A stretch of 64,000 bases of DNA. Origin: an uncultured Gemmatimonadales bacterium. GTDB taxonomy: Bacteria > Gemmatimonadota > Gemmatimonadetes > Gemmatimonadales > GWC2-71-9. The notes beneath the pieces are model-generated. The model saw nothing but the letters and a program-made list of their open reading frames with translations, was not told where the DNA came from and did not search any database. The stretch lies in contig CAVOMQ010000003.1 of NCBI GenBank assembly GCA_963697065.1, positions 43,974 through 107,973 on the forward strand. The letters are read 5' to 3'. Positions 1 to 64,000 of the stretch are shown here, piece after piece. Positions within the stretch are counted from its first letter, which is position 1. Each line of letters starts with the position of its first letter. The translations under genes and the position numbers were made by a program.

Positions 1-38
1 ACAACCTGGAACGCCTTACACCTGGAGCAATCCCTCGA

Positions 39-515
39 ATGCCGCGACCGACACCCCAGTCTCACCCGGGCGACCAGCTCGCCGAACTTCTGCGCATGCT
101 GGACATCAGTCAATCGCAGCTCGCTGACGACATCGGCACCACGGCCGCATCCGTTTCCCGCATCGTCTCCGGCAAGCAGGCCCTCACCCTTGGCATGGCT
201 GAATTGATCGCGTCGCGCACCGGCGCACGGGTCGGTTGGCTCATGACCGGCGAACTGCCGGTGTTCCCGAATCAGGCCCGGGACGACATGAACAAGGCGG
301 CCTATCAGGCGGGGTGGCGGGCGGCGATGCAGGCGGTGCTCTCCGACGTCACCGCCCTGCGCGACACCGTCAAGCCGGGCAAGCCGGGCAAGCGGGCCGC
401 TACCTCACCATCCGCAACGGTGGCCGCGGCGCGCCGGCATCGGGCGGAACTGGCGCAGCGGGGATTGCTGGGGGGCGGTCGTACTCGGGTGACTCATCGT
501 CGGAAACGGGCGTAA
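39..515 (+). CDS. XRE-family HTH regulator, HigA-antitoxin-like
   Basis: HPGDQLAELLRMLDISQSQLADDIGTTAASVSRIVSGKQALTLGMAELIA..GWL resembles the HigA/XRE HTH pattern. The low-complexity C-terminus overlaps the convergent small gene. Confidence 0.65.
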   Translation: MPRPTPQSHPGDQLAELLRMLDISQSQLADDIGTTAASVSRIVSGKQALTLGMAELIASRTGARVGWLMTGELPVFPNQARDDMNKAAYQAGWRAAMQAVLSDVTALRDTVKPGKPGKRAATSPSATVAAARRHRAELAQRGLLGGGRTRVTHRRKRA

Positions 516-678
516 TCGCTCCGGTCAACACCGCCCGCCAGAATGCCTTGATACTGTCGTCGCCCAGCGGGCGGTAGATCTCGATGGGGTCGTCACTGCC
601 GGCGTCGTATCGGATCACATCGCCCGGCATGACGTGCAGTGGGGCATACGGGGCCGTCACGTGGTACCACGTGGCCAT
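400..678 (-). CDS. Small hypothetical protein (AbrB-like or SH3-like pattern), paralog of 14957-15151
   Basis: MATWYHVTAPYAPLHVMPGDVIRYDAGSDDPIEIYRP..FWRAVLTG aligns by eye with the ORF at 14957-15151. It has its own sigma70-type promoter. Confidence 0.55.
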   Translation of the reverse strand: MATWYHVTAPYAPLHVMPGDVIRYDAGSDDPIEIYRPLGDDSIKAFWRAVLTGAITPVSDDESPEYDRPPAIPAAPVPPDAGAPRPPLRMVR

Positions 679-703
679 CAACGGTCTCCGAAAGAGGTCG
701 TCT

Positions 704-732
704 AGGGTACGCCACCCCGGTGTGGCTGTCAA
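704..732 (-). promoter_or_regulatory. sigma70-type promoter TTGACA-N17-TACCCT
   Basis: Read directly on the minus strand, 25 nt upstream of the ATG at 678. Confidence 0.55.
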
Positions 733-804
733 TCGCACCGGGGGTCAGTGCGGCGGCGACATTCCACGAGTCCCGGCCGCCACCCCTTCGCTCCGAGCCG
801 CACC

Positions 805-1323
805 GTGATCATCCCGCGCCCAGCCGCCGACGAACACGCCCCGTACTACCAGCGCTACATCGCCCTCGTTCCCGACGGCGACCTGCTCGCCAGCCTCGAG
901 CGGCGTGGACGCGAGACCGCGGCAATGCTGCGTCAGGTACCGGCGGCCAGGACGCACTTCCGCTATCAACCGGAAAAGTGGAGCGTGCTGGAGGTGATCG
1001 GGCACGTCGTCGACACCGAACGGGTCTTCTCGTATCGCGGCCTCTCGTTCTCTCGCGGAGACACCACCGCCCTTCCATCGTTCGACGAGAACGCCTGGGT
1101 TCCCGGCTCCGGCGCCGATGACCGGGCGCTCGAGAGTCTGGTGGCGGAGTTCGAGGCGGTGCGCGCCGCAACCGTGGCCCTGTTCGGCGGCATGACCGCC
1201 GAGCAGGTGGCGCGGCGCGGCACGGCCAGCGGCAAGCCGATGTCGGCGCGGGCGGCTGCGTGGGTCATCGCGGGCCACGAACGCCATCACGTGGCACTGC
1301 TGCACGAGCGCTACGGGATCTGA
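805..1323 (+). CDS. DinB/YfiT-family protein
   Basis: RYQPEKWSVLEVIGHVVDTERVFSYR...LPSFDENAW...IAGHERHH is the DinB His-triad pattern. GTG start assumed. Confidence 0.8.
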   Translation: MIIPRPAADEHAPYYQRYIALVPDGDLLASLERRGRETAAMLRQVPAARTHFRYQPEKWSVLEVIGHVVDTERVFSYRGLSFSRGDTTALPSFDENAWVPGSGADDRALESLVAEFEAVRAATVALFGGMTAEQVARRGTASGKPMSARAAAWVIAGHERHHVALLHERYGI

Positions 1324-1484
1324 TCGCCGCTCGCGACCGTCGGCCGTTGTCATCGTGCTGAAAGCTTCCCGGTCGTATCTTGGCCGCACGATGATCACCC
1401 GCTTCGACCCGCTTCGCCAGACCGGGCATTCGCACACCACGCGCAATACATCAGATCCGCTCCGCACGGCCACGGGAGCATCCG

Positions 1485-2408
1485 GTGACTGACACCACGC
1501 CGGACCACCGGCGCCGATGGCCGTGGCCCGTGGCACTCATCGTCGTGATCGCGGCGGTCCTCTTCACCCCTCCGGCCCGGCAGATCGCCGACCGTTTCCT
1601 CGCTTCGCTTCGCATCGCCCGCCCGCAACCGGTTGCGGTGAACCTTCCGGCTGTTCCCGGCGCGACGTATCGCATCCAGGAACTGGTCACCGGCATGCTG
1701 GCGGACAGCGCCTCGACTGAACACGATGAACCGGGCCGGACAGCCGCCACTCCCTCGGCTGCGAGCACGATTGCCGGCTTCGCACTCCATCTTCCCCGCA
1801 CGCGCCTTGACACGCCGGCGGTGAGCGTCACCGGCGCCCACGACGTCACGGTCGCCATCAATCGCGCCCGATTCCGGACCATCCTCGACGAAGCCGGCAA
1901 GTCCGGGGTGGTCGTGCCGCCGGCCGTCGAGGGCGCCGTCGTCACCATGCACACGCCCGCCGCGGTGGTGCTGCGCTACGGTCACTGCCCCGCACCGGCG
2001 CCGGCCACTCTCGCCACGCAGGTGCAGGGCCCGCCGCCGCCACCGCCCGACGTGGGCGACTGCATCGAGTTGACGGAAACACCGCAGGTCGTGGCGACTG
2101 CGCCTTCCGGCGTGGCGTTCGATCAATTGGTCGAAATCGCGCTCGAGCTCTCCGGCCTGAGTCCCGAACGCGCCGCCACTTTCCAGCGCCAGCTCGATTG
2201 GCGCTCGACCCTGGCACTGTCGCTGCCGCGATTCGTCCGGTCGTTCGACACCGTCACGGTGGCCGGCGCGCCCGGTCTCCTCTTCGGCGCCGGCGGCCGG
2301 CGCGGCCCGTCATATGTCCTGGTCTGGGCGAAGAGCGGCATCGTCTATGCCCTCACCGGGTACGGCAACTCCGCCGACGGCGTGGCCGCCGCCAACGCGA
2401 TCAACTGA
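1485..2408 (+). CDS. Membrane-anchored hypothetical protein leading an ABC operon
   Basis: N-terminal TM (WPWPVALIVVIAAVLF), then an extracytoplasmic domain ending ..LVWAKSGIVYALTG; directly upstream of the ABC genes. Confidence 0.6.
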   Translation: MTDTTPDHRRRWPWPVALIVVIAAVLFTPPARQIADRFLASLRIARPQPVAVNLPAVPGATYRIQELVTGMLADSASTEHDEPGRTAATPSAASTIAGFALHLPRTRLDTPAVSVTGAHDVTVAINRARFRTILDEAGKSGVVVPPAVEGAVVTMHTPAAVVLRYGHCPAPAPATLATQVQGPPPPPPDVGDCIELTETPQVVATAPSGVAFDQLVEIALELSGLSPERAATFQRQLDWRSTLALSLPRFVRSFDTVTVAGAPGLLFGAGGRRGPSYVLVWAKSGIVYALTGYGNSADGVAAANAIN

Positions 2409-2432
2409 ACGTGATCCCCGGAACCGACGCAG

Positions 2433-3350
2433 ATGCCTGAACTCGCCATCGTGACGGACAACCTCCGCAAGGTGTACGGCTCGCAGACGGCGGTCGGCGG
2501 GCTCACGCTCGAAGTGCCGCGTGGCGAGATCTTCGGCTTCCTCGGCCCCAACGGCGCCGGCAAGAGCACGTCGATCAAGATGCTCCTCGGACTCGTCCAT
2601 CCCACATCAGGGCATGCCGAGGTGCTGGGCAGCGCACCCGACCACGCCGCGATGCGGCGGCGCATCGGGTTTCTCCCCGAAGACTTCCGGTTCTACGACT
2701 GGCTCACCGGCGCCGAGCTGCTCGACCTGCACGGCCGTCTGGCCGGCGTGTCGCGCACCACGCTGCGCCGCCGGATCCCCGAAGTCATGTCGCTGGTGGG
2801 ACTCGAGGGCCAGGAGCATCGTCGCATTCGCGGCTACTCGAAGGGCATGCTGCAGCGCATCGGCCTGGCGCAGGCCATCGTACACGAGCCCGACCTGATC
2901 TTTCTCGACGAACCGACATCAGGGCTCGATCCGATGGGCCGTCGACTGGTCCGCGACATACTCCGCGCCGAACGGGCGCGCGGCGCCACGGTGTTCCTCA
3001 ACTCCCATATCCTCAGCGAAATCGAGATCACCTGCGACCGCGTCGCCTTCATCCGGGCGGGCCAGCTGGTCACGGCGCTCGATCTGCGTGCCGAGCGGCC
3101 CGGCAACGTCCGCGTCGCCATCCGGGCCGCGAACCTCCCGGCCGAGGCCGTCGCCGCCATGAATCGATGGACGACGGACGCGGTGCGCGACGCGGACCAC
3201 CTGCGATTCACCCTTCCCGGCGACGATGCCCTTCCCGACATTGTCCGTCACCTGGTCAACGCCGGCGCGGACATCTTCGGCGTGACGCCCGAACGCCTTT
3301 CGCTCGAGGAACTGTTCGTGCAGATCATGGGAAAGGACAGCGGCCGGTGA
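2433..3350 (+). CDS. ABC transporter ATP-binding protein (ABC-2/BcrA type)
   Basis: Walker A GPNGAGKS, signature YSKGMLQR, Walker B IFLDEPTSGLD. Confidence 0.9.
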   Translation: MPELAIVTDNLRKVYGSQTAVGGLTLEVPRGEIFGFLGPNGAGKSTSIKMLLGLVHPTSGHAEVLGSAPDHAAMRRRIGFLPEDFRFYDWLTGAELLDLHGRLAGVSRTTLRRRIPEVMSLVGLEGQEHRRIRGYSKGMLQRIGLAQAIVHEPDLIFLDEPTSGLDPMGRRLVRDILRAERARGATVFLNSHILSEIEITCDRVAFIRAGQLVTALDLRAERPGNVRVAIRAANLPAEAVAAMNRWTTDAVRDADHLRFTLPGDDALPDIVRHLVNAGADIFGVTPERLSLEELFVQIMGKDSGR

Positions 3351-4180
3351 ATCCGATCTGGATCATGGCCCGGATGACCTGGCGCGAGGCCGCGCGCCGC
3401 AAGATCCTCTGGACGGCGCTCCTGGCCGCCGCCATTCTGCTCATCATCTTCGCCGTCGCATTGCGGCTGCAGGTGGTCGAGTTCGGCTCGCGGGCCATGT
3501 CGCCGTTCGTGCGCTACCAGGTCGAGAGCGGCATGCTGATCGTGGGACTCTACGTCTGCGACCTCCTGGCCGTCGTCATGACGATCCTCACGTCCATCGA
3601 CACGCTCGCCGGCGAGATCAGCTCGGGCACGATCCACGCGATTGCCACCAAGCCCATCACCCGCTGGCAGATTCTCGCCGGCAAGTACCTCGGCTTCGCC
3701 GCGATGGTGGTCGTCTACGTCGCGTTGACGTTCCTGAGCACCATCGCGGTCTCCTCCGCGGTCACCGGCGTGGTGCCGCAGCACGCCATCCTGGGCGCGG
3801 CGCTGATCGTCTTCGAGTGCCTGGTGGCGCTGGGCGTCACCTTCCTGCTCGGCACCTGGTTCACCACGCTGACCACCGGCGTGATCGCGCTCGGACTGCA
3901 GGCGGTGGCATTCCTCGGCGGCTGGCTGGAACAGGTCAGTGGCTTCTCGCAGAGCGTCCACATCGTGACCCTCGGCGTCGTCTCGAGCCTGATCATGCCG
4001 GGCGAGTCGCTCTGGCGCCGGGCGGCGTACGAGATGCAGACACCACTCGCCGGATCGCTGTCGTTCTCGCCGTTCGCGAACGTGTCCATTCCGAGCGGCG
4101 TGGCGGTGGCATATGCGGGTGTCTATCTCGCCGTCGTGGTCGCCGTCGCGGTCAGCCATTTCCACCGCCGGGACCTCTGA
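3347..4180 (+). CDS. ABC-2 type permease
   Basis: Six hydrophobic segments, GEISSGTIHAIATKPITRWQILAGKY motif, C-terminal FHRRDL; GTG overlaps the ATPase stop. Confidence 0.85.
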   Translation: MNPIWIMARMTWREAARRKILWTALLAAAILLIIFAVALRLQVVEFGSRAMSPFVRYQVESGMLIVGLYVCDLLAVVMTILTSIDTLAGEISSGTIHAIATKPITRWQILAGKYLGFAAMVVVYVALTFLSTIAVSSAVTGVVPQHAILGAALIVFECLVALGVTFLLGTWFTTLTTGVIALGLQAVAFLGGWLEQVSGFSQSVHIVTLGVVSSLIMPGESLWRRAAYEMQTPLAGSLSFSPFANVSIPSGVAVAYAGVYLAVVVAVAVSHFHRRDL

Positions 4181-4352
4181 CGCCGTTCCAGCGCTCCTGT
4201 CCGGCCGTTCTGATCGCCACGACCCAACAATCGTATCGTACCATCTCACCAACGGTCCAATCGGCGCGCCGCACGTCGTCATCCGATGGACGGCCCGGAC
4301 AGGTCGTCGCGTTGACAGGCAGGAATCACGTCGTGCAGCGGAGGACCACGCG

Positions 4353-4970
4353 ATGCGAACACTCATTTCGATCCTGTGCGCCACGGGCTGTCTCGCCGCG
4401 CCGCTCGCGGCGCAGGCGACGGTCGACATCACCGGCGGCTATGTCAGTTCGAATATCCACGCCAGCGGCATCACCGGCACCGCCAGCACGGCGGCGCGCA
4501 GCGGGTTTGCCGCCGGCGTCTCGGTACTCGGCCGGCTGGCGCCCCATCTTGGCGTCGTTCCCGGGGCGATGTTCATCGAAAAGGGCTACCAGGCCACCGC
4601 CGCCGGTATCACCAGTTCATTGAAGTTGGACTATATCGAAATTCCGGTGCTGTTGCGGGTCTGGGGCGGTACCGGCAACACCCGGGTGTTTGCGTTGGGC
4701 GGCCCGGCGGCGGCGTTCCGGGTCTCGTGCAGCGACGAGATCAGCGGCGGCTCGATTGCGGCCGGAGGCGTCTGCACCAGCGGGACGACCAACAACCTCA
4801 AGAGCGCCGATATCAGCGTCATGTTCGGCGGAGGCGTGCAGGTGCACGCCATTTCGATCGGCGCCCGGTACGACCTCGGGCTGACCGACGTCTATACCAA
4901 CGACAGTGGCACCGCGACCTACCGGAACCGCGCGCTGCTCATCCTGGGCGGCGTTCAGGTCGGCTGGTAG
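4353..4970 (+). CDS. Outer-membrane beta-barrel (PorT/OMP_b-brl_2-like)
   Basis: Signal peptide, LKLDYIEIPVLLR motif, alternating beta strands, C-terminal aromatic W; GGAGG RBS. Confidence 0.75.
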   Translation: MRTLISILCATGCLAAPLAAQATVDITGGYVSSNIHASGITGTASTAARSGFAAGVSVLGRLAPHLGVVPGAMFIEKGYQATAAGITSSLKLDYIEIPVLLRVWGGTGNTRVFALGGPAAAFRVSCSDEISGGSIAAGGVCTSGTTNNLKSADISVMFGGGVQVHAISIGARYDLGLTDVYTNDSGTATYRNRALLILGGVQVGW

Positions 4971-5003
4971 GACGGGAGCCGGGCGGAGCGGGCGGACGGT
5001 GGG

Positions 5004-5222
5004 CTAACTCCCGCCGCCCGCCGCCTCGTCGTCTTCGACCCACTTCTGGCGGGGAATCCCCGTCGTCGCCGACAGTCGCCAGACGAACTTCATCGGGCCG
5101 CCACCCTTGGCCGTCTCATCGGCTTCGAGTTCGATCGCATCGATGTTCTGGCCGGACATCCGCCGTACCAGCTCGCGCTGCTCCGGCGTCAGCACGATCC
5201 GAACCGGTTCCTGGTCTGCCAT
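5004..5222 (-). CDS. Small hypothetical protein
   Basis: 72-aa ORF (MADQEPVRIVLTPEQRELVRRMSG...) with GGAGT RBS, downstream of the PrsW gene. Confidence 0.45.
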   Translation of the reverse strand: MADQEPVRIVLTPEQRELVRRMSGQNIDAIELEADETAKGGGPMKFVWRLSATTGIPRQKWVEDDEAAGGGS

Positions 5223-5328
5223 CCTTACTCCATGATAGGTCATGTTGTGCAATGCGCCGCGGCGTGGCGCCGAACCACCAAGATCTATCCGTGACCCGTC
5301 ACGAACGCGTCACGGCGGGCCAGCGGTC

Positions 5329-6666
5329 TCACGCTTTCGCCGCCGCCTGCGCCGTACGCACCTGCTTCAGGCCATCCTGGATCATCCCCAACACCAGCAA
5401 CCATGCCACCGCGCCGAGAAGGATGTACTTCCCGTAATATGGCAGCGAGATGCCGTCGAAGTTCCACAGCATGTGCATCACCATGCAGATCACCAGCACC
5501 CTGAGGAAGCGGGGATCGAACCACATCTCCTTGCGGAACGGCTGGTTGCCGCGAACGCGCCAGAGTGCGGCACCCACCAATCCGGTCCAGAGCACATGTC
5601 CGCCCAACACGCTCAGGAAGCCGCGCTCCTGGATCGACGCCAGCATGGCGGCGCCGCCGCTTTCGAGTCCTGCGCGGAGCGCGTAGCCTGCCGACTCGAA
5701 TACCGCGAACCCCGTCCCCACAGTGGCCCCCAGCAGAAGACCGTTCAACGTCCAGCGATAGCGCGCCTTCCGGACCACCAGCAGCAACGTCAGCGCCTTG
5801 GCGGTCTCCTCGATGATCCCGGCGCTGGCGGCACCCAGCCAGTTGTCGAGATGCGTCACGTCGAAGAACACCAGCGCCACGGCGATCGAGAGCAGCCCGC
5901 CCACCAGGAGCAGCTTGATCACCTGATAGAGCGAGACGTTGCGGGGAACGTTGACCTCGAAGAAGAACACCAGCAGCGACAGCGGTACCGCCACCGCCCC
6001 GATCATGATCAACCCGGGGATCAGGTTCTCGTTGTCGAACTTTTCCCAGGTGTACACGAACCCGAGATAGAGGGCCAGGGAAAGGCCGAAGACCCGGAGG
6101 AACATCCACGGCTTCGGCCATGACGCGTTGATCGCCATCAGGTCCGGGGTGGTCGCCGGTGTGCCGACGGTGAAGTACGCCTCGACTTCGTCGTCGGTGT
6201 GCTTCCTGGTGGCGTCAGCGAACATCTCGCGGGCACTCCACTCGCCGGGCGTCTCGATGCCGGCGGCGCTGGAGAGCTGGTCGCCGAGCTTGCCGACGAA
6301 GTCCATCACGCCGCCGCCGCCCGGGCCGTGGGGTGACTCGATCCGCCAGACCGAGGTGCCGAGGCGGAGCTGCTGTGCTCCGGTGACGGTCAGCTCGGCG
6401 GCCGCGTGCCCGTCGACGAATGGCAGGGTGTCGGAGAGCGCTTTGACATGAAGCGCGCTGCCGTCCCAGCGAAGCATGGCAAAACGGTCAGTGACGCGGG
6501 CGTCATCGCTCAGAATGTTGCTCTCGGGTGATTTCCCGACGAGGAGCGGGCGGGTCGTGAGGGCCACGCGTTTGCCGCGGTCGGCGCCGGCGATGCAGAC
6601 GAGGAACGGTTGCGAGGCCGGCGAGGCGACGTCGGGAGTCGCGGGCGTGGCGGGCGATTCGGACAT
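5329..6666 (-). CDS. PrsW-family intramembrane metalloprotease with N-terminal FHA-like domain
   Basis: AGIIEETAK, GTGFAVFESAGY, GGHVLWT and HMLWN PrsW motifs; the N-terminal VGKSPESNILSDDARV..FA segment is FHA-like. Confidence 0.8.
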   Translation of the reverse strand: MSESPATPATPDVASPASQPFLVCIAGADRGKRVALTTRPLLVGKSPESNILSDDARVTDRFAMLRWDGSALHVKALSDTLPFVDGHAAAELTVTGAQQLRLGTSVWRIESPHGPGGGGVMDFVGKLGDQLSSAAGIETPGEWSAREMFADATRKHTDDEVEAYFTVGTPATTPDLMAINASWPKPWMFLRVFGLSLALYLGFVYTWEKFDNENLIPGLIMIGAVAVPLSLLVFFFEVNVPRNVSLYQVIKLLLVGGLLSIAVALVFFDVTHLDNWLGAASAGIIEETAKALTLLLVVRKARYRWTLNGLLLGATVGTGFAVFESAGYALRAGLESGGAAMLASIQERGFLSVLGGHVLWTGLVGAALWRVRGNQPFRKEMWFDPRFLRVLVICMVMHMLWNFDGISLPYYGKYILLGAVAWLLVLGMIQDGLKQVRTAQAAAKA

Positions 6667-6782
6667 GGCGGGCTCCGGGCGAGCAAGTCGCGCCGGACCG
6701 GCGCGGTGTCACGGGATCGAGGCGGAATATCGGAACGACGATACGGCGGGAGTGGTGAACGGCGCAAGCGGGAGGGGCGCGC

Positions 6783-7850
6783 TCAGAGCCGGCACCGCAG
6801 CAACGTCTGGAACCCATCATCCTGCGCCGCCCGGAGATAGAGGAGATCATCGTGCACGGCGAGCAGCGTCATTCCCGCCGGCACGGTCATCGTACGGATC
6901 ACGACGCCGACTGGTGACAGCTCTGTCCAGATCTCGGGACGTTCACCGAGGGTCGACCGGAGAACCCAGAAGCGATCGTGGTTGTCCATCAGGGCCTCGA
7001 AGGCCGCGGCAAAGAAGCGCGGCCTCGGAGTATCGGCCCGCAGCTTTGCCGCGGTCGCGGGATCGAGCCCCTTCACCATCGAGGCCAGAACGGTGTCGTA
7101 CTCCTGCGTCGTGACCGCCCTCGGCGGAAGCTCGACCGTGGTGTCGAGTACGGCGTCGCCGGCCGGATTCAGGCAGCTGAGGTGCAGGTCGGACGCCTTC
7201 CCCGGCACGACGACGCACCAACGCGCGGCGTCGGGGGTCCATGCGGCCAGGGCGAGCCGCATCGTGAACGGCCCAGCGCTGTGCGGATCGCCGGCGCGAA
7301 ATGTGTCGGGCGCCGCGACGTCGGCGAGCGTATCGGGTCGTTGGCCCTGATCGAACGCGAGAATCCGGACGTCGGGGATGGACACCAACGTCTGCGCGAG
7401 GCCCACCGACCGGCCGGAAGCGGTCCGGACCCAGCTTCCCGGCAATGGCGGCGTCAGCGTGCCGGCGTACCGGCCGTCGGCGGTGAAGGCGACGGACCGT
7501 CCCAGCCGATAGTCGCTCACCCAGAGGGTGTCAGCGACCCACCACGCGACACCGATCGAACGGAATTCGCCCGGCCCCTCCCCGCTACGGCCCACCACGG
7601 TGTCGTGTCCGTCGGTATCGAGATGGATGGCTGTCGGCCGCCTGCCGGCGCTCCATGCCAGCACGCCGTCGGGTCCCGGTGCGACCATACCGATCATTCC
7701 GTCTTCGGATTGTCGGGAGGCCACGGCGGTGTCACATCGGGACGCGTCCAACAGCGGAAGCGCCTGCGCGTCGGCGGGCGCGGAGTGTTGGCAGCCGATG
7801 AGCAGCGGCACGACGGCGCTGATTACGCCAAGGAATCGTCGGTTTCGCAT
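6783..7850 (-). CDS. 6-bladed beta-propeller lipoprotein
   Basis: Lipobox LLIGC; VGRSGEGPGEF and DTLWVSD propeller motifs; MDNHDRFWV near the C-terminus. Confidence 0.65.
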   Translation of the reverse strand: MRNRRFLGVISAVVPLLIGCQHSAPADAQALPLLDASRCDTAVASRQSEDGMIGMVAPGPDGVLAWSAGRRPTAIHLDTDGHDTVVGRSGEGPGEFRSIGVAWWVADTLWVSDYRLGRSVAFTADGRYAGTLTPPLPGSWVRTASGRSVGLAQTLVSIPDVRILAFDQGQRPDTLADVAAPDTFRAGDPHSAGPFTMRLALAAWTPDAARWCVVVPGKASDLHLSCLNPAGDAVLDTTVELPPRAVTTQEYDTVLASMVKGLDPATAAKLRADTPRPRFFAAAFEALMDNHDRFWVLRSTLGERPEIWTELSPVGVVIRTMTVPAGMTLLAVHDDLLYLRAAQDDGFQTLLRCRL

Positions 7851-8098
7851 TGGTTACGGTACGGCCCGGTACCGTCGGGGTCAACCGGCGGACAGCACCC
7901 GAAGGATTGCGGCTTGGCCAGCGGGTTTCAAAATGATCCAGCGCCGCGGCTTGGACGTTTTCCGATGGGCGCTGAATCTCCGTGATCGTCACTCCCGCGC
8001 CGCGTCAGGCCCCGGCAACGGGTAGCCAACGACGTCGGCGGACGACGCCCGCATCGACGGCATCCCGCGCAGAATCAGGAAGGAGTCGAACGGATCGC

Positions 8099-9310
8099 TC
8101 ACCTCTCAGGCGCCAGCTTGTACACGCGAACTTCCGATTCGTTCGGATGGTACGTATAGCGTGCGACCAGATATCCGTTGGCGATCTGGAGCACCTCCAG
8201 GTCGCCCGGCATAACAGTCGTACCGAGGAACCGCCCGCTACGATCAAACACGTCCCAGGTGGCCGGGTCGCCCGTCACCGCCCACATCCGAGCCCAGAGG
8301 CGGTGCGCATCGTCAACCTTCAGCGCGGTGTAGGCGGGCTCCCGCGGAGGAAATCGAATCCATTCGAGTGCCAGGCTGTCGTCATGCCTGAGCACCGGAT
8401 CACTCCGCTGGAGACGCGCCCGCTTGAGTCGCCGCAGCAGCTCCGGTGTCACCGATCCGCGCTCCCGCCCGATCCGGATCAGGCCCAGCAGTCTACCGGT
8501 GGGAGCGCGCTGCTGTATCTCGAACGCCGAGCCGTCCGTGTAGTACCACCAGTCGTCATCCACCGCAATGGAGCCGATCTGGCCGAGTGGCGTCTGGCCG
8601 GCGACGCTGTAGTGCATGGCGAAGCCGAAGCGCTCGGCCCCGAAGAACGGGCCGAGCTCCGTCAGCTTTCCTTTGCGATCGACGTGATAGACGACAATCG
8701 TGTCGATGTCGGTCTGGCGATTCTGAGGCAGGAGCTGATTGTGCGTCGTGCCGATCATCTCGCCCGACGCGAACGCGCCGAGGATCGACAGGAACGGTCG
8801 TTCCCACCCCCCTCGGGGGAGCTTCGAGCGAATGTCGGGCGGGTTCTCGACGCGGCGGGTTTGAAGGACGGAACCCCTGCGGCTCAGTTGCATCAGCCGA
8901 TTGGCCACCCCATCCCATTCCACCACCGTACCACCGGCCATCGTGAAGAGATTCGACGGCCCTTCGCGCCCCGAGATGCCGACGACGTCGATGCCGAATC
9001 GGTAGCCACCGTCAGGCTTGAAGAAGGCGACGCGATCGTGGTCGAATTCCGCCACCACGACATTACCGTCCATCAGCCGCAGCGCGCCGGAGACGATACC
9101 GAGGTCAGCGTTGCCTTTGGCGCCCGGCCCGCCCAATGCGACAATCGGAGCCGGCTCGACTACTCGCCAGCTGTTCGTGTCCAATATTGGCGCGGCGTTC
9201 GAGACGATTCTCACCCCAGCGCTATCCCGGACGCGTGGCAGCTGTGCGTGGCACCGACCAAGCCATGCCGCCAACATTACGCTCGCGCATACGAAGCGGC
9301 TAAGGGCCAT
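8099..9310 (-). CDS. 6-bladed beta-propeller secreted protein
   Basis: Signal peptide, VRDSAGVRIVSN, GREGPS, VDDAHRLWAR..WDVFDRSGRFLG motifs. Confidence 0.7.
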   Translation of the reverse strand: MALSRFVCASVMLAAWLGRCHAQLPRVRDSAGVRIVSNAAPILDTNSWRVVEPAPIVALGGPGAKGNADLGIVSGALRLMDGNVVVAEFDHDRVAFFKPDGGYRFGIDVVGISGREGPSNLFTMAGGTVVEWDGVANRLMQLSRRGSVLQTRRVENPPDIRSKLPRGGWERPFLSILGAFASGEMIGTTHNQLLPQNRQTDIDTIVVYHVDRKGKLTELGPFFGAERFGFAMHYSVAGQTPLGQIGSIAVDDDWWYYTDGSAFEIQQRAPTGRLLGLIRIGRERGSVTPELLRRLKRARLQRSDPVLRHDDSLALEWIRFPPREPAYTALKVDDAHRLWARMWAVTGDPATWDVFDRSGRFLGTTVMPGDLEVLQIANGYLVARYTYHPNESEVRVYKLAPER

Positions 9311-10076
9311 GTCGTGCACTCTGCAGCACCCGCCGGACAGTGTCAAGCCCGTAATCGGTCTTCTCAGCGTCTTGCAAGTCCGGTCTAACAGTCCTCCCAA
9401 GGAGGCTTGCAACGAGCCGGTTCAATTGCTGGAAGGGCATCGCACCGGCAACCGGCAGTCCGTTGATGAACGACGTTGGCGTTCCAACAATGCCAAGTTG
9501 TGCGGCTTCCCGGGTATCCCGATTCACCCTGTCCTGATACATCCCGGATTGGACGCAAATGCTGTAGCGCCTCATGTCTGGAATACGGATGCTGTCCCCA
9601 ATGTCGTGCCATGGCTCGTGCGTTACTGCGGTCGCTCCGAAGCTGAACGCCGCTCGATAGTACTCCGGGAATCTCCCCTGATCGGCTGCGCACTGGCCGC
9701 CCTCGTGTAGCTGGAGCTCGGCAAGCCCGGGTTGGAATAGGAGGTTCTTGACAACAACGGCAACCACATCGGGGTAGCGCCGCCGGAGCTTCTCGATTGT
9801 GGCAGAAAAACTCACGCAATAGCCACAGGCGTAGTTCACAAACTCGACGATAACGACCGGCGCGTCGTCCGGGCCCATCCGGGGTCCTTCGGCGGCCATT
9901 TGATAGAAGAGCGTCGGGTCTATGCTTCCGTCGGGCAGCGAGGGCAACGAGAGCCGCTGCGCGCTGCGGCGCCGTTGATAGGCTGCAACCCGGTCTCGAA
10001 TGCCCAGGATAACCAGCCCGAGTGCGACGACATACAGAATCTTCGTCGCGCGGTTAAGCATCTTGGCGATTGGCAT
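9300..10076 (-). CDS. DsbA-family thiol-disulfide oxidoreductase (module 1)
   Basis: GPDDAPVVIVEFVNYACGYC and GIVGTPTSFING motifs; N-terminal TM anchor. Confidence 0.85.
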   Translation of the reverse strand: MPIAKMLNRATKILYVVALGLVILGIRDRVAAYQRRRSAQRLSLPSLPDGSIDPTLFYQMAAEGPRMGPDDAPVVIVEFVNYACGYCVSFSATIEKLRRRYPDVVAVVVKNLLFQPGLAELQLHEGGQCAADQGRFPEYYRAAFSFGATAVTHEPWHDIGDSIRIPDMRRYSICVQSGMYQDRVNRDTREAAQLGIVGTPTSFINGLPVAGAMPFQQLNRLVASLLGRTVRPDLQDAEKTDYGLDTVRRVLQSARHGP

Positions 10077-10091
10077 CTCAGAACGCCCGCC

Positions 10092-11207
10092 TCACCTATG
10101 CGTCGAGGCCGCCACCCGCCGACCAGAGCTTACGGCGGGATTGGCTTCCAGGCGATATTCGAAAATGCCTTCGCCGTTCTGACCTGCAGCGAAGAGTGTA
10201 GTGTCACCCGAGACAGCAATGGTACTCATCTCGTGGTTCAGCCCGATCACGTTGACCAACTGCCCATCCCAGTCGAAGACGTGTACATACCTGGCCGCGC
10301 GTACCCTCCCTCCGTGGGGGCCGTCGGTTCGGTGGCCGGCGAATAGCGCGTAGAGATAGCGCGACGTTGCGTCGCAGTCGATGTAGTAGAACCAATCAGC
10401 CTGAGCCCACAACGTGTGCCGACGCGGAGACATCGCCCAGTCTCCGTTTGAGGCAAATGGTACGCTTGCACGAACCACGAACAGACCAGCTGAGTCGAAG
10501 ATGTCGATTCGGCCCCCGAGCTGGTACAGCACCGCAAATCGACGTGCGACGGGACTGGCGCATGCTGCGAATCCCCCCGATGCGGCACGGCGAGCCAGCA
10601 GTGGTATTGAATCGGCTCCGAGAAGCGCTGCATTGTGCATGGCCAACAAGTGGCCACTCGTATCCGAAATGATGATTCGATTCGTATCCATGTCGCCGAT
10701 GCCGACGAGTCGGTTGCGGGCAAGCCAGAGCAAAGCATATACGTCGACGAAGGCGCTCGGTGGATGGAATATCGCATAGTCGGCCGTTGGGCGACCGGTC
10801 TCCCGCGTCATCCGCTTCAAACCGTCGTCGTAAGCCCAGATTCCGGCGTCATCACCCGGACGATGGCTGAATTGTGGCATCTTCTTGAAGTCACCGGGTC
10901 CTTCCCCATGCCGCCCCATCGAAACTGAGACCTCGCCGGTTGCAATATCCACAGCGTGCAAATAGGGATCTCCGGAGCGATCACCTACCCATAGGCGATC
11001 ACCCTGGACGCCGAGGTGTCCCGGGTCACCAATGATCGGATCGGACACGAGCAAGCGAGGTTCGGGATACTGCGGATGAAGGTCGGCGTGGGAAATCGCT
11101 GGTGTGCCGTCAGCAAGGTGGTCCAAAGGCCAGCCGGACAAGGTAGCGTGCCGACATCCGGTTGCGAGCAGGAGCGTAACTGGCCCAAGTACCCGGAGCG
11201 CCGTCAT
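10092..11207 (-). CDS. BF3164/TolB-like 6-blade propeller lipoprotein (module 1)
   Basis: Lipobox LLATGC; GRHGEGPGDF; YLYALFAG..YVHVFDWDGQ C-terminal motif. Start uncertain (11207 or 11309). Confidence 0.7.
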   Translation of the reverse strand: MTALRVLGPVTLLLATGCRHATLSGWPLDHLADGTPAISHADLHPQYPEPRLLVSDPIIGDPGHLGVQGDRLWVGDRSGDPYLHAVDIATGEVSVSMGRHGEGPGDFKKMPQFSHRPGDDAGIWAYDDGLKRMTRETGRPTADYAIFHPPSAFVDVYALLWLARNRLVGIGDMDTNRIIISDTSGHLLAMHNAALLGADSIPLLARRAASGGFAACASPVARRFAVLYQLGGRIDIFDSAGLFVVRASVPFASNGDWAMSPRRHTLWAQADWFYYIDCDATSRYLYALFAGHRTDGPHGGRVRAARYVHVFDWDGQLVNVIGLNHEMSTIAVSGDTTLFAAGQNGEGIFEYRLEANPAVSSGRRVAASTHR

Positions 11208-11305
11208 CCGCGTCGCCCTCGATCCGGCAGTCGCCAAGCCCCGGTCGGCAGAGCGCGCCTTTCGCTCTCCCGACCGGAGCCAAGCGGGAGCTTCAATCAG
11301 ACATG

Positions 11306-11581
11306 TCAATGGTTCCAGTAGGTGTCAAGATTGATGCCCGAGTGGAACGGGTCGCACCGCACGCTGATCGGGTCACACGTGTCACAGTTGCCGGCACTGC
11401 AGTAGCTGTTTTCCTCGTAAGTCCCCGATTGATCAGTGTGGACGCAGAGGTGGTTGGCTTCAGCCTCGCATAAGATCCCCTGAGTGGCATGCAGGACTGG
11501 CGTTCTTCCCGCAAACGTGGCCAATGCCAATGTGATGATTGCCGCTGCCGAGAATCGGACAGCCTCTTTCCATGTTTGCAT
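11306..11581 (-). CDS. Secreted 6-Cys peptide P1
   Basis: GGAGG RBS; Sec signal ending PVLHA; mature part C-x7-C-x14-C-x4-C-x2-C-x6-C. Confidence 0.75.
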   Translation of the reverse strand: MQTWKEAVRFSAAAIITLALATFAGRTPVLHATQGILCEAEANHLCVHTDQSGTYEENSYCSAGNCDTCDPISVRCDPFHSGINLDTYWNH

Positions 11582-11819
11582 TGTGCTACCCTCCGTGGTT
11601 GGTTGCTCTCACTAACGACGGATTTCGCAGGACCCCGACCGAGCTACGCGCCGATGGCTGGTTAACCGACGTAGGATCGAGAGACCGTGTCTCGTCAGCT
11701 ACGCGGCTTCCGGCGACTCAGGCGGATGAAGCGGCCTCCACTCAAGCGATGGATGGTGTGCCCTCGCCATGTCGTGAGTATGCCAAGCCCCATCTTGCGC
11801 GCCACGATGTCTCCGTCCG

Positions 11820-11914
11820 GTGAAACCTCGCACCCTCAACACTCACCCATTCCCCGGATTCCGCCAGACCAGAAAACAGTGCTTTCTGCTGTTTTTCGCC
11901 CAGTTTCGCCTCGA
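11820..11914 (-). promoter_or_regulatory. Conserved intergenic element between AraC-like regulator and cargo (copy 1)
   Basis: Non-coding match to 22215-22310; contains AAAACAG-N9-CTGTTTT on the minus strand. Confidence 0.5.
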
Positions 11915-12586
11915 TTACCGATCTGTTACATATCCACCCATGCGCAGGCCGACCTCCAATACCGGCTCCCACGCTCCCATCGCCACGAGCTGCCGCCAGG
12001 TCCGCCCGAAGTACCGGTGGCACCAACGCGATACCGTCTTGACGTCGACGGCGGCCTGCTCGGCCGCCACGGCCTGCGGTTGCGCGGCCGCGATCGCCCG
12101 CGCGATCAGCTCCACGCACGACCCAAGCGCCCTCCAATCGTGGGGCAGCCATGCGCCGTATTTCCGAAGCGATCGGCGCAGCGACTCGGCATCGGCCTTC
12201 GGATCGCGGATGTCGAAGAACAAGCTGGCGAGGCCGAGCGATGCCCTGAATGCGATATACGCTGCAACATCGGTCGCATCGGGAATCCGGCGCTGACCGA
12301 TTGCGATCCTCATTTCAGGGATTGTGTCCGAGACCTCGGCGCCAAATGGCGTGAGATGCATGGCCGGGGGACACAGCAGGTTGAGTGTCGCGGACGCAAC
12401 GGCGCGAGCGCCAAACAACACCGTCGGACACCATGGACTGGCGCGCCACTGATCGACGGCCTCGGCGACACGCACCAGATGATCGTCGTCGTCCGGGACC
12501 ACCAGCAGTGTACCCAGCGGGCGCGGCGCAGGAGGCCCCGCAACAACCGCCTCCAGCGCCCCGGGTAGCAGGCAGCATACGGTCAT
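11915..12586 (-). CDS. AraC-like transcription regulator, copy 1
   Basis: Two HTH-like segments (ESLRRSLRKYG..PHDW; AAEQAAVDVKTVSRWCHRYFG); paralog at 22311-22982; ATG (MTVCC) preceded by GAGGC. Confidence 0.65.
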   Translation of the reverse strand: MTVCCLLPGALEAVVAGPPAPRPLGTLLVVPDDDDHLVRVAEAVDQWRASPWCPTVLFGARAVASATLNLLCPPAMHLTPFGAEVSDTIPEMRIAIGQRRIPDATDVAAYIAFRASLGLASLFFDIRDPKADAESLRRSLRKYGAWLPHDWRALGSCVELIARAIAAAQPQAVAAEQAAVDVKTVSRWCHRYFGRTWRQLVAMGAWEPVLEVGLRMGGYVTDR

Positions 12587-12640
12587 CAGCCAATGCCTCG
12601 AGTCGTGATCGCCCCACGCCCGCGAGCGCAGCACACCGCC

Positions 12641-12695
12641 GTGGCGTGGCGTGGCGTGGCGTGGCGTGGCGTGGCGTGGCGTGGCGTGGCGTGGC
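12641..12695. repeat. Pentanucleotide SSR (GTGGC)11
   Basis: 11 perfect units counted directly. Confidence 0.95.
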
Positions 12696-12700
12696 GTATA

Positions 12701-12729
12701 ACTCTACCGTCCGGGGTAACGCCTGTCAA
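12701..12729 (-). promoter_or_regulatory. sigma70-type promoter TTGACA-N17-TAGAGT
   Basis: Read directly; the -10 box is 5 nt from the SSR. Confidence 0.75.
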
Positions 12730-12809
12730 TGAGGCCTCGCTGCAGTGAGGATCCGCGGCGTGTATGGTTTCATTGCGTTGACGACTTACACCGCGCGGGC
12801 TCCCCCACC

Positions 12810-13294
12810 TCACCCCTCCCCCCGATCCAGCACCCGGTACTGGATCGCCTCCCCCACATGCGCCGGCCCCACCTCGGCCGCCCCCTCCAGATCCGCCAGC
12901 GTCCGCGCCAGTTTGAGCACGCGGTGATATGCCCGCGCCGACAGCCCCAGCTTGACGATCGCCTGCTTCAGCACCGCGTCGGTCGCGGCATCGGTCCGCA
13001 CGAACTTCGCCAATTCGCGCGGCCCCATGTGCGCATTGGCATACACCCCGCGCACTTCCCGGAACCGCTCCAGCTGTCGCGCCGCGCCGCCTCCACCCGC
13101 TGTCGCACCACGGTACTCGACTCCGCCGCCTTGCGCGCCGTGAGATCGTCGTACGCCACCGGCGGCACGCTGAGGTGAATGTCCACCCGGTCGAGCAGCG
13201 GCCCCGAGATCCTGGCCCGATACCGCTGCACCGCCATCGGTGAGCAGCTGCACTGCCGCGAGGCGTCGCCCAGGTAGCCGCAGGGGCAGGGATT
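12810..13294 (-). pseudogene. comM: Orphan 3' end of comM/yifB, copy A
   Basis: [10 protein letters not shown]...[12 protein letters not shown], a direct repeat of 23211-23692; homology ends at GATT (13291-13294); 1-nt indel near 13083. Confidence 0.9.
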
Positions 13295-13725
13295 GGTTGC
13301 CAAACTACCGTTGCGGCTGACCGCGCCGACACCGAAGCCGGGTTACCCCAAGCAGTTCAAGCACTTAGGGGATCATCTGAGGGCCCGGCGGATTGACCTT
13401 GGGCTCCTGCAGAGAGAGGTGGCGGCTCGGATCGGCGTCGAGAAGGCGACACTGATGAACTGGGAATTGGGACACACCGCCCCAGCACCGGCCGCCTATC
13501 CGGCGATCATCGCATTCCTGGGCTGCGACCCGCGTCCCGATCCCCGCGACGGCGGGTGCGGTAATACGCCGAGCGCGGTTGACCCGAGGCTGGTCCTTGG
13601 CTGATCTGGCAGTCCAAGCGGGCGTGGATCCGGCGAGCGTGGCGCGAGTCGAGGTCGACACGAAGGGGGTGACGTCGCGAGTCCGGCAAGCGATCCGGCG
13701 GGTGCTGGGGCTGGCTTCGGTTTGA
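13293..13725 (+). pseudogene. Tandem double-HTH XRE regulator, frameshifted in the linker
   Basis: LGDHLRARRIDLGLLQREVAARIGVEKATLMNWE. Removing one C in GATCCCC (about 13545) continues into a second HTH, AVIRRARLTRGWSLADLAVQAGVDPASVARVE, with stop at 13725. Confidence 0.7.
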
Positions 13726-14037
13726 CCGCCGAATGGGCAGTCGATTGGCCCTCGACGCCGTCCGGTCAGCCTCACATTGTGCGGCCAGTAAGCGAGGCGT
13801 CGATGCTACAATCGAAAGCGGCGTTCAGATCGACGAGCTTGGCATCGTGCTGCGCCACAGTGTCCTTTCGCACCGCAACCAGCCTGGTCCTGAGCTGCCC
13901 AATGTTTCGCCACATCCGTTCTCCGGAGAGCGCCTGTGCAGCGGCGACACCGCTACTTGTCAGGCCGACCGCCGGGCCGGGCCTAGTTCAGTGCGAACTG
14001 CCCGGATTTTCCGGGGAGACATGAGTAACATCAAGCG

Positions 14038-14376
14038 TCAGTAACCGATCAAGTATCCGGCCGCGGCCCCGAGCAGGACACCAATCAGGACAATTCCGAT
14101 GACCGCCGCACCGGATCCACCGTTCTCGCCTGCGGCCGCACCGGCACCGGCGCCAATAGCCCCGCCGACGAGCCCGCCCAGGATCGCGCCGGCGATCGCA
14201 CCGCTATGGTGCGTTACCGAATCCGGAAGCACGCGCGAAGATAAATCCGACCGCCCGATCACTTGCGATTGAACTGGTTGACTCATCCCCAACCGGTCCC
14301 CACCAATCACCTGAGCGCTCGCGGGAGCCGCCAAGAAGAGGCTGATCACAACCACCCGCCAACACGTACGCAGCAT
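14038..14376 (-). CDS. Secreted/membrane protein with glycine-zipper-like segment
   Basis: Signal peptide (ISLFLAAPASA), then AIAGAILGGLVGGAIGAGAGAAAG and a C-terminal TM. Confidence 0.6.
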   Translation of the reverse strand: MLRTCWRVVVISLFLAAPASAQVIGGDRLGMSQPVQSQVIGRSDLSSRVLPDSVTHHSGAIAGAILGGLVGGAIGAGAGAAAGENGGSGAAVIGIVLIGVLLGAAAGYLIGY

Positions 14377-14421
14377 CAGTGAAGCTCCCATGCAGAAGGC
14401 CGAATCCTCCGCTCGGCGACA

Positions 14422-14967
14422 TCAGAACGCCCATGCGTCCAAACGGTCGGAATATGGTGAGGAGTTCGGTTCCGCGCCAGTCCAACCACCGAACCGCTCG
14501 CCCGTCCAATAGCACTCTTCGTAGCCATTATCCTCAAGGGATGGGTTGGTGGACGCAACGCAATCCATCAACGGATAGGAACTCGATCCCACATTCCGGG
14601 CCGGCAAAATCGATATTTGGATGTTTCGGTTCCCTTCACACACCTCATCAATATGACCGCCACCAAAGATGCCAGCGTTGCACTCAGACTCGCTCGCGTA
14701 ATTGGCATGCTTGTTCAATGAAACATGCACGACAGGTATCCCGCCGTGATGGCTGGCGTCGTACGACAGCGCCGTCGGATAGCCGTCGACAGGGCTTAGT
14801 TCATCGGGCATCATGCTGGCGCCATTCGTGTTCGGGACGGACGCCTGATCAATCCAATACAGTTCGTAGTGTCCATGCTGTGAATATGCTGCCTTATCCA
14901 AGACCCAGTGGTGAAACGTGGGTTCGTACCGCACATCAAGAACAATTGCTTCGGAGTCACCCCAATG
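14422..14967 (-). pseudogene. 5'-truncated Vps62/NPP1-like secreted protein remnant
   Basis: HWGDSE...AAYSQHG...VHVSLNKHANY resembles the HxGDWE / YxSxH / GxHAxY pattern; Cys-containing C-terminus; no signal peptide or plausible start. Confidence 0.5.
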
Positions 14968-15151
14968 GCTGGTCGAGTCGTTCGAGCCGCCCCGTGGCAA
15001 CGGCTTGCCAGAAACCCGCGAGGGCACCCACGTCTTTACACCGGATGATCTCGATCGGAAATGGCTGGCCGGGATCGTACCGCACCAGCTCGCCCGGCAA
15101 TACTCCGAGCTCGGGGCAAGGCTGCCGCACGCGGTAATGCGAGGCGTTCAT
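14957..15151 (-). CDS. Small hypothetical protein, paralog of 400-678
   Basis: HYRVRQPCPELGVLPGELVRYDPGQPFPIEIIR..FWQAVATG; promoter at 15181-15209. Confidence 0.5.
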   Translation of the reverse strand: MNASHYRVRQPCPELGVLPGELVRYDPGQPFPIEIIRCKDVGALAGFWQAVATGRLERLDQPLG

Positions 15152-15180
15152 GGGGGACAACCGGAGCGAGAGGTAAGAGG

Positions 15181-15209
15181 AGGATACGGTGCAGGCTTCC
15201 GGACGTCAA
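15181..15209 (-). promoter_or_regulatory. sigma70-type promoter TTGACG-N17-TATCCT
   Basis: Read directly, about 80 nt downstream of the comM copy B stop, facing into the cassette. Confidence 0.65.
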
Positions 15210-15286
15210 GTATCGGTTAGCGGCCGACGCAAACTGTTCGCCGGATCCCGGCCGAACCGTCCATCCCGCCGCTCCCGCGCGACGCC

Positions 15287-15772
15287 TCACCCCTCCCCCC
15301 GATCCAGCACCCGGTACTGGATCGCCTCCCCCACATGCGCCGGCCCCACCTCGGCCGCCCCCTCCAGATCCGCCAGCGTTCGCGCCAGTTTGAGCACGCG
15401 GTGGTATGCCCGCGCCGACAGCCCCAGCTTGACGATCGCCTGCTTGAGCACCGCATCGGTCGCGGCATCGGTCCGCACGAACCTGGCCAGCTCCCTGGGA
15501 CCCATGTGCGCATTGGCATACACCTCGCGCACTTCCCGGAACCGCCCCAGCTGTCGCGCGCGCGCCGCTTCCACCCGCTGCCGGACCACGGTACTCGATT
15601 CCGCTGCCTTGCGCGCCGTGAGATCGTCGTAGGCCACCGGCGGCACGCTGAGGTGAATATCCACCCGGTCGAGCAATGGCCCCGAGATCCTGGCCCGGTA
15701 CCGCTGCACCGCCATCGGCGAACAGCTGCATTGCCGCGAGGCGTCGCCCAGGTAGCCGCAGGGGCAGAGATT
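15287..15772 (-). pseudogene. comM: Orphan 3' end of comM/yifB, copy B
   Basis: [10 protein letters not shown]...VLDRGEG*, in frame throughout; homology to comM ends at GATT (15769-15772). Confidence 0.9.
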
Positions 15773-16207
15773 TGTTGCCAAACTACCGCTGCGACTGACG
15801 GCACCTACACCGAAGCCGGGTTACCCCAAGCAGATCAAGCACTTAGGGGACGAGATCAGGGCTCGGCGGATTGATCTTGGGCTACTGCAACGAGAGGTGG
15901 CGGCCCAGGTCGGCGTGGACACGGCCACAGTACGGAATTGGGAATTGGGGCACAGGGCGCCAGTGACAGCCGCCTACCCCGCGATCATCGCCTTCCTGGG
16001 CTACGACCCGGTGCCAACGCCAAGGATGCTAGGGGAAGTCTCATCCGACATCCTCGACTCATAAACGGGTGGACGGTTGGGCACCTCGCAGCCATGGCTG
16101 GGGTCGTTCCGGTAACCGTGTCTCGAATGGAACAGGACATCCCCGGAACGGCTCGACGAGCCACCCGGACGATCTGCCAGGCAATGGGAGTCGTCGAGCA
16201 CGTCTAA
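15773..16207 (+). pseudogene. Tandem double-HTH XRE regulator, second copy, frameshifted in the linker
   Basis: VAKLPLRLTAPTPKPGYPKQIKHLGDEIRARRIDLGLLQREVAAQVGV; second HTH (LINGWTVGHLAAMAGVVPVTVSRME) lies in another frame after about 16040. Confidence 0.7.
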
Positions 16208-16241
16208 CCGGGCCAACGCCAGGGACGCACACCCCCACCAA

Positions 16242-19200
16242 TCAGCGCGGCCGCTGATTGGTGCGGAGCTGCTGCCGCTGACCGGGTGTGAGGACGCTCG
16301 TCGCATTCGCGTAGTACCGGAGGTCCAGGGAGGACAACGCCTGCACCACCGGTTCCGCTCTTGCACGCAGTTCGGCATCCCCAAGCCGGGGCCCCGCGCT
16401 CACAACGAACAGGGCCAGAGGTGCGAGGAGCGCATCGGTTTCGCGCTGGTATGCTGCGCTCAACGTGGCTAGCGAGTCGAGCTGACGGCCGGTCAGGGCG
16501 ATAGCCGCGCCAGTCGTGATTATCCGTGATATCGGGTCTATTACCCACTCACGCCGCAGTGCGCTCATCGCCTGGCTGAGCCGCGTCGAATCACTCCCGT
16601 GCGCCGGTAAGCCAAGCGCCTTGAGGAGCGCGTGCGACTGGCCCTGCGGCCCGAAGTCATATTGGGCACCGAGCCGGATCTGAAATGGTGGGAAGTGCTT
16701 GCGAGTATCGCCGTACATCAGCGATTGACGAAAAGGGGGTTGACCGTGTAGCGGAATGACTCGGTAGCCGGATCGAAGCCCGTCACATACAGGAGTCGCG
16801 GATCCGGCTGCTGGACCCCAGAGAATCGCCCGAATGGCGTGCTCTGCAGATGCAGCAGGCTTACGATAGCGCCTCCAGCGTTTAGAAGCTGCGTAGTAAC
16901 TCTGAGTCGATCGGTCAGGCCAAATGAGGCTGGTGGGGCAAAATCGAGGTTAAGATCCAACTGAATTTGCCATGAGCTTCGGCAGCTCTCCGCCCCGGCA
17001 ACTCGCCCGATCTGCGCCTGAAGACATGCCCTCGCCGGAGTGGGCGCCGTTCTGAGCACACTGCGCATCTGCGCAGCCAAAGCGGAGTCGCTGACCTTTG
17101 CGGGGTCGAAGATGAATGCGGCGTCATCGCCCGATATATGGTCGCCGTTGACGTCGCCAGCGACCACCGGCGTGAATGGAATTCCTGACGTCATCTGGAT
17201 CCGAGCGCCAAGGGTAAACCACCAGACGCGATACCCAAAGGATCCGACCTATCAGCCGGTGGACGGGCCGATCATTGATCACCGTTTGCACGGCACGAGG
17301 ATCCTCCGGCGTACCCCGGCGTTGGACTTGGTCCAGGTTGAGGGAATACGTGACGTCGAGTGGGATATTCCCAAAGAGGGCTTCAGTTCCGACGTGCACC
17401 TCGACTTGCTCTGCCACCCCGTTCAAGTCCGACACCCACCGGGTCACGCTGGCGAATCTAGGATCCACCCGCGCAGTCCCCGGACCGATCAGCCCGGTCG
17501 TTGGATCGATGCCGGCCGGATCTGCGAAGACCGGACGTCCATCTTCCTGCTGCAGCCGGAACACCGGGGCTGCCGGAAGATTGAGATCGGTGAACGACTC
17601 GATGTGGCGTCGCAGCGCCAGGGCGACCTGCGGCTGCACCCCCCATTGGCCAAGCCGAAAGCCGGTCCCGACCGATGCCTTCCACATCAGGGGTGGGCTG
17701 TATCGGGGGTCAAGCAACTGTACGGACGGTACGCTCGCGGCGAATGCCGGCATCCCAGCACTGTCTGCGCAGGTTGCCGGCGGAGGGCCCGCCTGCCAAT
17801 TGGCGGCTGGAACTGCCGGCCCCACGCACGACAAGCTCTCGGGCGCACCCCGCAGGCCGGTATTCGCGCTGATGCCATCGAGTCGGCTCGGGGACACGGT
17901 TCCCCAATAGGCACCGAGGCTTCCGTAGACGACCTGACCGACCGGGCCGACGTTCTGGACAGTCACATCGTTTGGCCCCAGTACGCCCGCCATGTTTGTC
18001 ATCGTGTTGGTGCCAGGAATTCGCACCCGAACGAACGGCACCTGGCCCTTCGGTCGGTGCACGATCCAGGCGATTCCAATGCGCGGGGTGAGTTCGATCA
18101 CAGCAGGGACGTGATCCGTCCGGTACCCGAACACTGACTCGACAACCGCGTTCAACGGTGGGGTTGCGCCAACCGTGAGGTAGTCAGCGCGTAATCCAGC
18201 GTCAACACTGACCCGCCGGGAGGCTTCCCAGAGGTCCGCGATCCAGACGCTCGGATGCCACGTGACGACGCTCTGGCTGCTCGGATCCAGGAGTCGCGAG
18301 TACGCTCCGGGCTGGTTTTGCTCGAGTTCGGCGAGCGACAGGTAGGCGAACGTGCCGTTTGGATTCGCACCGTTCTCGGCTCGCGTCCGCTCGATCTGCA
18401 AATCCTCCCCCAATCGGACGTGGTGAACATTGCCGTAAAGCTGGCGGGCGAGTTCGTCACGCACTTCCACGCGGAGGGTCGAAGCGTCACTCTGCGCGCC
18501 CCCACCGCCGAATTGCACCGTCGTGCGATCCTGACTGCGCCGTGTCGAATACTGTACCGATCAACACGGATCCGGTCGGGGTCGCAAGCAACGGCTCTGT
18601 ACGGCGCGACGACCGCGTGACAGCAGCCCGGAAATCGTTGACAAAGCCACCCAGATAATTCAGCGCTGTCAGCGAATACCTGTTGACATCATCTCGCCGG
18701 GTAACGGCCGTCGTTGGATAGGCGGCAGTTCCCACGCCTCCGCCGCTCTCGCGATGCCAAGTCGGCCAAGCCGAAAGGGTGACCCGATTCGTTGACCCCG
18801 GTTCCCAATCGACACTGAAGAATCCAGCTGCATCGAGCGTCTGGTCCGACCCAACACCGCGGCTCGGACGCAACGGAATGCCGTGCTCGGACAGCGCGGT
18901 TGAGATGCTCGTAATCGAATCGAGCGCCAGGCCTCGCTCGGCGAGCAGTGGTTCTGGCGCATCGAGAATCGACCGCAGCGGCTGAGATTGGAGCATCGCG
19001 GTCCAGGAAGCAAAGAAATGCCCATCCAGCCACGGGATCGGTCCGGAAGCTGCGCCCGATGACAGGAATTGCCGTGATGCGGGAAACGGCGACGCCGGGT
19101 CCGTCCAGGCGACACGGGGGTCGCTGTACGCCGCCCGCCCGACGGCCGTGGCCGTATTCGAACCTCGCTTGAGCGTTACATCCAGTTCGGCGCCCGGATT

Positions 19201-19851
19201 CTGGCTATGAGCGACATCGGCCGTCGTGCTCGCGTAACGGATTGCCGCGATTGCGTCCGGCGGCAGCAGCCTTGCGTCGGCGCGCATGCCATCCACGACG
19301 ACCGCGTTCTGGTCTGCCGGCGCACCCAACAGACTGCTGCCGGAGTCCGTCACGGACGTCTGCCCCAGGGCGTCAAGCAGTTCGTTCAGATCGCCGGCTT
19401 GATTCAGGATCAATCGCCGGGTGATCACCAGATTCTCTGTGCCGCCGACCGCAGGCCGAAGCCGATCGGATGGGGTAGCGATGTGGTTCGTCGTTGCAAA
19501 TAGATCGGGGAGCTTGAAGGGCGCGGACCGAAGCATGGTGTCGGCGACAATGCGTGACGCCGCTGAAGAAGCACGAGCGGTCCAGCGAACCGGAACGTAG
19601 CCGATCTTTCGGACCAGCAGTACCACACTTGCGGCTCCGTCGAACAGCACAGCCCGATATGACCCGGTCGAGTTCGTGTGGGCGATCTGTCGCTCCGCCG
19701 CGCTCTGTACCGAGACTTCAGCATCCAGGATCGGCTGCCGCAACGAATCGGTAATCCGACCTTCGACGACAGTTGGTGCCTGCGCCTTGGCTGGGTACGC
19801 CAGTGAACATACCAATCCCAAAGTGGTGAGGCCGCGCGACAGCAGCACCAT
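16242..19851 (-). pseudogene. TonB-dependent receptor with carboxypeptidase-regulatory-like N-domain (Oar-like), split into 4 ORFs
   Basis: VEGRITDSLRQPILDAEV..RKIGY N-domain; barrel motifs (DAGLRAD, PRIGIAW, VAGDVNGD, QIRLG). Frameshifts near 18500, 17150 and 16730 may be assembly errors. Confidence 0.75.
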
Positions 19852-19853
19852 CG

Positions 19854-21011
19854 TCAGTGGCGAGGCAATCCGCTCACCCGGTAGCGAACAAGAGTCGCCC
19901 CCTTTGGGAGGACGCGGATGCCGACAAGTGTCGCGCCGCTGACCGCCTTCAGCATGACGTCGCTCGGCAGCTTCACCTGCCCAATCAGATCCCCGCTTGG
20001 GTCAAGAACCGACCACGCTCGCTCGGACCCCTTTCCGTACATCTCCACCCAGACGGACCCATCGTCGGAGACCAGCAGTGCCTGCAACGGCTGGTGGAGG
20101 CGAGCTGGAGAAGCCCGCAACGCACTGTCGATCTGTCGGTTGCGCCCGGGGAGTCGCTCTTCGTCGATCACCGCCGCGATGCCACTATCGAGCTCCGGCG
20201 CTGTGACCGGCGTCATACTGGTCTGAAAACGACACGCGTACGCAGTGTCACCCATTGCGTCCGTTCGGACGACCGTGAACCAACCGGAATCCGGGCCCGT
20301 CATGATTCCCCGGGCATTCACGACGGTCCTGCCATTCGCCGAGATGGCGGTGTAGGGAGGACGGCAGTAGGGGATGGGAATCCAGGAGCCATCCGACAGG
20401 GACTGCTCGCAGAAGACCAACCCGCTTCGGACTGATGCCGCGACGCTCCGATACGAACCATCCGGTGCCGAGACGAGAAGCACCGACGCAGTGCGTTCGA
20501 CGTCACTTCGCAGCGCCGGAATATTCTCCAAGATCAGAAGATCGCCATTGGGCAGATATCTGATTACGCTTGGACCGAACAAGCCGTTGTGAGCCTTCGG
20601 CTGCACGCCGGGGGGTCCCTGAACTGTGCGGGGGACTGGCATTGTGCGGGCGACCGATCCCCGTGTATCGAACAGCGTCAGTCGGGCGAGCCGGTTGTCG
20701 TAAGTCCAAATCGAGTCGCCGCGCCATCCGGCCGATGGGCTCGCTATGAACTGGCCGGGCCCATCACCTTGGGTTCCGACCGTTCGCACCCGAGTGCCGG
20801 TAGAATCCAATACGTAAAGGGAGTAGTGGAATGGACCCGTCAGGAGCAACGAACCATTAGGTCCCAAGGTGACGTAGGCAGTCGAATCGAAACCATACCG
20901 CGAGATGTCGATCGAGAGATCCGAAGCAACGCCAAGCGCCGGCGGCACTTGCGCCGAAGCAGAACGAAGGAGCCCGATGACAACCCCCGCAAGGAGGGTC
21001 GGGATTCGCAT
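19854..21011 (-). CDS. 6-bladed beta-propeller secreted protein (module 2)
   Basis: Signal peptide; VGTQGDGPGQF, GDSIWTYD, VSDDGSVWV..WSVLDPSG motifs. Confidence 0.7.
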   Translation of the reverse strand: MRIPTLLAGVVIGLLRSASAQVPPALGVASDLSIDISRYGFDSTAYVTLGPNGSLLLTGPFHYSLYVLDSTGTRVRTVGTQGDGPGQFIASPSAGWRGDSIWTYDNRLARLTLFDTRGSVARTMPVPRTVQGPPGVQPKAHNGLFGPSVIRYLPNGDLLILENIPALRSDVERTASVLLVSAPDGSYRSVAASVRSGLVFCEQSLSDGSWIPIPYCRPPYTAISANGRTVVNARGIMTGPDSGWFTVVRTDAMGDTAYACRFQTSMTPVTAPELDSGIAAVIDEERLPGRNRQIDSALRASPARLHQPLQALLVSDDGSVWVEMYGKGSERAWSVLDPSGDLIGQVKLPSDVMLKAVSGATLVGIRVLPKGATLVRYRVSGLPRH

Positions 21012-21166
21012 CAATTTGTCCCCCGCCGCGCCACACACAGGAGTCGCCTAGTCCGCTGCCAGCGCCATTGGAGATGCGCGTGAGGAGCTGGACCGCGGTG
21101 TGCCAGCCCCCCCCGCGAATAGTAAAGCATGATGCGCCTGAACGCCGGCGACGAGACCACCGGTGA

Positions 21167-21463
21167 TCAGTAGATGCAGTGGTTCCCGTACCCAGAGCCC
21201 ATGTCCGAGCCATCTGGGGCGTAACAATCTGAAAAGTACTCGCAGTACGGTGCCTGCTCCTGCACGTCGCTCGAGCAGCCCCATTCGAGCGAGACGTCGA
21301 CGCACAACTGATGAGGATCGTCTGGACAGTCATCTCCCGCCTGGCATGCGTCGAATGCCATGCAGCCACCACCGCCCTGAGTAGCCAGTGCCGGCGTTGA
21401 GAAGTACGCCAGCGCAATAACTGAACTGCTCAACACAAGCAACAACTTCTGTCGAACTGTCAT
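21167..21463 (-). CDS. Secreted 8-Cys peptide P2
   Basis: GGAGG RBS; signal ending TPALA; mature part C-x5-C-x5-C-x7-C-x8-C-x10-C-x5-C-x15-C, acidic. Confidence 0.75.
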   Translation of the reverse strand: MTVRQKLLLVLSSSVIALAYFSTPALATQGGGGCMAFDACQAGDDCPDDPHQLCVDVSLEWGCSSDVQEQAPYCEYFSDCYAPDGSDMGSGYGNHCIY

Positions 21464-21505
21464 CGTTCCCTCCCGTTGAGTTGAATGATCGCTGCGCGCC
21501 GCGCT

Positions 21506-22186
21506 TTACGTTGACCGAGAACTTTGCCCAGCGGCCCTATGTAGGACGCGACGTACAATTTCGTCCAACCGCGCACTATCGAGAGCGCCAGTATAACGAA
21601 GCCCGTCGATGACAAGGGTCGGCGTCGCGTGAACCCCGGCTCGAACCGCCGCTATTGAATCCAGCGTGATCGCAGAAACAGGCGTCGATCGGTTGACGCA
21701 CGCAGCAAATGCGCCAGAATCCGTCACGCCAGCGTCGCGGGCGAAATCGGCAAAAGACTTCAGGCCCAGCGAATCCTGCTTCTGATACAATTCGTCATAC
21801 ATTGCCTCAAAACGATTCTGCGCTGCTGCGCATTCCGCGGCCCGGGCGCTAGCGTATGCGAAGCGGTGATATGGCAATGGGTAGTTCCGGAAAATGAGAG
21901 CAACTTGGCTGGGATACTCTGCATGAATTGCTCGAAATGAAGCAACAGCGAACGCACGGCAGGCCGGGCACTCGAAGTCACCGAACTCAATGATTGTCAC
22001 CGGCGCATGCAAGGGACCGATCCTGTGGCCGGCTGCGGCAAAGGTGAGCCAGTCGGAGATCTTCGTCGGCGCTTCCACCAGGGCTCTTGCACCCGCAGGC
22101 TTAGGCCAAAAAGTGCGCTTCACGCTGAGTCCGGTGGTGAAGACTGCGCAAACCGCTACCACGCCAATGACGACATTCGTCCTCAC
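21506..22186 (-). CDS. DsbA-family oxidoreductase (module 2)
   Basis: GPLHAPVTIIEFGDFECPAC, FRNYPLPYH, GVHATPTLVIDG; N-terminal TM. Confidence 0.85.
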   Translation of the reverse strand: MRTNVVIGVVAVCAVFTTGLSVKRTFWPKPAGARALVEAPTKISDWLTFAAAGHRIGPLHAPVTIIEFGDFECPACRAFAVASFRAIHAEYPSQVALIFRNYPLPYHRFAYASARAAECAAAQNRFEAMYDELYQKQDSLGLKSFADFARDAGVTDSGAFAACVNRSTPVSAITLDSIAAVRAGVHATPTLVIDGLRYTGALDSARLDEIVRRVLHRAAGQSSRST

Positions 22187-22214
22187 TTCGTTTCGTTCGA
22201 CGAAGTCTCTGCGG

Positions 22215-22310
22215 GGTGAGACTCGCCGCACTGAACACCTATCAATTCCCCGGATTCCGCCATACCAGAAAACAGCGCTTTCTGCTGCTTTTCGCCCAGT
22301 CACGCCTCGA
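22215..22310 (-). promoter_or_regulatory. Conserved intergenic element between AraC-like regulator and cargo (copy 2)
   Basis: Matches 11820-11914 (e.g. TCCCCGGATTCCGCCA.ACCAGAAAACAG.GCTTTCTGCTG.TTTTCGCCCAGT). Confidence 0.5.
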
Positions 22311-22982
22311 TCACCGATCTGTTACATATCCACCCGCCTGCAGAGCGGCCTCCAGCGCCGCCTCCCACGCATCCATTGCCACGAGCTCCCGCCAGGTCAG
22401 CCCGAAGTACCGGCGGCACCACCGCGAGACCGTCTTGACGTCCACGCCCGCCAGCTCCGCCGCCATGGCCTCCGTATGCCCGGCCGCAAGCGCCCGTGTG
22501 ATCAGCTCCAGGCAGCTCCCGAGTGCCCGCCAGTCGTGTGGCAGCCACGCTCCATACCTCCGGAGCGATCGGCGCAGCAAATCGGCGTCGACCGCAGAAT
22601 CCCGTAAGTCGGAGTACAGGTTGGCGAGACCGAGCGACGTCCTGAACGCGATGTAGGCGGCAATATCGGTGGCGTCGGGCATTCGGCGCTGACGGATTCC
22701 GTTCCTGATTTCGGCGACCGGGGGCAAAACCTCACCGCAAAGCGGAGTTACATGCATTGCAGAGGGAACCAGCAAGTCCAGGATCCGAGGCGCAACGTTA
22801 TGGGCGGCGACCAGGACCGTCGGGCACCATGGGCTGGCGCGCCATTGATCGACGGACTCCGCGACTCGCGCCAAATTGTCATCGCCGCCCGGAACCACGA
22901 GTACTGTGCCCAGCGGGCGCGGTGCGGGCGGCCCGGCGTCAATCGCCGTCGGTTCGCCGGGTAGCAGGCAACACACGGTCAT
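22311..22982 (-). CDS. AraC-like transcription regulator, copy 2
   Basis: Colinear paralog of 11915-12586 (MTVCCLLPG...GGYVTDR). Confidence 0.65.
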   Translation of the reverse strand: MTVCCLLPGEPTAIDAGPPAPRPLGTVLVVPGGDDNLARVAESVDQWRASPWCPTVLVAAHNVAPRILDLLVPSAMHVTPLCGEVLPPVAEIRNGIRQRRMPDATDIAAYIAFRTSLGLANLYSDLRDSAVDADLLRRSLRRYGAWLPHDWRALGSCLELITRALAAGHTEAMAAELAGVDVKTVSRWCRRYFGLTWRELVAMDAWEAALEAALQAGGYVTDR

Positions 22983-23036
22983 CTGTCGATGCCTCGGCTT
23001 GCGGCCACCAACCTCCCGCGAGCGCATCACACCGCC

Positions 23037-23104
23037 GTGGGTGGCGTGGGTGGCGTGGCGTGGCGTGGCGTGGCGTGGCGTGGCGTGGCGTGGCGTGGCG
23101 TGGC
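23037..23104. repeat. Pentanucleotide SSR: 11 perfect GTGGC units (23050-23104) plus 3 flanking units
   Basis: Counted directly; flanking units GTGG, GTGGC, GTGG at 23037-23049. Confidence 0.95.
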
Positions 23105-23109
23105 GTTCA

Positions 23110-23138
23110 ACGATACCGGCTGGTGCAACCGGTGTCAA
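23110..23138 (-). promoter_or_regulatory. sigma70-type promoter TTGACA-N17-TATCGT
   Basis: Read directly; same position relative to the SSR as the promoter at 12701-12729. Confidence 0.75.
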
Positions 23139-23210
23139 GCCGGCACCGCGCCAGCGCAGTTCCGCGGCAGTTACGTGTTGATCGGTGCCCGGATTTCCGG
23201 AACTGATCCG

Positions 23211-24741
23211 CTACTCCCCCCGATCCAGCACCCGGTACTGGATCGCCTCCCCCACATGCGCCGGCCCCACCTCGGCCGCCCCCTCCAGATCCGCCAGCGT
23301 CCGCGCCAGTTTGAGCACGCGGTGGTATGCCCGCGCCGACAGCCCCAGCTTGACGATCGCCTGCTTGAGCACCGCGTCGGTCGCGGCATCGGTCCGCACG
23401 AACTTCGCCAATTCGCGCGGCCCCATGTGCGCATTGGCATACACCCCGCGCACCTCCCGGAACCGCTCCAGCTGTCGCGCGCGCGCCGCCTCCACCCGCT
23501 GCCGCACCACGGTACTCGATTCCGCCGCCTTGCGCGCCGTGAGATCGTCGTAGCCACCGGCGGCACGCTCAGGTGAATGTCCACCCGGTCGAGCAGCGGC
23601 CCCGAGATCCTGGCGCGATACCGCTGCACCGCCATCGGCGAACAACTGCACTGCCGCGTCGCGTCACCCAGGTAGCCGCAGGGGCAGGGATTCATCGCCG
23701 CCACCAGCAGGAACCTCGCCGGGTACATGAGGCTCATCGCTGCACGCGCAATCGTCACCTGCCCGTCTTCCAACGGCTGCCGCAGCACCTCCAGCACATT
23801 GCTCGGCAACTCCGCCACTTCGTCGAGAAAGAGCACGCCGTGATGCGCCAGCGACACTTCGCCCGGGCGCGGAATCGCCCCGCCGCCGATCAATCCGGCA
23901 TACGAGACGGTGTGATGCGGCGCCCGGAACGGTCGGCGCGTCACCAGCGCCTGCCCCGCCGGCAGCAGCCCCGCCACGCTGTGGATCCGCGTCACGTCGA
24001 GCGCCTCGGCCAGCGACATCGACGGCAGGATGGTCGGCAGCCGCCGTGCCAGCATCGTCTTGCCCGCCCCCGGCGGACCGATCAGCAGCAGGTTGTGCGC
24101 TCCCGCCGCCGCCACCTCCATCGCCCGCTTGGCCGCGCGCCTGCGCCTTGACCTCGGCGAAGTCGACGTCAGCACTGCGGCAGCTCGTCCATCAGCGCGG
24201 CCGCGTCGGTGCGCACCGCGGCCAGCGGCGCCTCGCCGGTGACATGCCGGCAGACTGCCATCAGATTCGCGGCTCCCCGCACCGCCACGCCGCCCACCAC
24301 CGCCGCTTCTGCCACGTTCGCCTGCGGCAGGATCAGCTCGTCGCAGCCGAAGCCCCGCGCCGCCAGCGCAATCGGCAGCGCACCGCGAATTGGCCGGAGA
24401 TCACCCTCCAGACCCAGCTCACCAAGCAATAGCGAACGATGCAGCCGATCGTCGGGAATCTGCCCGCTCGCGGCGAGGATTCCGATGGCGACGGCCAGGT
24501 CGAACGCACTGCCCCGCTTCTGCACGTCGGCCGGCGCGAGGTTGACGGTGATGCGGCGCAGCGGCAACTGGAAGCCGGCGTTCTGGAGGGCGGCGGCGAC
24601 ACGTTCGCGCCCTTCCTTCACGGCGCCCACCGGCAGCCCCACCGTGGTGAACGACGGCAGCCCGTTGGCGATGTCGATCTCGACGTCGACGGCGAGCGCG
24701 TCGACGCCGAGGACAGTGGCGGAATGGATGCGGGAAAGCAG
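23211..24741 (-). CDS. comM: ComM/YifB Mg-chelatase-like AAA+ ATPase with three single-base frameshifts
   Basis: [14 protein letters not shown] start, [36 protein letters not shown]. Indels near 24172, 24140 and 23552; CTG follows the GGAGG RBS. Confidence 0.9.
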
Positions 24742-24855
24742 AACGGCCTCCGAGCAGGGAGGCCGGGAGGATCAGGTCTTCAATGGCGCGCAGCGAATCG
24801 AACGGACGCCGGCGGGTTCAAAGAAACGCAACGTTCGATGCGATCCGGCCGCCGT

Positions 24856-25419
24856 CTATGGCAACTTGATCCCGAACAGCGCCAGCAGTTGTTCCGCCCG
24901 CGCCATCACCGCCGTCTCCTGCGCCATCACCTGCTGGTCGGTGACGTCGAGCCGGGGCTCGAATCCCTGGTCGGTCCAGAGCAGCATCTTGCCCGCATCG
25001 AATGCGAACAGGTCGGCCGGCTCCTGCACCACGCTGACATCGCCCCCCACGAACCAGATGCTGGTGTCGGGCACCATGCCGGCAAGCGCGCTCGAATCAC
25101 TCACCACGAGCTTGCGCGGCACACCCGCGACGGTCCAGAGCGAGATCAGTTGGGGCACGGTGTCGGGTGGCGGTGGCACGATCGACGTGTCGCGCCGCTG
25201 CATCTGGTCGAGCGCGCCGTCGACGGACGACATGGTGCGCTGCATGATGCCGATCACCGCCCCGGTGTCACCGGGCGCCACGTCGGCGAACGTTTCGGGC
25301 AGTGCCGCGACGGCCGACGTCGCGGGCTCCCCGGTCGAAACGGAATCGCCGGGCGCCGGCGGGGAACTCCCGCGCCGGCACCCGGCGAGCAGCACGGCGA
25401 GCAGCGTCAGCCGGCGGAT
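24856..25419 (-). CDS. Hypothetical lipoprotein
   Basis: Lipobox LLAGC; the signal peptide extends in frame to ATC at 25419 after GGAAGG (first standard start GTG 25395). Confidence 0.65.
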   Translation of the reverse strand: MRRLTLLAVLLAGCRRGSSPPAPGDSVSTGEPATSAVAALPETFADVAPGDTGAVIGIMQRTMSSVDGALDQMQRRDTSIVPPPPDTVPQLISLWTVAGVPRKLVVSDSSALAGMVPDTSIWFVGGDVSVVQEPADLFAFDAGKMLLWTDQGFEPRLDVTDQQVMAQETAVMARAEQLLALFGIKLP

Positions 25420-25431
25420 GGTTCCCTTCCC

Positions 25432-25809
25432 TCAGAAGCCCCGGGCACCACGGCCGGTCGCCGCCGCCACGGAGTCGAACTTCGGCTTCTGCACGTCGGT
25501 CAGGATGCTGTCGATGGACATCTTGAACGAATCGAACACGTCCTGCTGCTTCTTCGTCGAGTCCGGCGACACCACGGCGCCGGCCTGGCGCTGATCACGA
25601 GTGTATTGCTGCAAGGGTTGTACGACCTTGTTGTACGTCGTGAGTGCCGCCTGATACGCGGTCTTCTGCGGCGACGAAAGCTTGAGCAGCGCGTTCATCT
25701 GGTCGTAATTCAGGATGCCTTGCGGTCCGAATCCGCGCCCGCCGCGTTGAGCCGCCAGGGGGGACACCGCCACCACCAGCAATGCCAGCAGTGCAAAACG
25801 GGACTTCAT
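25432..25809 (-). CDS. Secreted helical protein (Spy/CpxP-like)
   Basis: Signal peptide PLAA, LKLSSPQK and ILTDVQKPKF (LTxxQ motifs), RGG-rich ends. Confidence 0.6.
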   Translation of the reverse strand: MKSRFALLALLVVAVSPLAAQRGGRGFGPQGILNYDQMNALLKLSSPQKTAYQAALTTYNKVVQPLQQYTRDQRQAGAVVSPDSTKKQQDVFDSFKMSIDSILTDVQKPKFDSVAAATGRGARGF

Positions 25810-25933
25810 AGAAGGAGACTCCGGGAGACTGGTTCACCCCGCTGGAATCGTCCGGGAATCGGCGCACCGCGGGTCGGCTTTGCTACGCCGGGAGACCACA
25901 GCAGGTTGAAACGTGGTCCGGACCTTCCCGGAA

Positions 25934-28900
25934 TCACTCCCCGTCGCCCGGCCCGGCACTCTGCGCGGGGACGAACCGGATCCGGAACGCCGCACCGCGT
26001 CCCGGCCCGCTCTCCGCCCCGATCGTGGCCCCCCACCCCTCCACCAGCCGCCGGACGATGGCAAGCCCGAGGCCGGTCCCGCTGGTCCGGGTCGAGAACG
26101 ACGGCTCGAAGATCCGCCCCAGCTGGTCGGCGGGGATCCCCGGCCCGTTGTCCTCTATATCCAGCGCGTTGCTGCCGACCACCAGCCGGACCCGGTCCGC
26201 CCCGGCCTGGCGGGCGTTGTCGAGCAGGTTGAGCAGCACCTGGACCAGCTCTTCCCGGCGGGCCCGGACCGGACCGACCTCGCCGTCGTTGCCGGTGACG
26301 TCGATCCGGAGCCCGTCCGACCCGAGACCGTACAGACCGGCGATCTCTTCACTCACTGCCAGGAGATCGATCGGCTCGAGCGGAGCCACCGACCGGTCGG
26401 GTGGCGCACCGTAGCGGGCGAACGAGCGCGCGATCCGGTCGAGCCGCTCGATCTCGGCGAGCAGCCTCGTCACCGTGTCGTCGACCAGTTGCCGCAGGTC
26501 CGGATCGACGGTCGCTTTCGCCTCCTGTGACACGCGGCGGAGATGCTGCAACCCGAGCCGCATCGGCGTGAGCGGATTCTTGATCTCGTGCGCCACCTGC
26601 CGCGCCATCTCGCCCCACGCCAGCACCCGGGCCGCCCGCGCCGCTTCGGTGATATCGGTGAGCGCGAGGACCAATCCGCCGTCGACCAGCGGGGCGAGTG
26701 TCACGTCGAACCGCCGCATCTCCACCGCGAACTCGAAGCTTTCCGGGGTGCGTGTCTGGCGCCTGAGCAGCCGGTCGACGCCATCGGCAATCGGCGACCA
26801 CGGCGCGGGGAGTTGTTCGCGGATCGGCCGGCCCGGTTGGACGTGGACGCCGAGCAATTCGGTGGTACGCGGATTGGCATGGGTCACCACGCCGGCTGAG
26901 TCGACGCCCACCACGCCGGTCGCCACGGTGGCCAGGATCGCCGCGGTCCGCGCCCGTCCCGCCCGCAGTTCCGATTCGCTGGCGCGGAGATCATGCTCCA
27001 TCTGGCTGATGGCGCCGAACACCGGGACGAACTCGGCCGGGATCGGTTCTGCGGGCGGTGCTGCTTCACCACGACCGATCGCGAGAGCAGTGCGCCGCAG
27101 CGTATCGATCGGTTGTCCCAGTCCGTCCGCCACCCGTCCCGCGACCACGATCGCCGCACCGGCCCCGGCGAGCGTGGTGAGCACCAGCAGCATCGCCAGA
27201 TCCACCTGGCCGCCTTCAAAATCGGTTTCGCCGCCCGGGAGTACCGCGGCGATCAACGTGGCGGGCCGCGCCGTCGCCTGCACGCCGACCCGTGCCCGGC
27301 CACTGGGAAGCGAGTTCGACAGATTGGCCGGACCGAGTGCCGTGGCGGCGTGCGACGGCGGATTGATCGCCGCCGGCAGCAGCCCGAGTTGTTCCAGAAT
27401 CGGATTGCTGGCGGTGATCAGCCGGCTGTCGCGATAGACGCCCAGCTCGGCGCTGACGTCGTCGGCCACCAGTGCCAGGGAGTCGTGATCCGGCCTCGGC
27501 GCGTCGGCAATCGACAGCCCGCCGTTGACCGTGACGTCGCGCAGCGTCGCTTCGAGGTCGTCGGCCCGCTGGTCGGCGGCGCTCAACCGCAACCGATACA
27601 CCGACCAGAGCGTGAACAGCGCCGCCGGCACGATGAAGAACGCCATCAGCGCGGTGGCGATCATCCGCCGGTACGATCGCCGGAACACCGGTGCTCCCGG
27701 CGGCCGCCAATGTCCGAACAGCCACTGCAACCCGAACCACACCGCGCCCACCACCACCAGGTCGAGAATCGTCACCAGCACGGCGCGCACGGCATACTGT
27801 GCCGGTTTGGCGATCTCGATTTCGGCTCGCACGGTGCGGGGAAATTCGCCGCCGGTCACCACCCGGTCGGTGCGGATGAAGCGGTTGGTGCGGTAGAACG
27901 CCGTGTCGGGCGACGCCGCCGCCGCCGGGATCACGTCCACCCGATACGAGGGCGTCGCCGTGCTCCGCCACCCGGTGAGCTGCCCGAACACCGTCGGCAC
28001 CAACAGGTGCGAGCGCGGGCCGACCATCACCGTCGCGATCGTGTCGGGCGTGAGCGGCAACACCAGCACGTCATGATGCCCGGCGCCGCGCGCCAGCGAC
28101 ACGATCACGGCGGTGTCGCCCACGCTCCGGACCAGCGGGGCCAGGTCGTACCAACTCACCGAAAGCGAGTCGAGCGGCACTTCGTCAAGCTGGTGACCGG
28201 TACTGTCCCACAGCGAGAGGTAGGACGGAAAACCATCCCGCCACAGCGGCGAACTTCGCCACGCGGCATAGAGCCGGTCGAGACGCGTGGCGTGTGCGGC
28301 CTGCGCCGTGGCCGCGAAGGAGTCGAGCGCATTGACGGCGAGCGTGTCGGACGTGGCATCGAGCCGCGCAAGGTCGGTCGAGGCCAGCGCCATGGTGCGT
28401 TGCAGCGATGCGCTCCAGGTGGCCAGCCCGGCCAGCGTCACGGCACAGGTTGCCACCGCCGCCAACCGGATCCGGGGCGGCGCCGGCGCGAGCAACAACC
28501 CCAGCGGCACGGCCCAGAGTACCACGTACCACACCGCCCAACCCGACGGACTCCATCCCTCCACTCCCGCGGCGCCGACGATCAGCGCGGTGACGATCGC
28601 CAGCCTCCCGAACCACGGGGTGCGGGCAGGATCGTCGGGATTGCGCAACAGCACGTTCGCGAGCGCGAGGTAGCTCGCCGCCGCCACCGCGACGATCACT
28701 TCCCACAGGAACCACGTCGGCGACGATTGCAACTCGCCCAGCGGTATCAGGGCGCGAGCGCCGGCCGCGACGAGCCACGGCGAGGCCGCGAGCTGTATCG
28801 CGGCCACGGTCCCTCCGACCACGGTCCGCCGCGTGGTCCGCCGCCACGCAATGATCGCCAGCTCGGCGATTGCCGCGGTCACCAGCACTGCTTCGATCAA

Positions 28901-29866
28901 TGTCGCGTTGGCCACACCCGCCGCGACCCCGGACCGCAGCAGCGCCCAGAGCGGCACCAGCAGCGCGGCGGCGCGGGGGCCCACCTGCCGCGCCGTCATC
29001 AGCACCAGCACCGCCAGGGCAATCAGGCCGGCGGCAACAATCCAGCGCGCCACGCCCGCTTCGCCAGCCACATACGCTGCCGAATCGGGCGCCACCGGTT
29101 GCATCGCCCGCTCGACCCCGGGGATCGCGGCAGGTGCGCCATCGAACGCAACCACGGAGTCGCCCGGGGCATCCCACCTCCAGTGAACCCCCTGCCATGT
29201 CCCCGCCTGGCTGGCCAGTGACGGCCCGGCGGACGGCAATGCCGGCAACGCATCGAGCAGAAGCGTCGCCTGGGCGACCCGTGTCCCCAGCCGCTCCTGC
29301 AGCACCAGCACATGCGCAAACGGCGTCGCGTCGAGCCAGGCCGCGGTATTCCGCGGTTCCGGCGGCGTCCGCTGGGGACCCGCCACGGCCACGACCGTGT
29401 CGCCTCCGAGCACGGCCAGCGCCATTTCGACCGGCGCACCGCGAACCAGGTCATCGAGCGGTGGCACTTCCTCTGGAGCCCGATTGGCCGCACGTTGCAG
29501 TGCCATCCGCGCCGCGCGCGCGGCGTCGTCGACGGCGGCGCCGAGGCGACGGTTGCGGACGGCGGTAGCATCACGCACCGCCTCTTCGACGAGAATGCGG
29601 GCGTGGACCACCACGTGCGCCAGCCGGACGGTGGCTGCGCCAAGACCGAGGAGCAGGAGCATGAGGCCGACCGCCGTCCCCCGGGCGCGTTCGACCCGGA
29701 ACCACGCGATCCAGGCCAACGCACCGGCCGCCGCCGTCGCGGCCGCCAGCCATGGCCAGGTGGCCAGGCGGGCTGCTTCGCCGGCCAGCACGACGACGGC
29801 ACCAGCGGCGATCCAGAACCCCGTCTCCGGCCGCCGCGGTGTTGATGTAGCACTCTGAAACTTCAC
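25934..29866 (-). CDS. Large multi-TM sensor histidine kinase (NtrY-like)
   Basis: H-box AHEIKNPLTP, N-box NLLDNA, G boxes DNGPGI and GTGLGL; HAMP/PAS-like region; many TMs. Start uncertain. Confidence 0.9.
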   Translation of the reverse strand: MKFQSATSTPRRPETGFWIAAGAVVVLAGEAARLATWPWLAAATAAAGALAWIAWFRVERARGTAVGLMLLLLGLGAATVRLAHVVVHARILVEEAVRDATAVRNRRLGAAVDDAARAARMALQRAANRAPEEVPPLDDLVRGAPVEMALAVLGGDTVVAVAGPQRTPPEPRNTAAWLDATPFAHVLVLQERLGTRVAQATLLLDALPALPSAGPSLASQAGTWQGVHWRWDAPGDSVVAFDGAPAAIPGVERAMQPVAPDSAAYVAGEAGVARWIVAAGLIALAVLVLMTARQVGPRAAALLVPLWALLRSGVAAGVANATLIEAVLVTAAIAELAIIAWRRTTRRTVVGGTVAAIQLAASPWLVAAGARALIPLGELQSSPTWFLWEVIVAVAAASYLALANVLLRNPDDPARTPWFGRLAIVTALIVGAAGVEGWSPSGWAVWYVVLWAVPLGLLLAPAPPRIRLAAVATCAVTLAGLATWSASLQRTMALASTDLARLDATSDTLAVNALDSFAATAQAAHATRLDRLYAAWRSSPLWRDGFPSYLSLWDSTGHQLDEVPLDSLSVSWYDLAPLVRSVGDTAVIVSLARGAGHHDVLVLPLTPDTIATVMVGPRSHLLVPTVFGQLTGWRSTATPSYRVDVIPAAAASPDTAFYRTNRFIRTDRVVTGGEFPRTVRAEIEIAKPAQYAVRAVLVTILDLVVVGAVWFGLQWLFGHWRPPGAPVFRRSYRRMIATALMAFFIVPAALFTLWSVYRLRLSAADQRADDLEATLRDVTVNGGLSIADAPRPDHDSLALVADDVSAELGVYRDSRLITASNPILEQLGLLPAAINPPSHAATALGPANLSNSLPSGRARVGVQATARPATLIAAVLPGGETDFEGGQVDLAMLLVLTTLAGAGAAIVVAGRVADGLGQPIDTLRRTALAIGRGEAAPPAEPIPAEFVPVFGAISQMEHDLRASESELRAGRARTAAILATVATGVVGVDSAGVVTHANPRTTELLGVHVQPGRPIREQLPAPWSPIADGVDRLLRRQTRTPESFEFAVEMRRFDVTLAPLVDGGLVLALTDITEAARAARVLAWGEMARQVAHEIKNPLTPMRLGLQHLRRVSQEAKATVDPDLRQLVDDTVTRLLAEIERLDRIARSFARYGAPPDRSVAPLEPIDLLAVSEEIAGLYGLGSDGLRIDVTGNDGEVGPVRARREELVQVLLNLLDNARQAGADRVRLVVGSNALDIEDNGPGIPADQLGRIFEPSFSTRTSGTGLGLAIVRRLVEGWGATIGAESGPGRGAAFRIRFVPAQSAGPGDGE

Positions 29867-29921
29867 TGGCTGGTCACCGTAAGTGGCCACGGCATCACCC
29901 ATTGACCGGTAAGGACGGAAC

Positions 29922-31463
29922 ATGACGAAGCTTCGTCTCGGGTGCACTCTGGCATTCTCGCTCGCCTCTGCCATGGCGCCGCTCGCGGCGCAGACGGGAG
30001 GGGTCCTGGTTCCCCGGCAGCTCTCCCTGGCCGACGCCGTCCGGTTGGCCAAGAGCTACAGCCCGGTCTACCGCACCGCCGAGAACAATGCCGACCCGGC
30101 GGCCGTAGCGGTACGGCAAGCGCAGTTTGCGCTGCTGCCCACGGTCGACGCCGGGGGTTCGGTCGGGTACACCGGCGCCGGTAGTTCGACCTTCGGCGGC
30201 ACGACATTCAATCAGACGTCGCCCTCGCTCACCTCCGGGTATCAGGTGACGGCGAGCTGGTCGCTGTCGCCGTCGACCTTCCTCGGACCGGCCCAGGCGA
30301 AGGCGAACGAGCGCGCCGCCGAATCGAACATCGGCGCGGCCGCCGTCTCCGTCACCAACGACGTCACCACCCAGTACATCACCGCGCTCCGCGCGCAGGC
30401 GACCCTCAAGGTGGCGCAGGACCAGGTGGCCATCTACCAGTCGAACTTCGACCTCGCCCAGGCGCGGTTCCAGGTCGGCCAGGGGACACAGCTCGATGTC
30501 ACCCAGGCCCGTGTCAACCTGACCAATGCCCAGGTGACCGTCGCCCAGGACCAGCAGGCGCTCACCCAGGCAAAGATCACGTTGCTGGAGCACATGGGCG
30601 TGCCGATGATGGACGACGTCGACTCGCTCGACCTGACGGAACAGTTTCCGATGACGGCACCGGCCTTCGACCTCCAGAACCTGCTGTCGATGGCCCACCA
30701 GTCGAACCCGACCATCCAGGCGGCGAGCGACCAGGCGCACGCGGCGCACGTCGGCGTCCGCGCCGCCCAGTATCACTACCTCCCGTCGTTCAACGTCAGC
30801 ACCGGGTTCCGGGGATACACCCAGCAGTTCACCGACGAAAACGTCCTGCTCGGCAATTCGCTCCGCAGTGCTCAGGGCGCCGCGTCGAACTGCAACTTCC
30901 AGAACGAGATCATCCAGCGCCTCACGTCACCGCTGCCGGAAGACAACGGCGGCATCATTGCCGACTGCAACAGCTTTGCCGGCTTGAACAGCAACGGCAC
31001 GGCGCTCGACCCCGCCCGGATCCAGGCGATCAAGTCGGGCAACGAGGTCTTCCCGTTCAGCTTCTCGCAGCAGCCGTGGAGCATTTCGCTCGGCGTCTCG
31101 CTGCCGATCTGGGACGGCTTCTCCCGCTCGCTGCAGATCTCGCAGGCGCGGGCGCAGGCCGACAACGCGGACGAGACGGTGCGGCAGCAACAGCTCGCCA
31201 CCGACGCGCAGATCCAGCAGCAGCTGGTGGCGGTGCGCATTTCGTGGCAGACGGCGCAGATCCAGGACTCCAACCGGGTGCTGGCGCACCAGCAGCTTGA
31301 ACTCGCGCAGGAGAAGTACCGTATCGGAAACGGCACGGCGATCGATGTGGTCACCGCCGAGGGAGCGGTGGCGCAGGCCGAAGGGGCCTGGGTGTCCGCC
31401 GTCTACAACTATCACCTGGCCATCGCGGCGCTCGAAGCCGCGGTCGGCCGGCCGCTGCGGTAA
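29922..31463 (+). CDS. TolC-family outer membrane efflux protein
   Basis: Signal peptide; ARFQVGQGTQLDV and EKYRIGNGTAIDV repeats. Confidence 0.9.
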   Translation: MTKLRLGCTLAFSLASAMAPLAAQTGGVLVPRQLSLADAVRLAKSYSPVYRTAENNADPAAVAVRQAQFALLPTVDAGGSVGYTGAGSSTFGGTTFNQTSPSLTSGYQVTASWSLSPSTFLGPAQAKANERAAESNIGAAAVSVTNDVTTQYITALRAQATLKVAQDQVAIYQSNFDLAQARFQVGQGTQLDVTQARVNLTNAQVTVAQDQQALTQAKITLLEHMGVPMMDDVDSLDLTEQFPMTAPAFDLQNLLSMAHQSNPTIQAASDQAHAAHVGVRAAQYHYLPSFNVSTGFRGYTQQFTDENVLLGNSLRSAQGAASNCNFQNEIIQRLTSPLPEDNGGIIADCNSFAGLNSNGTALDPARIQAIKSGNEVFPFSFSQQPWSISLGVSLPIWDGFSRSLQISQARAQADNADETVRQQQLATDAQIQQQLVAVRISWQTAQIQDSNRVLAHQQLELAQEKYRIGNGTAIDVVTAEGAVAQAEGAWVSAVYNYHLAIAALEAAVGRPLR

Positions 31464-31490
31464 ACGACCCGAAAGGAACGTCACACAGCC

Positions 31491-32777
31491 ATGACTCGCG
31501 GAGCCAAAGTCGGTTTGGGTGTCATCATCGTCGGTGTGGCACTGGCCGGCATCTCGGTCAGGACGCGCGCCAACCGTGGCCAGGTGGTCGCCGTGCGGAT
31601 GGAACCGGTCGCGCAGCGCGATCTGGTGGCGGTGGTGACCGCCAGCGGCCAGATCGAGGCCAAGAGCGACGTCGACGTGTCGTCGGACGTGCAGGCGCGG
31701 ATCAACACGATCCACGTCAAGGAAGGCGACTTTGTCCGCAAGGGCGAGCTGCTGGTGGAACTCGACCAGTCGCAGTTCAAGGGCGCGGTGGACCGCGGCA
31801 AGGCGGGACTCCTCCAGGTGCAGGCGCTCGAGGCGCAGGCGCTGGCCAATCGTGACCAGGCCAAGCGCACCCTCGACCGGGCGCTCGAGCTGAAGAAGGC
31901 CGCCCCCGGACTGACGACGGACGAATCCGTCGAACAGGCGCAGGACGGGTACGCCGTGGCGAAAGCCAATTATGACGCCGCGGTGGCCAACGTCGACAAC
32001 GCCAAGGCGACGCTCAAGGAAGCCCAGGACAATCTCGATCGCACCATGATCGTCGCGCCGATCGACGGCAAGGTGGTGGAGCTGCCGAAGAAGGAGGGCG
32101 AAGTCGCCGTCCCGGGAACCTTCTCGTCCGAACAGGCTCTGCTGATGCGCATCGCCGACATGTCCACCATCATCGCCAAGGTCAAGGTGGACGAGACCGA
32201 CGTCGTCCGCCTCGCGCTGGGCGACTCGGTGAGCGTGGCCATCGACGCCTTCCCCGACACCACCTTCGCCGGCACCATCACCAAGGTGGGCAACAGCGCG
32301 TCGACGACCACGGCGAGCACCGCGTCAACCGGCAACGGCGACCAGGCGGTGGACTTCGACGTCGAGGTGACGCTCAAGCACCCGCCGAAGGACATCCGCC
32401 CCGATCTCAGCATGACGGCGCGGATCATCACCGACACGCGCCACAACGCGCTGAGCATCCCGATCATCGCGCTCACAGCCCGCCCCGCGAAGGCCGCCGG
32501 CAGCGACACCAGCAAGGCCGCGGCGATCACCACCACCATGAAGCCCGGCGACACCGCCGAGGTGACCAAGGTGAAGGAGCAGGACGGGGTGTTCCTGGTG
32601 CGGAACGGCGTGGCGTACTTCACGCCGGTCAGGGTCGGCATCGCCGGTGACGAGTACTTCGAGGTGCTCGACGGCCTCAAGGAAGGCGACACCGTGGTCT
32701 CGGGCACCTACCAGGCGATCCGCGACATGAAGGACTCGACGAAGGTGAAGGCGGCCCCCGAGGTCAAGACACCATGA
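31491..32777 (+). CDS. Efflux periplasmic adaptor (MacA/HlyD family)
   Basis: [17 protein letters not shown] lipoyl motif, [20 protein letters not shown]. Confidence 0.9.
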
Positions 32778-33487
32778 CCGACGCCATCATCCGGCTGCAG
32801 GGGATCACCCGCGAGTATCTCATGGGCAGCGAACGGGTCCATGCGCTCACGGGCGTCGACCTCGAGATCCGTCGCAACGAGTATGTCGCCATCATGGGAC
32901 CCTCGGGCTCGGGCAAGTCGACCATGATGAACGTGCTCGGCTGCCTCGACACGCCGAGCGGCGGCAGCTACTGGCTCAACGGGCACGAAGTCTCGCGCAT
33001 GGTCGATGACGACCTGGCGCGGATCCGCAACCGCGAGATCGGGTTCGTCTTCCAGACGTTCAACCTGCTGCCGCGGGCTTCCGCGCTGGCCAACGTCGAG
33101 CTGCCGCTGGTCTACGCCGGCATGACGTCCCGCGAGCGCCGCCGCCGGTCGGAAGCCGCACTGCAGCGGGTCGGCCTCGGCGACCGGATGCACCACAAGC
33201 CCAACGAGCTTTCCGGCGGACAACGCCAGCGCGTGGCCATCGCCCGGGCCCTGGTCAACCAGCCCTCGATCCTCCTTGCCGACGAGCCCACCGGCAATCT
33301 CGACTCGAGCACCAGTGAAGAGATCATGCGGGTGTTCGGCGCGTTGCACACCCAGGGACAGACGGTGGTGCTGGTGACACACGAAGCGGAGATTGCGGCG
33401 CACGCGCATCGCGTCATCGTGCTGCGCGACGGCCGGATCGACAGTGACCGCCCCGGCACGCCCCGCGGCGGCGCGGCCGCGGCCTGA
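32774..33487 (+). CDS. ABC ATPase (MacB/LolD type)
   Basis: [34 protein letters not shown]. Confidence 0.92.
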
Positions 33488-34728
33488 TGCCGTTCTTCGA
33501 AGCGATCCGCCTCGCCCTGGCCTCCATTCGCGCGCAGAAGCTGAAGAGCTTCTTCTCGCTGGTGGGGGTGCTGATCGGCGTCACGTTCCTGATCGCCGTC
33601 GTTTCGATCGTGCAGGGAATGAACGTCTACATGACCGACAAGTTCGCCGGCGCGCTGATCGGCCTGAACACCTTCCAGTTGCGCTCCCGCCCCGACTTCG
33701 TGATGGGCAACGTCACCGAGGACCAGTGGCGGGCGTGGCAGCGGAATCCCCGCATCACGATCGAAGACGCCGCGTACATCGAGTCCCATCTCGCCGTCCC
33801 GGCGCGGTTCGCCCGCGTGGGCTACGACCAGCTGGCGGTGGAGTTCCATGGCCGCAGCGCGAGCGGCATCCAGGTGATCTGCGCCGATCCCGGCATCTTC
33901 GCCATCAAGGGCTACAACATCGGCGACGGCCGGATCTTCACCGAGCAGGAGCAGGACGCCGGATCGCACGTCGTGGTGCTCGGGTGGGAGCTGGCGCAAC
34001 GCCTCTTCGAGGGGCGTGACCCGCTGGGCCAGGCGGTGCAGATCGGCGGCATTCCGCACACGGTGATCGGCGTGGTCGAAAAGCAGGGGAATCTCTTCGG
34101 GTTCTCGCTCGACAAGTTCGCCATCGTTCCGATCACGTCGCCGGTGCGCAACATGGTGAACCGGCCCCACGTGCTCGACGAATTGCAGGTGCAGACGCTC
34201 GACCCGAAGATGATGCAGAACGCGGTGGAGGACGTCACCGTCCTGATGCGCGACCGGCGCGGGCTCAAGCCGGAGCAGCAGAACAATTTCTCGGTCGAAA
34301 CCGCCGAGGCGGCGCTGTCGGAATGGGACAAGATCGCCAACGTGCTCTTCCTGGCGCTTCCCGGGCTGGTGGCGATCTCGCTGGTGGTGGGCGGGATCGT
34401 CATCATGAACATCATGCTGATGGCGGTGGCCGAGCGCACCCGTGAGATCGGCATCCGCAAGGCGCTCGGCGCGCGGCGCCGCGACATCATGTCGCAGTTC
34501 GTGGTCGAAGCGGCGGCGCTGTCGGTGACCGGCGCGCTGTTCGGCATCGCAGCCGGCATCATGCTGGCGTTCATCCTCCGCGCCACCACACCGCTTCCCG
34601 CCGCCGTCGCCCCCTGGTCGATCGCCGTCGGGGTGTCGCTCGGCATCCTCGTCGGCATGGTGGCCGGCGTCTATCCGGCGCGGCAGGCGTCGATGCTCGA
34701 TCCCATCGAAGCGCTGCGGCACGAATGA
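33487..34728 (+). CDS. MacB/FtsX-type ABC permease 1
   Basis: ERTREIGIRKALGARRRDI..QF; C-terminal LDPIEALRHE. Confidence 0.9.
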   Translation: MPFFEAIRLALASIRAQKLKSFFSLVGVLIGVTFLIAVVSIVQGMNVYMTDKFAGALIGLNTFQLRSRPDFVMGNVTEDQWRAWQRNPRITIEDAAYIESHLAVPARFARVGYDQLAVEFHGRSASGIQVICADPGIFAIKGYNIGDGRIFTEQEQDAGSHVVVLGWELAQRLFEGRDPLGQAVQIGGIPHTVIGVVEKQGNLFGFSLDKFAIVPITSPVRNMVNRPHVLDELQVQTLDPKMMQNAVEDVTVLMRDRRGLKPEQQNNFSVETAEAALSEWDKIANVLFLALPGLVAISLVVGGIVIMNIMLMAVAERTREIGIRKALGARRRDIMSQFVVEAAALSVTGALFGIAAGIMLAFILRATTPLPAAVAPWSIAVGVSLGILVGMVAGVYPARQASMLDPIEALRHE

Positions 34729-35984
34729 ATCGCACCCTGGGACGCGGCAACCTCCTGGCGCGGGCCACCGAAGGCATGCGCCTGGCCGTCGACGCGCTCC
34801 GCGCCAGCAAGACGCGGGCGGCGCTCACCATCCTCGGCGTCGCCATCGGCGTGATGGTCGTCGTCGGCATGGCGTCGATGATCACCGGCATCCGCGATTC
34901 GGTCACCAACATTGTCGAACAGGCCGGCCCGACCACGTTCATCGTGCTCCGCTATTTCCAGGCCGGCATTGTGGTCAGCGACGACCGCATGGCGCCGTGG
35001 CGCCACCGTCCCGCGCTCACCGAAGCCGACGCCCGGCTGATCCAGTCCCTTTCCGATGTCGCCGCCGTCAACGTGCACGAATCGGCGAATTCGGAGGTGG
35101 CGTACCGCGACAAGCGGCTCAGCTCGGTGGGGATCGACGGCTACAGCGCCACCTGGATGCAGATCGAGGGCGGCGAACTGCTCGAAGGGCGCAATTTCAC
35201 GCCGACCGAGGCTGACGGTGGCGCGTTCGTGGCGGTCGTCAACGACCAGGCCGTCAAGCAGTTGATGCCCGGCCTCGATCCGATCGGGAAGCAGATCCGG
35301 GTCTTCGGGCTGCCGTTTACGGTGGTCGGCGAATACCGCGACCCCAAGGGCGTCTTCGGCAACAACACCGCCGTGCGCGTCGTCATTCCCCACGAGACGC
35401 TGGTCCACCACGGCGATTACCAGCGCAACTGGATGGATATCGCGGTCTTCCCCGCCGCCAACGTGACGCAGGGCGACGCGATGGATCAGGTCACGTCGGC
35501 GCTGCGGGTGAAGCGCGGCCTGAAACCGGAGCAGGACAACAACTTCGACCTCGTCTCCGGCGACAAGTTCCTGGAGAGCTTCAACAGCATCACCCGTGGG
35601 TTCTTCCTGGTGATGCTGGTCCTCTCCAGCGTCGGGCTGATGGTCGGCGGTGTCGGCGTGGTGGCGATCATGATGATCTCGGTGACCGAGCGCACCCGCG
35701 AAATCGGCATCCGCAAGGCCATCGGTGCGACGCGCGGCGAGATCCTCTTCCAGTTCCTGATCGAGGCGGCGACGCTGACCGTCATCGGCGGGCTGGTGGG
35801 ACTCGCCGCCGGCGCCCTGATCGCGTTCGCCATCGAACACCTCACGCCCATTCCGGCGGTGGTCCCGCTCTGGTCGGTGTTCGCCGCGATCGGGACGTCG
35901 GCGATCACCGGCGTGTTCTTCGGCCTCTACCCCGCCAACCGGGCGGCGCGGCTCGATCCGGTGGACGCGTTGCGGTACGAGTAG
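34725..35984 (+). CDS. MacB/FtsX-type ABC permease 2
   Basis: ERTREIGIRKAIGATRGEI; LDPVDALRYE. Confidence 0.9.
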   Translation: MNRTLGRGNLLARATEGMRLAVDALRASKTRAALTILGVAIGVMVVVGMASMITGIRDSVTNIVEQAGPTTFIVLRYFQAGIVVSDDRMAPWRHRPALTEADARLIQSLSDVAAVNVHESANSEVAYRDKRLSSVGIDGYSATWMQIEGGELLEGRNFTPTEADGGAFVAVVNDQAVKQLMPGLDPIGKQIRVFGLPFTVVGEYRDPKGVFGNNTAVRVVIPHETLVHHGDYQRNWMDIAVFPAANVTQGDAMDQVTSALRVKRGLKPEQDNNFDLVSGDKFLESFNSITRGFFLVMLVLSSVGLMVGGVGVVAIMMISVTERTREIGIRKAIGATRGEILFQFLIEAATLTVIGGLVGLAAGALIAFAIEHLTPIPAVVPLWSVFAAIGTSAITGVFFGLYPANRAARLDPVDALRYE

Positions 35985-36007
35985 CTGGGCCAGCGCTATC
36001 TTCCTCC

Positions 36008-37252
36008 ATGCCCTACCGCGAAGCGCTCCGCCTCGCCCTCGCCACCATCCGCTCCGCCAAACTCCGCTCGTTCTTCACGCTGCTCGGCATCATCGTCTCG
36101 GTGGGCTTTCTGGTCACCGTGGTGGCGATCATCCAGGGCATGAATTCGTATGTCCAGACCAATCTCACCGACGCCATGATCGGCACCAACGCCTTCCAGG
36201 TGCGCCGCACGCCGATCACCGTGGGGCTGCTGAGCGACGAAGAGATGCGGCGCCTGGCGCTGCGCCCGATCATTTCGCGGAGCGACGCCGCAGCGGTGGA
36301 ACGGGCATTACCCGACGCCGAAGCGGTGGCGATGCAGAGCGGCTGGCCGACGCCGATCACCACGGTGGTCTCGGGCAATCAATCGCTCGGCGGCGTGATG
36401 ATCTTCGGCGTCACCCCGCCCTACCAGACCGTCCAGGACTACCGGTTCGCCGCCGGCGAGCCGCTGGTCGATCCCGACGTCCGGGAACGCCGTCCGGTGA
36501 TCGTGGTGGGGTACGACATTGCCGACAAGCTGTTCGCGTCGCCCGCGACCGCCGTCGGCTCGAAGGTCCGGATCGCCGGGCAGGAATTCACCATCAGGGG
36601 CGTCATCGCGCAGAAGGGCAAGACGCTGGGCCAGTCGTTCGACGCGTTCGTGCTCATGCCCATTTCGACGTTCGAATCGATCTGGGGGCCGCGCGAGACC
36701 ACGGTGGTCTCGGTGAAGATGCGCAGCGCGGGCGCGATCCCCGCCGCGATGGACCGCGCCGAAGAGGCGATGCGCATCGCCCATCATCTCCTCCCGACGC
36801 AGGCCGACAACTTCACGGTCGACAAGGCCGACGCGCTGGTGGCGTTCTGGAAGCAGTTGACCGCGCTGCTCTTCGCGGTCATTCCCGCGGTCGTGGGCAT
36901 CGGGATCGTCGTCGGCGGCATCGTCATCATGAATATCATGCTGATGGCGGTGAGCGAACGGACCCGCGAGATCGGGATCCGCAAGGCCGTCGGCGCCAAC
37001 CGCCGCGACATTCACCGGCAGTTCCTGGTCGAGACCGTGATCCTGAGCATGCTGGGCGGTGCCCTCGGCGTCGCCAGCGGCTGGGGCCTGGCACAGCTGG
37101 TGGCGCGGTTCTCCCCGCTGCCCGCCACGGTGACGCTCTGGTCGGTGGTGGTGGCGCTCGCCCTCGGCGCCGGCACCGGTGTCATCTTCGGCGTCTATCC
37201 CGCGGCGCGGGCCGCGCGCCTCGACCCGATCGTGGCGCTGCGGCAGGAATAG
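36008..37252 (+). CDS. MacB/FtsX-type ABC permease 3
   Basis: ERTREIGIRKAVGA; LDPIVALRQE. Confidence 0.9.
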   Translation: MPYREALRLALATIRSAKLRSFFTLLGIIVSVGFLVTVVAIIQGMNSYVQTNLTDAMIGTNAFQVRRTPITVGLLSDEEMRRLALRPIISRSDAAAVERALPDAEAVAMQSGWPTPITTVVSGNQSLGGVMIFGVTPPYQTVQDYRFAAGEPLVDPDVRERRPVIVVGYDIADKLFASPATAVGSKVRIAGQEFTIRGVIAQKGKTLGQSFDAFVLMPISTFESIWGPRETTVVSVKMRSAGAIPAAMDRAEEAMRIAHHLLPTQADNFTVDKADALVAFWKQLTALLFAVIPAVVGIGIVVGGIVIMNIMLMAVSERTREIGIRKAVGANRRDIHRQFLVETVILSMLGGALGVASGWGLAQLVARFSPLPATVTLWSVVVALALGAGTGVIFGVYPAARAARLDPIVALRQE

Positions 37253-37255
37253 CCG

Positions 37256-38503
37256 ATGAACCTCCGGGTCCGCAACATCGGCGAAGGGGTGCTGCTGGCC
37301 ATCGACGCCATGCGCACCAACAAGCTGCGGTCGGCGCTGACCGTGCTGGGCGTGGTGATCGGCGTCACCACCGTGATGATGATGGCGTCGCTGGTCGAAG
37401 GGATCCGCAGCCAGATCTTCGCGACGATCGAAACGGCGTCGCCGGAGACGTTCTACGTGATCCGCTTCTTTTCGTCGACCCCGCTCAATCCGCAGAACCT
37501 CCCCGCCGAGGTCCGCGCCCGCCCGGTGGTGAACGAACGCGACGCCGCCGCCATCGCCCGACTTCCCGAGATCGCGCACGCCGGGCTCTGGGTCCAGGTG
37601 CAGCAGCGGATGGACTACTACGGCGTGCATTCCCAGACGCTGATCATCTGGGGCGCCGACGACAACTATCTCGACGTGCAGGGCGGCAACCTGCTCGAAG
37701 GCCGGTGGTTCTCGAAGGCCGAACTGAACGCGGGCGAACAGGTCATGGTCATCGCGTCCGACGTGGCCGACCATCTGTTCGGCAGTCTCGACCCGCTCGG
37801 CAAGGTGGTGCGAGTCGGCGGCCGGTCGTTCACCATCATCGGAGTCTTCGCCCGGCCCGACAACATCTTCCAGCCGCCTGGCCAGACCGACGGCGGCGTG
37901 GCCCCGTTCCGCGCCATCAAGCAGCTCTTCCACTACGACGACACCAACGCCCTGTTCATCGTGGTGCTCGCCAAGCGGGGCGTCGATCTCGACATCGCCA
38001 AGGACGCCACCATCGCCGCACTGCGCCGGGTCCGGGGCCTCAAACCGGGCGCGCCGAACTCCTTCGACGTGCTGACCCAGGACCAGATCCTCGGCGTCGT
38101 CGACAAGCTGACGTCGGCGTTCTTCCTGGTGATGATCGCGCTCTCGAGCGTCGCGCTGCTGGTCGGCGGCATCGGGGTGATGGCAATCATGATGGTGTCG
38201 GTCACCGATCGCACCCGCGAAATCGGCGTGCGCAAGGCCCTCGGTGCCACCCACGGTGAAATCCTCTGGCAGTTCCTCGTCGAAGCAGCGACGCTCACCG
38301 CCACCGGCGGACTGCTTGGCATCCTGGTCGGCATCCTCGCCGGTGAAGGGCTCAAGGCGTTGCTCCATATCGAGGCCGCACCGCCGCTCTGGAGCGCCGT
38401 CGTCGCCACCGGCGTCTCCATCATGATCGGCCTGGTCTTCGGCATCGTGCCGGCGAATCGGGCGGCGCGGATGGATCCGGTGGAGGCGTTGAGGTACGAG
38501 TAG
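37256..38503 (+). CDS. MacB/FtsX-type ABC permease 4
   Basis: DRTREIGVRKALGA; MDPVEALRYE. Confidence 0.9.
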   Translation: MNLRVRNIGEGVLLAIDAMRTNKLRSALTVLGVVIGVTTVMMMASLVEGIRSQIFATIETASPETFYVIRFFSSTPLNPQNLPAEVRARPVVNERDAAAIARLPEIAHAGLWVQVQQRMDYYGVHSQTLIIWGADDNYLDVQGGNLLEGRWFSKAELNAGEQVMVIASDVADHLFGSLDPLGKVVRVGGRSFTIIGVFARPDNIFQPPGQTDGGVAPFRAIKQLFHYDDTNALFIVVLAKRGVDLDIAKDATIAALRRVRGLKPGAPNSFDVLTQDQILGVVDKLTSAFFLVMIALSSVALLVGGIGVMAIMMVSVTDRTREIGVRKALGATHGEILWQFLVEAATLTATGGLLGILVGILAGEGLKALLHIEAAPPLWSAVVATGVSIMIGLVFGIVPANRAARMDPVEALRYE

Positions 38504-38528
38504 AGCCCAGAGCCCAGGGCTCTGGGCT
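38504..38528 (+). terminator. REP-like hairpin / terminator after the efflux operon
   Basis: AGCCCAGAGCC-cag-GGCTCTGGGCT (11-bp stem) followed by ATTTT. Confidence 0.6.
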
Positions 38529-38539
38529 ATTTTCCCCCC

Positions 38540-39256
38540 ATGTCCGTTGACCTGCTCGCCATCATGGCCCATCCCGACGACGCCGAACTGGTCTGCGGCG
38601 GCACGCTGGCGCGCGCCGCCGAACAGGGCCATCGCGTCGGCATCGTCGACCTCACCCGCGGCGAACTCGGCTCGCGCGGCACACCCGAGCTCCGGGCAAA
38701 GGAGGCGGCGGAGGCCGCCGAAATACTCGGCGTGGTCGAACGTCGCAACGCGGGGCTGCGCGACGGCCACCTCACGAACGATGACACCAGCCGCCGCGTG
38801 GTTGTCGAACTGCTGCGCGTCCTCCGGCCGCGCACCGTCATCCTGCAGTACATCAACGGCCGCCACCCGGATCATCGCGTCGCCTCCGAGCTGATCCGCG
38901 ACGCCAGCTTTCTCGCCGGACTCACGAACTATCCCGCCGACGGCGACAAGTTCCGGCCCGACAAGCTGTGTTATGCGCTGAGCTTCCGCGAAGACGTCGT
39001 CAAGCCGAGCTTCGTGGTGGACATCAGCGCGCAGTTCGAGAAGAAACTGCGCGCCGTGGCCTGCTTCGCGTCCCAGTTCGCGGGGGTGCGCCAGGCGGGA
39101 GAGCTCTATCCGACCGGCCAGCCGTTCGCGGACCTGATCGCCACGCAGAACGGCCACTACGGATCCCTGATCCGGGTGCGCTACGGAGAACCCTTCTGGA
39201 CGCCGGAGGCGATGGCGGTGGACGACGTGGTGACGCTGGGGGTCTCCAGCCTGTAG
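38540..39256 (+). CDS. bshB1: Bacillithiol biosynthesis deacetylase BshB1 (PIG-L family)
   Basis: AHPDDAEL, VDLTRGELGSRGTPELRAKEA, RHPDH motifs; C-terminal RYGEPF. Confidence 0.8.
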   Translation: MSVDLLAIMAHPDDAELVCGGTLARAAEQGHRVGIVDLTRGELGSRGTPELRAKEAAEAAEILGVVERRNAGLRDGHLTNDDTSRRVVVELLRVLRPRTVILQYINGRHPDHRVASELIRDASFLAGLTNYPADGDKFRPDKLCYALSFREDVVKPSFVVDISAQFEKKLRAVACFASQFAGVRQAGELYPTGQPFADLIATQNGHYGSLIRVRYGEPFWTPEAMAVDDVVTLGVSSL

Positions 39257-39274
39257 CCGCTCCGGTATCAACAT

Positions 39275-39303
39275 TGTAAATCGTTACAGTGAAGCACTTT
39301 ACA
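39275..39303. promoter_or_regulatory. AT-rich nested palindrome upstream of iscS
   Basis: TGTAAA-N17-TTTACA containing TGTAA-N4-TTACA and AGTG-aag-CACT. Confidence 0.4.
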
Positions 39304-39386
39304 CCGGCGTGCCGACGGCGCATCGTTGCGGGATGATCGTTGCCGTCGAGTCGCCGCGCGCCCCGGTGATGGGTAGATTTGGGCCC

Positions 39387-40556
39387 ATGGACGCGATCTA
39401 TCTCGACAATGCCGCGACGACCCCCGTCCGGGGTGACGTCCTCGAAGCGATGCTGCCGTTCTTCAACGCCTCCTGGGGAAACCCCTCGTCGGCCCACCGG
39501 TTCGGGCGAGCCGCCCGGGCGGGGATGGAACAGGCCAAGCGCGAGGTGGCCGAGGCGCTGGGGGTCGAGCCCAACCAGGTGATCTTCACCTCGGGCGGCA
39601 CCGAGGCCGACAACCTGGCGGTGATCGGTGCGGCACTCGCCGCCCGGAATCACGGCCGGCCGATGCACGTCGTGACCACCGCCATCGAGCACAAGGCGGT
39701 GCTCGCCGCGGCGCATGCCGTGGTGGAACTCGGTGGCGAAGAGACGATCCTCCCGGTCGGACCGGACGGAGTGGTCGATCTCGACGCCCTCGACGCCGCG
39801 CTTGCGACCCACCCCGCGCTGGTATCGGTGATGTGGGTCAACAACGAGGTCGGTGTCGTCCAGCCGGTGGTCGACATCGGCGCCCGCTGCGCCGCCGCCG
39901 GGGTGCCGTTCCACAGCGACGCCGTGCAGGCATTCGGCAAGGTGCCGATCGACCTCGCCGCCGCCCGGTGTCAGTTGCTGTCCATCAGCGGCCACAAGCT
40001 CGGCGCCCCCAAGGGAATCGGCGCCCTCATCGTGCGCGACCGCACCATCATCGAAGCGATCATCCATGGCGGCGGGCAACAGTTCGGCATCCGTCCCGGC
40101 ACCGAGAACGTCGCCGGCGCGGTGGCCCTTGGCCGCGCGGCGAAACTTGCCCGCGCCGAACTGGAGCGCGAGGCGAATCGATTGGGACGGTTGCGGGACG
40201 ATCTTGCGAGCCGGCTCACCGCGGGTGTGCCCGACGCGGTGGTCCATGGCGCCGCCGCCGAACGCGCGCCGCACGTGCTGTCGCTGGGGATTCCCGGCGC
40301 CGAAGCGGAAGCGCTGCTGATGCACCTCGACCTGGCGGGTGTGGCGTGTTCGGGGGGATCGGCCTGCTCGACCGGTTCGGTCGAACCGTCGCACGTGCTG
40401 GTGGCGATGGGCGTGGCACCCTCGGTGTCCACCAGCACGCTGCGTTTTTCCCTCGGGCACGACACCACGCCAGCCCACATCGACCGCGTCGTCGAGCTCT
40501 TCCCCGGCATCGTCGCCAGGGTGCGCGAATTGCACCGGAGTCTCGGGCGTGCCTGA
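39387..40556 (+). CDS. iscS: Cysteine desulfurase (IscS/NifS type)
   Basis: [40 protein letters not shown]. Confidence 0.9.
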
Positions 40557-41628
40557 AGCGGGGCGGTCCCGGATTCTGGTGGCGATGAGCGGTGGTGTCG
40601 ACTCGTCGCTGGCCGCGGCGTTGCTGGTGGAACAGGGGCACGACGTGATCGGGGCGACGATGAAACTGTTCTGCTACGGCGACAACGTCCCCGACCGGCC
40701 GTGCTGTTCGCTCGATTCGATCGCCGATGCGCGCGCCGTGGCCCATCGCCTCGGCATCCCGCATTACGTGCTCAACTTCGAGGATCGCTTCTCCGACCGG
40801 GTGATCGACAACTTCGTCGACGAATACGCGCATGGACGCACGCCGATTCCCTGTGTGCGCTGCAACTCGTTCACCAAGTTCCGCGACCTGCTTGCCCACG
40901 CCGACGCGCTGGGATGCGACGGGATTGCCACCGGCCACTACGCCAACGCCCGCGACGGCGCCCTCTACCGCGGCAACGACCGCGGCAAGGACCAGAGCTA
41001 CTTCCTCTGGGGCATCGACCGCGGTGTCGTCGGGCGGATGTGGACACCGGTGGGGGGACTGACCAAGGCGGAAACGCGCCGCCGGGCCCGGGCCCTGGGG
41101 CTCGAGACCGCCGACAAGCCGGAGAGCGTCGAGATCTGTTTCGTGCCCGACGACGACTACGTCGGCGTGCTTGAACAGCGCCTTCCCGCCGACGCGCCGG
41201 CGCTCACCCCCGGTCCGCTGGTCACGACCGCCGGCGACGTGATCGGTGAACACCACGGCTTTGCCCGCTACACGCTGGGTCAGCGCCGCGGACTCCCCGG
41301 CGGACGTTCGCTGCCGCTCTATGTCGTGGCGATCCGCCCCGACACGCGCGAAGTCGTCGTGGGGGGCGAAGACGAGCTGTTGGGCCACGGGGCGACGCTG
41401 GCGGAGTGCAATTGGCTCGCCGAGCCGCTCGCGCCGGGCGAACGATGCTTCGCGCAGCTCCGCTATCGCGCCAGGGCGGTGCCGGCCGTCGTCCGCGAAA
41501 CCAGCGGCGATCGGGTCGTGCTCGAGCTGCACGAGCCGGTGCGCGCCATCACGCCGGGCCAGTCGGGCGTTCTCTATTCGGCGGCCGACCAGGTGCTGGG
41601 TGGCGGCGTGATCGAGGCGGCGGCGTGA
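40549..41628 (+). CDS. mnmA: tRNA 2-thiouridylase MnmA
   Basis: [41 protein letters not shown]. Confidence 0.93.
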
Positions 41629-43763
41629 ACCCGACCGCGGCCGCCGTCGACCTGCACGGCGCCACGGCGCCCGCGACGCCGGCAAGGCCGGCCGACCTGC
41701 GCGACGCATCGCTCTACCTCAATCGCGAGCTGGCGTGGCTCGAGTTCAATCGCCGCGTGCTGCACGAGGCGCTCGACGCGCGGACGCCACTGCTCGAACG
41801 GGTCAAGTTCCTCGGCATCTTCTCGAGCAATCTCGACGAGTTCTTCCAGGTGCGCGTGGCCGGCCTGCGCGAACAGGTGGCGGCGCGCGTGCTGGAACGC
41901 GCCCCCGACCGGATGCCGCCGGGGCAGCAGCTCGCCGCCATCCGCACCACGGTGCGCAGCCTCGTCGACCAGCATTCGCGCTGCCTGATTCACGACGTCC
42001 TGCCGGCGCTCGCCGCCAACGGCATCAAGCTGCACGATCGCTTCGACGCGCTGTCGCCGCTGGAACGGGAGCACCTGACGGAGTATTTCCGGTCGAACGT
42101 CTTTCCGGTGCTGACGCCGCTGGCGGTGGACCCGGCGCATCCGTTCCCGCACATCTCCAACCTGTCGCTGTCGCTGGCGGTGTCGCTCGCCGACGCCGAT
42201 GGACGCACCCACTTTGCCCGCGTCAAGGTGCCGAAGCTGTTGCCGCGGTGGGTACCGCTGACCCGGCCGAACGAGTTTCTCCCGCTCGAATACCTCATCG
42301 GGGCGCACGTCGAGGCGCTCTTCCCCGGCGTGCAGATCCTCGGTTGGCACCTCTTCCGGATCACCCGCAATACCGAGCTCAATCTCGAATTCGGCAGCGG
42401 CAGCAACGACGAAGCGGAAGATCTCCTCGAGCTGATCCAGGAAGAAGTGCGCAACCGGCGCTTCGGCGAGGTGGTGCGGCTCGAGGTGCAGAAGTCGATG
42501 CCGCCGTCGCTGCGGGCGCTGCTGATCGAGGAGTTCAACGCGGCCGACGCCGACGAGGGGCTGCCGCTCACCGACGACGACGTGTTCGAGGTGGCCGGCC
42601 CGCTCGACGCCAGTGACCTGGCCTCGATCGCGGCGATCGATCTGCCGGCGCTGCACGACCCGCCATTCATCCCCGCCACGCCCCGGCGCCTCGCGGAGGA
42701 TCACGACCTCTTCGCCACCATCCGCGAAGGCGACGTGCTGCTCCACCACCCGTACGACTCGTTCCAGACCTCGGTGGAGCGGCTGATCGCCGTCGCCACC
42801 GAAGATCCCGACGTGCTCGCCATCAAGATCACCCTGTACCGCACCGGCGGCGAGATCGCCCGGCTGCTGGCCCTGGCCGCCGAACGCGGCAAGCAGGTGG
42901 CGGTGCTGATCGAACTGCAGGCGCGCTTCGACGAAGAGAACAACATCAGCTGGGCGAAACGCTTCGAAGACATCGGCGTGCACGTCAGCTACGGCGTGTC
43001 AGGACTCAAGACCCACGCCAAGGTGTTGCTGGTGGTGCGCCGCGAAGGGGACGCCATCCGTCGCTACGTGCACGTCGGCACCGGCAACTACAATCCGAAG
43101 ACGGCGCGGTCCTACACCGACTTCGGGCTGATCACCGCCGATCCGGAGATCGGCATGGACCTGAGCGACCTGTTCAACGTGTTGACCGGCTTTGCCGCCC
43201 CGGCCGGTTACCGCAAGCTGCTCGTCGCGCCGCGGTGGATGAAGCTGCGCTTTCTGGAGCTGATCGACCGCGAGGCGATGCACGCCCGCGAAGGGCGGCC
43301 AGCGCACATCATCGCCAAGATGAACGCCCTGGTCGACCAGGACATCATCGAGGCACTGTATCGCGCCTCGGGAGCCGGCGTCCGGATCGACCTGATCATC
43401 CGCGGCATCTGCTGCCTCCGTCCCGAACTGCCGGGGGTGAGCGACAACATCCGCGTCATCTCCATCGTCGGCCGCTTCCTGGAGCACTCCCGGGCGTTCG
43501 TCTTTGCCAACGGCGGCGAAGAGGAAGTGTGGATCTCCTCAGCCGACTGGATGCCGCGCAATCTCGACCGCCGCATCGAGGCGGCGGTGCCGATCCAGGA
43601 CCCGCGCTACCGCGTCGAGATCCACCGGGTGCTGGAATTGATGCTGCACGACAATCGCGAGGCGTGGGACATGCGCGCCGACGGGAGCTTCGTGCAACGC
43701 ACGCCGGCGGCGGATGAACGGGAGCGAGCGACACATCGGATGCTGATCGAGCAGCGGAGATAG
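41625..43763 (+). CDS. ppk1: Polyphosphate kinase 1
   Basis: [55 protein letters not shown]. Confidence 0.95.
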
Positions 43764-43769
43764 TACCCC

Positions 43770-43797
43770 GAAGGCGCCCTGGGCTCCGGGCGCCTTC
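43770..43797. terminator. Hairpin between convergent ppk1 and dnaJ
   Basis: GAAGGCGCCC-N8-GGGCGCCTTC perfect 10-bp stem. Confidence 0.65.
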
Positions 43798-43810
43798 GCC
43801 TCACCAACCA

Positions 43811-44902
43811 TCAGGTGGCGGCAGACTTCTCACCGAACGCCTTTTCGATCGCCTCTTTCTGCTCGTCACTGAGCTTCTCCGGGATCCGCACTTTCACCGT
43901 CACCACTTCATCGCCGGCCTGGCCGCTCTTTTCGAGCCCCTGGCCGCGGATGCGGAATTTGCGCCCCGGCTGCGTGCCGGACGGGATCTTGAGCCGCACC
44001 TTGGCACCACGGACCGTGCGCACCTGGATCACCGCACCCAGCAACGCCTGCGAGAGTGAGATCGGGATTTCGCAGAGAATGTCGAGACCGTCGCGGCTGA
44101 AGAAGCGATCGGGCTCCACCTGGAACGTGACCAGCACGTCGCTGGGACGCCCCCCCGCCTTGGCCCGGGGACCTTGCTCCTTGAGGCGCACGCGGGTGCC
44201 GCTGTCGGTGGCCGGAGGGACGGTCACGAGCAGGTGCTTTTCGGCGCGCACTTCGCCGCTGCCGCCGCAGGTGTGACACGGCGTGCCGGGGATCTTGCCG
44301 CGCCCACGGCACACCGGACAGGGGCGGTTCACGGCAAAGCCGCCCTGTCCGAAGGAGATCGTTCCGGTGCCTTTGCACTCCGGACAGGTCGTGAGCGACG
44401 TGCCCGGTTCCGCACCGGTGCCACCGCAGGTGGCACACACGTCGTTCATCGCGAGCGTCACCGGCACCTTGCCACCGGTGGCCGCAGTCCGGAACGGGAC
44501 GCTGACGGTGACCTCGACATGATCTGGCTCGACCTCCTCACCGCCGCCGCGGCGCCGCCCGAAGATCGATGAGAAGATGTCGCCCAGTCCGAACGACCCG
44601 AAGTCGCCGAAATCGACCCCTTCCGCACCGCCCTGGCCGCCGCCGGGCCGTGGCGCGCCGCGCGGGCCGGTGGTGTCGAACGCACCCAGCCGCCGCATGC
44701 GGTCGTACTTGCTGCGCTGCTCCGGGTCCGACAGCACGGTGTTGGCCTCGGAGATCTGCTTGAAGCGCTCCGCCGCCTGCGGATTGTTGGGATTGGCGTC
44801 GGGATGGAACTGCTTGGCCAACTTGCGGTAGGCCTTCTTGATGTCGGCGGCGGTCGCCGACTCGGGAACGCCAAGAACCGAGTAGAAATCCTGGCTGGCC
44901 AC
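43811..44902 (-). CDS. dnaJ: Chaperone DnaJ
   Basis: J-domain HPD, G/F region, four CxxCxGxG repeats. Confidence 0.95.
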   Translation of the reverse strand: MASQDFYSVLGVPESATAADIKKAYRKLAKQFHPDANPNNPQAAERFKQISEANTVLSDPEQRSKYDRMRRLGAFDTTGPRGAPRPGGGQGGAEGVDFGDFGSFGLGDIFSSIFGRRRGGGEEVEPDHVEVTVSVPFRTAATGGKVPVTLAMNDVCATCGGTGAEPGTSLTTCPECKGTGTISFGQGGFAVNRPCPVCRGRGKIPGTPCHTCGGSGEVRAEKHLLVTVPPATDSGTRVRLKEQGPRAKAGGRPSDVLVTFQVEPDRFFSRDGLDILCEIPISLSQALLGAVIQVRTVRGAKVRLKIPSGTQPGRKFRIRGQGLEKSGQAGDEVVTVKVRIPEKLSDEQKEAIEKAFGEKSAAT

Positions 44903-45463
44903 TCAGTTACCCTGGTCGGAATAGACCTGGACGCGCGCCGGCCGGATCACCGCGCCCTTGAACCGGTAGCCGGTCTGGAAGACCGCCTTGACGGTATGGT
45001 CCTGATCCGGCCGTTCGGCGGGGGCCACGGACACCGCCTCATGCTGGGTGGGATCGAACGGTTCGCCCACGGCCGCGATCTGCTCCAGCCCTGCCGCCTG
45101 CAGCTCCTTCCACAGCTTCCGCTGGATCAGCAGGAACGCGCTCTGGAAGGTGTCCGTCGGCTCCGGGTGGCCGGCCGCCAGGCGGTCGATGTCGTCGATC
45201 ACGTCGAGCAGCCGCAACGCCAGCGCCGCGGCTCCCCGGTCGAAGGCCTCGGTCTTCTCGCGGTGGGTGCGCTTGCGATAGTTGTCGTATTCCGCGGCGA
45301 GGCGCAGGAACCGATCCTCGGCGTCGGCCACCGCCTTGGCCGCCTCGGCGGCCGGTATGCTGTCCTCCGGGCGCCAGTCCTCCTCCGGAGGCTGGGGCTC
45401 GGTCATGGGCAGGTCGCGATCGGCGTTTCCGGCAGCGCCTTCCATCGGATCTTCAGCCTTCAC
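44903..45463 (-). CDS. grpE: Nucleotide exchange factor GrpE
   Basis: RLAAEYDNYRKR, FDPTQHEAV, GYRFKGAVIRPARVQV; GTG with AAGGAG RBS. Confidence 0.92.
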   Translation of the reverse strand: MKAEDPMEGAAGNADRDLPMTEPQPPEEDWRPEDSIPAAEAAKAVADAEDRFLRLAAEYDNYRKRTHREKTEAFDRGAAALALRLLDVIDDIDRLAAGHPEPTDTFQSAFLLIQRKLWKELQAAGLEQIAAVGEPFDPTQHEAVSVAPAERPDQDHTVKAVFQTGYRFKGAVIRPARVQVYSDQGN

Positions 45464-45537
45464 GTGGGGGCTCCTTTCCGCATCCGCTGAAAGGAACGCA
45501 ACCCATGTGCCGGAAGGCAATGCCGGAAAGGCAGCCC

Positions 45538-45677
45538 GGAGCCCAGGGCCCAGAGCCCCGCATGTCGGACTCGGCGCGTAGAGTCAACATCACGGCGATG
45601 CGACCAGACGCCACACCGCCGAACGCTGTGCAAGCCGAGTTCCGTGTTCGGGGCCATGGGCTCTGGGCCATGGGCTC
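45538..45677. repeat. REPIN/MITE-like palindromic element, copy 1
   Basis: Left arm GAGCCCCGCA.GTCGGACTCGGC and right arm GCCGAGT...GTGTTCGGGGCCATGGGCTC shared with 51488-51649. Confidence 0.65.
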
Positions 45678-45684
45678 GCTTCTT

Positions 45685-47307
45685 CTAGTACCGCCATCCT
45701 TTCGTATCCGCCCCCGCCGGCGCATGGGCGAGCAGCTGCGCCTCCATCTTCTGGAGAATCTCCGGCATCCGCGGCCCCCAGCAGTGCGGCGCCATCGGCT
45801 GGAAGACGATCTCGCCGGTCCACTTCGGATTCGCCGTGGTGGTGAGGAAATCATCGAGCATGTGGACGCCCATGTTGAGGTAATACGTGTCCATGGCACC
45901 GACGTAGACGTTGATCTTGTCAGCCACCTTCGGCCCCAGCGTCGACCAGTTGGTCTGGAGGATGTTCCGCAGGTCGTAGTGTTGCTTCCAGTAGTCGGCC
46001 ACCTGGTGGTCGATCACACCGGTCACCTTGTTCCAGATCGGCGCCGGGTAGCCGCCCGCTCCGACCGGACTGTACGTCGCCTGCCAGATGTCCCACTGAC
46101 CGCCGGAGCGGCCGCTGTCGCCCACCACCAGCTCGTACCAGTTCTCGTCCTTCATCATCGTGGTGATGTTGCCATCGGGCCGCCGGACGTCGGGGCGTTC
46201 CACCTTCATCCAGCCGTGATCGACCCAATAGGCGTTGCTGTCGCTGTAGATGTTCACGATCTGGTGGTAGCGGAAGTCCACCGCGTCGGGACAGAGCGCC
46301 CAGGTGCCGCCGTAGAAGTCGGGGTAGAAGACCTGCTGGGAGAGCGCGATCCATCCGCCCGTCGATCCGCCGGTGAGGAGCCGCGCCCACGGCTGGCCGA
46401 TCACGCGGAAGCGCTTCTCGACCGCCGGGATCAGCTCCTGCATGATCGCGTCGCCGTACGGGCCGTTGTTGGCCGAGTTGACGCCGTAGGAATCGTCGTA
46501 ATAGGGCGACGGATGCTGGAGCGAGACCATGATCACCCGCGGCGTGCTGTCGGCGAGCCATTGCGCGTTGGCACCGCCGCCCGGCGCGCGCAGCGAGAAG
46601 TGGCCTTCGTCGTAGACGATCGGGTACTTCACGTCGGGGTGTGTGTCATAGCCCTTCGGCAGCAGGACGATGGCGCCGAGGAAGATCGGCTGCCCCCACC
46701 ACTTCGAGAGAATGTCGCTCTTGATCCTGATGTGCTTGACATATTGGTCGTCAGCCGGCTCGGTGATCGGCGGAATCACCTGGTCAGCGACAAGCCGGAT
46801 CGGCGTCGACGACTTGGGATCGAAGGTGATCTGCACCGGCTTGCCATGGATGTTCCCCGGCGAGCTCTTCCAATCCTGTCCTTCCCACTGGTCCATGTGC
46901 AGCCAGACCACATGCCCGTCGGCGCGCGCGAACCGGGTGTAGATGTTGACGAACGGTTCCACCCAGTAGGTGCCGGCGGGGATGTCGCGCAGCGAGCGCG
47001 CCGGGTAGCCGAAGGTCGATGCGTCGATCACGGCCGGAGCGCCGGGCTTGAGTGCCTCGACATTCACGCCGAAGAGCGGCACGCCGTCTTCTCCGGTCTG
47101 GTCGATCGGGGTGCGGCGGGCGTCGTTGACCCGGGTGATCGCCACATACACGCGCCCGGTGATCGGGCCGGCGTGCGCGGACGCGGGGAACGAGATCTCG
47201 AAACGCGGGCCGGTGGCACGCTGGCCCGAGATGGCGGCGATGGGGAGTATGGTGATGATCGCCATGCAGACGGGCTGCGGCCAACGCCGTCGGACAGTCA
47301 GTATCAC
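45685..47307 (-). CDS. Secreted alpha/beta hydrolase (putative esterase family)
   Basis: IVLLPKGYD, NNGPYGDAIMQELIPAVE, LLTGGSTGGW nucleophile elbow; GGAGG RBS with GTG. Confidence 0.8.
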   Translation of the reverse strand: MILTVRRRWPQPVCMAIITILPIAAISGQRATGPRFEISFPASAHAGPITGRVYVAITRVNDARRTPIDQTGEDGVPLFGVNVEALKPGAPAVIDASTFGYPARSLRDIPAGTYWVEPFVNIYTRFARADGHVVWLHMDQWEGQDWKSSPGNIHGKPVQITFDPKSSTPIRLVADQVIPPITEPADDQYVKHIRIKSDILSKWWGQPIFLGAIVLLPKGYDTHPDVKYPIVYDEGHFSLRAPGGGANAQWLADSTPRVIMVSLQHPSPYYDDSYGVNSANNGPYGDAIMQELIPAVEKRFRVIGQPWARLLTGGSTGGWIALSQQVFYPDFYGGTWALCPDAVDFRYHQIVNIYSDSNAYWVDHGWMKVERPDVRRPDGNITTMMKDENWYELVVGDSGRSGGQWDIWQATYSPVGAGGYPAPIWNKVTGVIDHQVADYWKQHYDLRNILQTNWSTLGPKVADKINVYVGAMDTYYLNMGVHMLDDFLTTTANPKWTGEIVFQPMAPHCWGPRMPEILQKMEAQLLAHAPAGADTKGWRY

Positions 47308-47441
47308 GGTTCCTCCTGGAGGACTGAACTATAGCCCGGGCCGGACCAAGCCTGGCGCTCCCTGCCGGCCAATGCCCGACTGACGCCATTCTCGCCCGCG
47401 TCAGATCCTGATCCGAGCGCGCACCACGCGTTCCAATCCGC

Positions 47442-47470
47442 TTGACACTCGTTCGCAACGCGAGTATTAC
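47442..47470 (+). promoter_or_regulatory. sigma70-type promoter TTGACA-N17-TATTAC
   Basis: Both boxes conserved at 51934-51962 while the spacer differs. Confidence 0.65.
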
Positions 47471-47471
47471 C

Positions 47472-48134
47472 TTGTTTGTACACCAGCAGGATCCGGATCC
47501 CCTGACCGCATTGGACATCGATTGCGTTGGCGCACTGCATGGGCGACTGCTCGCCGGATACCCTGAGGCGGGCCCCGAGATCGCGGCTATCGCCTACGGT
47601 CCGCTGGTCGAGTACCTCATCGCCCATCACCCTTGCGTTGACCCCGGCGCGGTTCACGACGCCGTGGCCGACGCGGTCGTTGCCTATCTCGACCGCCCGG
47701 CCCGGGCCAACGGGGTCGGCGGACGCCAGGTCATGGCGCATCTTCAGCTTGCCGCGTGGCGGAACATCCTGAACCATCGGCGCCGGGAAGGTCGGCTCAA
47801 GCGGCGTGAACAGCGTTACGCAGCCGACCTCGGCCGGCGGCGGCGCGATTCGGACCGGCGGGTTGTTGCTCTTCTGGGTTCCGCGGGGAAAGTATTAGAG
47901 GAGGCGATAGATCCGGGCGAGTCCGCGGAAGTGTCAGCGATGGAGCCCGCCGGGTGGAGCACCGAGGAACGGACCGTCTGGGTGCTCTTCCGGGCCGGCG
48001 AACGACGAACTGCGGAGTACGCCGCGGCGCTCGGGATCACGGGTCGGCCCGTGTCAGACCAGCGGGTGATCGTCAAGCGCATCAAGGAGCGGCTCCGGGT
48101 GCGCGTGAAGCGGGGGGGGGGGCGTAGACGATGA
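47472..48134 (+). CDS. ECF sigma-factor-like regulator, copy 1
   Basis: Region-2-like VHDAVADAVVAYL..HLQLAAWRNILNHRRRE and region-4-like ERTVWVLFRAG..EYAAALGI..VKRIKERLR; TGA overlaps the dsbA ATG. Start inferred. Confidence 0.65.
   Translation: MFVHQQDPDPLTALDIDCVGALHGRLLAGYPEAGPEIAAIAYGPLVEYLIAHHPCVDPGAVHDAVADAVVAYLDRPARANGVGGRQVMAHLQLAAWRNILNHRRREGRLKRREQRYAADLGRRRRDSDRRVVALLGSAGKVLEEAIDPGESAEVSAMEPAGWSTEERTVWVLFRAGERRTAEYAAALGITGRPVSDQRVIVKRIKERLRVRVKRGGGRRR
48112..48122 (+). repeat. G11 homopolymer at the 3' end of ECF copy 1
   Basis: Counted directly. Confidence 0.85.
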
Positions 48135-48982
48135 GGTTCAGCAACGGGATTACAAACGGCTTGATGGTTGTCTCGGTCGTCTGCGCCGTCAGTCTGACGG
48201 GTATGCAGGTTTGGGAGCGGTTCGGTCCGGCGGTGCCGCCCACTGGGCCGTCGGCGCTTCGTGGCGCCGACACGGTCCGCATTCCGGATTGGCAACACGA
48301 CACAGTCGGTGGCCATCATCTGGGACTCGCGACAGCTCCTGTTACGATCATCGAGTTCGCGGACCTCGAGTGCCCCGTATGCCGGCAGTTCACTATCGGT
48401 GCTTTGGCATACATACGTGCGAAATACCCAACGGATGTGCAAGTCGTGTTTCGCCATTGGCCACTGAGCTATCATCATTTCGCGTACCCCGCGGCGCGGG
48501 CCGCTGAGTGCGCGGCCGCCCAGGGGCGATTTGATGCATTCCAGCAGTTGGTGCACGCCAAACAGGACTCGCTGGGGCTGAAGGCGTTCGGGGACTTTGC
48601 CCGGGAGGCGGAAGTGCCGGATGCGCGGGCGTTCGCCACGTGCAATGCCCAAACCGGTCCCGTTGCAGCGGTCGAAGCCGATATCAACGTCGCGAAGGCC
48701 GTGGGCGGTCGGGGGACGCCGACCATCGTCATCAACGGCTTGCGGTTAACTGGTGCGCCCGATTCCGCCTCGCTCGGTCGGCTCATCGAATCCGCGTTGA
48801 AGCAAATCCACGTTTCCGGCGGTACCAGCCCCGGGAAGGGGATTTCCCGGACTCGGCTGGAGCTGCCAACTACCGGCACTCTCGATCACCTGGAAACGCC
48901 TGCGGCCGTGGCATCCAACATCTTCACGCCGAACCCGAATCACGCCATCGCAACGCCCGAAGGAACCATACTCAGGAGGTAA
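48131..48982 (+). CDS. DsbA-family oxidoreductase (module 3)
   Basis: GLATAPVTIIEFADLECPVC, FRHWPLSYH, GGRGTPTIVING; N-terminal TM. Confidence 0.85.
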   Translation: MRFSNGITNGLMVVSVVCAVSLTGMQVWERFGPAVPPTGPSALRGADTVRIPDWQHDTVGGHHLGLATAPVTIIEFADLECPVCRQFTIGALAYIRAKYPTDVQVVFRHWPLSYHHFAYPAARAAECAAAQGRFDAFQQLVHAKQDSLGLKAFGDFAREAEVPDARAFATCNAQTGPVAAVEADINVAKAVGGRGTPTIVINGLRLTGAPDSASLGRLIESALKQIHVSGGTSPGKGISRTRLELPTTGTLDHLETPAAVASNIFTPNPNHAIATPEGTILRR

Positions 48983-48984
48983 CT

Positions 48985-49278
48985 GTGTTCAGCAAGCAGA
49001 TGATCGTCACCGGCCTTGCGAGTGTTACCGTCCTTGCCGCCGCGCTGGTGCATCCGCCAACCGCACAAGCAATGTGGCCGTCCTGCGGGCCGGGAGTGTA
49101 CACCATGTGCCTGGACGGGTTGGATCTTCCGGAGTGCTATGACGATCCAATATCGCTATGCCACGACTATCTCCAGCGCAACTACAGCTGCGACGGCAAC
49201 GTGATCGGGGCATACTGCCAGGTAAACGAAGACTGCGATTGGTCCAGCGAGGTGGTATGTTACGTCGAAGCCACCTGA
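48985..49278 (+). CDS. Secreted 8-Cys peptide P3
   Basis: GGAGG RBS with GTG; signal ending PPTAQA; C-x7-C-x8-C-x7-C-x9-C-x8-C-x5-C-x7-C. Confidence 0.75.
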   Translation: MFSKQMIVTGLASVTVLAAALVHPPTAQAMWPSCGPGVYTMCLDGLDLPECYDDPISLCHDYLQRNYSCDGNVIGAYCQVNEDCDWSSEVVCYVEAT

Positions 49279-49365
49279 GCCGCGTGGGACTCGCCAGTGT
49301 GGGGCAACGCAAGAGGAAACCGCAATGGTCCACCCGGCCGCGGATAGCAGCGATGGAGGGTTGGT

Positions 49366-51477
49366 GTGATTGTCCTTCAGCTATTGGCCGCGCTATCCAC
49401 GAATGGGGTAGCACAAGGCTGCCGAGATGGCGCGACGTGGAAGGACTCGGCCGAAGCGCTGATTCGCCGTTTGGAGCAACACGATTCGAGTGCACGGTCG
49501 AGGCTCGTTCCATACGCTGGTTGCCTCGTCGCCTATGCAGCTGAGCGTCAACTCGGTGCTGCTGACGCGAAACTGATGGCCAAGGTGGCCTTGGTGATGG
49601 CGGGGCCGATTTCGCCGCCGGAATCAACCCGCACGGCTCGCGAGGATCTCTGGCGCTTCCCGGCGGTGCAGGCATTGCGGCGGGGGCTGGCCGTCGACAG
49701 CGGTGACGCGTGGTACGCCGAGCAGCTCGAACGGATCACACCGTATCCATACATCTGGCTCGCGCCGGCCCGGGAACTGACACACCTCCGTGCCCTCGCG
49801 GCCCGCAACGCGATGCTCCCGGTCGATCTTGCCATGACCCGCATCCGGCTCGAACTTGAAACCGGTTCTCTCGATTCGGCGGCGCTGGCGTTCCGTCGAC
49901 TCGATTCAATATCGATCCCATTGCCGCAGTGGACCCATCTCGCTGCCGAGATCACCTTTGCGCGGGGCGATTCGGCGGCGGCCCGAAGCACCTACTACGC
50001 CGGCGCTGCCGCGATCTGCGATTCCAGTGATCGACAGATCTATACTCAGGAACTCTCGTGGATCGCGACGCCAGAGGAGTTGGCAATGTGGGACTCGCTG
50101 CCAATGACACCAGGCGCGCATCGTGATTGGTTGGAGGCGTTCTGGGCGCGGCGGGATCTGGCAGACGGGCAGTTGCCCGGTACTCGGTTGCCGGAGCAGT
50201 TCCGCCGCTGGCGCGAGGCGTTGCGCGACTACCGCTGGGACAGCGACGGCGATGTGGCGCTTGGGACGCCGGATCACGGCTTTGCCGAAGAGGATGGCGT
50301 CTGGAAATCCGACGACCTTCGCGTCCTCGGACCCAGTAACGCCGTGAACCGATGGCGGGCTAGGACCCGGATTCTCGATGACCGAGGTGCCATTGTGATG
50401 CGGCACGGCGATCCGATGCAGCTTCCACTGCCGCCGGGAAAGGCGTCAATCACAGAGCAGAACCTTTCGTGGCAGACACCGCGAGGGTCACTCATCATCG
50501 GCTTTTCCCGGATCAATGTCGCGAGCGGCCGCTTCGGCATGGTCGCGCGAAACATTCCGATGGGGGATCCCATGGTTGCCTGCGCATTCGATGCTCGACT
50601 CTGTCAACTTGCGCGCTTTGCGCACAGCCCGCTTGATCCCGCGGTGGCGACATCACACGGAATACTGGGCCAAGTCCTCAGATACTACGGAATGGAACGT
50701 GCGAGGGCCGAGCACACCGACGCCAACACGACCACATTCCGCGACTCCCTCGGCGCCATCACCCAGGCATTCGGTATCCCGAACGGCGGCGTACTTGTCG
50801 TTTTCGCCGTGCCCGCCGGCAGACTGACCAAGAATCCCGATGTGCCCGCCTTCGCCGCCAATCTCCGGGTGATCATCGGCGACTCCGCCGCGGGGCGCAT
50901 CGTCGCGGCGCTCGACTCTGTGCGCCATTGGCACACGGACGCCCCGGTCAGCGCCGATGCATGGCTGAGCGCGTACCTCACCGTTCCAGCGCCTGTCGGA
51001 ACCTGGGATGTGGCCATCACCATCTCCGACACGGCGAAGACGAGGGGCTCCGGCGTGCGCCTCGATGCCATTCCGGTGGTCATGTTCGACGGGAAGGCGC
51101 TCCAACTCAGCGACCCGATCCTCGGCCGCAGTGACGCGGGGCTGGTCTGGCATCACGACGGCGTCGCCATCCCCCTCAACCCCACCAATGCCTGGCGTAC
51201 CGCCGAACCGGTCGAGCTCACCGTGGAGGCCGATGGTCTCGTTCCCGGGCGCAGCTACAGCACCCGCTTCGAACTGTGGAAGGTGGCCGGGCACCCCAAA
51301 GCCCCCAGCGTCACCGTGGCGTTCACGGCGAAGACCGACAGCGCGCACGAGGTGATCCAACGCGAGCTCTCGGTACGCGAGCTCGATCCGGGCGACTACC
51401 GGCTGGTGATCCGGCTGCAGGACGCCGTCACGAAACAGGCCGTGACTCGCGAGCGCCGAGTGGCGGTGCGCCGGTAG
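49366..51477 (+). CDS. GWxTD-domain-like secreted protein with C-terminal Ig-like folds
   Basis: WIATPEELAMWDSL..WLEAFWARRD..EQFRRW..LDDRGAIVMRHGDP follows the GWxTD-domain pattern. Confidence 0.65.
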   Translation: MIVLQLLAALSTNGVAQGCRDGATWKDSAEALIRRLEQHDSSARSRLVPYAGCLVAYAAERQLGAADAKLMAKVALVMAGPISPPESTRTAREDLWRFPAVQALRRGLAVDSGDAWYAEQLERITPYPYIWLAPARELTHLRALAARNAMLPVDLAMTRIRLELETGSLDSAALAFRRLDSISIPLPQWTHLAAEITFARGDSAAARSTYYAGAAAICDSSDRQIYTQELSWIATPEELAMWDSLPMTPGAHRDWLEAFWARRDLADGQLPGTRLPEQFRRWREALRDYRWDSDGDVALGTPDHGFAEEDGVWKSDDLRVLGPSNAVNRWRARTRILDDRGAIVMRHGDPMQLPLPPGKASITEQNLSWQTPRGSLIIGFSRINVASGRFGMVARNIPMGDPMVACAFDARLCQLARFAHSPLDPAVATSHGILGQVLRYYGMERARAEHTDANTTTFRDSLGAITQAFGIPNGGVLVVFAVPAGRLTKNPDVPAFAANLRVIIGDSAAGRIVAALDSVRHWHTDAPVSADAWLSAYLTVPAPVGTWDVAITISDTAKTRGSGVRLDAIPVVMFDGKALQLSDPILGRSDAGLVWHHDGVAIPLNPTNAWRTAEPVELTVEADGLVPGRSYSTRFELWKVAGHPKAPSVTVAFTAKTDSAHEVIQRELSVRELDPGDYRLVIRLQDAVTKQAVTRERRVAVRR

Positions 51478-51487
51478 TACCAAACGA

Positions 51488-51649
51488 AAAGGCGCCCTGA
51501 GCCCATGGCCCTGAGCCCATGGCCCTGAGCCCCGCAGGTCGGACTCGGCCAGCGCTACCGCCGGACAGCAGTGCAAGAACTCGATGCCGCGCTGGCCTCC
51601 GTTCGCAGGCCGAGTCGGGTGTTCGGGGCCATGGGCTCAGGGCGCCTTT
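51488..51649. repeat. REPIN/MITE-like palindromic element, copy 2, with 23-bp perfect terminal inverted repeats
   Basis: AAAGGCGCCCTGAGCCCATGGCC (51488-51510) and its reverse complement (51627-51649). Confidence 0.75.
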
Positions 51650-51657
51650 CGCTCCTC

Positions 51658-51779
51658 TCATTTCACCCGCTTGCAGAGATCCATCATCGCCGCCTGGCAC
51701 GCCCGCGACCGGATATCGTGCCGCGTGCCGACGAAACTCCGCCGCACCGCGTCCACCTGCCCATGCACACTGTAGCCGA
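51658..51779 (-). pseudogene. cinA: Orphan 3' end of cinA
   Basis: 101-bp direct repeat (51679-51779 vs 55066-55166, 6 mismatches by eye) with its own tail and stop (DLCKRVK*). Confidence 0.85.
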
Positions 51780-51780
51780 C

Positions 51781-51907
51781 GGCACGCTGGCCCGAGAGGG
51801 CGGCCACGGGGGGCATGGCGACTGTCGCGATGCAGGCGAGCAGAGGCCGATGCGGCCGGAAGGTGGGTCTCACGGTTCCTCCTCGAGTGGTGAACCATAG
51901 CCCGGGC
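51781..51907 (-). pseudogene. Diverged copy of the 5' end and RBS of the esterase gene
   Basis: GGCACGCTGGCCCGAGA matches 47215-47231; CACGGTTCCTCCT...TGAAC.ATAGCCCGGGC matches about 47305-47341. Confidence 0.75.
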
Positions 51908-51933
51908 CTCACGCTGCATGGGTCCCACACCGC

Positions 51934-51962
51934 TTGACAGCCGTTCCCGGCGCAGGTATTAC
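51934..51962 (+). promoter_or_regulatory. sigma70-type promoter TTGACA-N17-TATTAC (copy 2)
   Basis: Read directly; same context as 47442-47470. Confidence 0.65.
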
Positions 51963-51963
51963 C

Positions 51964-52615
51964 TTGCTTGTACACCAGCAGGACTTGGATCCCCTTGGCC
52001 GGACCAGACGTCGATCGCGCTGGCGCACTGCACCTGCGGCTGCTGGCCGGGCACCCCGAGGCGGGGGCCGGAATCGCGGCGATCGCCTACGGTCCACTGG
52101 TGACCTACTTGGGCTCCCGTTTCCCTTACGTTGACCCGGACGCGGCTTACGACGCGGTCTCCGACGCGGTCATGGCCTACCTCGAACAGCCGGCCCGGGC
52201 CAAGGCGGTCGACGGACGCCAGCTCATGGCCCACCTTCAGCTTGCCGCCTGGCGTAACATGTTCAACCGTTTGCGTGAGGATGGCCGGCGCAGGCAGCGC
52301 GAGCGGCGATACGGCGACGCCAGGAACTGGCGGCGGCTGGAGTCGGCGCGGCGTGTTGTTGCTCTTGTGGGTTCGGCGGGGAAGGTATTACAGGAGGCGA
52401 TAGATCCGGGCGAGTCCACGGAAGTGTCAGCGATGGAGCCCGCCGGGTGGAGCACCGAGGAACGGACCGTCTGGGTGCTCTTCCGGGCCGGCGAACGACG
52501 AACTGCGGAGTACGCCGCGGCGCTCGGGATCACGGGTCGGCCCGTGTCAGACCAGCGAGTGATCGTCGAGCGCATCAAGGAGCGGCTCCGGGTGCGCGTG
52601 AAGCGGGGGGGGGGG
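51964..52615 (+). CDS. ECF sigma-factor-like regulator, copy 2 (1-nt indel near 52000; stop position depends on G-tract length)
   Basis: Paralog of 47472-48134. With G11 the frame runs on into peptide P4; with G10 it would stop at TGA near 52657. Confidence 0.6.
52605..52615 (+). repeat. G11 homopolymer at the 3' end of ECF copy 2
   Basis: Counted directly. Confidence 0.85.
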
Positions 52616-52690
52616 CGCTGCGAGCAACGATCGTTGTGTTCGGAATACCGGTCTGTGAGATCATTGTTCAATTCCAGCAAGGAGCGTCAG

Positions 52691-52975
52691 ATGCATCAAC
52701 AGCCGATTCGCCTTCTGGCGGCGGGCGTTGCGATCACCGCACTAGTCATCCTGGCGACCCAGCCAAGCAAGGCGCGCGCTGAGGAGGCAAAGTGTACCGA
52801 CGGGAAGGCGAATGAGGGGTGCCTGGAGTGCGACCCAGGCGGGAGCTGTAGCTTCAGTCACCCGGGCTTCAAGTCAAATGGCAGCGCGAACTCGTGGACC
52901 TGCGAGGTATCCGCGGGCGATCACTGCCAACACGGAGTCGCGAACTATGTGGACTGGAAGACCGAGGACGAGTAG
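52691..52975 (+). CDS. Secreted 6-Cys peptide P4
   Basis: AAGGAG RBS; signal ending QPSKARA; C-x8-C-x2-C-x5-C-x17-C-x7-C. Confidence 0.75.
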   Translation: MHQQPIRLLAAGVAITALVILATQPSKARAEEAKCTDGKANEGCLECDPGGSCSFSHPGFKSNGSANSWTCEVSAGDHCQHGVANYVDWKTEDE

Positions 52976-53045
52976 TGATTCAAACCGACGTGACGACGTC
53001 CCGGTCGGCCGGTTCCGCGGCCGGGCGCCCGCGTCCGGCGGTGCG

Positions 53046-54194
53046 ATGCAACGCGTCCTCGTGAACGCGGTGAGTTTATGCGCACTTGCTGGTTTCGCCG
53101 CCGCCTGTGCCCGCGACGCCAAGTCTGGAGCGGCGGGCCCGGACCAGAATCAGGCCGACCTGTTGCCGGACGATCACTTGCACCCCGTGGTGGTATCGGG
53201 CAGGCTGCTGGTGTCAAGCACCGCGTTCGGACGGCCCGAGTACGCACTGACGCAGGGGAATCGGCTCTGGATCTCCGACCAGGCTGGCGACCCATACATT
53301 CACCTTATCGATATTTCGGGGCGCCGAATTGTCGCATCCTTTGGTCACACCGGTGTCGGGCCCGGGGACTTTGATCAGGGAATCTCCGGTCTGTCGCGAC
53401 GGCCTGGGGACGCCACCGCAGCCTGGGCGCTCAGTCTCGGTCTCCGGCGCCTCACGAGGGTGCCCGCGATCAGCGCCGACACCGTGGTCACAATTCCCCT
53501 CACTGCACCCCGCTTTGCCGATCATGCAGAGTGGCTTACACGGGGCCGCCTGTTGCTGATCGGCGAAACGGATACCAGCCGCTTCGTGCTCGCTGATTCC
53601 AACGGGAAGCCGCTCCGGGTTGTGTCGGGCGATCTGGTCGGCGGGGATTCCATTTCGCTGGCGACACGAGTGGACCGCTCGAGCGGCCTTTCGCTTTGCG
53701 TGGCACCTGACGGTGCCCGTTTTGCCGTCTTCTACATTCACGCCGGACGCATGGATCTCTATGACTCCAATGCCGCACTGATTCGCCATGGCGACGTGCC
53801 GTTTGCGATCAACGGCTCATTCCGGCGCGATTCCGCAGGCCGCTGGCACGCGCACGACATCCGCCGCTACTACGAAGCCTGCTCGAGCAGTTCGACCCGT
53901 ATCTACGCGCTGTTCAGCGGCAAGCGGCTCGGACCGCGGTACACCGGAGCTGACGTCGAAGCGCAGTTCGTGCACATCTTCGATTGGACCGGCCGGTTCC
54001 TGGGTGCACTGCACCTCGATCAACCCCTGGCCGGGATGACAACGAGTGGCGACAGCGTGATGTACGGCATCGGGGCCGATGGCAGCCGGATCTATTCGTA
54101 CCGGCTGCCGTCGTTCAACTCCGCCCCAGCGGTGTCCGTTACGCCGACGAAGTCTAGCGGACTACTATTCGACGCCGGGGCCTCCTTATGGTGA
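53046..54194 (+). CDS. BF3164/TolB-like 6-blade propeller lipoprotein (module 4)
   Basis: Lipobox FAAAC; FGHTGVGPGDF; RIYALFSGK..FVHIFDWTG; paralog of 10092-11207. Confidence 0.7.
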   Translation: MQRVLVNAVSLCALAGFAAACARDAKSGAAGPDQNQADLLPDDHLHPVVVSGRLLVSSTAFGRPEYALTQGNRLWISDQAGDPYIHLIDISGRRIVASFGHTGVGPGDFDQGISGLSRRPGDATAAWALSLGLRRLTRVPAISADTVVTIPLTAPRFADHAEWLTRGRLLLIGETDTSRFVLADSNGKPLRVVSGDLVGGDSISLATRVDRSSGLSLCVAPDGARFAVFYIHAGRMDLYDSNAALIRHGDVPFAINGSFRRDSAGRWHAHDIRRYYEACSSSSTRIYALFSGKRLGPRYTGADVEAQFVHIFDWTGRFLGALHLDQPLAGMTTSGDSVMYGIGADGSRIYSYRLPSFNSAPAVSVTPTKSSGLLFDAGASLW

Positions 54195-54892
54195 AGGTCC
54201 ACATGATGGCTCGGTCGCACGATTGGGTGACAATCGTGCTGTTGCTCGTGGCAGGAATACTCGGCGGGTATGCGGCCTATGTACGATTCGGACCAGGACA
54301 GGGTGCCCGCGGCGACGAACCGGCATCAGCGCAATATGGCCGAGTTGGCGCGGAACGCTTCCGGCGTGCTGCCGAGACTGGGGATCGCATCGGACCGGAG
54401 AATGCCCCGATAACCGTCGTCGTCTTCTCCAACTACCTTTGTGAGTACTGCCGACGGTTTGAACCGACCCTGACACAACTCCATCATCGATATCCCGACG
54501 AGGTCGCGATCGTCTGGAAACACTACGCTCCCCTTCTTACACGCCGAGCATCAACGGTCGACCTCGCGGCCGACTGTGCGGCGGATCAAGGGGATTTCGC
54601 GCCGTTCAATCATGCCCTGTTCACCGACACACTTGTGGCACGCGTGCCGGACCGATGGCTGCGTATCGGTCAGCGCATCGGGATCGACACCGCAACCATG
54701 GCCGGATGCATTCGGTCGCGACGCCATGCCGCCGACGTAATGCACGACACGGAGGAAGGGCAGGCGCTGGGCGTGACAGGCACGCCGACCTCGTTCATCA
54801 ACGGCGTTCGCATCGTGGGCCAGGTACCATTCGACATCCTGGACTCAGTCGTATCGTCGCAACTTCGTAGCGGGCGGCCCAGTACAAAGTGA
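54188..54892 (+). CDS. DsbA-family oxidoreductase (module 4)
   Basis: GPENAPITVVVFSNYLCEYC, GVTGTPTSFING; N-terminal TM. Confidence 0.85.
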   Translation: MVKVHMMARSHDWVTIVLLLVAGILGGYAAYVRFGPGQGARGDEPASAQYGRVGAERFRRAAETGDRIGPENAPITVVVFSNYLCEYCRRFEPTLTQLHHRYPDEVAIVWKHYAPLLTRRASTVDLAADCAADQGDFAPFNHALFTDTLVARVPDRWLRIGQRIGIDTATMAGCIRSRRHAADVMHDTEEGQALGVTGTPTSFINGVRIVGQVPFDILDSVVSSQLRSGRPSTK

Positions 54893-55041
54893 TGCGCACT
54901 TGCACAGATCACGGTGTCAGATGCTCGCCCCAATGGATGAGGTGCCGGGAACGGCGCCCACGAGATTCATTCGATACCCCGAAAGCCCTGTAGGCTGCCA
55001 TGGCTCCCTCGTCCTGTTTTGGCCAGCGCCGCCACCGGTCG

Positions 55042-56300
55042 CTATGGTTGCACTCTGAGCAATGTATCCATCATCGCCGCCTGGCACGCCCGCGACCGGA
55101 TGTCGTGCCGCGGGCCGACGAAACTCCGCCGTACCGCGTCCACCTGCCCGCGCACGCTGTAGCCGAACCACACCGTCCCCACCGGCTTCTCCTGCGTGCC
55201 ACCGTCCGGTCCCGCGATGCCGGTGATCGCGATCGCCACCTCGGCGCCATGGCGCCGTGCCGCCCCCGCCGCCATCTCGCGCACCGTCTCCTCCGACACC
55301 GCGCCGTAGCGCTCGATCGTCTCTTCGCGGACGTCGAGCAGTTCGACCTTGAGGCGGTTGGCGTAGCAGATCACGCCACCGAGAAAGACATCGGACGACC
55401 CCGGAATCTCGGTGATGCGCGTGCCGAGCATCCCGCCGGTACACGACTCCGCCACCGCGAGCTTGAGCCCGCGCGCGCGCAGCGCGTCGAGCACCACCGC
55501 GGCGAGATCCGTGTCGCCTTCGCCGTAGACCCAACGTTCCGCCGCCTGCACAGGCGCGCGATTCCCGCCTTGAGCGCTGCATCCGCCGCGGCCGGGTCCA
55601 TGTGCCACGCGGTGAGCCGCAAATCCACGCCGCGCAGTCCCGGCAGGTAGGCCAGCGTCAATGGCGCCAGCCGCGCTTCGACGATGGCGACGGCTTCGGC
55701 CAGGGTCGATTCGGCCACACCGGTGGTCCGCAGCGTCGCCGAGCGCACCACGGCGCCGCCGAAGCGCGGCGCCAGGCGCGGAATCACCTCGTGCCCGGTG
55801 AGCATCCGCATCTCGTGCGGCACGCCGGGCAGCATGATGACGATGCCGCGCGGCGTCTCGATCCAGAGCCCTGGTGCGGTACCCCATTGGTTGGCGAGCA
55901 CCTCGGCACCTTCCGGCACCATCGCCTGACTGCGGTTCGACGCCACCGGCACTCGCCCGAGCTTCGCGAAGCGCGCTTCGAGGCGGTGCCAGACGTCGTC
56001 GTCGAACTTGAGCGGCAGGCCGAGGAGTTGCGCCACCGTTTCGCGGCTGCAGTCGTCGCTGGTGGGGCCGAGTCCGCCGGTGGTGATCACCACCGCCGCG
56101 CGCTGCAGGGCCGCGTCGACGGCGTCGCGAATCTGCGCCGGGTCGTCGCTGACGGCGGTACGCCGCACCACCGGCATCCCTGCGGCCGCGAGTGCGGTGG
56201 CCAGGAACGCCGAATTGGTGTCGACGGTGAAGCCCAGCAGCAGCTCGGTACCGATCGTCACCAGCTCGATGGCGATGCCGGACTCCGGAGTGCCGTCCAT
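55042..56300 (-). CDS. cinA: Competence/damage-inducible protein CinA (1-nt frameshift near 55552)
   Basis: VTIGTELLLGFTVDTNS, TTGGLGPTSDD, AVAESCTGG, ITGIAGPDGG..KPVGTVW. Confidence 0.9.
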
Positions 56301-56304
56301 CAGT

Positions 56305-56952
56305 TCATGAGCGGAAGAGCTGGCGGTATCGGATCAGATACGCCACGAACGAATAGATGGTGAGCGTCAGCGCGATGCCCAGCGTCGCGGCCACGAAGCC
56401 GCCGTGAAACTGGTGCCAGTACGCCGCCAGCTGCGAGTGTTCCCACCCCATCGGCTTGACGGCGTCGCGGAACGCGAACCAGGTGAGCGTGCCGCCGATG
56501 AAGACGTTCTGCAGCACCGCCTTGATCTTCCCCTCCGATTCCGCGGCGATCACCACGCCGCGCGTCTGCGCCCAGGCCCGCAGCACCGTCATGGCGATCT
56601 CGCGGCCGATCAGCAGCAGGCAGACCCAGAGCGGGATGCTCCCCCAGATCGGGATGTCGTACGCCTGCTGGCGCTCGGTGGAGATCCACCAGATCGGCCC
56701 CAGCGTGGCGAACAGCAGCAGCTTGTCGGCGATCGGGTCGAGATACTTGCCGAGGTCGCTCACCTGGCCGCGGCGGCGCGCCAGCCGGCCATCGATGACG
56801 TCGGTCACCGCCGCCGACACGAAGATCACGAAGCAGATCAGCTTGGGCCAGTAGCCATGGATGAACGGCAGCAGGGCGACGATCGGGGTGATCCCGATCC
56901 GCGCGATCGTGAGGATGTTCGGCAGGGTCCAGATGGTGCTGCGGTCGGTCAT
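56305..56952 (-). CDS. pgsA: CDP-alcohol phosphatidyltransferase (PgsA)
   Basis: [38 protein letters not shown]. Confidence 0.9.
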
Positions 56953-57623
56953 CCGAGCGACTTGAGCACCAGCTTGCTGACCGCCTTGAGGGTGTCGAAG
57001 ACCCCCTCGCCGCGCACCGCGATCGCCTCGAAGGTGGGCACCCGCTCCACCCAGACGCCGTCGACCTCGCGGACGAGATAGTCGCCGGCACGGTAGGGAT
57101 CCGGCGTGAGCTTCTGCTTCTCCGGGTCCTGCACCGGCCATCCCGGATTGAGCGCGGCGTCGAGCGACGCCACCGGTGCGGCGGTGGGGAGGTCGCGCTT
57201 GTTGTACTGGATCACGAACGGCAGCGTGGTCAGGTCGTAGCCGTGCTGCGCCATGTTGTCGTACAGGTTCTGCATCGCCTCGAGGTTCGCCTCGGTGCGG
57301 TCGATCTGCGAATCGGCCACGAACACCACGCCGTCGACGCCCTTGAGGATCAGCTTGCGCGACGCGTTGTAGTACACCTGGCCGGGCACGGTGTAGAGGT
57401 GGAACCGGGTGCGGAAGCCGCGGATCGTGCCGAGGTCGACCGGCAGGAAATCGAAGAACAGCGTCCGCTCGGTTTCAGTGGCGAGCGAGATCAGCTTGCC
57501 CTTGGACGACGGCGCGACCTTCTCGTAGACGTACTCGAGGTTGGTCGTCTTGCCGCCCAGCCCCGGGCCGTAATAGACGATCTTGCAGTTGATCTCGCGC
57601 GACGCGTAGTTGATCAGCGACAT
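56949..57623 (-). CDS. mglA: MglA-family small GTPase
   Basis: [58 protein letters not shown]. Confidence 0.93.
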
Positions 57624-57635
57624 CGGCCCGCCCTC

Positions 57636-58133
57636 TCAGCCGCCAAAGAGCTTGTCGAGTTCATCTTCCGCCTCGCCCACGAAGCCGGCGTCGACGCCGT
57701 TGCGCCGGCCGGTGTCCCGGGTGAACATGCCGGTGAAGATGTCGGTCAGCTCGCCCACGGTGCCGCGCATCCGCAGCTTGACCAGGCCGAGCGTGGTGCG
57801 ATTGTCGAACAGCACCACCAGGATCACCCGCCGGGCAATATCGGCGAGATAGAGCGACTCGCGCTCGCCCTGGTGGAACAGCGTGCCGAATTCCCCTTCG
57901 CCGAGCAGCCGCGCCAACTGGTCGTTGGCGGAAAAATCGGCGGCGGTCAGCGACGCGAACGCGGTCGGATCGAACGCCGGCGGCTCGCCCACCGTGATCA
58001 GCATCTGGCCGGCCCGGTCGACCAGCAGTGCCGTGCGCGCGGCGGCATCGCGCAGGAAGTCGACCAGCACCGCGCGGATGCGGTGCGAATCGTCTTCGCC
58101 GAACGACCACGATGCCGCCTGGCCAGCGCTCAT
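57636..58133 (-). CDS. mglB: MglB roadblock/LC7 GAP
   Basis: LLVDRAGQM, FASLTAADFSANDQLARLLGEGEF..LFHQGE, FDNRTTLGLVKLR. Confidence 0.9.
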   Translation of the reverse strand: MSAGQAASWSFGEDDSHRIRAVLVDFLRDAAARTALLVDRAGQMLITVGEPPAFDPTAFASLTAADFSANDQLARLLGEGEFGTLFHQGERESLYLADIARRVILVVLFDNRTTLGLVKLRMRGTVGELTDIFTGMFTRDTGRRNGVDAGFVGEAEDELDKLFGG

Positions 58134-58429
58134 GCCGCGCCCGCCCCGGCGCCCATCCTGAGCGCGCCGACCAGTTTCCACGCCCGGGCGCGGAGCGCCG
58201 GAACCACTTCCCACGCCAGATAGTCGTGCAGCAACGGCAGCCGCTCGGGGTTGCGCTCCCTCGCCAGCCAGCCGAGCGCGGCGCGGCGACGGTAGGCGCG
58301 GGTCGAGAAGAGGTCGCTGCGGTGCCGGTGGTCGAAGCGGCGCGACACGAACCACCCGGCCACGAGCCCGGCAGCCACCGCCACGGCGACACCGGCGGCC
58401 ACCCCGGCGGTCTCTTGCCGGCGCCTCAC
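58130..58429 (-). CDS. Small membrane-anchored hypothetical protein
   Basis: N-terminal TM then DLFSTRAYRRRAALGWLA; overlaps both neighbours (coupled). Confidence 0.6.
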   Translation of the reverse strand: MRRRQETAGVAAGVAVAVAAGLVAGWFVSRRFDHRHRSDLFSTRAYRRRAALGWLARERNPERLPLLHDYLAWEVVPALRARAWKLVGALRMGAGAGAA

Positions 58430-59022
58430 CGCACCTCCTCGCGCGCGTTGAGCGCGTGGGTCAACGTCACCCCGTCCACGTATTCCAGCTCTCCTCCCAC
58501 CGGCAGGCCGCGCGCCAGGCGCGACACCCGGATCCCGTTGCCCCGCGCGGCCAGCCGTTGCTGCAGAAAGGTGGCGGTCGCTTCCCCTTCCAGCGAGGAG
58601 CTGGTGGCGAGAATCACTTCGCGCACCTCGCCCTGGTCCAGCCGCCGCTCCAGCAGGTCGACCCGGAGCGCGTCGGGACCGATCCCGTCGAGCGGCGACA
58701 GCCGTCCCCCCAGCACAAGGTATCGGCCGCGATACGCTCCGGCTCGCTCCAGCACCGCCAGCCCCGACGGTTCCTCGACGATGCAGAGCAGCGAGGCATC
58801 GCGTCTCGGGTCGCGGCAGATGTCGCACACCGCCTCTTCCGTCGGTTGGCCGCATTCGGCGCAGGGGTGGACCCGTTCGGCCACGGCGGTGAGCGCCGCC
58901 GCCAGCGCCGCCATGCGTTCGCGCGGCTGCTGCAGCAGATGGAAGGTCAGGCGCTGCGCCGTCTTCCGCCCCACCCCGGGGAGCCGGGCGAACTCGGCGA
59001 TGAGCGTCTCGAGGGCGCTCAC
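58426..59022 (-). CDS. recR: Recombination protein RecR
   Basis: LPGVGRKTAQRL, CAECG..CDIC zinc finger, GRLSPLDGIGP, EVILAT..EGEAT, RLARGLPVGGELEYVD. Confidence 0.95.
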   Translation of the reverse strand: MSALETLIAEFARLPGVGRKTAQRLTFHLLQQPRERMAALAAALTAVAERVHPCAECGQPTEEAVCDICRDPRRDASLLCIVEEPSGLAVLERAGAYRGRYLVLGGRLSPLDGIGPDALRVDLLERRLDQGEVREVILATSSSLEGEATATFLQQRLAARGNGIRVSRLARGLPVGGELEYVDGVTLTHALNAREEVR

Positions 59023-59025
59023 GCG

Positions 59026-59328
59026 TCAGCCGGACGCCGATTCCGGATCACGCGCCGTGCGTATCGATTCCACGGCGCGTTCGTCGATCCGCCGCTGCGC
59101 CTCGGTCACCGCCGACACGATCAGGTCGGCCAGGAGGTCGGCGTCGCGCAGCGCGAACGCCGCCGGGTCGATGACGAGCGACTTGAGGCCGCGGTGCCCG
59201 TCGACCCGCACTTTCACCATCCCGCCCCCGGCGGTCGCTTCCGCGCTGGTCTGCGCCAGTTCGGCGTCGAGCGCGCGCAACTCCCGCTCCCGGGTGCGGA
59301 GCTGGGCAATGTTCATCGAATCAGCCAA
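59026..59328 (-). CDS. ybaB: YbaB/EbfC nucleoid-associated protein
   Basis: AGGGMVKVRVDG..LVIDP..DLIVSAV; located between dnaX and recR. Confidence 0.85.
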   Translation of the reverse strand: MADSMNIAQLRTRERELRALDAELAQTSAEATAGGGMVKVRVDGHRGLKSLVIDPAAFALRDADLLADLIVSAVTEAQRRIDERAVESIRTARDPESASG

Positions 59329-59361
59329 GCGTCTCCCTCATTCCCGTGCCATCGGCCGACG

Positions 59362-61137
59362 TCAATTCTCGTCGACGAGTTCCAAATCTAACGCGTCCGC
59401 GGCGGCATCCAGGGCGGGATCGGCGCGCCGGAGATCGCCGAGCCGCTGGCGCCGCGCCTCGTCGGCGCTGAGCCGCCCGGGGCGCGACGCCGGGCTGCCG
59501 TCGGGCGCCGCCAGCGACTCGGTCCGCACCGCCACGGCGCGTCCGACCCACTCGCGCAGCACCGCTTCGATGGTCGCCAGTTGCCGCTCGGCCCCCTGGC
59601 GGAAGAAGTCGTGCTCGGCGGCAAACCCGAGCACCACGACTCCGCGGTCGTCGAGCTGCGGCACGGCGTGGCTGATGGCCTGCCCCGCCAGCGCGCCGCG
59701 GCGCGTCACCGCGGCCACCAGGTCGGTCCAGGTGCCGGCAAGCGTGGCCGCGGTGAGCGGACCCGCCAGGGTCACCGGTCCCTCGTCCGAGGCGCCAGCG
59801 GCCGGCTCCGCGCTCGATCCGGCGGGTGCGGCGTCACTCCCTCGGCCGCCACTTCCGGCCGCTATGGCGCCGCGTCCCTGGCCGCCAATCGTCTCTAGTG
59901 TCGGCACCGCCCCACCACCGCCAGAGTCCCCGCCACGCCCTCCCCCGGCTCCCCTGGTGCCACCGCCGCCCGACGGGCCGCCGGGGGTATTCCTGTCGCC
60001 GCCGCCGCCCGCCAGCAGCTCGCGGAGGTCGGCGGCGCGGTCCATCATCGTCCACCGCAGCAGCAGCGTCTCGAGCGCGATCCGCGGGCTGGCGCTGCGC
60101 CGGATGGCGGTTTCGCTGTCGCCGAGCAGCTTGAGCATCCTGACGCCGTCCTCGGCCGGTATGCCCCGGGCCGCTTCGGCCACCATGGCGCGGGTCGATT
60201 CCGGCATCCCCTCCGGCGCGGCGCCGTAGTGGTGCATCACCAGCGCGCGCACCGCCTCGGCCAGGCCGCCGGCGAATTCGGCGAGGTCGGCGCCGGAATC
60301 GACCACCTGGTCCATCAGCGGAAAGATGTCGGCCGGACGGTGGCCGGCGACGGCGGCGAGCACCGCGCCGTACGCCTGGTCGTCCATCAGGCCGAGCACG
60401 TCGCGCACCCTGGCCGCGGTGAGCGGACCGTCGCCGAAGGAGAGACACTGGTCGAGCACCGACAGTGCGTCGCGCATGCCGCCGTCGGCGTGCCGCGCGA
60501 TGAGCAGCAGCGCGTCGTCTTCCGCCTCGAGTCCCTCCAGATCGAGCACCTGGCGCAATCGTTGGTAGATCGCGGCGGGACCGATGCGCCGGAAGTCGAA
60601 GCGCTGCAGCCGCGACATGACCGGGGCGGCGGTGTTGGCAATCTTCTGCGGTTCGGTGGTGGCGAAGACGAAGACGACGCCCGGCGGTGGCTCCTCGAGG
60701 ATCTTGAGCAGCACGTTCCACGCTTCGCGCGTCAGCATGTGCGCTTCGTCGACGATGTACACCTTGTGATGCCCCGCCTGCGACGCAGCGTACATGGCGC
60801 GCTCGCGCAGGTCGCGCGCGTCGTCGACGCCGCGATTCGACGCCGCGTCGATCTCCACCACGTCGAGGTCGGCAGACCCGTTCCAGATCTTCCGGCACGA
60901 CACGCACTCGCCGCACGGTTCGCCACCCGGTTCGCGATTCTCGCAATTGAGCGCCATGGCGAGGATCCGCGCCGCGGTGGTCTTGCCCACGCCGCGCGGC
61001 CCGGTGAGCAGGTAGCCGTGACCGACACGCCCCTTGGCCACCGCCCCGCGCAACGCGGCGGCCACATGGTCCTGCACCATCAGATCGGCGAAGCGGCGGG
61101 GACGGTAGCGGCGGGCGAGGGCGATGGGCATGGGCAT
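59362..61137 (-). CDS. dnaX: DNA polymerase III gamma/tau
   Basis: LARRYRPRRF, GPRGVGKTT, VEIDAASNRGVDD, IVDEAHML, SRLQRFDF. Confidence 0.95.
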   Translation of the reverse strand: MPMPIALARRYRPRRFADLMVQDHVAAALRGAVAKGRVGHGYLLTGPRGVGKTTAARILAMALNCENREPGGEPCGECVSCRKIWNGSADLDVVEIDAASNRGVDDARDLRERAMYAASQAGHHKVYIVDEAHMLTREAWNVLLKILEEPPPGVVFVFATTEPQKIANTAAPVMSRLQRFDFRRIGPAAIYQRLRQVLDLEGLEAEDDALLLIARHADGGMRDALSVLDQCLSFGDGPLTAARVRDVLGLMDDQAYGAVLAAVAGHRPADIFPLMDQVVDSGADLAEFAGGLAEAVRALVMHHYGAAPEGMPESTRAMVAEAARGIPAEDGVRMLKLLGDSETAIRRSASPRIALETLLLRWTMMDRAADLRELLAGGGGDRNTPGGPSGGGGTRGAGGGRGGDSGGGGAVPTLETIGGQGRGAIAAGSGGRGSDAAPAGSSAEPAAGASDEGPVTLAGPLTAATLAGTWTDLVAAVTRRGALAGQAISHAVPQLDDRGVVVLGFAAEHDFFRQGAERQLATIEAVLREWVGRAVAVRTESLAAPDGSPASRPGRLSADEARRQRLGDLRRADPALDAAADALDLELVDEN

Positions 61138-61157
61138 CCCGGCAGGAGCGAAAAGAA

Positions 61158-61258
61158 GTGCCCCAGGCACCCCGAAGCGACACCGGACATCGCTTAGCGC
61201 TGCTACCGGCGAGGTCCTGACGCGGTTCGCGCGCCAGCGCCCTTCGGACCTGGGGCAC
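61158..61258 (-). ncRNA. ffs: SRP RNA (4.5S, ffs)
   Basis: Terminal stem GTGCCCCAGG/CCTGGGGCAC; core GAACCGCGTCAGGACC-TCGCC-GGTAGCAGCGCTAAG; canonical position upstream of dnaX. Confidence 0.85.
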
Positions 61259-61300
61259 GCGGAATCTAATACGTCAGAGAACTCGCGCCCTCGGAATACG

Positions 61301-61460
61301 AAAGGCGGCCATGGCCCATGGCCATCCATGGCCCCACATACGGAACTCGGCGCGCCAAGCGACGGCAACGGGGCACCGGAGTCCCTTTGTACTCAAGCAG
61401 GGCGGTAGCGCATGCCGAGCCGCGCGACTGGGGCTCTGGGCCATGGGCCCTGGGCGCCTC
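61301..61460. repeat. REPIN/MITE-like palindromic element, copy 3 (inverted)
   Basis: CCATGGCCCC.....CGGAACTCGGC and GCCGAG...GGGGCTCTGGGCC match the reverse complements of the arms of copy 1. Confidence 0.6.
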
Positions 61461-61472
61461 TCGCTTTGGGCT

Positions 61473-62438
61473 CTAGCTGATCTCCGACTCCTTCAACGCC
61501 CTCGCATGCTCCCACACATCCGCGATCGCCGCACCGATCAGGAAGACGAGCGACATGTACCAGAGCCAGAGGATCAGCAGCAGCGCCGCGCCGACATCGA
61601 GGTCGACGGAGAACTGCCCCCGGTTGGCGGCGGCCACCAGATACCAGCCGTAGAGCCACTTGGCCACTTCGAACCCGAGCGTGGCCACGCCGCCGGCGAG
61701 CAGCGCCGACGACCAGCGGAGGCGCCGGGGGCTGGCGTAGCGATAGAGCGCCGTGAAGAGGATCAACCCGAGGCTCACCGCAAGCACGTGCCCCACCAGC
61801 ACGCCGACGGTGGTCACCAGCCACGTCCACGGCGGCCGCAGGAGCACCCCTTGGGCGGCGATGACGTGTGCGCCCGCCGAGAGGGTCAGGTTGGCGACGA
61901 TGAGCAGCAACACGAAGGCCACCATCCCGAGGTCGCGGCCTTTCGCAAAGAGGTAGCCCAGCACGTAGCTCAACACGAGGTGCGGATGCACGCGCCGTTC
62001 GCGCACCTGGAAGATGCGGGAGAGACAGACGCGGATGGCGGCGAAGAGCCGGGTGCTGAACCAGACGAATGCCGGGATGGCGAACCACGTGAGGTGGGTG
62101 CGGTAGCCGCGCACCTTGGCGAGCACGCCCTCGATGACCGAGAACGGATCGTTCGCGCCGCCGTGCAGGTGCGCCGGCAGGAAACGGAAGATGAGCTGGG
62201 TGGGATCGGCGTTGCTGAAATAGCTGTTGGACGCCAGCACGTGCCCGATCCCGGCGACCACCAGAATCGCCAGCGGGATGACCGTCAGCAGGGCGTCGAA
62301 CGTCAGCGCCGACGCGAGGAGCGGCAGGTTGGCCCGCTCCAGCACGTCGGCGACCTTGGCGCGCAGCGACAGCAGCGGCGCCACGCCGGGGATGCCGCCG
62401 TGCGACGAAGCGTCAGGCGTCGCGTTCGGGGGCATCAC
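61473..62438 (-). CDS. YihY/virulence factor BrkB-family membrane protein
   Basis: ASALTFDALLTVIPL, LYRYASPRRLRW..ALLAG, LWLWYMSLVFLIGA. Confidence 0.85.
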   Translation of the reverse strand: MMPPNATPDASSHGGIPGVAPLLSLRAKVADVLERANLPLLASALTFDALLTVIPLAILVVAGIGHVLASNSYFSNADPTQLIFRFLPAHLHGGANDPFSVIEGVLAKVRGYRTHLTWFAIPAFVWFSTRLFAAIRVCLSRIFQVRERRVHPHLVLSYVLGYLFAKGRDLGMVAFVLLLIVANLTLSAGAHVIAAQGVLLRPPWTWLVTTVGVLVGHVLAVSLGLILFTALYRYASPRRLRWSSALLAGGVATLGFEVAKWLYGWYLVAAANRGQFSVDLDVGAALLLILWLWYMSLVFLIGAAIADVWEHARALKESEIS

Positions 62439-62450
62439 CCGCGATGCGGG

Positions 62451-62846
62451 TTATTCGCCGTTTCCCGACGACTCGCCGGCGATCGCCGCGCGGCGACGCG
62501 AGCGCGCGTCGGTCAATCGGCGCTCCATCTCGTCGCGCGCGCTGGCGGCGGTGCGCGTCACCCGCTCGCGCCCCTCGCGCACCGTGTCGCTGACGTCGTC
62601 GACCATGTCGCTCACCGAGTCCTTGAGCCGCGCCCCCCGCTCCTGCAGGTCGGTGCTCAGGTCTTCCAGCTTTTCGCCCGCCTGCGCCTGGAGCCGCCGG
62701 GCGCGCCGCTTCAGCTCGTGGCGGGTCCGTTCCCCCGACTGTGGCGCGAACAGCAGCCCCACCGCCGCGCCGATCGCCGCCCCGACGATGAACCAGCGGA
62801 ACCCGGAGCCGCGCTCCTCGATCACGTATTCGCGGTCGTCTGACAT
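62451..62846 (-). CDS. YtxH-domain protein
   Basis: [27 protein letters not shown] motif followed by a coiled coil. Confidence 0.85.
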
Positions 62847-62872
62847 TCTGCCCTCGCTCTCTTCAGTCATGG

Positions 62873-64000
62873 TCATTCGCCGGCATCGGCGTCGTCTTCG
62901 GCGAGCGCACCGGCGTGCGCCAGCACGCCATACCCCAACCCCGGTGCAACCACCATGCGCCGCACCATCCCGGCGGTCCCCGTCACCTGCAGCTGCTCGA
63001 ACAGGAAGGCGAACGTCCGTTCGAGGTCGTCGCCGATCTGGCGGCGCACCGCCGCCGGCAGGTCCCACACCTCGGCCTTGAACGGCCCGATCGCCTTCTT
63101 CCGCGTCTTGTAGTAGAACTGCTCGTCGGTGTCGCTCGCCTTCCGCTCCGACGCGGCGTTTTCGTCCAGCCACCGATAGATCCGCTCCCGCAACGCCGCC
63201 GGGAACGCCGCGTGGTCGAACACCATGTTCTGGAAATTGGTGGCGAGATGGATTTCGGCCGTCTCGATCCGCGGAAAATGTCCGAACGCCGTGCTCGGCA
63301 GCGTCGACGCCCCGTGCTGCACCGCTCCGGCCAGCCCGTAACGCTCCCGCGCCACCTTCGACAACTCCTCCAGCGTCTTCAGGTCGAGCTTGACGTCGGC
63401 GATCGACCCGTCGGGCAACACCACGCCACCGTGCGACGTGCCGGTCTGCACCGAGATCTTGCTGATGCCGGCGTATGTGCCCAGCGCGTCGAGCGTCCGC
63501 TCGTAGCCCCGCATGAACGCGTCGAGCTCCTCGACCGTCGAGTTCTTCTGCCCCACCTCGCCGATCTCGGCACCGACCGAGACGGTGACGCCTTCCGGTT
63601 CGCGCTCCCGGATGAATCGCGTGATGTCGGCGGCGCGCTCGTAGTTGTCGCGTTGCTGTTCGTCGAGCGTCGGCCGCGAGAGTTCGACCAGCGTCGAGGT
63701 GTCGACATCGATGTTCAGAAAGCCGGCCGCCATCTCCTCGGCGATCAGCTTCTTCACCTCGCCCACCTCGCCGTCGGCGATCGGTGGCGTACTTCTTCGC
63801 GCTGACCTGCGAATGGTCGCCCTGGATGAACAACGGGAGGTGATATCCCTCGCGGAGTGCCGCGCCGAGCATCACGGCGACGTATTCGGCCGGACGCTGG
63901 CCGGTGTAGGAGATTTCCGACCGCGCGATTTCGACGATGATGGCGCCGCCGTCGCAGCCGCGCGCCGCGCGAAACACCGCCCGGGCCGTGTCGTACGCCA
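62873..64000 (-). CDS. Class II fructose-bisphosphate aldolase (5' end outside window; 1-nt frameshift near 63775)
   Basis: [47 protein letters not shown]. Confidence 0.8.

Follow-up and report, generated by a model that had tools for sequence, protein, structure and literature searches.

A private thioredoxin-fold enzyme encoded beside a cysteine-rich ribosomal peptide is a hallmark of several bacteriocin loci, such as those of sublancin and the bacteroidetocins, in which a private oxidase folds a peptide toxin. Peptide bacteriocins are mostly cationic. Small proteins that are very acidic and tightly folded typically serve as inhibitors or in immunity, as the colicin Im proteins and barstar do, and acidic disulfide-rich pheromones are known from ciliates. 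The window analyzed here, the whole stretch of 64,000 nucleotides from a soil Gemmatimonadales genome, contains four modules (M1 to M4), and at least six further such modules are located elsewhere in the same genome, which carries many swappable cassettes. Each combines genes for a tiny exported, acidic and disulfide-rich protein, for a disulfide-forming enzyme of its own and for a partner that is exported as well. This combination is conserved in the class holding this genome, and it was described neither in the literature searched, as far as this was searchable, nor in the family libraries searched. The observation behind the original prediction was confirmed with corrections, and its interpretation was partly supported.

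Architecture of the modules

The window had been described as carrying one module repeated four times. All four peptide/DsbA operons were present, with tight, operon-like spacing between their genes, but they follow two architectures: type A, with the gene order peptide, propeller, DsbA (M1 and M4), and type B, with the order DsbA, peptide, partner (M2 and M3) (Table 1). Gene order co-varies with DsbA clade and peptide type, and the four modules combine two cargo types with two regulator types in a 2 x 2 arrangement.

Table 1. Genes of the four modules, with positions in the window and the main features of their products.
Module	Product	Position	Strand	Features
M1	Regulator-like orphan, 223 aa, C-terminal HTH-like segment	11915..12586	-	Weak HTH_28, 15-18 bits, below cut-off
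M1	P1, type A mini-protein precursor	11306-11581	-	91 aa; mature 59 aa, 6 Cys, pI 4.3
M1	Propeller lipoprotein 1, TolB_like/BF3164 family	10092..11207	-	PF15869 35.4 bits (cut-off 29.2)
M1	DsbA, clade A, CGYC	9300..10076	-	Thioredoxin_4 63.9 bits, DSBA 48 bits
M1	Propeller-family protein 2	8099..9310	-	hhalign 98.9% vs M2 propeller family, 97.1% vs M1 propeller 3 family
M1	Propeller-family lipoprotein 3, LLIGC lipobox	6783..7850	-	hhalign 100% vs M2 propeller family, 92% vs TolB_like family
M2	Regulator-like orphan	22311..22982	-	Paralogue of M1 regulator, 68% identity
M2	DsbA, clade B, CPAC	21506..22303	-	Thioredoxin_4 100 bits; true start codon uncertain, may be near 22198
M2	P2, type B mini-protein precursor	21167-21463	-	98 aa; 8 Cys in mature part
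M2	Propeller-family protein, type I signal peptide	19854..21011	-	hhalign 94% vs TolB_like family
M2	TonB-dependent-receptor-like outer-membrane protein	16242..19851	-	OMP_b-brl_4 32 bits (above 30-bit cut-off)
M3	Divergent ECF-sigma-like protein, 220 aa	47472..48134	+	hhalign and AlphaFold2 fold
M3	DsbA, clade B, CPVC	48131..48982	+	Thioredoxin_4 86.7 bits
M3	P3, type B mini-protein precursor	48985-49278	+	97 aa, GTG start, 2 nt past dsbA stop; 8 mature Cys
M3	Exported orphan partner, 703 aa	49366..51477	+	Weak GWxTD-like signal
M4	ECF-sigma-like protein	51995..52650	+	75% identity to M3 regulator
M4	P4, loosely type A mini-protein precursor	52691-52975	+	94 aa, 6 mature Cys; own AAGGAG and ATG
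M4	Propeller lipoprotein, TolB_like family, FAAAC lipobox	53046..54194	+	38% identity to M1 propeller 1 over 325 aa
M4	DsbA, clade A, CEYC	54188..54892	+	Thioredoxin_4 66.6 bits, DSBA 61.9 bits; start overlaps propeller stop by 7 nt

Mini-proteins

The four peptide open reading frames were found as originally described, with a length of 91-98 aa, a Shine-Dalgarno site, a signal peptide, an even number of cysteines (6 or 8) and an acidic product. A GGAGG-like site is located 6-9 nt 5' of the start codon in all four, and a proline stands just ahead of the AxA motif in each signal peptide (TPVLHA, TPALA, PPTAQA and QPSKARA). The 11 peptide copies of this genome all have a pI of 4.05-4.5 and 6 or 8 cysteines, contain only 0-4 Lys + Arg residues each, and are strongly anionic. 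Type B peptides have a conserved 8-Cys framework in common, and type A peptides have a separate framework and a C-terminal SG[IV]N..DW motif, which is clear in three of six aligned sequences. Homologues of P1 were found beside a propeller and a DsbA gene at C1:557013 and in genomes G013, G012 and G020.

No family in Pfam or NCBIfam was matched by the peptides, and the suggested likeness to the NVEALA proteins of Bacteroidota was not borne out, as none of the peptides matched PF14055. The AlphaFold2 model of P3 (pLDDT 78-92 across the mature part) had no structural match in PDB or BFVD, so that the fold gives no functional hint. The best-matched orthologue pair is under purifying selection, with a pN of 0.13 in the mature part, saturated pS and indels of whole codons. 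No RNA run containing the locus was found.

DsbA genes and their linkage to the mini-proteins

All four DsbA proteins scored above the curated Pfam cut-offs for Thioredoxin_4 and DSBA, and each has an N-terminal transmembrane helix, a CxxC motif and an ordinary, complete DsbA-type periplasmic domain. The M1 and M4 enzymes are 37% identical and those of M2 and M3 49%. The genome encodes one VKOR and no DsbB.

The 3.18-Mb genome was scanned for secreted open reading frames with at least six cysteines and a Shine-Dalgarno site. The scan yielded 11. Six of them have a DsbA gene at a distance of less than 700 bp, in neighbourhoods that make up 0.85% of the genome (P=1.7e-10), and eight are within 1.3 kb, in DsbA operons (P=1.7e-13). 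Such a peptide is present at 10 of the 13 DsbA-like loci of this genome. The survey of DsbA neighbourhoods for adjacent Cys-rich open reading frames, proposed earlier as a check, covered public genomes and found the pairing at 9 of 21 Gemmatimonadota loci versus none of 59 in other phyla (P=1.3e-6), with a heuristic under which only about half of the clade B DsbA loci in Gemmatimonadota showed a peptide. A DsbA gene is located directly upstream of three of five independent metagenomic peptide homologues, two metagenomic peptides have no adjoining DsbA, and in one relative a single DsbA gene is followed by two tandem peptide genes.

At the propeller loci of relatives, peptide and DsbA were either both present (3/3) or both missing (6/6), so that the adjoining DsbA is specifically linked to the peptide, in agreement with the earlier proposal of a dedicated enzyme. 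The propellers in the window contain only 0-4 cysteines, which makes the peptide the obvious candidate for the substrate of the module DsbA.

Exported partners

The proposed link to the BF3164 propellers of Bacteroidota holds at the family level. Propeller 1 of M1, whose N-terminus LLLATGC is lipobox-like, matched TolB_like, and its close relatives are named 'BF3164 family lipoprotein [Gemmatimonadales]' by NCBI. The M4 propeller scored 16-17 bits with PF15869, below the cut-off. Propellers 2 and 3 of M1 and the propeller of M2, the last with weak DUF5128 and TolB_like hints, had no match in Pfam, but profile-profile comparison showed that they share homology among themselves and with the TolB_like family. 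In relatives, propeller 2 directly follows propeller 1 even at loci without DsbA and peptide.

The TonB receptor predicted for M2 is receptor-like, with a CarboxypepD_reg match of 25 bits (below cut-off), but is split into four open reading frames (18487-19851, 17124-18518, 16718-17194 and 16242-16718). M3 does lack a propeller, as reported, but encodes in its place a 703-aa exported partner. This protein had no match in Pfam (TIGR04514 GWxTD_dom, E=0.036) and belongs to a family with at least nine copies in this genome; paralogues follow peptides on contig C5, and homologues do so at metagenomic loci (708 aa; 604 and 712 aa) and in genome G018.

A propeller or 600-700-aa family gene was located within 2.5 kb of eight of nine peptide loci, versus three of 12 peptide-free DsbA loci. 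An exported partner is thus linked to the peptide, as had been expected. No recognized immunity gene was found. The association is not universal, and many propeller and 600-700-aa paralogues are encoded far from any peptide. The pI of the partners varies between 5.2 and 9.9, some partner paralogues carry up to 9 cysteines, and neither the propellers nor the 600-700-aa family could be placed in a catalytic family.

Regulator-like genes

The regulators of M1 and M2, which have three more paralogues on contig C5, had been called AraC-like; this family assignment was wrong, as hhalign gave 0.1% against the AraC proteins of this genome and only the weak HTH_28 match was obtained. The assignment of the M3 and M4 regulators to the ECF sigma factors was supported by profile comparison and predicted fold but lies under every HMM threshold, and an ECF identity is plausible. 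The M3 regulator had no match in Pfam or NCBIfam; hhalign against the ECF sigma factors of this genome gave a collinear 45%, and the top Foldseek matches of its AlphaFold2 model (pLDDT 78.5) were mostly ECF sigma factors (sigma2: TMt 0.75, rmsd 2.7 A). The M3 gene has a G11 tract at its end, its stop codon overlaps the dsbA start (ATGA), and the M4 sigma-like open reading frame, as assembled, has no stop before P4 and runs in frame into P4 past a G11 tract. Regulator class tracks the integration site (comM, cinA or a PhzF-like gene) and not the cargo type; the regulators look as if they belonged to the cassette chassis and were not specific to the peptides.

Mobility and divergence of the cassettes

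The GC content of the modules is 58-64% versus 68% for the genome, and the modules form tandem arrays with repeated comM, cinA and PhzF-like 3' ends. Their occurrence is patchy, with the propeller in 13 of 25 genomes of the genus and the clade B DsbA in 45 of the 251 genomes sampled from the phylum. In two of three matched cassettes the peptide diverged faster than DsbA and regulator, and the partner did so as well in the pair C5b and G018 (identities: regulator 83%, DsbA 85-90%, peptide 54%, partner 53%). Between M3 and G018 (regulator 57%, DsbA 60%, peptide 38%, partner 61%) the partner was as conserved as DsbA, and co-divergence of peptide and partner is therefore not general; between M1 and G013 the peptide (41-49%) was about as conserved as DsbA (46%), so that the distinction between chassis and specificity genes fails in this pair.

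Possible functions of the modules

We favor, with moderate confidence, the explanation that the modules are mobile, polymorphic envelope cassettes in which a mini-protein, folded by a private DsbA, acts with a co-encoded partner. Each module would be carried as cargo by a mobile gene cassette and would encode a self-contained extracytoplasmic unit, and its first gene would be a private promoter-proximal regulator, a divergent ECF-like sigma factor or an orphan HTH protein, presumably driving the operon. The small precursor would be exported via Sec, and after removal of the signal peptide the neighbouring membrane-anchored DsbA, recycled by the single chromosomal VKOR, would oxidize the 6 or 8 cysteines to 3 or 4 disulfides, which would give a mini-protein of 50-70 aa that is compact and very acidic. 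The folded mini-protein would act, most likely through binding, with the exported product of the neighbouring gene, a lipoprotein of the TolB_like/BF3164 six-blade-propeller family or a 600-700-aa orphan; peptide and partner would form a fast-diverging specificity pair, and DsbA and regulator a more conserved chassis. As the cassettes are patchy, multicopy and low in GC and form tandem arrays at the 3' end of conserved genes, we infer a strain-variable envelope function, probably in contacts with other microbes or with phages, be it recognition, protection or antagonism, and not in housekeeping.

If the modules instead encoded Sec-dependent bacteriocins, on the model of the sublancin and bacteroidetocin loci, the peptide would be a secreted toxin and the propeller or 600-700-aa protein would serve for immunity or receptor masking. 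The private thioredoxin-fold enzyme adjoining a Cys-rich peptide, the multicopy, polymorphic, patchy and mobile modules, the fast divergence among paralogous peptides and the tandem peptide genes behind one DsbA are consistent with this. However, all 11 peptides are anionic (pI about 4), they lack a family match, the modules are devoid of ABC/PCAT exporters, lysis genes and other routes across the outer membrane, the module proteins tested had no match in PADLOC or PHROGs, and 380-700 aa is unusually large for an immunity protein. The strong acidity, the missing exporter in a diderm and the lack of a recognized immunity gene make a poor fit to a classical bacteriocin, which we consider rather unlikely, and the even Cys count beside an oxidase argues against free-thiol metal binding, as in a metallophore. 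The roles might also be reversed, the large exported protein being the active part, as an enzyme, adhesin or effector, and the disulfide-stabilized acidic mini-protein its periplasmic inhibitor, chaperone or immunity factor. The mini-proteins fit the description of small, acidic, tightly folded inhibitors, their genes are usually directly upstream of the partner gene, and the two diverge jointly in one matched pair of cassettes; the lack of an assignable catalytic family, the many partner paralogues without a peptide, and the range of partner pI, which gives no consistent charge complementarity, make this reading unlikely.

A role in signalling, with an exported pheromone-like mini-protein sensed via the propeller or TonB-like receptor and acting in a feedback on the private regulator (sigma or HTH), would account for the regulator-like gene at the start of every cassette, the ECF-like sigma factors of M3 and M4 and the receptor gene of M2, and has a precedent in the ciliate pheromones, but it is improbable, given that the modules lack an anti-sigma factor, a sensor kinase or a transducer domain, that regulator class follows integration site across the 2 x 2 arrangement, and that the TonB-like gene is found, split, in one module of four. 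It is quite improbable that DsbA is a general oxidase of the island, or the peptide a mere abundant substrate or thiol-redox buffer, with no specific peptide-partner function: the complete, ordinary periplasmic domains and the Cys-rich partner paralogues would allow it, but DsbA tracks the peptide and not the propeller (3/3 versus 0/6), the propellers of the window are poor in cysteine, and DsbA clade co-varies with peptide type. That the peptides are chance open reading frames in GC-rich DNA, or pseudogenes, is already very unlikely. Their GC3 of 0.67-0.77 is below that of typical genes of this genome, and a codon-based gene caller missed P1 and P2, but the low GC3 is common to the whole cassette, DsbA genes included. 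The conserved Cys frameworks, the Shine-Dalgarno sites, the strong enrichment beside DsbA genes and the purifying selection with whole-codon indels in one orthologue pair support the view that the peptides are real, exported, disulfide-type mini-proteins.

Results

Architecture and genomic setting of the modules

All four modules (M1 to M4) were found in the window where the original prediction had placed them, but its description of one module repeated four-fold gave way to two cargo architectures crossed with two regulator types. In type A (M1 and M4), the gene for a 6-Cys peptide is followed by genes for a TolB_like lipoprotein and a clade A DsbA, and in type B (M2 and M3) a clade B DsbA gene is followed by genes for an 8-Cys peptide and a partner, that is, an exported protein encoded beside the peptide, either of the propeller family or a 600-700-aa orphan. 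The regulator is an HTH orphan in M1 and M2 and a sigma-like protein in M3 and M4, and its class goes with the insertion site and not with the cargo type. Gaps between genes are operon-like; the gene for P3, the M3 peptide, starts 2 nt past the dsbA stop codon, and the propeller stop and dsbA start of M4 overlap by 7 nt. Module GC content is 58-64%, compared with 68% for the host assembly (3.18 Mb in five contigs, C1 to C5), and the relatives of the window are named Gemmatimonadales metagenome-assembled genomes. With every gene accounted for, no transporter was present in the four modules, and PADLOC and PHROGs models matched none of ten module proteins.

Further modules and loci in this genome were detected by tblastn and by a scan of DsbA neighbourhoods. 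The tandem array that contains M1 and M2 is delimited by three comM 3'-end copies, a pattern suggestive of repeated integration at a single site; the comM-bounded cassettes contain no recombinase gene. M3 and M4 are flanked by an esterase gene and cinA, and their junctions are duplicated. In a third array, on C5, each unit consists of genes for an HTH orphan, DsbA, a peptide and a ~610-aa protein, and the last ~85 codons of a PhzF-like gene are repeated twice. On C1, a stray comM 3' fragment far from comM lies beside a DsbA-peptide pair, an XRE-like and a propeller-like gene, and two genes that look transposition-related and were read from their sequences as IS21-type (istA/istB). It is suggested that cassettes travel along with a fragment of the target gene.

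Locations of the features discussed (positions without a contig name are window positions)
Feature	Location	Strand	Description
P1 (M1 peptide)	11306-11581	-	91 aa; 6 Cys in mature part; upstream GGAGGG
P2 (M2 peptide)	21167-21463	-	98 aa; 8 Cys in mature part; upstream GGGAGGG
P3 (M3 peptide)	48985-49278	+	97 aa; 8 Cys in mature part; upstream AGGAGG
P4 (M4 peptide)	52691-52975	+	94 aa; 6 Cys in mature part; upstream AAGGAG
M3 partner	49366-51477		703-aa exported orphan
Other members of 550-800-aa orphan family	C1:1007907-1009934; C5:75715-77568; C5:79990-81801; C5:85281-87044; others
M2 TonB-like receptor	16242-19851	-	split into four consecutive ORFs
G11 tracts	48112-48122 (M3); 52605-52615 (M4)		end of sigma-like genes; identical
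TTGACA-N17-TATTAC	47442-47470; 51934-51962		5' of sigma-like genes
Direct repeat	12641-12759; 23050-23168		5' of HTH-orphan genes; 82% identity
comM 3' ends (Mg_chelatase_C)	12816-13382; 15293-15860; 23214-23699		three direct copies; 87-97% identity
comM 5' part	~23171-24642		intact
Further module	C1:557013-560423		P1-like peptide, propeller, DsbA, propeller 2
Further module	C1:1001422-1003547		DsbA, peptide, propeller
Further module	C1:533490-536270		DsbA, peptide, propeller-like protein; adjoins another comM 3' fragment
Further module	C5:68187-70473		peptide, DsbA, propeller
Further module	C5:74067-77568		HTH orphan, DsbA, peptide, ~610-aa partner
Further module	C5:78136-81801		HTH orphan, DsbA, peptide, ~610-aa partner
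Further locus	C2 ~61-65 kb		remnant, IS-disrupted
Further locus	C1:1013789-1015211		peptide and propeller, without DsbA
Third array	C5:72672-82169
PhzF-like 3' repeats	C5:77672-77935; C5:81909-82169
First-unit DsbA of third array	C5:74735-75375		frameshifted
Region of stray comM fragment	C1:531812-538435		fragment at C1:531812-532240
VKOR	C1:1201215-1201595		single copy; 76.6 bits
DsbA with extension (L149)	G270:C1:1912351-1913724		relative from another family of the class

Regulatory genes

The regulators of M1 and M2 had been called AraC-like, a designation that was not upheld: HTH_18 (PF12833) was unmatched, HTH_28 remained under threshold and hhalign against the AraC proteins of the genome gave 0.1%. 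The two HTH_18 matches of the genome, true AraC proteins, are located elsewhere. Each HTH-orphan gene is preceded by a copy of a direct repeat whose ORFs encode a run of pentapeptides (HATPRHATPRHATPR...), implying a 15-nt period.

For the first genes of M3 and M4, originally designated ECF sigma factors, the proteins fell under all HMM thresholds, but profile collinearity, the structural model and structural matches favored the designation. No match to the sigma-like proteins was found in Pfam/NCBIfam, including Sigma70_r2 (PF04542) and region 4 (PF08281/PF04545), and the 18 Sigma70_r2 matches of the genome do not include the sigma-like protein. The family profile aligned collinearly with 12 ECF sigma factors of this genome over residues 31-222 (hhalign 45%, E=2e-4). 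An AlphaFold2 model (pLDDT 78.5) predicted a two-domain helical layout of sigma2 and sigma4, and its top Foldseek matches were mostly ECF sigma factors, with target-length-normalised TM-scores of 0.75-0.76 for sigma2 (rmsd 2.7 A) and 0.47 for sigma4, all at E-values >0.1. Just two non-self homologues were found among 5.8 billion proteins. No anti-sigma gene is located beside the sigma-like gene; the next gene encodes DsbA, whose cytoplasmic tail is ~10 aa. The first gene of M3 and M4 probably, if not provenly, encodes a divergent ECF-like sigma factor.

Both sigma-like genes end in a G11 tract. In M3 the tract is followed by a stop codon that overlaps the dsbA start (ATGA), while the M4 ORF has no stop and reads past the tract in frame into P4; G10 instead of G11 would put a stop near 52657. 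The sigma and DsbA orthologues of the relative G018 likewise form one reading frame, joined behind a run of Gly codons. The tract may be a site of recombination or of phase variation, or an assembly error in a homopolymer. A conserved sigma-70-promoter-like sequence is located 5' of both sigma-like genes, and because it overlaps the predicted start codon (47472), either translation or the transcript may in fact begin elsewhere.

Peptides

The peptides matched their original description (91-98 aa, strong ribosome-binding site, Sec signal with Pro and AxA, even number of Cys, acidic). Shine-Dalgarno-type sites are located 6-9 nt 5' of the start codons, the signal peptides have Pro a few residues ahead of AxA, and the mature parts have a pI of 4.05-4.5 with at most four Lys and Arg. 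The framework common to type B peptides is C-x6-8-C...DPxxxC...C...C-x5-C-x7-9-C, after which comes an aromatic residue. An AlphaFold2 model of P3 based on 12 aligned homologues had a pLDDT of 78-92 across the mature part and predicted one strand, two helices and a beta-hairpin; a fold search of PDB and BFVD with this model gave nothing significant (best E-value ~0.1, TM-scores <=0.44).

No Pfam family, PF14055 (NVEALA) included, matched P1, P2 or P3, or P4 scanned as an ORF tail. A PF14055 search of the whole genome also gave no match, but 14 named control genomes were equally unmatched and the search is hence uninformative. When 5.8 billion proteins were searched by word index, only the peptides of this genome and one from G018 were recovered, and exhaustive profile searching of 1.84 billion representatives yielded 12 matches, five of which were new peptides; a 443-aa repeat protein among the 12 was spurious. 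Because members of the family have diverged too far for such searches, neighbourhood surveys were used instead.

DsbA proteins and their re-oxidation

All four DsbA assignments held. The proteins scored 64-100 bits against Thioredoxin_4 (PF13462, cut-off 23.2) and 29-62 bits against DSBA (PF01323, cut-off 25.6), retained CxxC motifs (CGYC, CPAC, CPVC and CEYC), and each has an N-terminal hydrophobic or membrane anchor, from which an extracytoplasmic location is predicted. At least 10 peptide-linked DsbA copies are present in the genome. Since the genome encodes a single VKOR and lacks DsbB, that VKOR must serve every DsbA copy. The peptide is the obvious candidate substrate of its private DsbA, because the propellers have just 0-4 Cys.

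Propellers and other partners

The propeller assignments of the original prediction were retained on evidence of different kinds. M1_prop1, the first of three propeller-family genes in M1, matched TolB_like (PF15869) by HMM at 35.4 bits, over the 29.2-bit cut-off. The M4 propeller stayed under that cut-off (16-17 bits) and was assigned by its 38% identity with M1_prop1. The M2 propeller and M1_prop3 had no Pfam match and were assigned by profile-profile comparison with the TolB_like family (94% and 92% probability, respectively), as was M1_prop2, whose direct comparison gave 10.9% but which reached 97-99% against the families of the M2 propeller and M1_prop3. Close relatives are named "BF3164 family lipoprotein [Gemmatimonadales bacterium]" at NCBI. 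Family membership suggests a six-bladed beta-propeller fold. Lipoboxes were found in M1_prop1 (LLLATGC), M1_prop3 (LLIGC) and the M4 propeller (FAAAC); M2_prop and M1_prop2 look as if they have type I signal peptides instead. PDB sequence searches with the propeller, the sigma-like protein and the HTH orphan gave nothing significant.

M3 had been described as having no propeller, and it indeed lacks one, but it does encode a partner, an exported orphan whose GWxTD-like signal is weak (E=0.036) and which has at least nine paralogues or copies in the genome. The 550-800-aa family of exported orphans had no Pfam match beyond a weak GWxTD_dom signal. In this genome and in metagenomes, such orphans recur directly 3' of type B peptides. 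The 600-700-aa family was also considered as a propeller, but hhalign against all propeller families gave at most 1.2% and the two are hence unrelated. The M2 gene described as a TonB receptor is TonB-dependent-receptor-like in domain content (CarboxypepD_reg and OMP_b-brl_4) but not intact, and the split gene is either a pseudogene or the product of frameshift errors in the long-read assembly.

Linkage of peptide, DsbA and partner genes

The whole genome was scanned for secreted ORFs with at least six Cys and a Shine-Dalgarno site, using relaxed composition filters because the low GC3 of the cassettes made a strict GC3 filter miss all real peptides. Six of the 11 ORFs obtained were within 700 bp of one of 13 DsbA-like loci (P=1.7e-10), and eight were within 1.3 kb (P=1.7e-13).

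Of 25 genomes in the genus, 13 had the TolB_like propeller; 16 genomes sampled from other families of the order had none. At nine propeller loci of the genus, a P1-like peptide and DsbA were jointly present in three and jointly absent in six (Fisher P=0.012), indicating that DsbA tracks the peptide and not the propeller; in 5/6 of the loci free of both, propeller 2 directly follows propeller 1. A Cys-rich secreted peptide, detected heuristically, adjoined 15 of 30 clade B DsbA loci of relatives. The five new peptides from the profile search are metagenomic; DsbA is directly upstream of three, and a large gene is directly downstream of four (708 aa; 604 and 712 aa; 391 aa; and one clipped by the contig end).

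A cross-phylum survey used a clade B DsbA profile on one genome per species of bacteria and archaea. Among the best 80 loci (21 in Gemmatimonadota, 59 in other phyla), a secreted ORF with at least six Cys was adjacent on the same strand at 9/21 Gemmatimonadota loci and at 0/59 others (Fisher P=1.3e-6), and peptide-DsbA adjacency is conserved beyond this genome. A homologue of the propellers or of the 600-700-aa family was located within 2.5 kb at 8/9 Gemmatimonadota loci with a peptide, compared with 3/12 without (P=0.0075). In the phylum sample, clade B DsbA occurred in 45/251 genomes and 25/106 genera, with up to seven copies per genome, and all positive genomes belong to the same class as this genome. 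The carriers so far are uncultured, metagenome-assembled genomes. No RNA runs with the locus were found, its sole holders being soil and sediment DNA metagenomes from a single study.

Divergence and selection

Peptide paralogues within this genome share 18-33% identity, with the cysteines kept. Between a C5 peptide and its G018 orthologue, mature pN was 0.13 while synonymous sites were saturated, which indicates that selection acts on the protein. For C5b, one of the C5 modules, identity to G018 was 83% for the regulator, 85-90% for DsbA, 54% for the peptide and 53% for the partner; for M3 and G018 the corresponding values were 57%, 60%, 38% and 61%. The peptide thus outpaces DsbA in divergence in both comparisons, and the partner does so in the C5b comparison only. 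Between M1 and the relative G013 (DsbA 46%, peptide 41-49%, propeller 1 62%, propeller 2 36%), the peptide is conserved about as well as DsbA.

Discussion

The observation behind the original prediction was confirmed, with corrections to the architecture, the regulators, M3 and the M2 receptor, and its interpretation was supported in part. Most economically, each module can be read as a mobile extracytoplasmic unit in which Sec would export the peptide, the private DsbA would form 3-4 disulfides, and the folded acidic mini-protein would then work with the co-encoded exported partner. An interaction function that varies between strains is suggested by the patchiness, multiplicity and mobility of the modules and by the rapid divergence of peptide and partner.

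A dedicated DsbA beside a Cys-rich substrate is an arrangement of a known kind, to which the modules add a new peptide family and an unexplained partner. Substrate-dedicated DsbA paralogues include DsbL/DsbI of uropathogenic E. coli, which serve a beta-propeller arylsulfate sulfotransferase, and SrgA, which serves PefA. Helicobacter DsbI bears a propeller itself (PMC4597128). The modules resemble these loci in having an extra DsbA-type oxidase beside a presumed exported substrate and a beta-propeller in the locus, but here the presumed substrate is a 50-70-aa mini-protein and not the propeller, no private DsbB/DsbI is present and the units are multicopy and mobile. In Bacteroidota, genes for small exported NVEALA proteins adjoin those for six-bladed BF3164/TolB_like/DUF5128 (PF17170) propeller lipoproteins, a family much expanded in gut Bacteroidota and uncharacterised. 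The proposed likeness to this linkage stands for the propeller family, which is shared (M1_prop1 by PF15869, relatives by NCBI naming), and for the placing of a small exported protein gene beside a member of an expanded propeller family, but not for the peptides, which are non-NVEALA, contain 6-8 Cys behind a classical Sec signal and come with a private DsbA. The first genes of M3 and M4 probably resemble ECF sigma factors (group IV sigma-70) in their predicted domains and collinear profile and differ from them in falling under family thresholds and lacking an adjacent anti-sigma gene. Literature searches on BF3164, DUF5128, the Pfam accessions and Gemmatimonadota DsbA/cysteine-rich proteins gave no description of the module among searchable papers, and no paper mentioning NVEALA was found.

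Several bacteriocin loci carry their own thiol-disulfide oxidoreductase, such as sunA-sunT-bdbA-sunS-bdbB of sublancin 168, those of the bacteroidetocins, and pediocin with PedC. Like these loci, the modules are mobile or accessory elements in which a ribosomal Cys peptide is paired with its own thioredoxin-fold enzyme. Oxidoreductase-linked bacteriocins, however, have double-glycine leaders, ABC exporters and immunity genes and are mostly cationic, whereas the modules have a Sec signal, a pI of ~4 and a large exported partner, and the combination of ABC/PCAT exporter and immunity gene expected of such a locus was not found in the four modules. Evidence against a classical bacteriocin comes from the strong acidity, from a diderm host without an exporter and from the lack of any known immunity gene, although it is conceivable that the partner acts as an immunity protein. 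A serious rival is the reverse assignment, in which the peptide is an inhibitor or immunity factor and the partner is the active component. A metallophore is unlikely, as the Cys number is always even, an oxidase adjoins, a recurring metal-type motif is absent and a receptor gene occurs in one module.

The reading of the modules as mobile extracytoplasmic units can be extended to a more specific proposal, which is tentative and in our estimate rather unlikely to be right: that Gemmatimonadetes possess lineage-restricted, undescribed plug-in envelope cassettes whose peptides and partners are polymorphic ligand-receptor or effector-protector pairs for inter-strain recognition or antagonism. Each cassette would then bring a private sigma or HTH regulator, a private DsbA, a hypervariable conotoxin-like disulfide mini-protein and its cognate exported partner. 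New specificities would arise as cargo is swapped at fixed points of recombination, for example the G11 tract ending the sigma gene, and conserved genes, comM and cinA among them, would collect tandem cassettes at their 3' ends.

If the reading of the modules as mobile extracytoplasmic units holds, the peptides would constitute a new family of ribosomal, Sec-exported, disulfide-knotted mini-proteins with no Pfam/NCBIfam family and no PDB structure match, and the genome would offer the clearest case yet of substrate-dedicated DsbA paralogues multiplying in one genome. The modules would also give a first functional handle on the large BF3164/TolB_like propeller family, and compact disulfide scaffolds with a matched foldase would be of interest to peptide engineering.

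Additional DsbA loci

A DsbA-propeller fusion was not confirmed here. At L149, in the relative G270, DsbA has a 220-aa beta-rich C-terminal extension cut short by an IS4-like transposase gene, with propeller genes on either side; hhalign of this extension against the propeller families gave 0.2%. Elsewhere, long open frames at DsbA matches represented the sigma-DsbA read-through in G018. In a second family of the same order (loci L026, L148 and L150), DsbA is flanked by what appear by eye to be carboxypeptidase-regulatory-like N-termini and not propellers. A single DsbA gene of G013 is followed by a tandem pair of paralogous genes for 8-Cys peptides of 77 and 82 aa (L073/L024).

Follow-up and report, generated by a model that had tools for sequence, protein, structure and literature searches.

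Cassettes of a cysteine-rich mini-protein and a DsbA-like oxidoreductase probably recombine with exchangeable putative regulator heads in an uncultured soil Gemmatimonadales bacterium

Results

We analyzed a 64,000-nt window of contig CAVOMQ010000003.1 (assembly GCA_963697065.1), which belongs to the 3.2-Mb metagenome-assembled genome (MAG) of an uncultured soil bacterium of the Gemmatimonadales. The genome has at least 11 paralogous cassettes (about a dozen), and four of them, M1 to M4, lie inside the window. Each of the four encodes a mini-protein with a signal peptide (P1 to P4) and a membrane-anchored Thioredoxin_4/DsbA protein (D1 to D4), and M1 and M4 also encode a TolB-like propeller lipoprotein (B1 and B4). 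P1 and P4 contain six cysteines each, and P2 and P3 eight. Two orphan families of putative regulators, which we call heads, precede unrelated cassette types in the window. The four modules had been described in an initial annotation, and their places, Cys counts, DsbA sites and gene orders were all found in the sequence. Genome-wide, 11 of the 13 Thioredoxin_4 genes adjoin a Cys-rich signal-peptide ORF or a propeller gene, and genomes of the genus contain between 1 and 16 copies. A literature search found no paper describing these cassettes.

M1 lies on the minus strand. Its head, R1 (11915-12634; conserved start probably MTVCCLLPG at 12586), is contiguous with a fragment of the 3' end of comM (copy c, 12808-13294, minus strand) and is followed by a conserved flank of about 110 nt 3' of the stop codon (11804-11914) containing a hairpin and a T-run, CAGCAGAAAGCACTGTTTTCTGG, at 11869-11891. 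The 91-aa P1 (11306-11581) has a signal peptide and six cysteines in the class I framework C-7-C-14-C-4-C-2-C-6-C, with orthologues in two other genomes (G064 and G013) and a paralogue in its own genome at C1:557013. B1 (10092-11207; signal LLLATGC, lipobox Cys) is a six-bladed TolB-like propeller lipoprotein, and D1 (9300-10076) is a membrane-anchored DsbA-like oxidoreductase of the class I clade with a CGYC site in EFVNYACGYC (Thioredoxin_4, 2.7e-17). The ORF of the exported protein X1 (8099-9412), located 3' of D1, gave no family match in profile searches, and a homologue of X1 also trails a class I cassette at C1:559453-560423.

M2, also on the minus strand, is headed by R2 of the R1 family (22311-23138; conserved start probably at 22982). 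D2 (21506-22303) is a class II DsbA-like protein with a CPAC site in EFGDFECPAC (Thioredoxin_4, 1.7e-28); since the first ~100 nt of its mechanically called ORF lie within the conserved head flank, the true start is further downstream. An ORF with a signal peptide encodes P2, an exported acidic mini-protein with eight cysteines (21167-21463). The remaining cargo (16242-21038) consists of X2 (19854-21038), with a weak signal of a six-bladed propeller/NHL fold, and a TonB-dependent-receptor-like outer-membrane barrel split across several ORFs (CarboxypepD_reg and OMP_b-brl_4 matches).

M3 and M4 lie on the plus strand. The head of M3, R3 (47442-48134), is an orphan two-domain helical protein with a weak fold resemblance to ECF sigmas. 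A promoter-like site, TTGACA-N17-TATTAC, occurs at 47442-47470, and in three genomes R3 heads are preceded by this conserved motif; because it overlaps the mechanical ORF starts of R3 and R4, their true starts lie further downstream. R3 contains a G11 tract (48112-48122), and its stop codon overlaps the start of D3 (ATGA). D3 (48131-48982) is a class II DsbA-like protein with a CPVC site in EFADLECPVC (Thioredoxin_4, 2.6e-24), and is followed by the exported eight-Cys mini-protein P3 (48985-49278) and the last cargo gene, X3 (49366-51477, 703 aa), in which profile searches detected nothing beyond a GWxTD hint below threshold. An orthologous whole module in the MAG G018 was 57% identical in the head, 64% in the DsbA, 36% in the mini-protein and 65% in X3.

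The head of M4, R4 (51968-52642), belongs to the R3 family. Its G11 tract (52605-52615) is followed by no stop before P4, and the frame continues through the tract into P4. The genomes are long-read MAGs, and homopolymer lengths of the G11 type, together with several frameshifts, may be sequencing errors. P4 (52691-52975) is an exported six-Cys mini-protein with its own AAGGAG-N5-ATG and an atypical framework, C-8-C-2-C-5-C-17-C-7-C. It is followed by the propeller lipoprotein B4 (53046-54194; signal ALAGFAAAC, lipobox Cys), 36% identical to B1 by blastp, and by D4 (54188-54892), a DsbA-like protein of the class I clade with a CEYC site in VFSNYLCEYC (Thioredoxin_4, 4.1e-18). The propeller lipoproteins had been labelled BF3164-type. 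The lipobox is present in both and B1 scored above the cut-off of PF15869 (TolB_like; 35.4 bits, cut-off 29.2), but B4 remained below it (16 bits) and neither protein matched a BF3164-type model in NCBIfam.

By blastp, R1 and R2 were 68% identical and R3 and R4 76%; the two families showed no similarity to each other. They had been named AraC-like and ECF-like, respectively, labels that agree with a weak fold resemblance but with no Pfam or NCBIfam profile match. R1 and R2 did not match AraC HTH_18 in either collection; the best profile match of R2 was HTH_28 (18.5 bits, below cut-off), and R1 had none. Homologues of R1 formed only 8 clusters among 5.8 billion proteins, none with a precomputed Pfam domain. 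The AF2 model of R1 (pLDDT 91) combines an alpha/beta domain at the N terminus with a multi-helix HTH domain at the C terminus and has eight helices over residues 104-216. Foldseek gave weak NarL/FixJ and AraC-DBD matches to this model, all at E > 0.2; Rns, MarA and other AraC DNA-binding domains were found at E 0.9-2.8 and TM 0.4-0.5 with NarL/FixJ proteins interspersed. R3 and R4 did not match Sigma70_r2 or Sigma70_r4 in Pfam or NCBIfam at E <= 0.01. Nine of the 10 best Foldseek matches of the AF2 model of R3 (pLDDT 81) were sigma factors, eight of them ECF, every one at E > 0.5, and domain-level TM reached 0.7 (SigC region 2) and 0.5 (SigD4) at weak E-values. No anti-sigma gene adjoins R3 or R4, where the next gene is a DsbA or a peptide, and the promoter-like motif upstream of R3 looks housekeeping-type, not ECF-type. 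The HTH-like sequences and weak fold matches hint that both families may be regulators.

Alternatively, the heads could simply reside at sites prone to recombination (the 3' ends of comM and PhzF and the esterase/cinA gap), where cassettes insert beside them, and have no role in regulating the cargo. This would fit the duplication of housekeeping-gene fragments along with the heads and the existence of cassettes that lack a recognizable regulator. We consider it improbable, since 13 of the 16 full-length R1-type heads, from five genomes and many loci, are followed by DsbA or peptide cargo on the same strand, since the stop codon of R3 overlaps the start of D3 and every R1-type head has a conserved cis element behind its stop, and since both families were found only in cassette-bearing genomes.

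D1 to D4 all matched Thioredoxin_4 (PF13462; 63.9-100.3 bits, cut-off 23.2) and DSBA (PF01323) above the cut-offs. Their CxxC sites, at residues 81-112, each lie C-terminal to one N-terminal hydrophobic anchor, and from the sequence the active sites are predicted to face the periplasm. In pairwise blastp the DsbAs paired M1 with M4 (36%, E 1e-37) and M2 with M3 (49%, E 2e-67), with cross pairs at 26-30%, and the regulators crossed these pairs, as the initial annotation had described. P2 and P3 were 34% identical (E 2e-4). The peptides P1 and P4 had been regarded as one class, and they share the number of six cysteines; their frameworks differ, however, and blastp found no match between them, so that Cys count is their only common feature.

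For a wider comparison we took 54 DsbAs encoded by the window's genome and six congeners, seven genomes in all. In the tree, all DsbAs located 3' of a peptide and a propeller fell in one clade (support 99/96), and this class I clade included M1 and M4 and excluded M2 and M3, an outcome that does not contradict the pairing in the initial annotation. In class I cassettes the peptide is followed by a TolB-like propeller lipoprotein and then by the DsbA; these DsbAs are a derived clade in which the proline of the active site has been lost (CxYC, CxHC or similar). Mapped on the tree, the architecture required 1 change compared with 6-11 in 300 label shuffles, and peptide sub-families tracked DsbA sub-clades. 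Among class I peptides, 11 of 14 shared the framework C-7/8-C-10..15-C-4..7-C-2-C-6..9-C; one of these 11 comes from an Acidobacteriota MAG. Class II cassettes, with a CPxC DsbA beside the peptide and then other exported proteins, were heterogeneous and formed a grade and no clade, with peptides of 4-10 Cys and either gene order. The rules proposed for Cys count, the order of genes and the NYxCxYC site hold within M1 to M4 but not in the wider sample. Orthologues of a whole module were also found (C5_78k and G018_27k, 83% / 85%). These data support inheritance of the cargo block as one linked unit. The proposed co-evolution of peptide and DsbA stands as co-inheritance. Neither M1 and M4 nor M2 and M3 are each other's sisters in the tree.

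The heads did not follow the cargo. The head of M2 shared 88% identity with a head located at 300 kb in G018, yet the DsbA behind that head is only 29% identical and belongs to class I cargo, and M3 and M4 have heads of 76% but DsbAs of 27% identity. Conversely, M1 and its cargo orthologue in G064 have DsbAs 72% and heads 50% identical. The D2 protein was sister (95/83) to a DsbA that stands behind an R3-type head in the genome G030, and one clade of the R1 tree (96/98) mixed class I, class II and other cargo. On the DsbA tree, regulator type required 3 changes compared with 2-4 in shuffles, and it showed no association with cargo class ([[4,8],[1,3]], Fisher p = 1), a test of little power because only 17 modules have a typed head, only 4 of them R3. 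Crossing in four modules would be too few to judge, and it is the 54-DsbA sample that shows crossing not to be a chance outcome of these four. Since the class I architecture maps to one DsbA clade, regulator type is scattered and head and cargo identities are discordant, the data support cargo moving as a unit with the heads exchanged between cargo blocks, as had been proposed. The two-by-two design originally proposed was too narrow: elsewhere, class I cargo is preceded by LuxR-like or REC-like heads, adjoins a canonical ECF sigma or has no regulator, and at least five types of head and more than two types of cargo make this an n x m system.

The junctions were sharp. Homology between M1 and M2 ends about 110 nt past the R1/R2 stop, which makes the flank the head-cargo junction, and its hairpin/T-run element was also found 3' of R1-type heads only 45-50% identical (G018 and G064). 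Homology between R3 and R4 stops directly after the G11 tract at the R3/R4 stop; the last 224 nt of R4 (52392-52615) have 3 differences from R3 (99% identical), compared with 73-80% identity in the remainder. The comM 3' fragment is present in three copies (12808-13294, 15293-15772 and 23214-23692) that are 93-98% identical to each other, the same fragment lies upstream of R1-type heads in G018 and another MAG, and other heads are accompanied by esterase/cinA pieces.

Within-genome similarity of the heads could in part be gene conversion and not cargo exchange, and the 99% identical tract of R3 and R4 fits either. Concerted evolution by itself would mean that the cassettes are old paralogues whose cargo was never exchanged, with conversion homogenizing the heads while cargo diverged freely; the contrast along R4, the similarity of the comM fragments and two nearly identical comM-region heads in G018 would all be expected. 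We give this reading only a small chance, slightly better than that of resident hot-spot genes, because conversion cannot derive class I and class II cargo, with their different DsbA clades and gene content, from one ancestral module. In addition, in one case an orthologous comM-adjacent head carries different cargo (DsbA, P2 and X2 here; a 365-aa lipoprotein, an IS and a propeller in G018), and the closest relative of D2 is behind an R3-type head in G030.

The tandem arrangement could also be an assembly artefact in which locus alleles of co-occurring strains were concatenated. The source is a soil MAG, its repeats are 82-98% identical, and the short-read contigs, which confirmed the sequence only piecewise, are too short to span the repeat units. 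Against this very improbable origin, a similar array with different cargo is present at comM in G018, an independent MAG assembled as a single contig, further arrays with other flanks occur on other contigs, and the complete difference in cargo among the four modules is not an outcome of allelic collapse.

Discussion

We favor, at a probability of roughly 0.7, the reading that the paralogous cassettes consist of linked mini-protein/DsbA cargo behind separately recombining regulator heads. Each cassette encodes a predicted Sec-dependent Cys-rich mini-protein (about 55-70 residues) and, next to it, a membrane-anchored putative DsbA-type oxidase of its own. The head would comprise an orphan HTH regulator, of R1 type (alpha/beta domain and AraC-like helical DNA-binding domain) or R3 type (ECF-sigma-like), with its own promoter, a short conserved 3' cis element and often a housekeeping-gene fragment, and would set the timing of cassette expression. 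Heads and cargo would recombine with each other at sharp junctions, and the sharp end of homology between paralogous heads implies that the same head may drive unrelated cargo. Repeated copies of the head and its flank probably mediate the exchange, either through gene conversion or through homologous recombination, and the events would include tandem (Campbell-type or unequal) insertion of other alleles of a locus. In the periplasm, the private DsbA would oxidize the neighboring mini-protein and may be re-oxidized by the single VKOR of the genome. More tentatively, and with the odds against it, this could be a recombinase-free, integron-like combinatorial system in which portable heads act as homology anchors and promoterless cassettes with matched private oxidases are exchanged and stacked. 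If true, each strain would have its own, differently wired repertoire of disulfide-knotted mini-proteins, located in the envelope or secreted, much as in conotoxin-like diversification.

Substrate-dedicated oxidoreductases are encoded beside their substrate in DsbL/DsbI with AssT of uropathogenic E. coli. The same holds for bdbA/bdbB in the sublancin 168 (sunA) operon of the Bacillus subtilis prophage SP-beta (PMC4336743, PMC6391423). Like sublancin-type systems, the cassettes co-encode a private DsbA-type (Thioredoxin_4 / BdbD-like) oxidase with a small exported product predicted to be disulfide-bonded; unlike them, they have no private DsbB, and they form about a dozen paralogues with unrelated peptides, a propeller partner and exchangeable orphan putative regulators. 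They also differ from sublancin in lacking an ABC exporter, a glycosyltransferase and an immunity gene, and in having a Sec signal peptide and a diderm host. The helical C-terminal domain of R1 weakly resembles the double-HTH DNA-binding domain of AraC/XylS proteins (Foldseek E > 0.2, no profile match). R3 may share a sigma2-linker-sigma4-like helical architecture with ECF sigmas (weak Foldseek, no profile match), but differs from them in its TTGACA-N17-TATTAC upstream motif and the lack of an adjacent anti-sigma. The cargo is not a toxin/immunity pair as in polymorphic toxin systems, and in the ORF lists covering 8-24 kb and 47-55 kb we noticed neither an integrase-like ORF nor attC-like sites. 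The duplication of flanking housekeeping-gene fragments suggests homologous recombination more than an integron-type mechanism. As in integrons, polymorphic toxin/immunity arrays and bacteriocin loci, apparently promoterless cargo stands behind a conserved expression unit, and as in head/tail cassette systems, alleles pile up in tandem at a fixed chromosomal site.

Results

The genome that carries the window comprises five contigs (C1 to C5; 3.18 Mb, GC about 67%), and the window lies within contig C3. ORF lists and translations located four modules at the places named in the initial annotation. On the minus strand, M1 encodes a head gene for a putative regulator (R1), an exported cysteine-rich mini-protein (P1), a propeller lipoprotein (B1), a DsbA-like protein (D1) and a further exported protein (X1), and M2 encodes R2, D2, P2, the accessory protein X2 and a split outer-membrane barrel. 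On the plus strand, M3 consists of R3, D3, P3 and X3, and M4 of R4, P4, B4 and D4. Each of the four peptides has an N-terminal Sec-type signal peptide with an AxA-like site at its end. The cysteine counts of mature P1, P2, P3 and P4 (6, 8, 8 and 6) and the DsbA sites NYACGYC (D1), DFECPAC (D2), DLECPVC (D3) and NYLCEYC (D4) were as annotated. D1 to D4 all matched Pfam Thioredoxin_4 and DSBA above threshold and carry a single N-terminal hydrophobic anchor. B1 matched a TolB-like six-bladed propeller family above threshold and B4 matched it weakly; both have a lipobox. The peptides, R1 to R4, X1 and X3 had no Pfam or NCBIfam match. The M2 barrel (16242-19851) is TonB-dependent-receptor-like (CarboxypepD_reg and OMP_b-brl_4) and is split over at least three consecutive ORFs, indicating either a pseudogene or sequencing frameshifts. 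The M4 unit is flanked by a 101-nt repeat of 94% identity (51679-51779 and 55066-55166), and one short-read contig joins across.

The modules had been proposed to combine two cargo classes, peptide-propeller-DsbA (class I; M1 and M4) and a CPxC DsbA beside the peptide (class II; M2 and M3), with two head types in a crossed arrangement, and both blastp and DNA self-comparison confirmed this crossing. Identity was 36% between D1 and D4 and 49% between D2 and D3, with the cross pairs at 26-30%; B1 and B4 shared 36% and P2 and P3 34%, and blastp detected no similarity between P1 and P4. The heads paired the other way, with R1 68% identical to R2 and R3 76% identical to R4, and blastp found no similarity between the two head families. 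At the DNA level, 11804-13294 and 22200-23692 form a contiguous block of 82% identity that spans a 3' fragment of comM, a short tandem repeat, the head gene and about 110 nt past its stop codon, where the M1/M2 homology ends. Similarly, 47209-48124 and 51775-52617 are about 84% identical.

Paralogues were found by tblastn searches of the whole genome with the module proteins as queries, and the loci were then inspected. The genome has 13 Thioredoxin_4 genes, 11 of them in cassettes; the remaining two appear to be housekeeping genes because they have a high GC3 and no peptide beside them. A VKOR fusion was considered for the second of these (C5:163804) and rejected, its long N-terminus being an ORF-calling artefact. 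In 41 genomes of the genus, between 1 and 16 Thioredoxin_4 genes were counted. A third class I cassette (C1:556-560 kb) encodes a P1 homologue, a propeller, a DsbA with a DLYCGHC site and an X1 homologue, with a REC/LuxR-like protein in front. In another (C2:61314-65709) an IS3-family element (orfA/orfB, 62064-63839) splits the propeller gene, and the DsbA (DFLCGHC) is intact. Class II cassettes were detected on C1 and C5. Three of these make up a tandem array (C5:72672-84300) whose units, each about 4.2 kb long, start with a PhzF 3' fragment, followed by a 30%-identical R1-type head and its cargo. The first DsbA of these units is frameshifted, and behind the third head a 435-aa, 12-Cys protein replaces the DsbA.

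We then compared the cargo across genomes, collecting the neighbourhoods of all hits from six further genomes and annotating them with HMMs of the window's proteins and a signal-peptide/cysteine scan. In a maximum-likelihood tree of 54 DsbA domains, the DsbAs that follow a peptide and a B-type propeller formed one clade (support 99/96), nested within the CPxC radiation, with one long-branch exception just outside; the larger clade that takes in this exception had support of 96/93. The D1 and D4 proteins fell inside the peptide-propeller clade and D2 and D3 outside it, in line with the predicted division, but neither D1/D4 nor D2/D3 were sister pairs. Cargo architecture required 1 change on this tree, as compared to 6-11 in 300 label shuffles. 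Peptide sub-families also tracked DsbA sub-clades: the CGYC clade (M1 and two congeneric genomes, G064 and G013) goes with peptides of the pattern C-7/8-C-14-C-4-C-2-C-6-C, the C(G/E)HC clade with C-7-C-15-C-4-C-2-C-7-C, and within class II the 'ECVGEW', 'CC.C' and M2/M3-type peptides are each paired with their own DsbA clade. P4 was an outlier: it aligns with the family in its signal peptide and its C-terminal tail, and two of its cysteines are shifted. Of the proposed co-evolution of peptide and DsbA, the tree and the peptide sub-families bear out tight co-inheritance; matched enzyme-substrate specificity is inferred.

The sequence signatures assigned to the two classes did not generalize. 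The rule joining eight cysteines, a CPxC site and the order DsbA-then-peptide was rejected, since at C1:1002565 a 6-Cys peptide follows a CPAC DsbA, at C5:68187 an 8-Cys peptide lies upstream of its DsbA, and peptides of relatives have 4, 5, 7 and 10 cysteines. NYxCxYC is likewise no signature of class I, in which DLYCGHC, DFLCGHC, NFYCSHC, DYSCGWC, TFTCTFC and DYACEHC sites also occur. A scan of all species genomes with the propeller alignment identified peptide, propeller and non-proline DsbA together in further Gemmatimonadales MAGs and one Acidobacteriota MAG, and most of the peptides have the six-cysteine framework of class I. The Acidobacteriota cassette (OZ244217.1) is of class I type, with two tandem 6-Cys peptides of the class I framework, a propeller and a DsbA (YGCGFC); a divergently transcribed canonical ECF sigma gene and an anti-sigma-like gene lie beside it. 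In Longimicrobiales MAGs (loci L080, L081, L090 and L092), the DsbAs encoded behind distant B-type propellers have F(Q/E)CPFC sites. A propeller as such therefore does not entail the loss of the active-site proline, which is a trait specific to the class I clade of Gemmatimonadales.

The claim that cargo is swapped behind interchangeable heads held, as head and DsbA identities were discordant in both directions. M2 and the G018_300k locus of a congeneric genome share 88% in the head and 29% in the DsbA and belong to different classes, and M3 and M4 share 76% and 27%; conversely, M1 and its cargo orthologue in G064 share only 50% in the head and 72% in the DsbA. In true orthologous modules the two values were close (83% and 85% for C5_78k and G018_27k; 57% and 64% for M3 and G018_254k). 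One tight clade of the R1 tree (96/98) united the heads of M1 and G018_300k (class I cargo), of M2 (class II cargo) and of G018_284k, which lies directly after comM and precedes cargo of a third kind. The DsbA of M2 was sister (95/83) to a DsbA behind an R3-type head in a further congeneric genome, G030. Head type changed 3 times on the DsbA tree for 4 R3 tips, within the shuffled range of 2-4, and the head-by-class table [[4,8],[1,3]] gave a Fisher p of 1 in this small sample of typed heads. Elsewhere, class I cargo lacked a regulator or was preceded by a receiver-like protein or LuxR-like HTH proteins; in a further arrangement its neighbours were an anti-sigma-like gene and a canonical ECF sigma that scored above threshold for Sigma70_r2. 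The crossing principle of the proposed 2 x 2 design stands, and the scheme itself gives way to n x m.

The head-cargo junctions were sharp. Right behind every R1-type stop codon we noted a conserved element, CAGCAGAAAGC(A/G)CTGTTTTCTGG, which consists of a short hairpin and a T-run (11869-11891 and 22265-22287) and is followed by GGTNTGGCGG. A strict pattern for this element missed M1, which differs by one base, and gave a single site in the genome; a relaxed pattern found both window copies. Recognisable versions with compensating stem changes occur behind R1-type heads that are 45-50% identical (G018 and G064), suggesting that the head has a functional cis element of its own, which may act as a terminator, an attenuator or an operator. 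Copies of the ~480-nt comM 3' end lie at 12808-13294, 15293-15772 and 23214-23692, with one more in the same genome (C1:531812-532240). Since comM 3' fragments also precede R1-type heads at distant G018 loci and in another MAG (L058, L059 and L061), this anchor fragment travels with the head. The full comM copy (23171-25800) has an apparent frameshift near 23650.

The R3 and R4 genes differ at 3 positions in their last 224 nt and are 73-80% identical over the rest. Identity is perfect as far as the G11 tract and the base after it and breaks off there; the 224-nt stretch is a recent recombination or conversion tract ending at the cargo boundary. The stop of the R3 frame overlaps the D3 start (ATGA), and the R4 frame, having no stop, continues through AAGGAG-N5-ATG into P4. 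It stays open over the 25 codons between G11 and P4 (52605-52700), so that regulator and peptide share one ORF of 335 aa, whereas with G10 R4 would terminate; at G018:254599-256053 an R3-type head and a DsbA likewise form one 484-aa ORF. These read-through ORFs reflect either programmed, slippage-dependent coupling or long-read homopolymer error. Upstream of R3-type heads, TTGACA-N17-TATTAC (47442-47470 and 51934-51962) is conserved in three genomes and is a putative promoter of the housekeeping rather than the ECF type. Because this motif overlaps the mechanically called ORF start, the true R3-type start codons lie further downstream.

The labels 'AraC-like' and 'ECF-like' are reasonable for shape and do not denote family membership; no Pfam or NCBIfam model matched either head family. 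Both head families are very rare. In a search of 5.8 billion proteins, R3-type proteins had two remote relatives, both unannotated, and R1-type proteins formed 8 clusters, all unannotated; among 61 related genomes they occurred in 3 and in 11 (all of one genus), respectively. The AlphaFold model of R3 (7 sequences; pLDDT 81) is all-helical, with a long helix linking two domains. Sigma factors made up 9 of its 10 best Foldseek matches in the PDB and ECF factors 8 (SigL, sigma-E, BldN, SigW, AlgU and SigH), with domain-level TM-scores of up to 0.7 but E-values never below 0.5. The R1 model (15 sequences; pLDDT 91) combines a small alpha/beta domain at the N-terminus with a helical C-terminal domain. 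It weakly resembled NarL/FixJ-type regulators and the AraC DNA-binding domains of Rns and MarA. Neither model had a significant Foldseek match, and the trends were weak but consistent.

Discussion

In the simplest reading, cargo blocks without a regulator of their own would be expressed from the putative head, and alternative cargo would be replaced or stacked through homologous recombination within the repeats of head and flank. The sharp junctions, here a hairpin element, a G11 tract and duplicated ends of housekeeping genes, offer a natural case of operon rewiring by recombination. All genomes used here are MAGs, in which sequencing errors may account for homopolymer lengths and for the frameshifts in comM, a C5 DsbA and the M2 barrel; three public soil runs contain the sequence as 150-600-nt contigs at low depth and confirm it only piecewise.

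The DsbA most likely oxidises the neighbouring mini-protein in the periplasm and is most likely recycled by the VKOR homologue, of which the genome has a single one. The papers and family libraries searched contained no description of an exported cysteine-rich mini-protein combined with a private DsbA and a propeller; the literature searches for this combination yielded irrelevant reviews alone. Cassettes of this type are abundant in one soil genus and vary greatly there, and their division into inherited cargo and exchangeable head offers a clean experimental handle: peptide/DsbA pairs can be co-expressed as a unit and heads tested as switches. If DsbA-peptide specificity is true, such pairs could serve the production of disulfide-rich peptides. 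Unlike the cassettes described here, from which typical exporter and immunity genes are missing, bacteriocin operons such as that of sublancin carry these genes, and they provide the precedent for a private oxidase (PMC4336743, PMC6391423).

Follow-up and report, generated by a model that had tools for sequence, protein, structure and literature searches.

Two perfect (GCCAC)11 microsatellites stand at the predicted transcription starts of two paralogous genes (A and B) in the window, the whole 64,000-nucleotide stretch of DNA analysed here, which comes from an uncultured Gemmatimonadales bacterium. They are members of a class of 5- and 7-nt repeats, C-rich and G-poor, which is specific to the clade and lies a few bases past the -10 box of regulator genes. 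We favour, with a probability of about 0.55, the reading that these arrays are slippage-prone leader repeats acting as heritable expression dials on the regulators. Hypermutable microsatellites would head the transcribed leaders of both genes, and slippage would reset the unit number, heritably and reversibly setting the amount of full-length regulator mRNA; the outcome could be either a rheostat or a contingency switch on a regulon. As read-out, length-dependent loading of Rho on a ribosome-free C-rich leader, leading to premature termination, would be the likeliest, and a second option would be processing of a hairpin formed by the last units and a conserved G-rich box, as in hmw of Haemophilus influenzae.

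Repeat arrays and leaders in the window

Array A occupies positions 12641..12695 and array B positions 23050..23104, both on the reverse strand. The 11 perfect pentamers of each are long enough for slipped-strand mispairing. A preliminary description had reported exactly 11 perfect units per copy, which stands for A (TRF 12640-12697, 100% matches) and for the perfect part of B, although array B runs on for another 13 nt in decayed units (CCAC GCCAC CCAC, 23037..23049, reverse strand; TRF 14.6 copies, 94% matches) and the repeat tracts therefore measure 55 nt (A) and 68 nt (B). The array pattern was matched nowhere in 100 dinucleotide shuffles, and the two arrays are the only ones of this type in the whole 3.18-Mb genome.

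A promoter scan places a predicted sigma-70-type promoter in front of each array, TTGACA-N17-TAGAGT at 12701..12729 for A and TTGACA-N17-TATCGT at 23110..23138 for B (both on the reverse strand, each with 10/12 hexamer matches). The gap between promoter and array is 5 nt in either copy, in agreement with the order TTGACA-N17-TAnnnT, 5 nt and array described before; the interval between array and ATG, put there at about 55-68 nt, measures 54 nt in copy A, whose ATG is at 12586, and 67 nt in copy B, whose ATG is at 22982. The arrays are predicted to begin at the transcription start of their genes and, since the repeat lies 3' of the promoter, any read-out would have to be on the transcript.

Directly 3' of array A lies a conserved, repeat-complementary G-rich box, GGCGGTGTGCTGCGCTCGCGGG (12619..12640, reverse strand), which has its counterpart, GGCGGTGTGATGCGCTCGCGGG (23015..23036, reverse strand), 3' of array B. 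The box is nearly identical in the two copies, the adjoining leader sequence being divergent. Its duplex with four repeat units is calculated at -23.0 kcal/mol, a value that only 2.2% of control windows reach, and a repeat-complementary G-rich arm of this kind is missing at most other (GCCAC)n arrays and is not general. A search of Rfam over 11500-24000 gave no match at E up to 1. A function as coding sequence or as a frame switch was rejected for both copies: the repeat shares the frame of gene B only when reading begins at a TTG that forms the -35 box itself, and in copy A it is out of frame, with a stop codon between. Exact-protein look-ups returned no further strains and one independent short-read Logan contig (ERR11523645), the sole further contig with gene A, which ends within array A and has an identical 3' junction.

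Leader composition and folding

Over their first 78 nt the two leaders have C/G ratios of 1.9 and 2.6, the 98.9th and 99.9th percentiles of the genome. Both are predicted to fold worse than shuffles (z +0.95 to +2.2), and in these models the repeat would stay single-stranded. Rho is encoded in the genome (Rho_RNA_bind, 121.5 bits). Rho utilization (rut) sites are generally given a length of 70-80 nt. With a C>G bias, predicted lack of structure, no translation and Rho present, the leaders of A and B have the make-up of rut-type leaders, whereas the 25-30 nt arrays of relatives fall short of canonical rut length. A more specific form of the favoured reading, which we put forward as tentative and rather doubtful, makes the microsatellite a mutable Rho-loading pad; every slippage event would extend or trim the ribosome-free, rut-like leader and thereby heritably reset the share of transcripts continuing into the regulator gene, a rheostat by way of attenuation that a clade of soil Gemmatimonadales would use on several regulators and on the first genes of islands integrating at comM. 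Masking of the Shine-Dalgarno sequence was rejected as a read-out, its predicted accessibility being independent of unit number (GAGG unpaired with a predicted probability of 0.26-0.41 across 1 to 18 units in both leaders).

Proteins encoded behind the arrays

Gene A (11915..12586, reverse strand, GAGG Shine-Dalgarno at 12596-12599) and its paralogue gene B (22311..22982, reverse strand, GAGG at 22992-22995; 70% identity) each encode 223 amino acids. The gene A protein is laid out as an alpha/beta N-domain and a helical C-domain with a weak helix-turn-helix (HTH). The two products belong to a family of two-domain proteins that is restricted to the genus and has a weak HTH at the C-terminus; the 90% protein clusters have only the G000, G317 and G340 copies as members. 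The model of this type of protein is confident (pLDDT 90.3). Searches of the PDB revealed no significant match, either by fold (Foldseek, best E 0.25) or by sequence profile (best E 0.38). The genes had been described as AraC-like regulators, an assignment that we do not retain: Pfam yields sub-threshold HTH_28, HTH_23 and HTH_29 and nothing else, and neither window protein matches the C-terminal double HTH of AraC/XylS (HTH_18/HTH_AraC) above threshold. HTH_18 appears in one of 17 family members, under the cut-off (E 0.015), and MarA and Rns come up in Foldseek with E values of at least 1.

Arrays in related genomes

Fourteen (GCCAC)n arrays were found, in six of the 52 genomes of the genus, with unit counts, each a single consensus per metagenome-assembled genome (MAG), of 5, 5, 6, 6, 8, 8, 9, 10, 11, 11, 13, 13, 13 and 13. 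The unit number had been taken to be conserved. It is so within the source genome (11 and 11) but not among relatives, where the repeat-length check proposed at the time gives 5 to 13 units. Close relatives with conserved flanks differ: the G340 orthologue of gene A (96% identical) has 13 units rather than 11, with the 500 nt downstream 98-100% identical, the two comM-linked copies of G317 have 5 and 8 units between flanks that are 96% and 90% identical, and LuxR orthologues have 6 and 8. Such differences are those expected of a contingency locus, and the comparison shows a unit number that apparently changes quickly by slippage. The range of 5 to 13 units argues for mutable dials rather than for an 11-unit protein-binding platform; as a counterpoint, any microsatellite, functional or not, is expected to vary between species.

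The C-rich strand is the sense strand, and a regulator gene (of the HTH family, LuxR/GerE type or response regulator) lies downstream, in all 14 cases, which represent some 6 to 8 independent contexts rather than 14 because 10 of the arrays precede one gene family. Pfam scores of genes behind arrays include 31.5 and 24.2 bits for GerE and 35 bits for Response_reg. A strong TTGACx-N17/18-TAnnnT match precedes 10/14 arrays, ending 5 nt (nine loci) or 8 nt (one locus) upstream; one further array, of mixed units, has the identical -10 box in front, so that 11/14 adjoin a strong promoter match, the matches at the remaining 3/14 being weak. The slot is not bound to one unit: (CGACC)10-12 follows TTTACA-N17-GATATT at regulator genes in three genomes, and (GCCCGAC)11 (in G313) and (TCCCGAC)6 occupy the equal position before distant family members.

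Outside the genus the picture is different. Other high-GC genomes contain (GCCAC)n in more than 120 stretches, where no role for it is apparent, and a general link with promoters across bacteria was dismissed (5/66 arrays in sense, 2/66 in antisense orientation). A metagenome scan with the leader box GGTGTGMTGCGCTCGCSGG hit 118 stretches, but the repeat or promoter was present in 0/80 of those retrieved, and the matches were set aside as due to chance.

These regularities bear on the possibility that the arrays are neutral microsatellites with no regulatory role, by-products tolerated between the -10 box and the Shine-Dalgarno sequence, where a change of length is harmless. We hold this to be unlikely, though it is the alternative that survives best: it would account for (GCCAC)6+ arrays in unrelated contexts in many high-GC taxa, for the other 5- and 7-nt intergenic repeats of the source genome and for the indifference of predicted Shine-Dalgarno accessibility to unit number, but not readily for the fixed 5-nt spacing at nine loci, the invariable sense orientation of the C-rich strand, regulators always downstream although they are a small minority of genes, differing units in an identical slot, or the lack of such a promoter link in other taxa. 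The slippage-tunable contingency locus, one of two functions suggested in the preliminary description, is supported by the differing counts at near-identical loci (11 and 13, 5 and 8) and by the same architecture before unrelated regulators.

comM islands and module junctions

Genes A and B are each the lead gene of an island stacked behind comM. A first copy of the comM/yifB 3' end (12810..13382, reverse strand, stop codon 12810-12812) belongs to the island 'head' terminating at array A; a second (15290..15860, reverse strand) is followed by a promoter-like site (15209-15181) without a repeat array. Full-length comM/yifB (ChlI and Mg_chelatase domains) lies at 23211..24642 on the reverse strand, in three frames in the assembly, and the head before array B consists of the comM/yifB 3' end and promoter B. 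The island cargo is periplasmic or outer-membrane (a DsbA-like protein, TolB-like propellers and an outer-membrane barrel).

The G340 locus is a mosaic about its array. The 500 nt upstream are B-type (92-98% identical to B, and no more than 46-60% identical to A in the part adjoining the array), and the downstream sequence is A-type (98-100% identical). BLAST matches of four other heads end at 12640 and 23036-23051, the 3' edges of the arrays, one of them inside array B. As a side effect, comparison shows the perfect array to serve as portable homology, apparently at the exact point where promoter 'heads' and gene 'bodies' have recombined between islands. That this would be the main function of the array, perfect homology at the head end for swaps of promoter or cargo between incoming or resident islands, seems improbable: the mosaic and the match boundaries are what such a handle would leave, yet arrays also stand before LuxR and response-regulator genes without a comM head, 25-65 nt is short for efficient homologous recombination, and the junctions could just be the ends of conserved modules.

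Array length and protein binding

The second function suggested earlier was a length-selected binding platform. In the form weighed here, a TRAP-like ring would bind about 11 units with 5-nt periodicity, or a DNA-binding oligomer would sit over +1 to +55 and block RNA polymerase. A location over the start site would suit a repressor, and the number 11 recurs in both window arrays, in (GCCCGAC)11 of G313 and in (CGACC)11 of G317 and G340. On the other side, the (GCCAC)n counts spread from 5 to 13, the unit sequence varies by locus, the genome lacks a TrpBP gene (PF02081), which the search did detect in its Bacillus subtilis control, and a strict strand bias is not required by a binder of double-stranded DNA. 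TRAP-regulated leaders have about 11 (G/U)AG triplets at a spacing of 2-3 nt. Eleven repeats of ~5-nt periodicity in a leader do recall the TRAP-binding trp leader of B. subtilis, but here the sequence differs, the GCCAC unit has no (G/U)AG triplet and the number is not fixed. We regard such a platform as very improbable. What may survive is a looser idea, in which the hexameric Rho ring would land on a C-rich stretch free of structure. Least credible is an assembly artefact, with the equal counts or the arrays themselves arising from long-read MAG consensus errors; the three frames of the nearby comM do suggest single-base indel errors, but whole 5-nt units are rarely gained or lost in this way, the arrays occupy homologous positions in six independent MAGs, and the short-read Logan contig has the identical junction.

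Significance

To our knowledge, repeat-driven contingency loci are confined almost entirely to host-adapted pathogens, with surface proteins as their usual targets. With the arrays as expression dials, the same principle would operate in an uncultured high-GC soil lineage and be aimed at transcription regulators and the lead genes of islands. Should the number of units tune the loading of Rho or the processing of the leader, microsatellite mutation would be linked to transcription attenuation, which is easily testable. As exact mosaic junctions of island modules, the arrays also bear on the exchange of parts among comM-stacked islands.

Comparison with known systems

Rho-dependent attenuation is known from the mgtA and corA leaders of Salmonella (PMC5314796), and criteria for rut sites have been given (PMC6407284). 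The leaders of A and B resemble them in being ribosome-free, C>G-biased and poorly structured in a genome that encodes Rho; none of the known rut sites, however, is a microsatellite or mutable in length, whereas termination here is purely conjectural and several arrays are under canonical rut length.

Among contingency loci, the closest are opa (CTCTT)n and nadA (TAAA)n of Neisseria (PMC2791445) and the T-tract rheostat of sabA in H. pylori (PMC4081817). The arrays share with these a slippage-prone repeat near the promoter and a unit number that is polymorphic among relatives, and a graded or on-off outcome would be expected. Unlike the opa repeat, arrays A and B lie outside the coding frame and, unlike those of nadA and sabA, neither upstream of the promoter nor within its spacer. 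Since they are past the -10 box, promoter geometry is unchanged and any effect would be on the transcript or on elongation.

A further likeness is to hmw1A and hmw2A of H. influenzae, where a transcribed heptamer repeat, (ATCTTTC)n, in the 5'-UTR sets the expression level (hmw1A) (PMC12721329). In both systems a perfect tandem repeat between promoter and start codon is part of the transcribed leader (as predicted here), two paralogous loci occur per genome, the repeat number varies between strains in hmw and between relatives here, and a G-rich segment 3' of the repeat is able to base-pair with it (by prediction here); gene conversion between loci is a further common trait (PMC12721329). In hmw about 10 repeats and a G-rich right arm make up a long, stable hairpin that RNase III processes. 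The unit here is instead a C-rich pentamer predicted to start at +1, counts as low as 5 occur, hmw having at least 11, the 22-nt box pairs with only ~4 units compared with 10 in hmw (PMC12721329), and the whole leader folds no better than shuffles. The targets differ as well: in hmw the repeat governs an adhesin of a pathogen, and here it would govern regulators of a soil bacterium.

Promoter-proximal arrays in the window

Two perfect (GCCAC)11 repeats, array A (12641-12695) and array B (23050-23104), are read on the minus strand, the latter continued by decayed units (CCAC GCCAC CCAC, 23049-23037, minus strand). Tandem Repeats Finder reports array A as 12640-12697 (period 5 nt, 11.6 copies, 100% matches) and array B as 23036-23106 (period 5 nt, 14.6 copies, 94% matches). 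A four-unit GCCAC probe matches these two tracts only, with no match in 100 dinucleotide shuffles, and no further (GCCAC)4+ tract exists anywhere in the 3.18-Mb genome, a five-contig MAG of a soil Gemmatimonadales. The promoters predicted for A (TTGACA-N17-TAGAGT, 12729-12701, minus strand) and B (TTGACA-N17-TATCGT, 23138-23110, minus strand) each score 10/12 and are the top two sites of a promoter scan over 14 kb; both end 5 nt before the first GCCAC unit. The ATG of gene A (12586) lies 54 nt past the perfect array A and that of gene B (22982) 67 nt past the perfect array B, each preceded by GAGG. The promoter-array-ATG anatomy of the preliminary description is correct at both loci, except that tract B, with its decayed units, exceeds 11.

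Every unit count given here is one consensus from a MAG. Single-base indel errors are possible in this assembly, because comM of the region reads in three frames; a consensus error that adds or removes whole 5-nt units is unlikely. In the comM/yifB gene concerned (23211-24642, minus strand), the sole full-length copy, ChlI falls in 24172-24642 and Mg_chelatase in 23174-24175, and past ...VPPVA (near 23550) the frame is lost for Mg_chelatase_C, which a partial copy (15290-15781) has in frame. The gene is either a real pseudogene or carries single-base indel errors of long-read assembly.

Unit number among relatives

The (GCCAC)n repeat is absent from all 300 genomes sampled across the family; within the genus it occurs in 6 of 52 genomes, as 14 arrays with 5, 5, 6, 6, 8, 8, 9, 10, 11, 11, 13, 13, 13 and 13 perfect units. 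The orthologue of gene A in the related genome G340 has 94-96% protein identity and matches copy A at 98-100% over the 500 nt past the array, yet it has 13 units. Two comM-linked copies in another relative, G317, have 5 and 8 (flanks 96% identical upstream, 90% downstream), and at a pair of orthologous LuxR-type loci the counts are 6 and 8. Unit number, as assembled, varies between near-identical loci, a pattern that reads as a fast-slipping repeat and not as a length held at 11; the conserved unit number proposed earlier does not survive a range of 5-13 and a near-identical orthologue of copy A with 13. That both arrays of the window have 11 units is best ascribed to chance or to one copy having converted the other. 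In G340 the gene A orthologue (C6:202446-203115; L043, L016) is itself interrupted, giving two overlapping match pieces with one in-frame TGA behind a perfect 13-unit array, and its product may be inactive.

Recurrent layout at regulator genes

At each of the 14 arrays GCCAC lies in sense orientation to the gene that follows, which is always a regulator, although 10 of the 14 come from one gene family, the HTH family to which the gene A and B proteins belong. The others are three small LuxR-type genes (GerE 31.5 and 24.2 bits in the two tested, both above cut-off; the third is an orthologue of the first) and one response regulator (35 bits). Upstream of the LuxR and response-regulator genes, sequence identity to the HTH loci is about 52%, the background level, and these are therefore independent contexts. 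A strong TTGACx-N17/18-TAnnnT match stands ahead of 10 of the 14 arrays, with a gap to the first unit of 5 nt (nine loci) or 8 nt (one). In an eleventh, G340_350k, the same TAGCGT-TATAC precedes a mixed GCCAC/TCCAC array, and weaker matches are found at three (TTGCGC or TTCCGC-N17-TACGTT-N7/8; TTGACA-N18-ATTAGT-N7). Judged from these genomes, the position of the array after promoter matches is fixed, its strand is invariant and it is associated with regulators.

Other units appear in the same layout. Outside the window, at G000:C1:540040-540089 (L311) of its own genome, (CGACC)10, preceded by two more units offset by one extra C, lies 7 nt past TTTACA-N17-GATATT and 56 nt ahead of a 111-aa gene that is LuxR-like by eye and has no Pfam match; in G317 and in G340 the orthologous locus has 11 CGACC units. 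Distant HTH-family members have (GCCCGAC)11 in G313, 58 nt before the start codon, and (TCCCGAC)6 in G311, 28 nt before it. GCCAC, CGACC, GCCCGAC and TCCCGAC are all C-rich and G-poor on the sense strand. The window genome also holds five perfect heptamer microsatellites, mostly intergenic and with one strand C-rich: (CTCGACC)8 at C4:25652-25707, (TTGCCGC)6 at C1:895551-895592, (TGAGCCC)6 at C1:975532-975573, (TCGACCC)6 at C2:328838-328879 and (CAGAGCC)5 at C4:105928-105962.

Arrays at mosaic junctions

A copy of the comM/yifB 3' end precedes array A and array B alike; three such copies lie on the minus strand, at 12810-13382, at 15290-15860 and in the full gene at 23211-24642, and the same stack recurs in G317 and G340. 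Genes A and B each lead their island, followed by genes for DsbA-like thioredoxins, TolB-like propellers and an outer-membrane barrel. At one G340 array the 500 nt upstream are B-type (92-98% identical to B, but just 46-60% to A over the final 100 nt) and the downstream sequence is A-type (98-100% to A, 64-80% to B), the switch coinciding exactly with the array. Near 466 kb in G317 and 350 kb in G340, the comM 3' end, A-type promoter and array are 89-90% identical to the window; the BLAST matches break off at 12640 of the window, which is the final base ahead of the 3' flank of the array, and past the array come a different leader and a paralogue that is 47-48% identical. Mosaic junctions in these sequences coincide with arrays, and the array is therefore the final element of a conserved island 'head' (comM 3' end and promoter) and the point at which heads have been exchanged between bodies, the sequence beyond the array.

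The second comM 3' copy is followed by a promoter-like TTGACG-N17-TATCCT (15181-15209, minus strand) without a repeat array; the gene downstream of this head (14422-15027, 201 aa) has no Pfam match. Two minus-strand ORFs at 17124-19851, one with a CarboxypepD_reg domain (18487-19851) and one for an outer-membrane beta-barrel (17124-18518), share 32 nt and together resemble a single TonB-dependent-type receptor broken by a frameshift.

The products of genes A and B

Genes A (11915-12586) and B (22311-22982), both on the minus strand, encode paralogues of 223 aa with 70% identity. Pfam gives no match over threshold for either protein, with weak HTH_28, HTH_23 and HTH_29 signals around residues 159-192; HTH_18 has one sub-threshold match among 17 HTH-family members. 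An alignment-based AlphaFold model, of high confidence (pLDDT 90.3, pTM 0.89), has an alpha/beta N-domain and a C-domain of nine helices. Foldseek finds no significant match to it in the PDB (best E 0.25), NarL-type response regulators and MarA/Rns being among the non-significant ones, and a sequence profile likewise has no significant match in the PDB. The 'AraC-like' label finds no support in these results, and uncharacterised two-domain HTH regulator is the defensible one. With matches in 19 of 101 relatives, from 2 of 25 genera, the family is essentially limited to this genus.

The predicted leader transcript

Counted from the predicted start, the first 78 nt have C/G ratios of 1.9 in A and 2.6 in B, which rank at the 98.9th and 99.9th percentiles among all 78-nt windows genome-wide. 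Leaders are predicted to fold more weakly than dinucleotide shuffles (z +0.95, +2.21, +1.83 and +1.04). In leader B each unit past about six contributes <1 kcal/mol, so extra units are predicted to be single-stranded. The modelled leader is rut-like in composition and poor in structure; Rfam has no match.

Directly after arrays A and B lies a 22-nt G-rich box, GGCGGTGTG(C/A)TGCGCTCGCGGG (12619-12640 and 23015-23036, minus strand). It is near-identical in the two copies, the adjacent leader having diverged, and across copies A and B, G317 and G340 its conservation exceeds that of the promoter spacer and of the remaining leader. Its predicted pairing with about four repeat units (-23 kcal/mol) is in the top 2.2% of control windows, and the arm complementary to the repeat is missing at most other arrays. 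The box could be a repeat-pairing RNA arm or an operator.

Possible read-outs and comparison with known systems

We propose that the arrays are transcribed as part of the leader and that array length would set regulator output, possibly through Rho loading; Rho is encoded in the genome (121.5 bits). The main rival is that the arrays are neutral microsatellites. (GCCAC)6+ occurs in >120 stretches from other high-GC genomes, where a -10-like hexamer is found just upstream in 5 of 66 sense and 2 of 66 antisense cases; the link to promoters is thus specific to this clade and not inherent in the repeat. Very long microsatellites, with (GCCAC) of up to 109 units plus (GTCAC)n, (GCCCC)n, (CA)n and (AT)n, fill contigs L215, L216, L223, L236, L237, L245, L251 and L256 of the MAG CBDHHR01 ('Metamycoplasmataceae'); very unlike a mycoplasma genome, they are probably misbinned eukaryotic host satellite DNA.

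For the A/B subfamily an hmw-like hairpin may be an alternative read-out to Rho loading. Masking of the ribosome-binding site is an unlikely one, since predicted GAGG accessibility is flat (0.26-0.41) across 1-18 units. A TRAP-like platform, suggested earlier, lacks its defining features, as counts run from 5 to 13 and TRAP is not encoded in the genome.

The closest system described so far is hmw of Haemophilus influenzae, whose 5'-UTR has an (ATCTTTC)n repeat: this repeat forms part of the transcript and pairs with a G-rich arm, RNase III processes it, and it determines how much adhesin is made (PMC12721329). The GCCAC arrays differ from it in unit, predicted +1 position, minimum length and predicted structure, as well as in target gene class and host ecology.

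Follow-up and report, generated by a model that had tools for sequence, protein, structure and literature searches.

A tandem array of recombinase-less, comM-restoring cassettes in an uncultured soil Gemmatimonadales and its probable link to a family of large serine recombinase elements

Background

In staphylococci, SCCmec and ccr-less pseudo-SCC elements build composite islands at the rlmH (orfX) 3' end. The SSV1-type integrase gene of archaeal fuselloviruses contains attP and is split by integration. Canonical large serine recombinases (LSRs) recombine attP with attB, and attL with attR when a directionality factor is present.

Tandem islands behind a single-copy gene were described at ssrA of Dehalococcoides, with a reverse-strand serine recombinase of ~540 aa at attL; some of them are devoid of an integration module and were discussed as cis-mobilizable (PMC3146451, where CcrAB is also mentioned). 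CIMEs, as in the ICESt1/ICESt3 group, keep attL and attR, have no integration or transfer genes and stack at the 3' end of their target gene; they are defined as decayed ICEs or IMEs of tyrosine recombinase type (PMC5704250). The product of comM is a helicase by which naturally transformable bacteria can integrate heterologous DNA; mobile elements favour the gene as a target and thereby block their own removal (PMC4774983, PMC11472951).

The locus described here lies in a 64,000-nucleotide window (the whole stretch analysed) of G000, a metagenome-assembled genome of an uncultured soil Gemmatimonadales. It was compared mainly with a sister genome (G068), a single-contig genome (G018), a further genus-mate (G064) and a genome from another family (G290).

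Results

Three comM tails and the units between them

A repeat search and a three-way alignment revealed the last ~475 bp of comM in three direct repeats on the minus strand (copies A, B and C), with pairwise identities of 87-95% and start-to-start distances of 2,478 and 7,920 bp. Their homology opens at an identical CTG (13287-13289, 15765-15767 and 23685-23687) within AAT-CCC-TGC-CCC-TGC-GGC, the NPCPCG codons of comM, and ends at the stop codon; the three repeats and the common breakpoint of the two orphan copies, first noticed in a sequence-only reading of the window, were thus borne out. Read in the direction of comM, copy C follows the comM 5' part, whereas a conserved end called 'XRE' stands before each of copies B and A (Table 1). 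Copy A is possibly the original comM tail.

Relative to the intact gene of G068, the comM 5' part displayed two single-base insertions (24173 and 24139), and copy C lacks one G at 23552/23553 that is found in copies A and B and in G068. Ahead of the conserved N-terminus there is no canonical start codon; CTG at 24741 is possible. Since short-read contigs contain the G missing at 23552 and differ by one base at 18527, the meeting point of two receptor ORFs, these indels probably reflect strain variants or errors in the long-read consensus. The units had been proposed to restore the gene; in agreement with this, the 483-codon comM of G068 is intact and ends in a unit-borne tail, and dN/dS between tail copies was 0.03-0.2. 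The tails are also fine-scale mosaics of each other.

Table 1. Features of the comM array, in window coordinates
Feature	Position	Strand	
comM 5' part as far as the crossover, with Lon-like and AAA+ Mg-chelatase domains	23688..24741	-	
Crossover core CTG, comM 5' part/copy C junction, attB form (B-O-B')	23685..23687	-	
comM 3' copy C, left end of unit C, now completes comM	23211..23684	-	
Unit C, 7,920 bp, recombinase-free	15765..23684	-	
AraC-like HTH regulator, unit C	22311..22980	-	
DsbA/Thioredoxin_4 cargo gene, unit C	21506..22303	-	
Six-bladed beta-propeller-like cargo gene, unit C	19854..21038	-	
Outer-membrane receptor-like gene split over four ORFs, unit C	16242..19851	-	
Orphan LSR tail ('XRE'), unit C	15771..16061	+	
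P-type half-site and core, unit C/unit B junction, attR form, TCGCAGCGGTAGTTTGGCAACAAATCTCTG	15765..15794	-	
comM 3' copy B, sole copy with unbroken frame	15287-15764	-	
Unit B, 2,478 bp, recombinase-free	13287..15764	-	
201-aa ORF, unit B	14422-15027		
117-aa Gly-rich membrane ORF, unit B	14038-14391		
Orphan LSR tail ('XRE', HTH_3/HTH_31), unit B	13293..13604	+	
P-type half-site and core, unit B/copy A junction, attR form, CCGCAACGGTAGTTTGGCAACCAATCCCTG	13287..13316	-	
comM 3' copy A, terminal copy, one-base deletion	12810..13286	-	
Module 1, behind copy A	7900..12809	-	
AraC-like gene, module 1	11915-12634		
Propellers, module 1	10092-11309 and 8099-9412		
DsbA, module 1	9300-10076		

Unit C is composed, in order, of copy C, a promoter-like box, (CCACG)14, an AraC-like gene (53% identical to the one behind copy A), DsbA, a Cys-rich 98-aa ORF, a beta-propeller, a receptor-like gene in four frames and the 'XRE' end, which has 97 open codons from the crossover and no in-frame start codon. 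Its propeller gene is without a Pfam match of its own and has tblastn homologues in other units. The cargo of unit C was found in no other genome among the 52 of the genus; that of unit B is 100% identical in G068. DsbA, propeller surface proteins, CBASS, GmrSD and methylases are among the cargo of this and related arrays.

Module 1 displays a promoter-like box, (CCACG)11, an AraC-like gene, a propeller, DsbA and a second propeller. Diverged or different genes occupy its position in G018 and G068, with which backbone synteny picks up again at about 7330-7890. It may be a hypervariable native region and not a unit. Of the array layout originally proposed, the repeats and units C and B stand; module 1 (about 7900-12800), which has no distal LSR tail or 'XRE' end, is doubtful as a third unit.

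Units in relatives and at other sites

A fourth unit (D, 7.4 kb) with a fourth comM 3' copy (C1:531760-532248) lies at a non-comM site on a different contig of G000, C1:531760-539157. It is a precise insertion, G018 and G068 displaying the colinear empty site, and only CTG is common to the unit end and its C1 target. Likewise, an orphan unit forming a secondary insertion in G018 is absent from C2 of G000, where the site is empty. In G068 the same array occurs minus unit C: its comM, unit B and copy A are 95-100% identical to those of G000, in a backbone only 85-86% identical. Units D, C and the G018 orphan are thus each present or absent between genomes with exact ends, as expected of the discrete mobile units that had been proposed; the comparison with G068 also agrees with the newest unit adjoining the comM 5' part.

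Among the 52 genus genomes, 11 displayed the comM junction again, as did metagenome contigs, in no case near a recombinase. Unit sizes ranged from 2.5 to 10 kb and the ends always fell at exactly the same base. Many of the LSR tails are truncated or interrupted by stops.

Search for a recombinase

Pfam scans of the ORFs of units C and B detected neither a transposase or relaxase nor a recombinase of the tyrosine or serine type, as the sequence-only reading had it for the 7.9-kb and 2.5-kb units, and no recombinase was encountered beside any of 25 such tails in the 11 genomes; both results are consistent with non-autonomous units. Searching elsewhere in G000, as had been advised, yielded no PF00239 match in the whole genome and five PF00589 matches (XerC/D, IntI, an integrase at tRNA-Pro and a contig-end fragment), all on another contig than the array and none in or beside the island. 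A tyrosine-recombinase genomic island was rejected on these grounds. Tblastn with three LSRs found nothing in G000 or in the array loci. The only runs that contain this stretch, as short-read contigs at 2-5x, showed neither circular forms nor excision products.

Full elements and a split recombinase gene

Elements of 34-35 kb split comM at the same base in G064 and G290, in line with the link between comM and LSRs given in the sequence-only reading. In each element an LSR gene adjoins the junction with the comM 5' part, and the 'XRE' ORF lies at the opposite end. In C14 of G290 (about 34 kb), the comM 5' part (5-976) is followed by the LSR (942..2495, Resolvase + Recombinase), and the far end consists of 'XRE' (34622-34966) and then the comM 3' part; P-type half-sites occur only at the two element ends, in inverted orientation. 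The element on C14 of G064 (35,447 bp) runs from comM 5' and LSR to tail and comM 3', its LSR being 64% identical to that of G290. The full elements form an integrative and probably conjugative family.

When the element ends were joined in silico, LSR and tail formed one in-frame ORF in both G290 and G064. Unsplit LSR-HTH_3 proteins of 633-657 aa were indeed found among >5,000 LSR homologues (E <= 1e-30) in soil and groundwater data. Against intact LSR-HTH proteins of 646-656 aa, the 'XRE' ORF of unit B aligned to ~506-580 of a 656-aa protein (47% identity, E 2e-22), and its homologue, a 150-aa tail of G018, to ~499-588 (46%, E 1e-25). To judge from the joined ends, which put LSR in frame with 'XRE', and from these alignments, the 'XRE' end represents the C-terminal double-HTH tail severed from an LSR. 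It had been noticed earlier as a unit end; it is not an independent regulator gene. The joins show, at the sequence level, a full-element LSR gene that reads across the attachment site, so that the circular form would continue in frame into the double-HTH tail and integration would cut this tail off.

Attachment sites

All junctions displayed the same base and a common CTG/TG core at the NPCPCG codons (below, O is the crossover core, P/P' are element half-sites and B/B' comM half-sites). The P arm in the window is CGGTAGTTTGGCAAC(A/C)AATCC followed by CTG; the full elements have CCGGTATTTGCGCAATGAATCC with CTG (G064) and CGGTAGTAGGGCAATGAAACTC with TG (G290). Unit arms match these half-sites and the position in comM is identical. 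Units carry only the P half, the other half being the B' of comM. Since the 'XRE' end is a cut-off tail with a P-type half-site, the junction between 'XRE' and comM 3' has the attR form. Units are thus bounded by att sites of the LSR-bearing family and contain no integration or transfer genes. Flanks of the junctions on C1 and at C2:61222 resemble a P' half-site (GACGAATCC / CAACGAATCG).

Discussion

A proposed origin and mode of growth

With the LSR at the end of the full elements and 'XRE' as its tail, the window units are best seen as LSR-less passengers, and we consider it probable that the array is a stack of such cassettes from a family of LSR integrative elements targeting comM. The LSR would insert elements into comM at the TG of ...AAT CCC TGC CCC... 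(NPCPCG). Where full elements have the LSR gene, passengers have a comM 3' end followed by a promoter-like box; their insertion would re-create an intact comM together with a fresh attB-like site beside the comM 5' part, so that the next unit could enter there. We infer that an LSR of this family, not encoded in G000, acts on the units in trans and moves them. One candidate pairing would be that of a passenger circle (P-O-B') with an attL-type site. In addition, RecA probably shuffles and deletes units by exchange between the 475-bp repeats.

Tail and P site come from a full element, yet there are no LSR remnants, and deletion could not produce a left end that consists of a comM tail. Full elements hold the LSR where passengers hold the comM tail, so plain deletion cannot convert one into the other; this speaks against a recombinase that was simply deleted here.

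Several points run against the proposed scheme. The mosaic structure of comM tails points to homologous exchange too, and under canonical LSR rules an attR-type circle should not enter attB. Many LSR tails are truncated or contain stops, and the short-read contigs showed no circular form. No LSR of the G064/G290 type was found in G000, in the single-contig G018 or in 50 of the 52 genus genomes; most carriers therefore have no helper available, and their units may by now be fixed.

Other readings of how the units move

A bolder version, conceivable but unlikely in our estimate, has passengers using the recombinase logic in reverse, via attR-type circles, with the HTH tail as direction switch. 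The passenger circle would carry an attR-type site (P half of the element, B' half of comM) and insert by the normally excisive attR x attL-type pairing, so that it ends up next to a resident helper and mends the comM that this helper broke; exit would occur by the normally integrative attB x attP pairing. As attP lies inside the LSR gene, the enzyme has its double-HTH tail only in the circular form, and the tail would act as a built-in directionality switch. P'-like sequence beside the junctions on C1 and C2 gives a hint of attR x attL-type entry. If true, this would be an undescribed helper-dependent cassette shuttle, with comM as an open-ended gene-capture platform in soil bacteria.

Alternatively, units might be fixed scars of full LSR elements or composites with captured comM-downstream DNA, a reading that we judge rather doubtful. 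It is equally doubtful that the LSR side went missing by deletion or tail recombination and that units now spread only as chromosomal DNA. The absence of the LSR from 50 of the 52 genus genomes, truncated tails, a left part of unit C resembling the native comM-downstream region of another lineage, and the transfer of comM, unit B and copy A between lineages as a single 6.8-kb high-identity tract suit scars. Yet none of about 20 units contained any LSR remnant, unit D and the G018 orphan are precise non-comM insertions, the units are small with invariable ends, and unit C is present or absent as a whole within an otherwise 95-100% identical array.

Homology-driven movement appears improbable: RecA would loop units out between the ~475-bp tails and a Campbell-type single crossover would re-insert them. 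The accompanying notion that LSR sites reflect historical origin only is just as improbable. The repeats are long enough for RecA, their mosaicism fits, and most carriers have no recombinase at hand; however, homology cannot yield the C1 insertion, whose target shares only CTG, and leaves the P'-like flanks of secondary junctions unexplained.

The host integron integrase (IntI, C1:1754163-1755179) and XerCD are unlikely movers, and very much so in our estimate: they are the sole canonical recombinases in G018 and the array layout resembles an integron, but integron attC sites are GCCTAAC...GTTAGGC hairpins whereas the crossover of the comM junctions has no GTTRRRY and their folding does not surpass that of shuffles (z-scores 0 to -2.3), array-free genomes contain IntI just as well, and the dif candidate ACGTATAAGATAGATTATGTTAAGT is unlike the comM junction. 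An IMEX was rejected since the dif candidate at C1:2276081 does not resemble the junction; an integron was rejected because the true integron of G000 sits at C1:1754163 onwards and its attC signature is absent from the comM junctions. The integron-like array proposed earlier thus holds as an analogy of layout, not as an identity.

That a long-read assembler concatenated two strain haplotypes of one unit each is hardly credible: although G000 is metagenome-assembled and contains indel errors, an independent Logan short-read contig matches 15523-15829 exactly, from the 'XRE' end of unit C into copy B, which counts for the tandem because that junction occurs only in tandem form, and comparable arrays occur in G018 (one contig), G010, G013, G017 and one JGI contig. 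So far, the misassembly envisaged in the sequence-only reading has thus not appeared.

Comparison with known systems

As analogues, the proposed LSR-less passengers are comparable to ccr-less pseudo-SCC cassettes. Both involve a large serine recombinase directed at the end of a conserved gene, which stays intact, and recombinase-free cassettes with its sites stack beside, or without, the recombinase-bearing element. In contrast to SCC, the crossover lies ~160 codons inside comM, so that each passenger must carry a 475-bp gene tail; full elements disrupt comM and passengers repair it; the recombinase gene spans attP and sheds a double-HTH tail on integration; and the hosts are uncultured soil Gemmatimonadales.

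As in SSV1, a recombinase ORF spans attP and integration leaves a truncated enzyme with an orphan fragment at the far end, but SSV1 employs an archaeal-virus tyrosine recombinase, whereas the bacterial LSR loses only its C-terminal HTH tail. With integrons the array shares cassettes gathering at a fixed entry, the newest nearest, and a recombinase outside the cassettes; it differs by the absence of an IntI-adjacent attI and of attC hairpins, and by multigene units of 2.5-10 kb with their own promoter-like boxes.

Dehalococcoides ssrA islands are similar in tandem stacking, in a serine recombinase at the element end and in module-free members; yet their repeat is 20 bp of ssrA instead of a 475-bp coding tail, and no split recombinase gene was reported there (PMC3146451). 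CIMEs are likewise att-bounded, free of integration and transfer genes and in tandem at a gene 3' end; the units described here, however, are free of decay remnants and have a gene tail, not an element end, on their left. The full elements of G064 and G290 split comM like other comM-inactivating elements (PMC4774983, PMC11472951, PMC11014353), whereas passengers restore it; and the enzyme is an LSR, not the Tn7-like transposase of AbaR (PMC11014353).

Conclusion

Within one genus, a single comM site is used by two kinds of elements: full LSR elements that break the gene and small cassettes that mend it. As these cassettes regenerate their entry site, cargo can pile up without limit. The LSR family, which is very large in soil and groundwater judging by its homologue count, is of an unusual split-gene design, with attP inside the recombinase ORF and an HTH tail lost on integration. 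This design could represent a new direction control of serine integrases, a class used as genome-engineering tools.

Organization of the comM array

A direct repeat made of the comM 3'-terminal ~475 bp occurred three times in the window (copies 87-95% identical), at spacings of 7,920 bp (unit C) and 2,478 bp (unit B). In all three copies, homology started at the same CTG of AAT-CCC-TGC-CCC-TGC-GGC (NPCPCG) and ended with the stop codon. Repeat search and alignment thus upheld the sequence-only reading, in which the comM 3' segment occurs three times and both orphan copies break at the same base. A conserved end lies ahead of copies A and B, and its plus-strand ORF ("XRE", HTH_3/HTH_31) starts at the junction; a promoter-like TTGACA box lies behind each of the three copies. 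In unit C, an AraC-like HTH gene follows a (CCACG)14 array, and the remaining cargo is DsbA, a Cys-rich ORF of 98 aa, a beta-propeller and a gene resembling outer-membrane receptors; the cargo of unit B comprises a 201-aa and a 117-aa ORF. As that reading had also proposed, neither unit displayed a recombinase, transposase or relaxase domain in a Pfam scan of its ORFs.

Coordinates of the comM array and related features (G000 is the source genome; C and L denote contigs and extracted loci)
Feature	Sequence	Position	Strand	Remarks
comM	window	about 24741 to 23211	minus	
comM 3' copy C	window	23211-23684	minus	attached to comM 5' part
comM 3' copy B	window	15287-15764	minus	sole copy with unbroken frame
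comM 3' copy A	window	12810-13286	minus	terminal copy
Promoter-like box	window	12729-12701		TTGACA-17-TAGAGT
(CGTGG)11.6 array	window	12640-12697	plus	perfect or near-perfect
(CGTGG)14.6 array	window	23036-23106	plus	perfect or near-perfect
Similar repeat-rich stretch	G000 C1	L001 17700-18100		
Block shared with G068	window	11699-24832		95-100% identical
Same block	G068 C6	196500-203300		L070 10534-17335
Second tandem arrangement	window	47209-55166		
Its first repeat pair	window	47209-47798, 51775-52291		76-79% identical
Its second repeat pair	window	51679-51779, 55066-55166		94% identical
Unit D	G000 C1	531760-539157		7.4 kb, IS21 inside
XRE-end relic	G000 C2	61222		
Chromosomal integron	G000 C1	1754163-1755179 and downstream		L030 4164-9600; outside the window
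Best single dif-like site	G000 C1	2276081	minus	ACGTATAAGATAGATTATGTTAAGT
tRNA-Pro element	G000 C1	2341226-2345306		L031 6226-10306
comM 5' part	G290 C14	5-976		
LSR	G290 C14	942..2495		Resolvase + Recombinase
XRE	G290 C14	34622-34966		followed by comM 3'
LSR#2	G290 C14	22249-23850		internal
LSR#2 homologue	G010 C3	204105-205657		frameshifted, near contig end
RadC and ComM-like paralogue	L077	15239-16695		Logan contig SRR13378643_175741

The two CGTGG arrays sit between the promoter-like box and the AraC-like genes behind copies A and C, and could make the cargo regulator switch by phase variation. From the upstream stop (24774) to the conserved N-terminus of ComM, no ATG, GTG or TTG occurs, either here or in the sister genome G068; the comM start may be the CTG at 24741 or a later TTG. 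Elsewhere in the window, a second tandem arrangement was read in the first examination as a candidate esterase-5'/ECF/cargo/cinA-3' array.

The source genome (5 contigs, 3.18 Mb, 68% GC), which its named relatives show to be metagenome-assembled and from an uncultured soil member of the Gemmatimonadales, carries three single-base indels in comM relative to the intact 483-codon gene of G068. The G that the window lacks at 23552 is present in short-read contigs from public soil runs, which also differ by one base at 18527, where two receptor-like-gene ORFs meet. These frameshifts are read as consensus errors or strain variants rather than as proof that the gene is dead. An exact match to 15523-15829 came from one short-read contig, which spans the tandem-specific junction between the unit C tail and copy B; the junction between comM 5' and copy C, as well as the left junction of the fourth unit (unit D), were covered by others. 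The only runs containing the stretch were 2-5x Logan contigs, in which no circular form was seen.

Units as discrete insertions

Unit D, running from comM tail D to an XRE end, lies outside comM, at a site that is colinear and uninterrupted in the relatives G018 and G068. At both ends, CTG is all that the target has in common. The orphan unit of G018, made up of a comM tail, an AraC-like gene, a propeller and DsbA, is absent from contig C2 of the source genome, where a P-arm-like motif lies at the site. An XRE-end relic was also found on C2.

In G068, the order comM, unit B, copy A and AraC-like gene was 95-100% identical to the window (100% for the unit B cargo), in a backbone of 85-86%, a sign that the entire comM locus has recently passed from one species to another, presumably through homologous recombination. 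The 201-aa cargo ORF of G068 contains an insert of about 1.6 kb. Unit C is missing from the G068 array, and among the 52 genomes of the genus no other contained its cargo. It follows that the variable unit is the one adjoining the comM 5' part, which is apparently also the newest, in line with the order of growth first proposed. Since the comM tails are fine-scale mosaics of each other, this difference may be read as a loss in G068 or as a gain in the source genome.

Distribution of the family

Multiple comM tails were recorded in six further genomes (G018, G010, G013, G017, G033 and G035). Most of these arrays displayed the same junction between XRE end and tail; the extra copy of G035 is without it. 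Differences between tails were mostly synonymous (dN/dS 0.03-0.2). XRE ends occurred in 11 of the 52 genus members (25 matches), none with a PF00589 or PF00239 match nearby. Likewise, the 171 unit ORFs from seven genomes contained no Pfam-detectable recombinase besides passenger IS transposases. Their cargo includes DsbA, propellers, ORF6N, nSTAND3, SMODS+SAVED and radical SAM proteins, and a 34.7-kb JGI contig carries at least three units with GmrSD, a methylase and peptidases. Junction pattern scans of genomes and metagenomes returned only more recombinase-less junctions, and that of viral contigs gave no match.

Candidate recombinases outside the units

A search for recombinases elsewhere in the source genome, suggested by the initial reading, yielded five tyrosine recombinases, all away from the array: XerC, XerD, IntI, a tRNA-Pro island integrase with primase and a contig-end fragment. 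In G018, whose single 3.33-Mb contig is labelled "chromosome 1", only XerC, XerD and IntI were present. The "third Xer" turned out to be the integrase of an integron whose attC array is canonical (GCCTAAC...GTTAGGC), a signature absent from the comM junctions, where neither GTTRRRY at the crossover nor a significant hairpin was found. This integrase displays an ALARKYP...WQWVFP insertion and is followed by at least four cassettes in the same orientation (trypsin-like protease, TIR protein and others), with these attC sites between them. XerCD was set aside because the dif candidate is unrelated to the comM junction. The 470-aa integrase is part of the tRNA-Pro island, a separate integrative element that also encodes a 744-aa primase/helicase-like protein. 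Transposases of IS21, IS3 and IS110 occur in some units, away from the junctions. The AraC-like 239/275-aa protein, considered as a hidden resolvase-like recombinase, gave only weak HTH matches and is missing from several units; the extra C-terminal domain of the XRE protein is simply a second HTH_3.

Full elements and origin of the XRE end

A Logan contig (L077) displayed type IV secretion (T4SS) genes, a 531-aa large serine recombinase (LSR), RadC and a ComM-like paralogue, followed by an XRE end abutting a comM tail. The paralogue, a 263-aa AAA+ protein 33% identical to host ComM, lies just inside that end and might be a substitute for, or an interfering copy of, the disrupted gene.

Of 301 genomes of the order, 5 contained homologues of this LSR; G290, from another family, was alone among them in having one at comM, which is split there by about 34 kb. 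Its junctions have TG in common (attL ...AATCCG TG TTGTTGCG; attR ...GAAACTC TG CCCGTGCGG), and half-sites CGGTAGTAGGGCAATGAAAC and CGGTAATAGGGCAACGCAAC are found, inverted, at the two ends only. When these ends are joined, the LSR is in frame with the XRE ORF (...AVIGQRNN followed by RVSLPYYRWSLIAARPRPGYPKELK...), and the product is 662 aa long and has two HTH_3 domains. The window's own genus provided a 35,447-bp element in G064, which has the same layout and is likewise continuous in frame; the LSRs of G064 and G290 are 64% identical. The link of comM to large serine recombinases, made in the initial reading, is thus substantiated by two elements splitting the gene.

This LSR family counts more than 5,000 homologues, most of about 500-520 aa without HTH and some of 633-657 aa with HTH_3, one of the latter on a contig with a T4SS coupling protein. 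From their first residues, the XRE ORF of the window and the tail of G018 align to LSR-HTH proteins from residue ~506 (47% identity) and ~499 (46% identity), respectively, and the unit C tail is without a start codon. Together with the in-frame joining of ends, this identifies the XRE end as the orphan tail of a split LSR gene plus a P-type (element) half-site, so that each junction between XRE end and comM tail has the attR form.

The G290 element contains a second, internal LSR (LSR#2). G010 harbours comM arrays too; its serine recombinase belongs to the LSR#2 type (44-66% identical) and not to the att-spanning type.

Proposed mechanism

Starting from the established site, core, half-site homology, tail origin, full elements in the genus and unit-level insertion polymorphisms, we propose that an LSR of the G064/G290 type would move the units in trans. 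As circles, the units would have P-O-B' (an attR-type site, O being the crossover core and B' a comM half-site) in place of a true attP. To the right of the junctions on C1 and at the C2 relic, the flanks (GACGAATCC, CAACGAATCG) resemble the inner P' half-site CAACGAATCC, which fits an attR x attL-type pairing, i.e. insertion by the excision mode of the enzyme. At comM, such pairing would let the passenger enter where the comM 5' part meets a resident helper, with comM being restored. If the helper were later lost, e.g. when tails recombine, arrays like that of the window would remain. Another possibility is an enzyme with the permissiveness of CcrAB. Besides the proposed LSR-mediated movement, the mosaic tails clearly point to RecA exchange between them.

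Relation to known systems

Among known systems, pseudo-SCC/SCCmec composite islands, the Dehalococcoides ssrA islands (PMC3146451) and CIME accretion (PMC5704250) come closest. As a target, comM is known mainly for elements that disrupt it (PMC4774983, PMC11472951). New here are passengers that repair the gene, one of their ends being a long coding tail, an attP-spanning LSR gene from which a double-HTH tail is shed, and this family's scale in soil bacteria.
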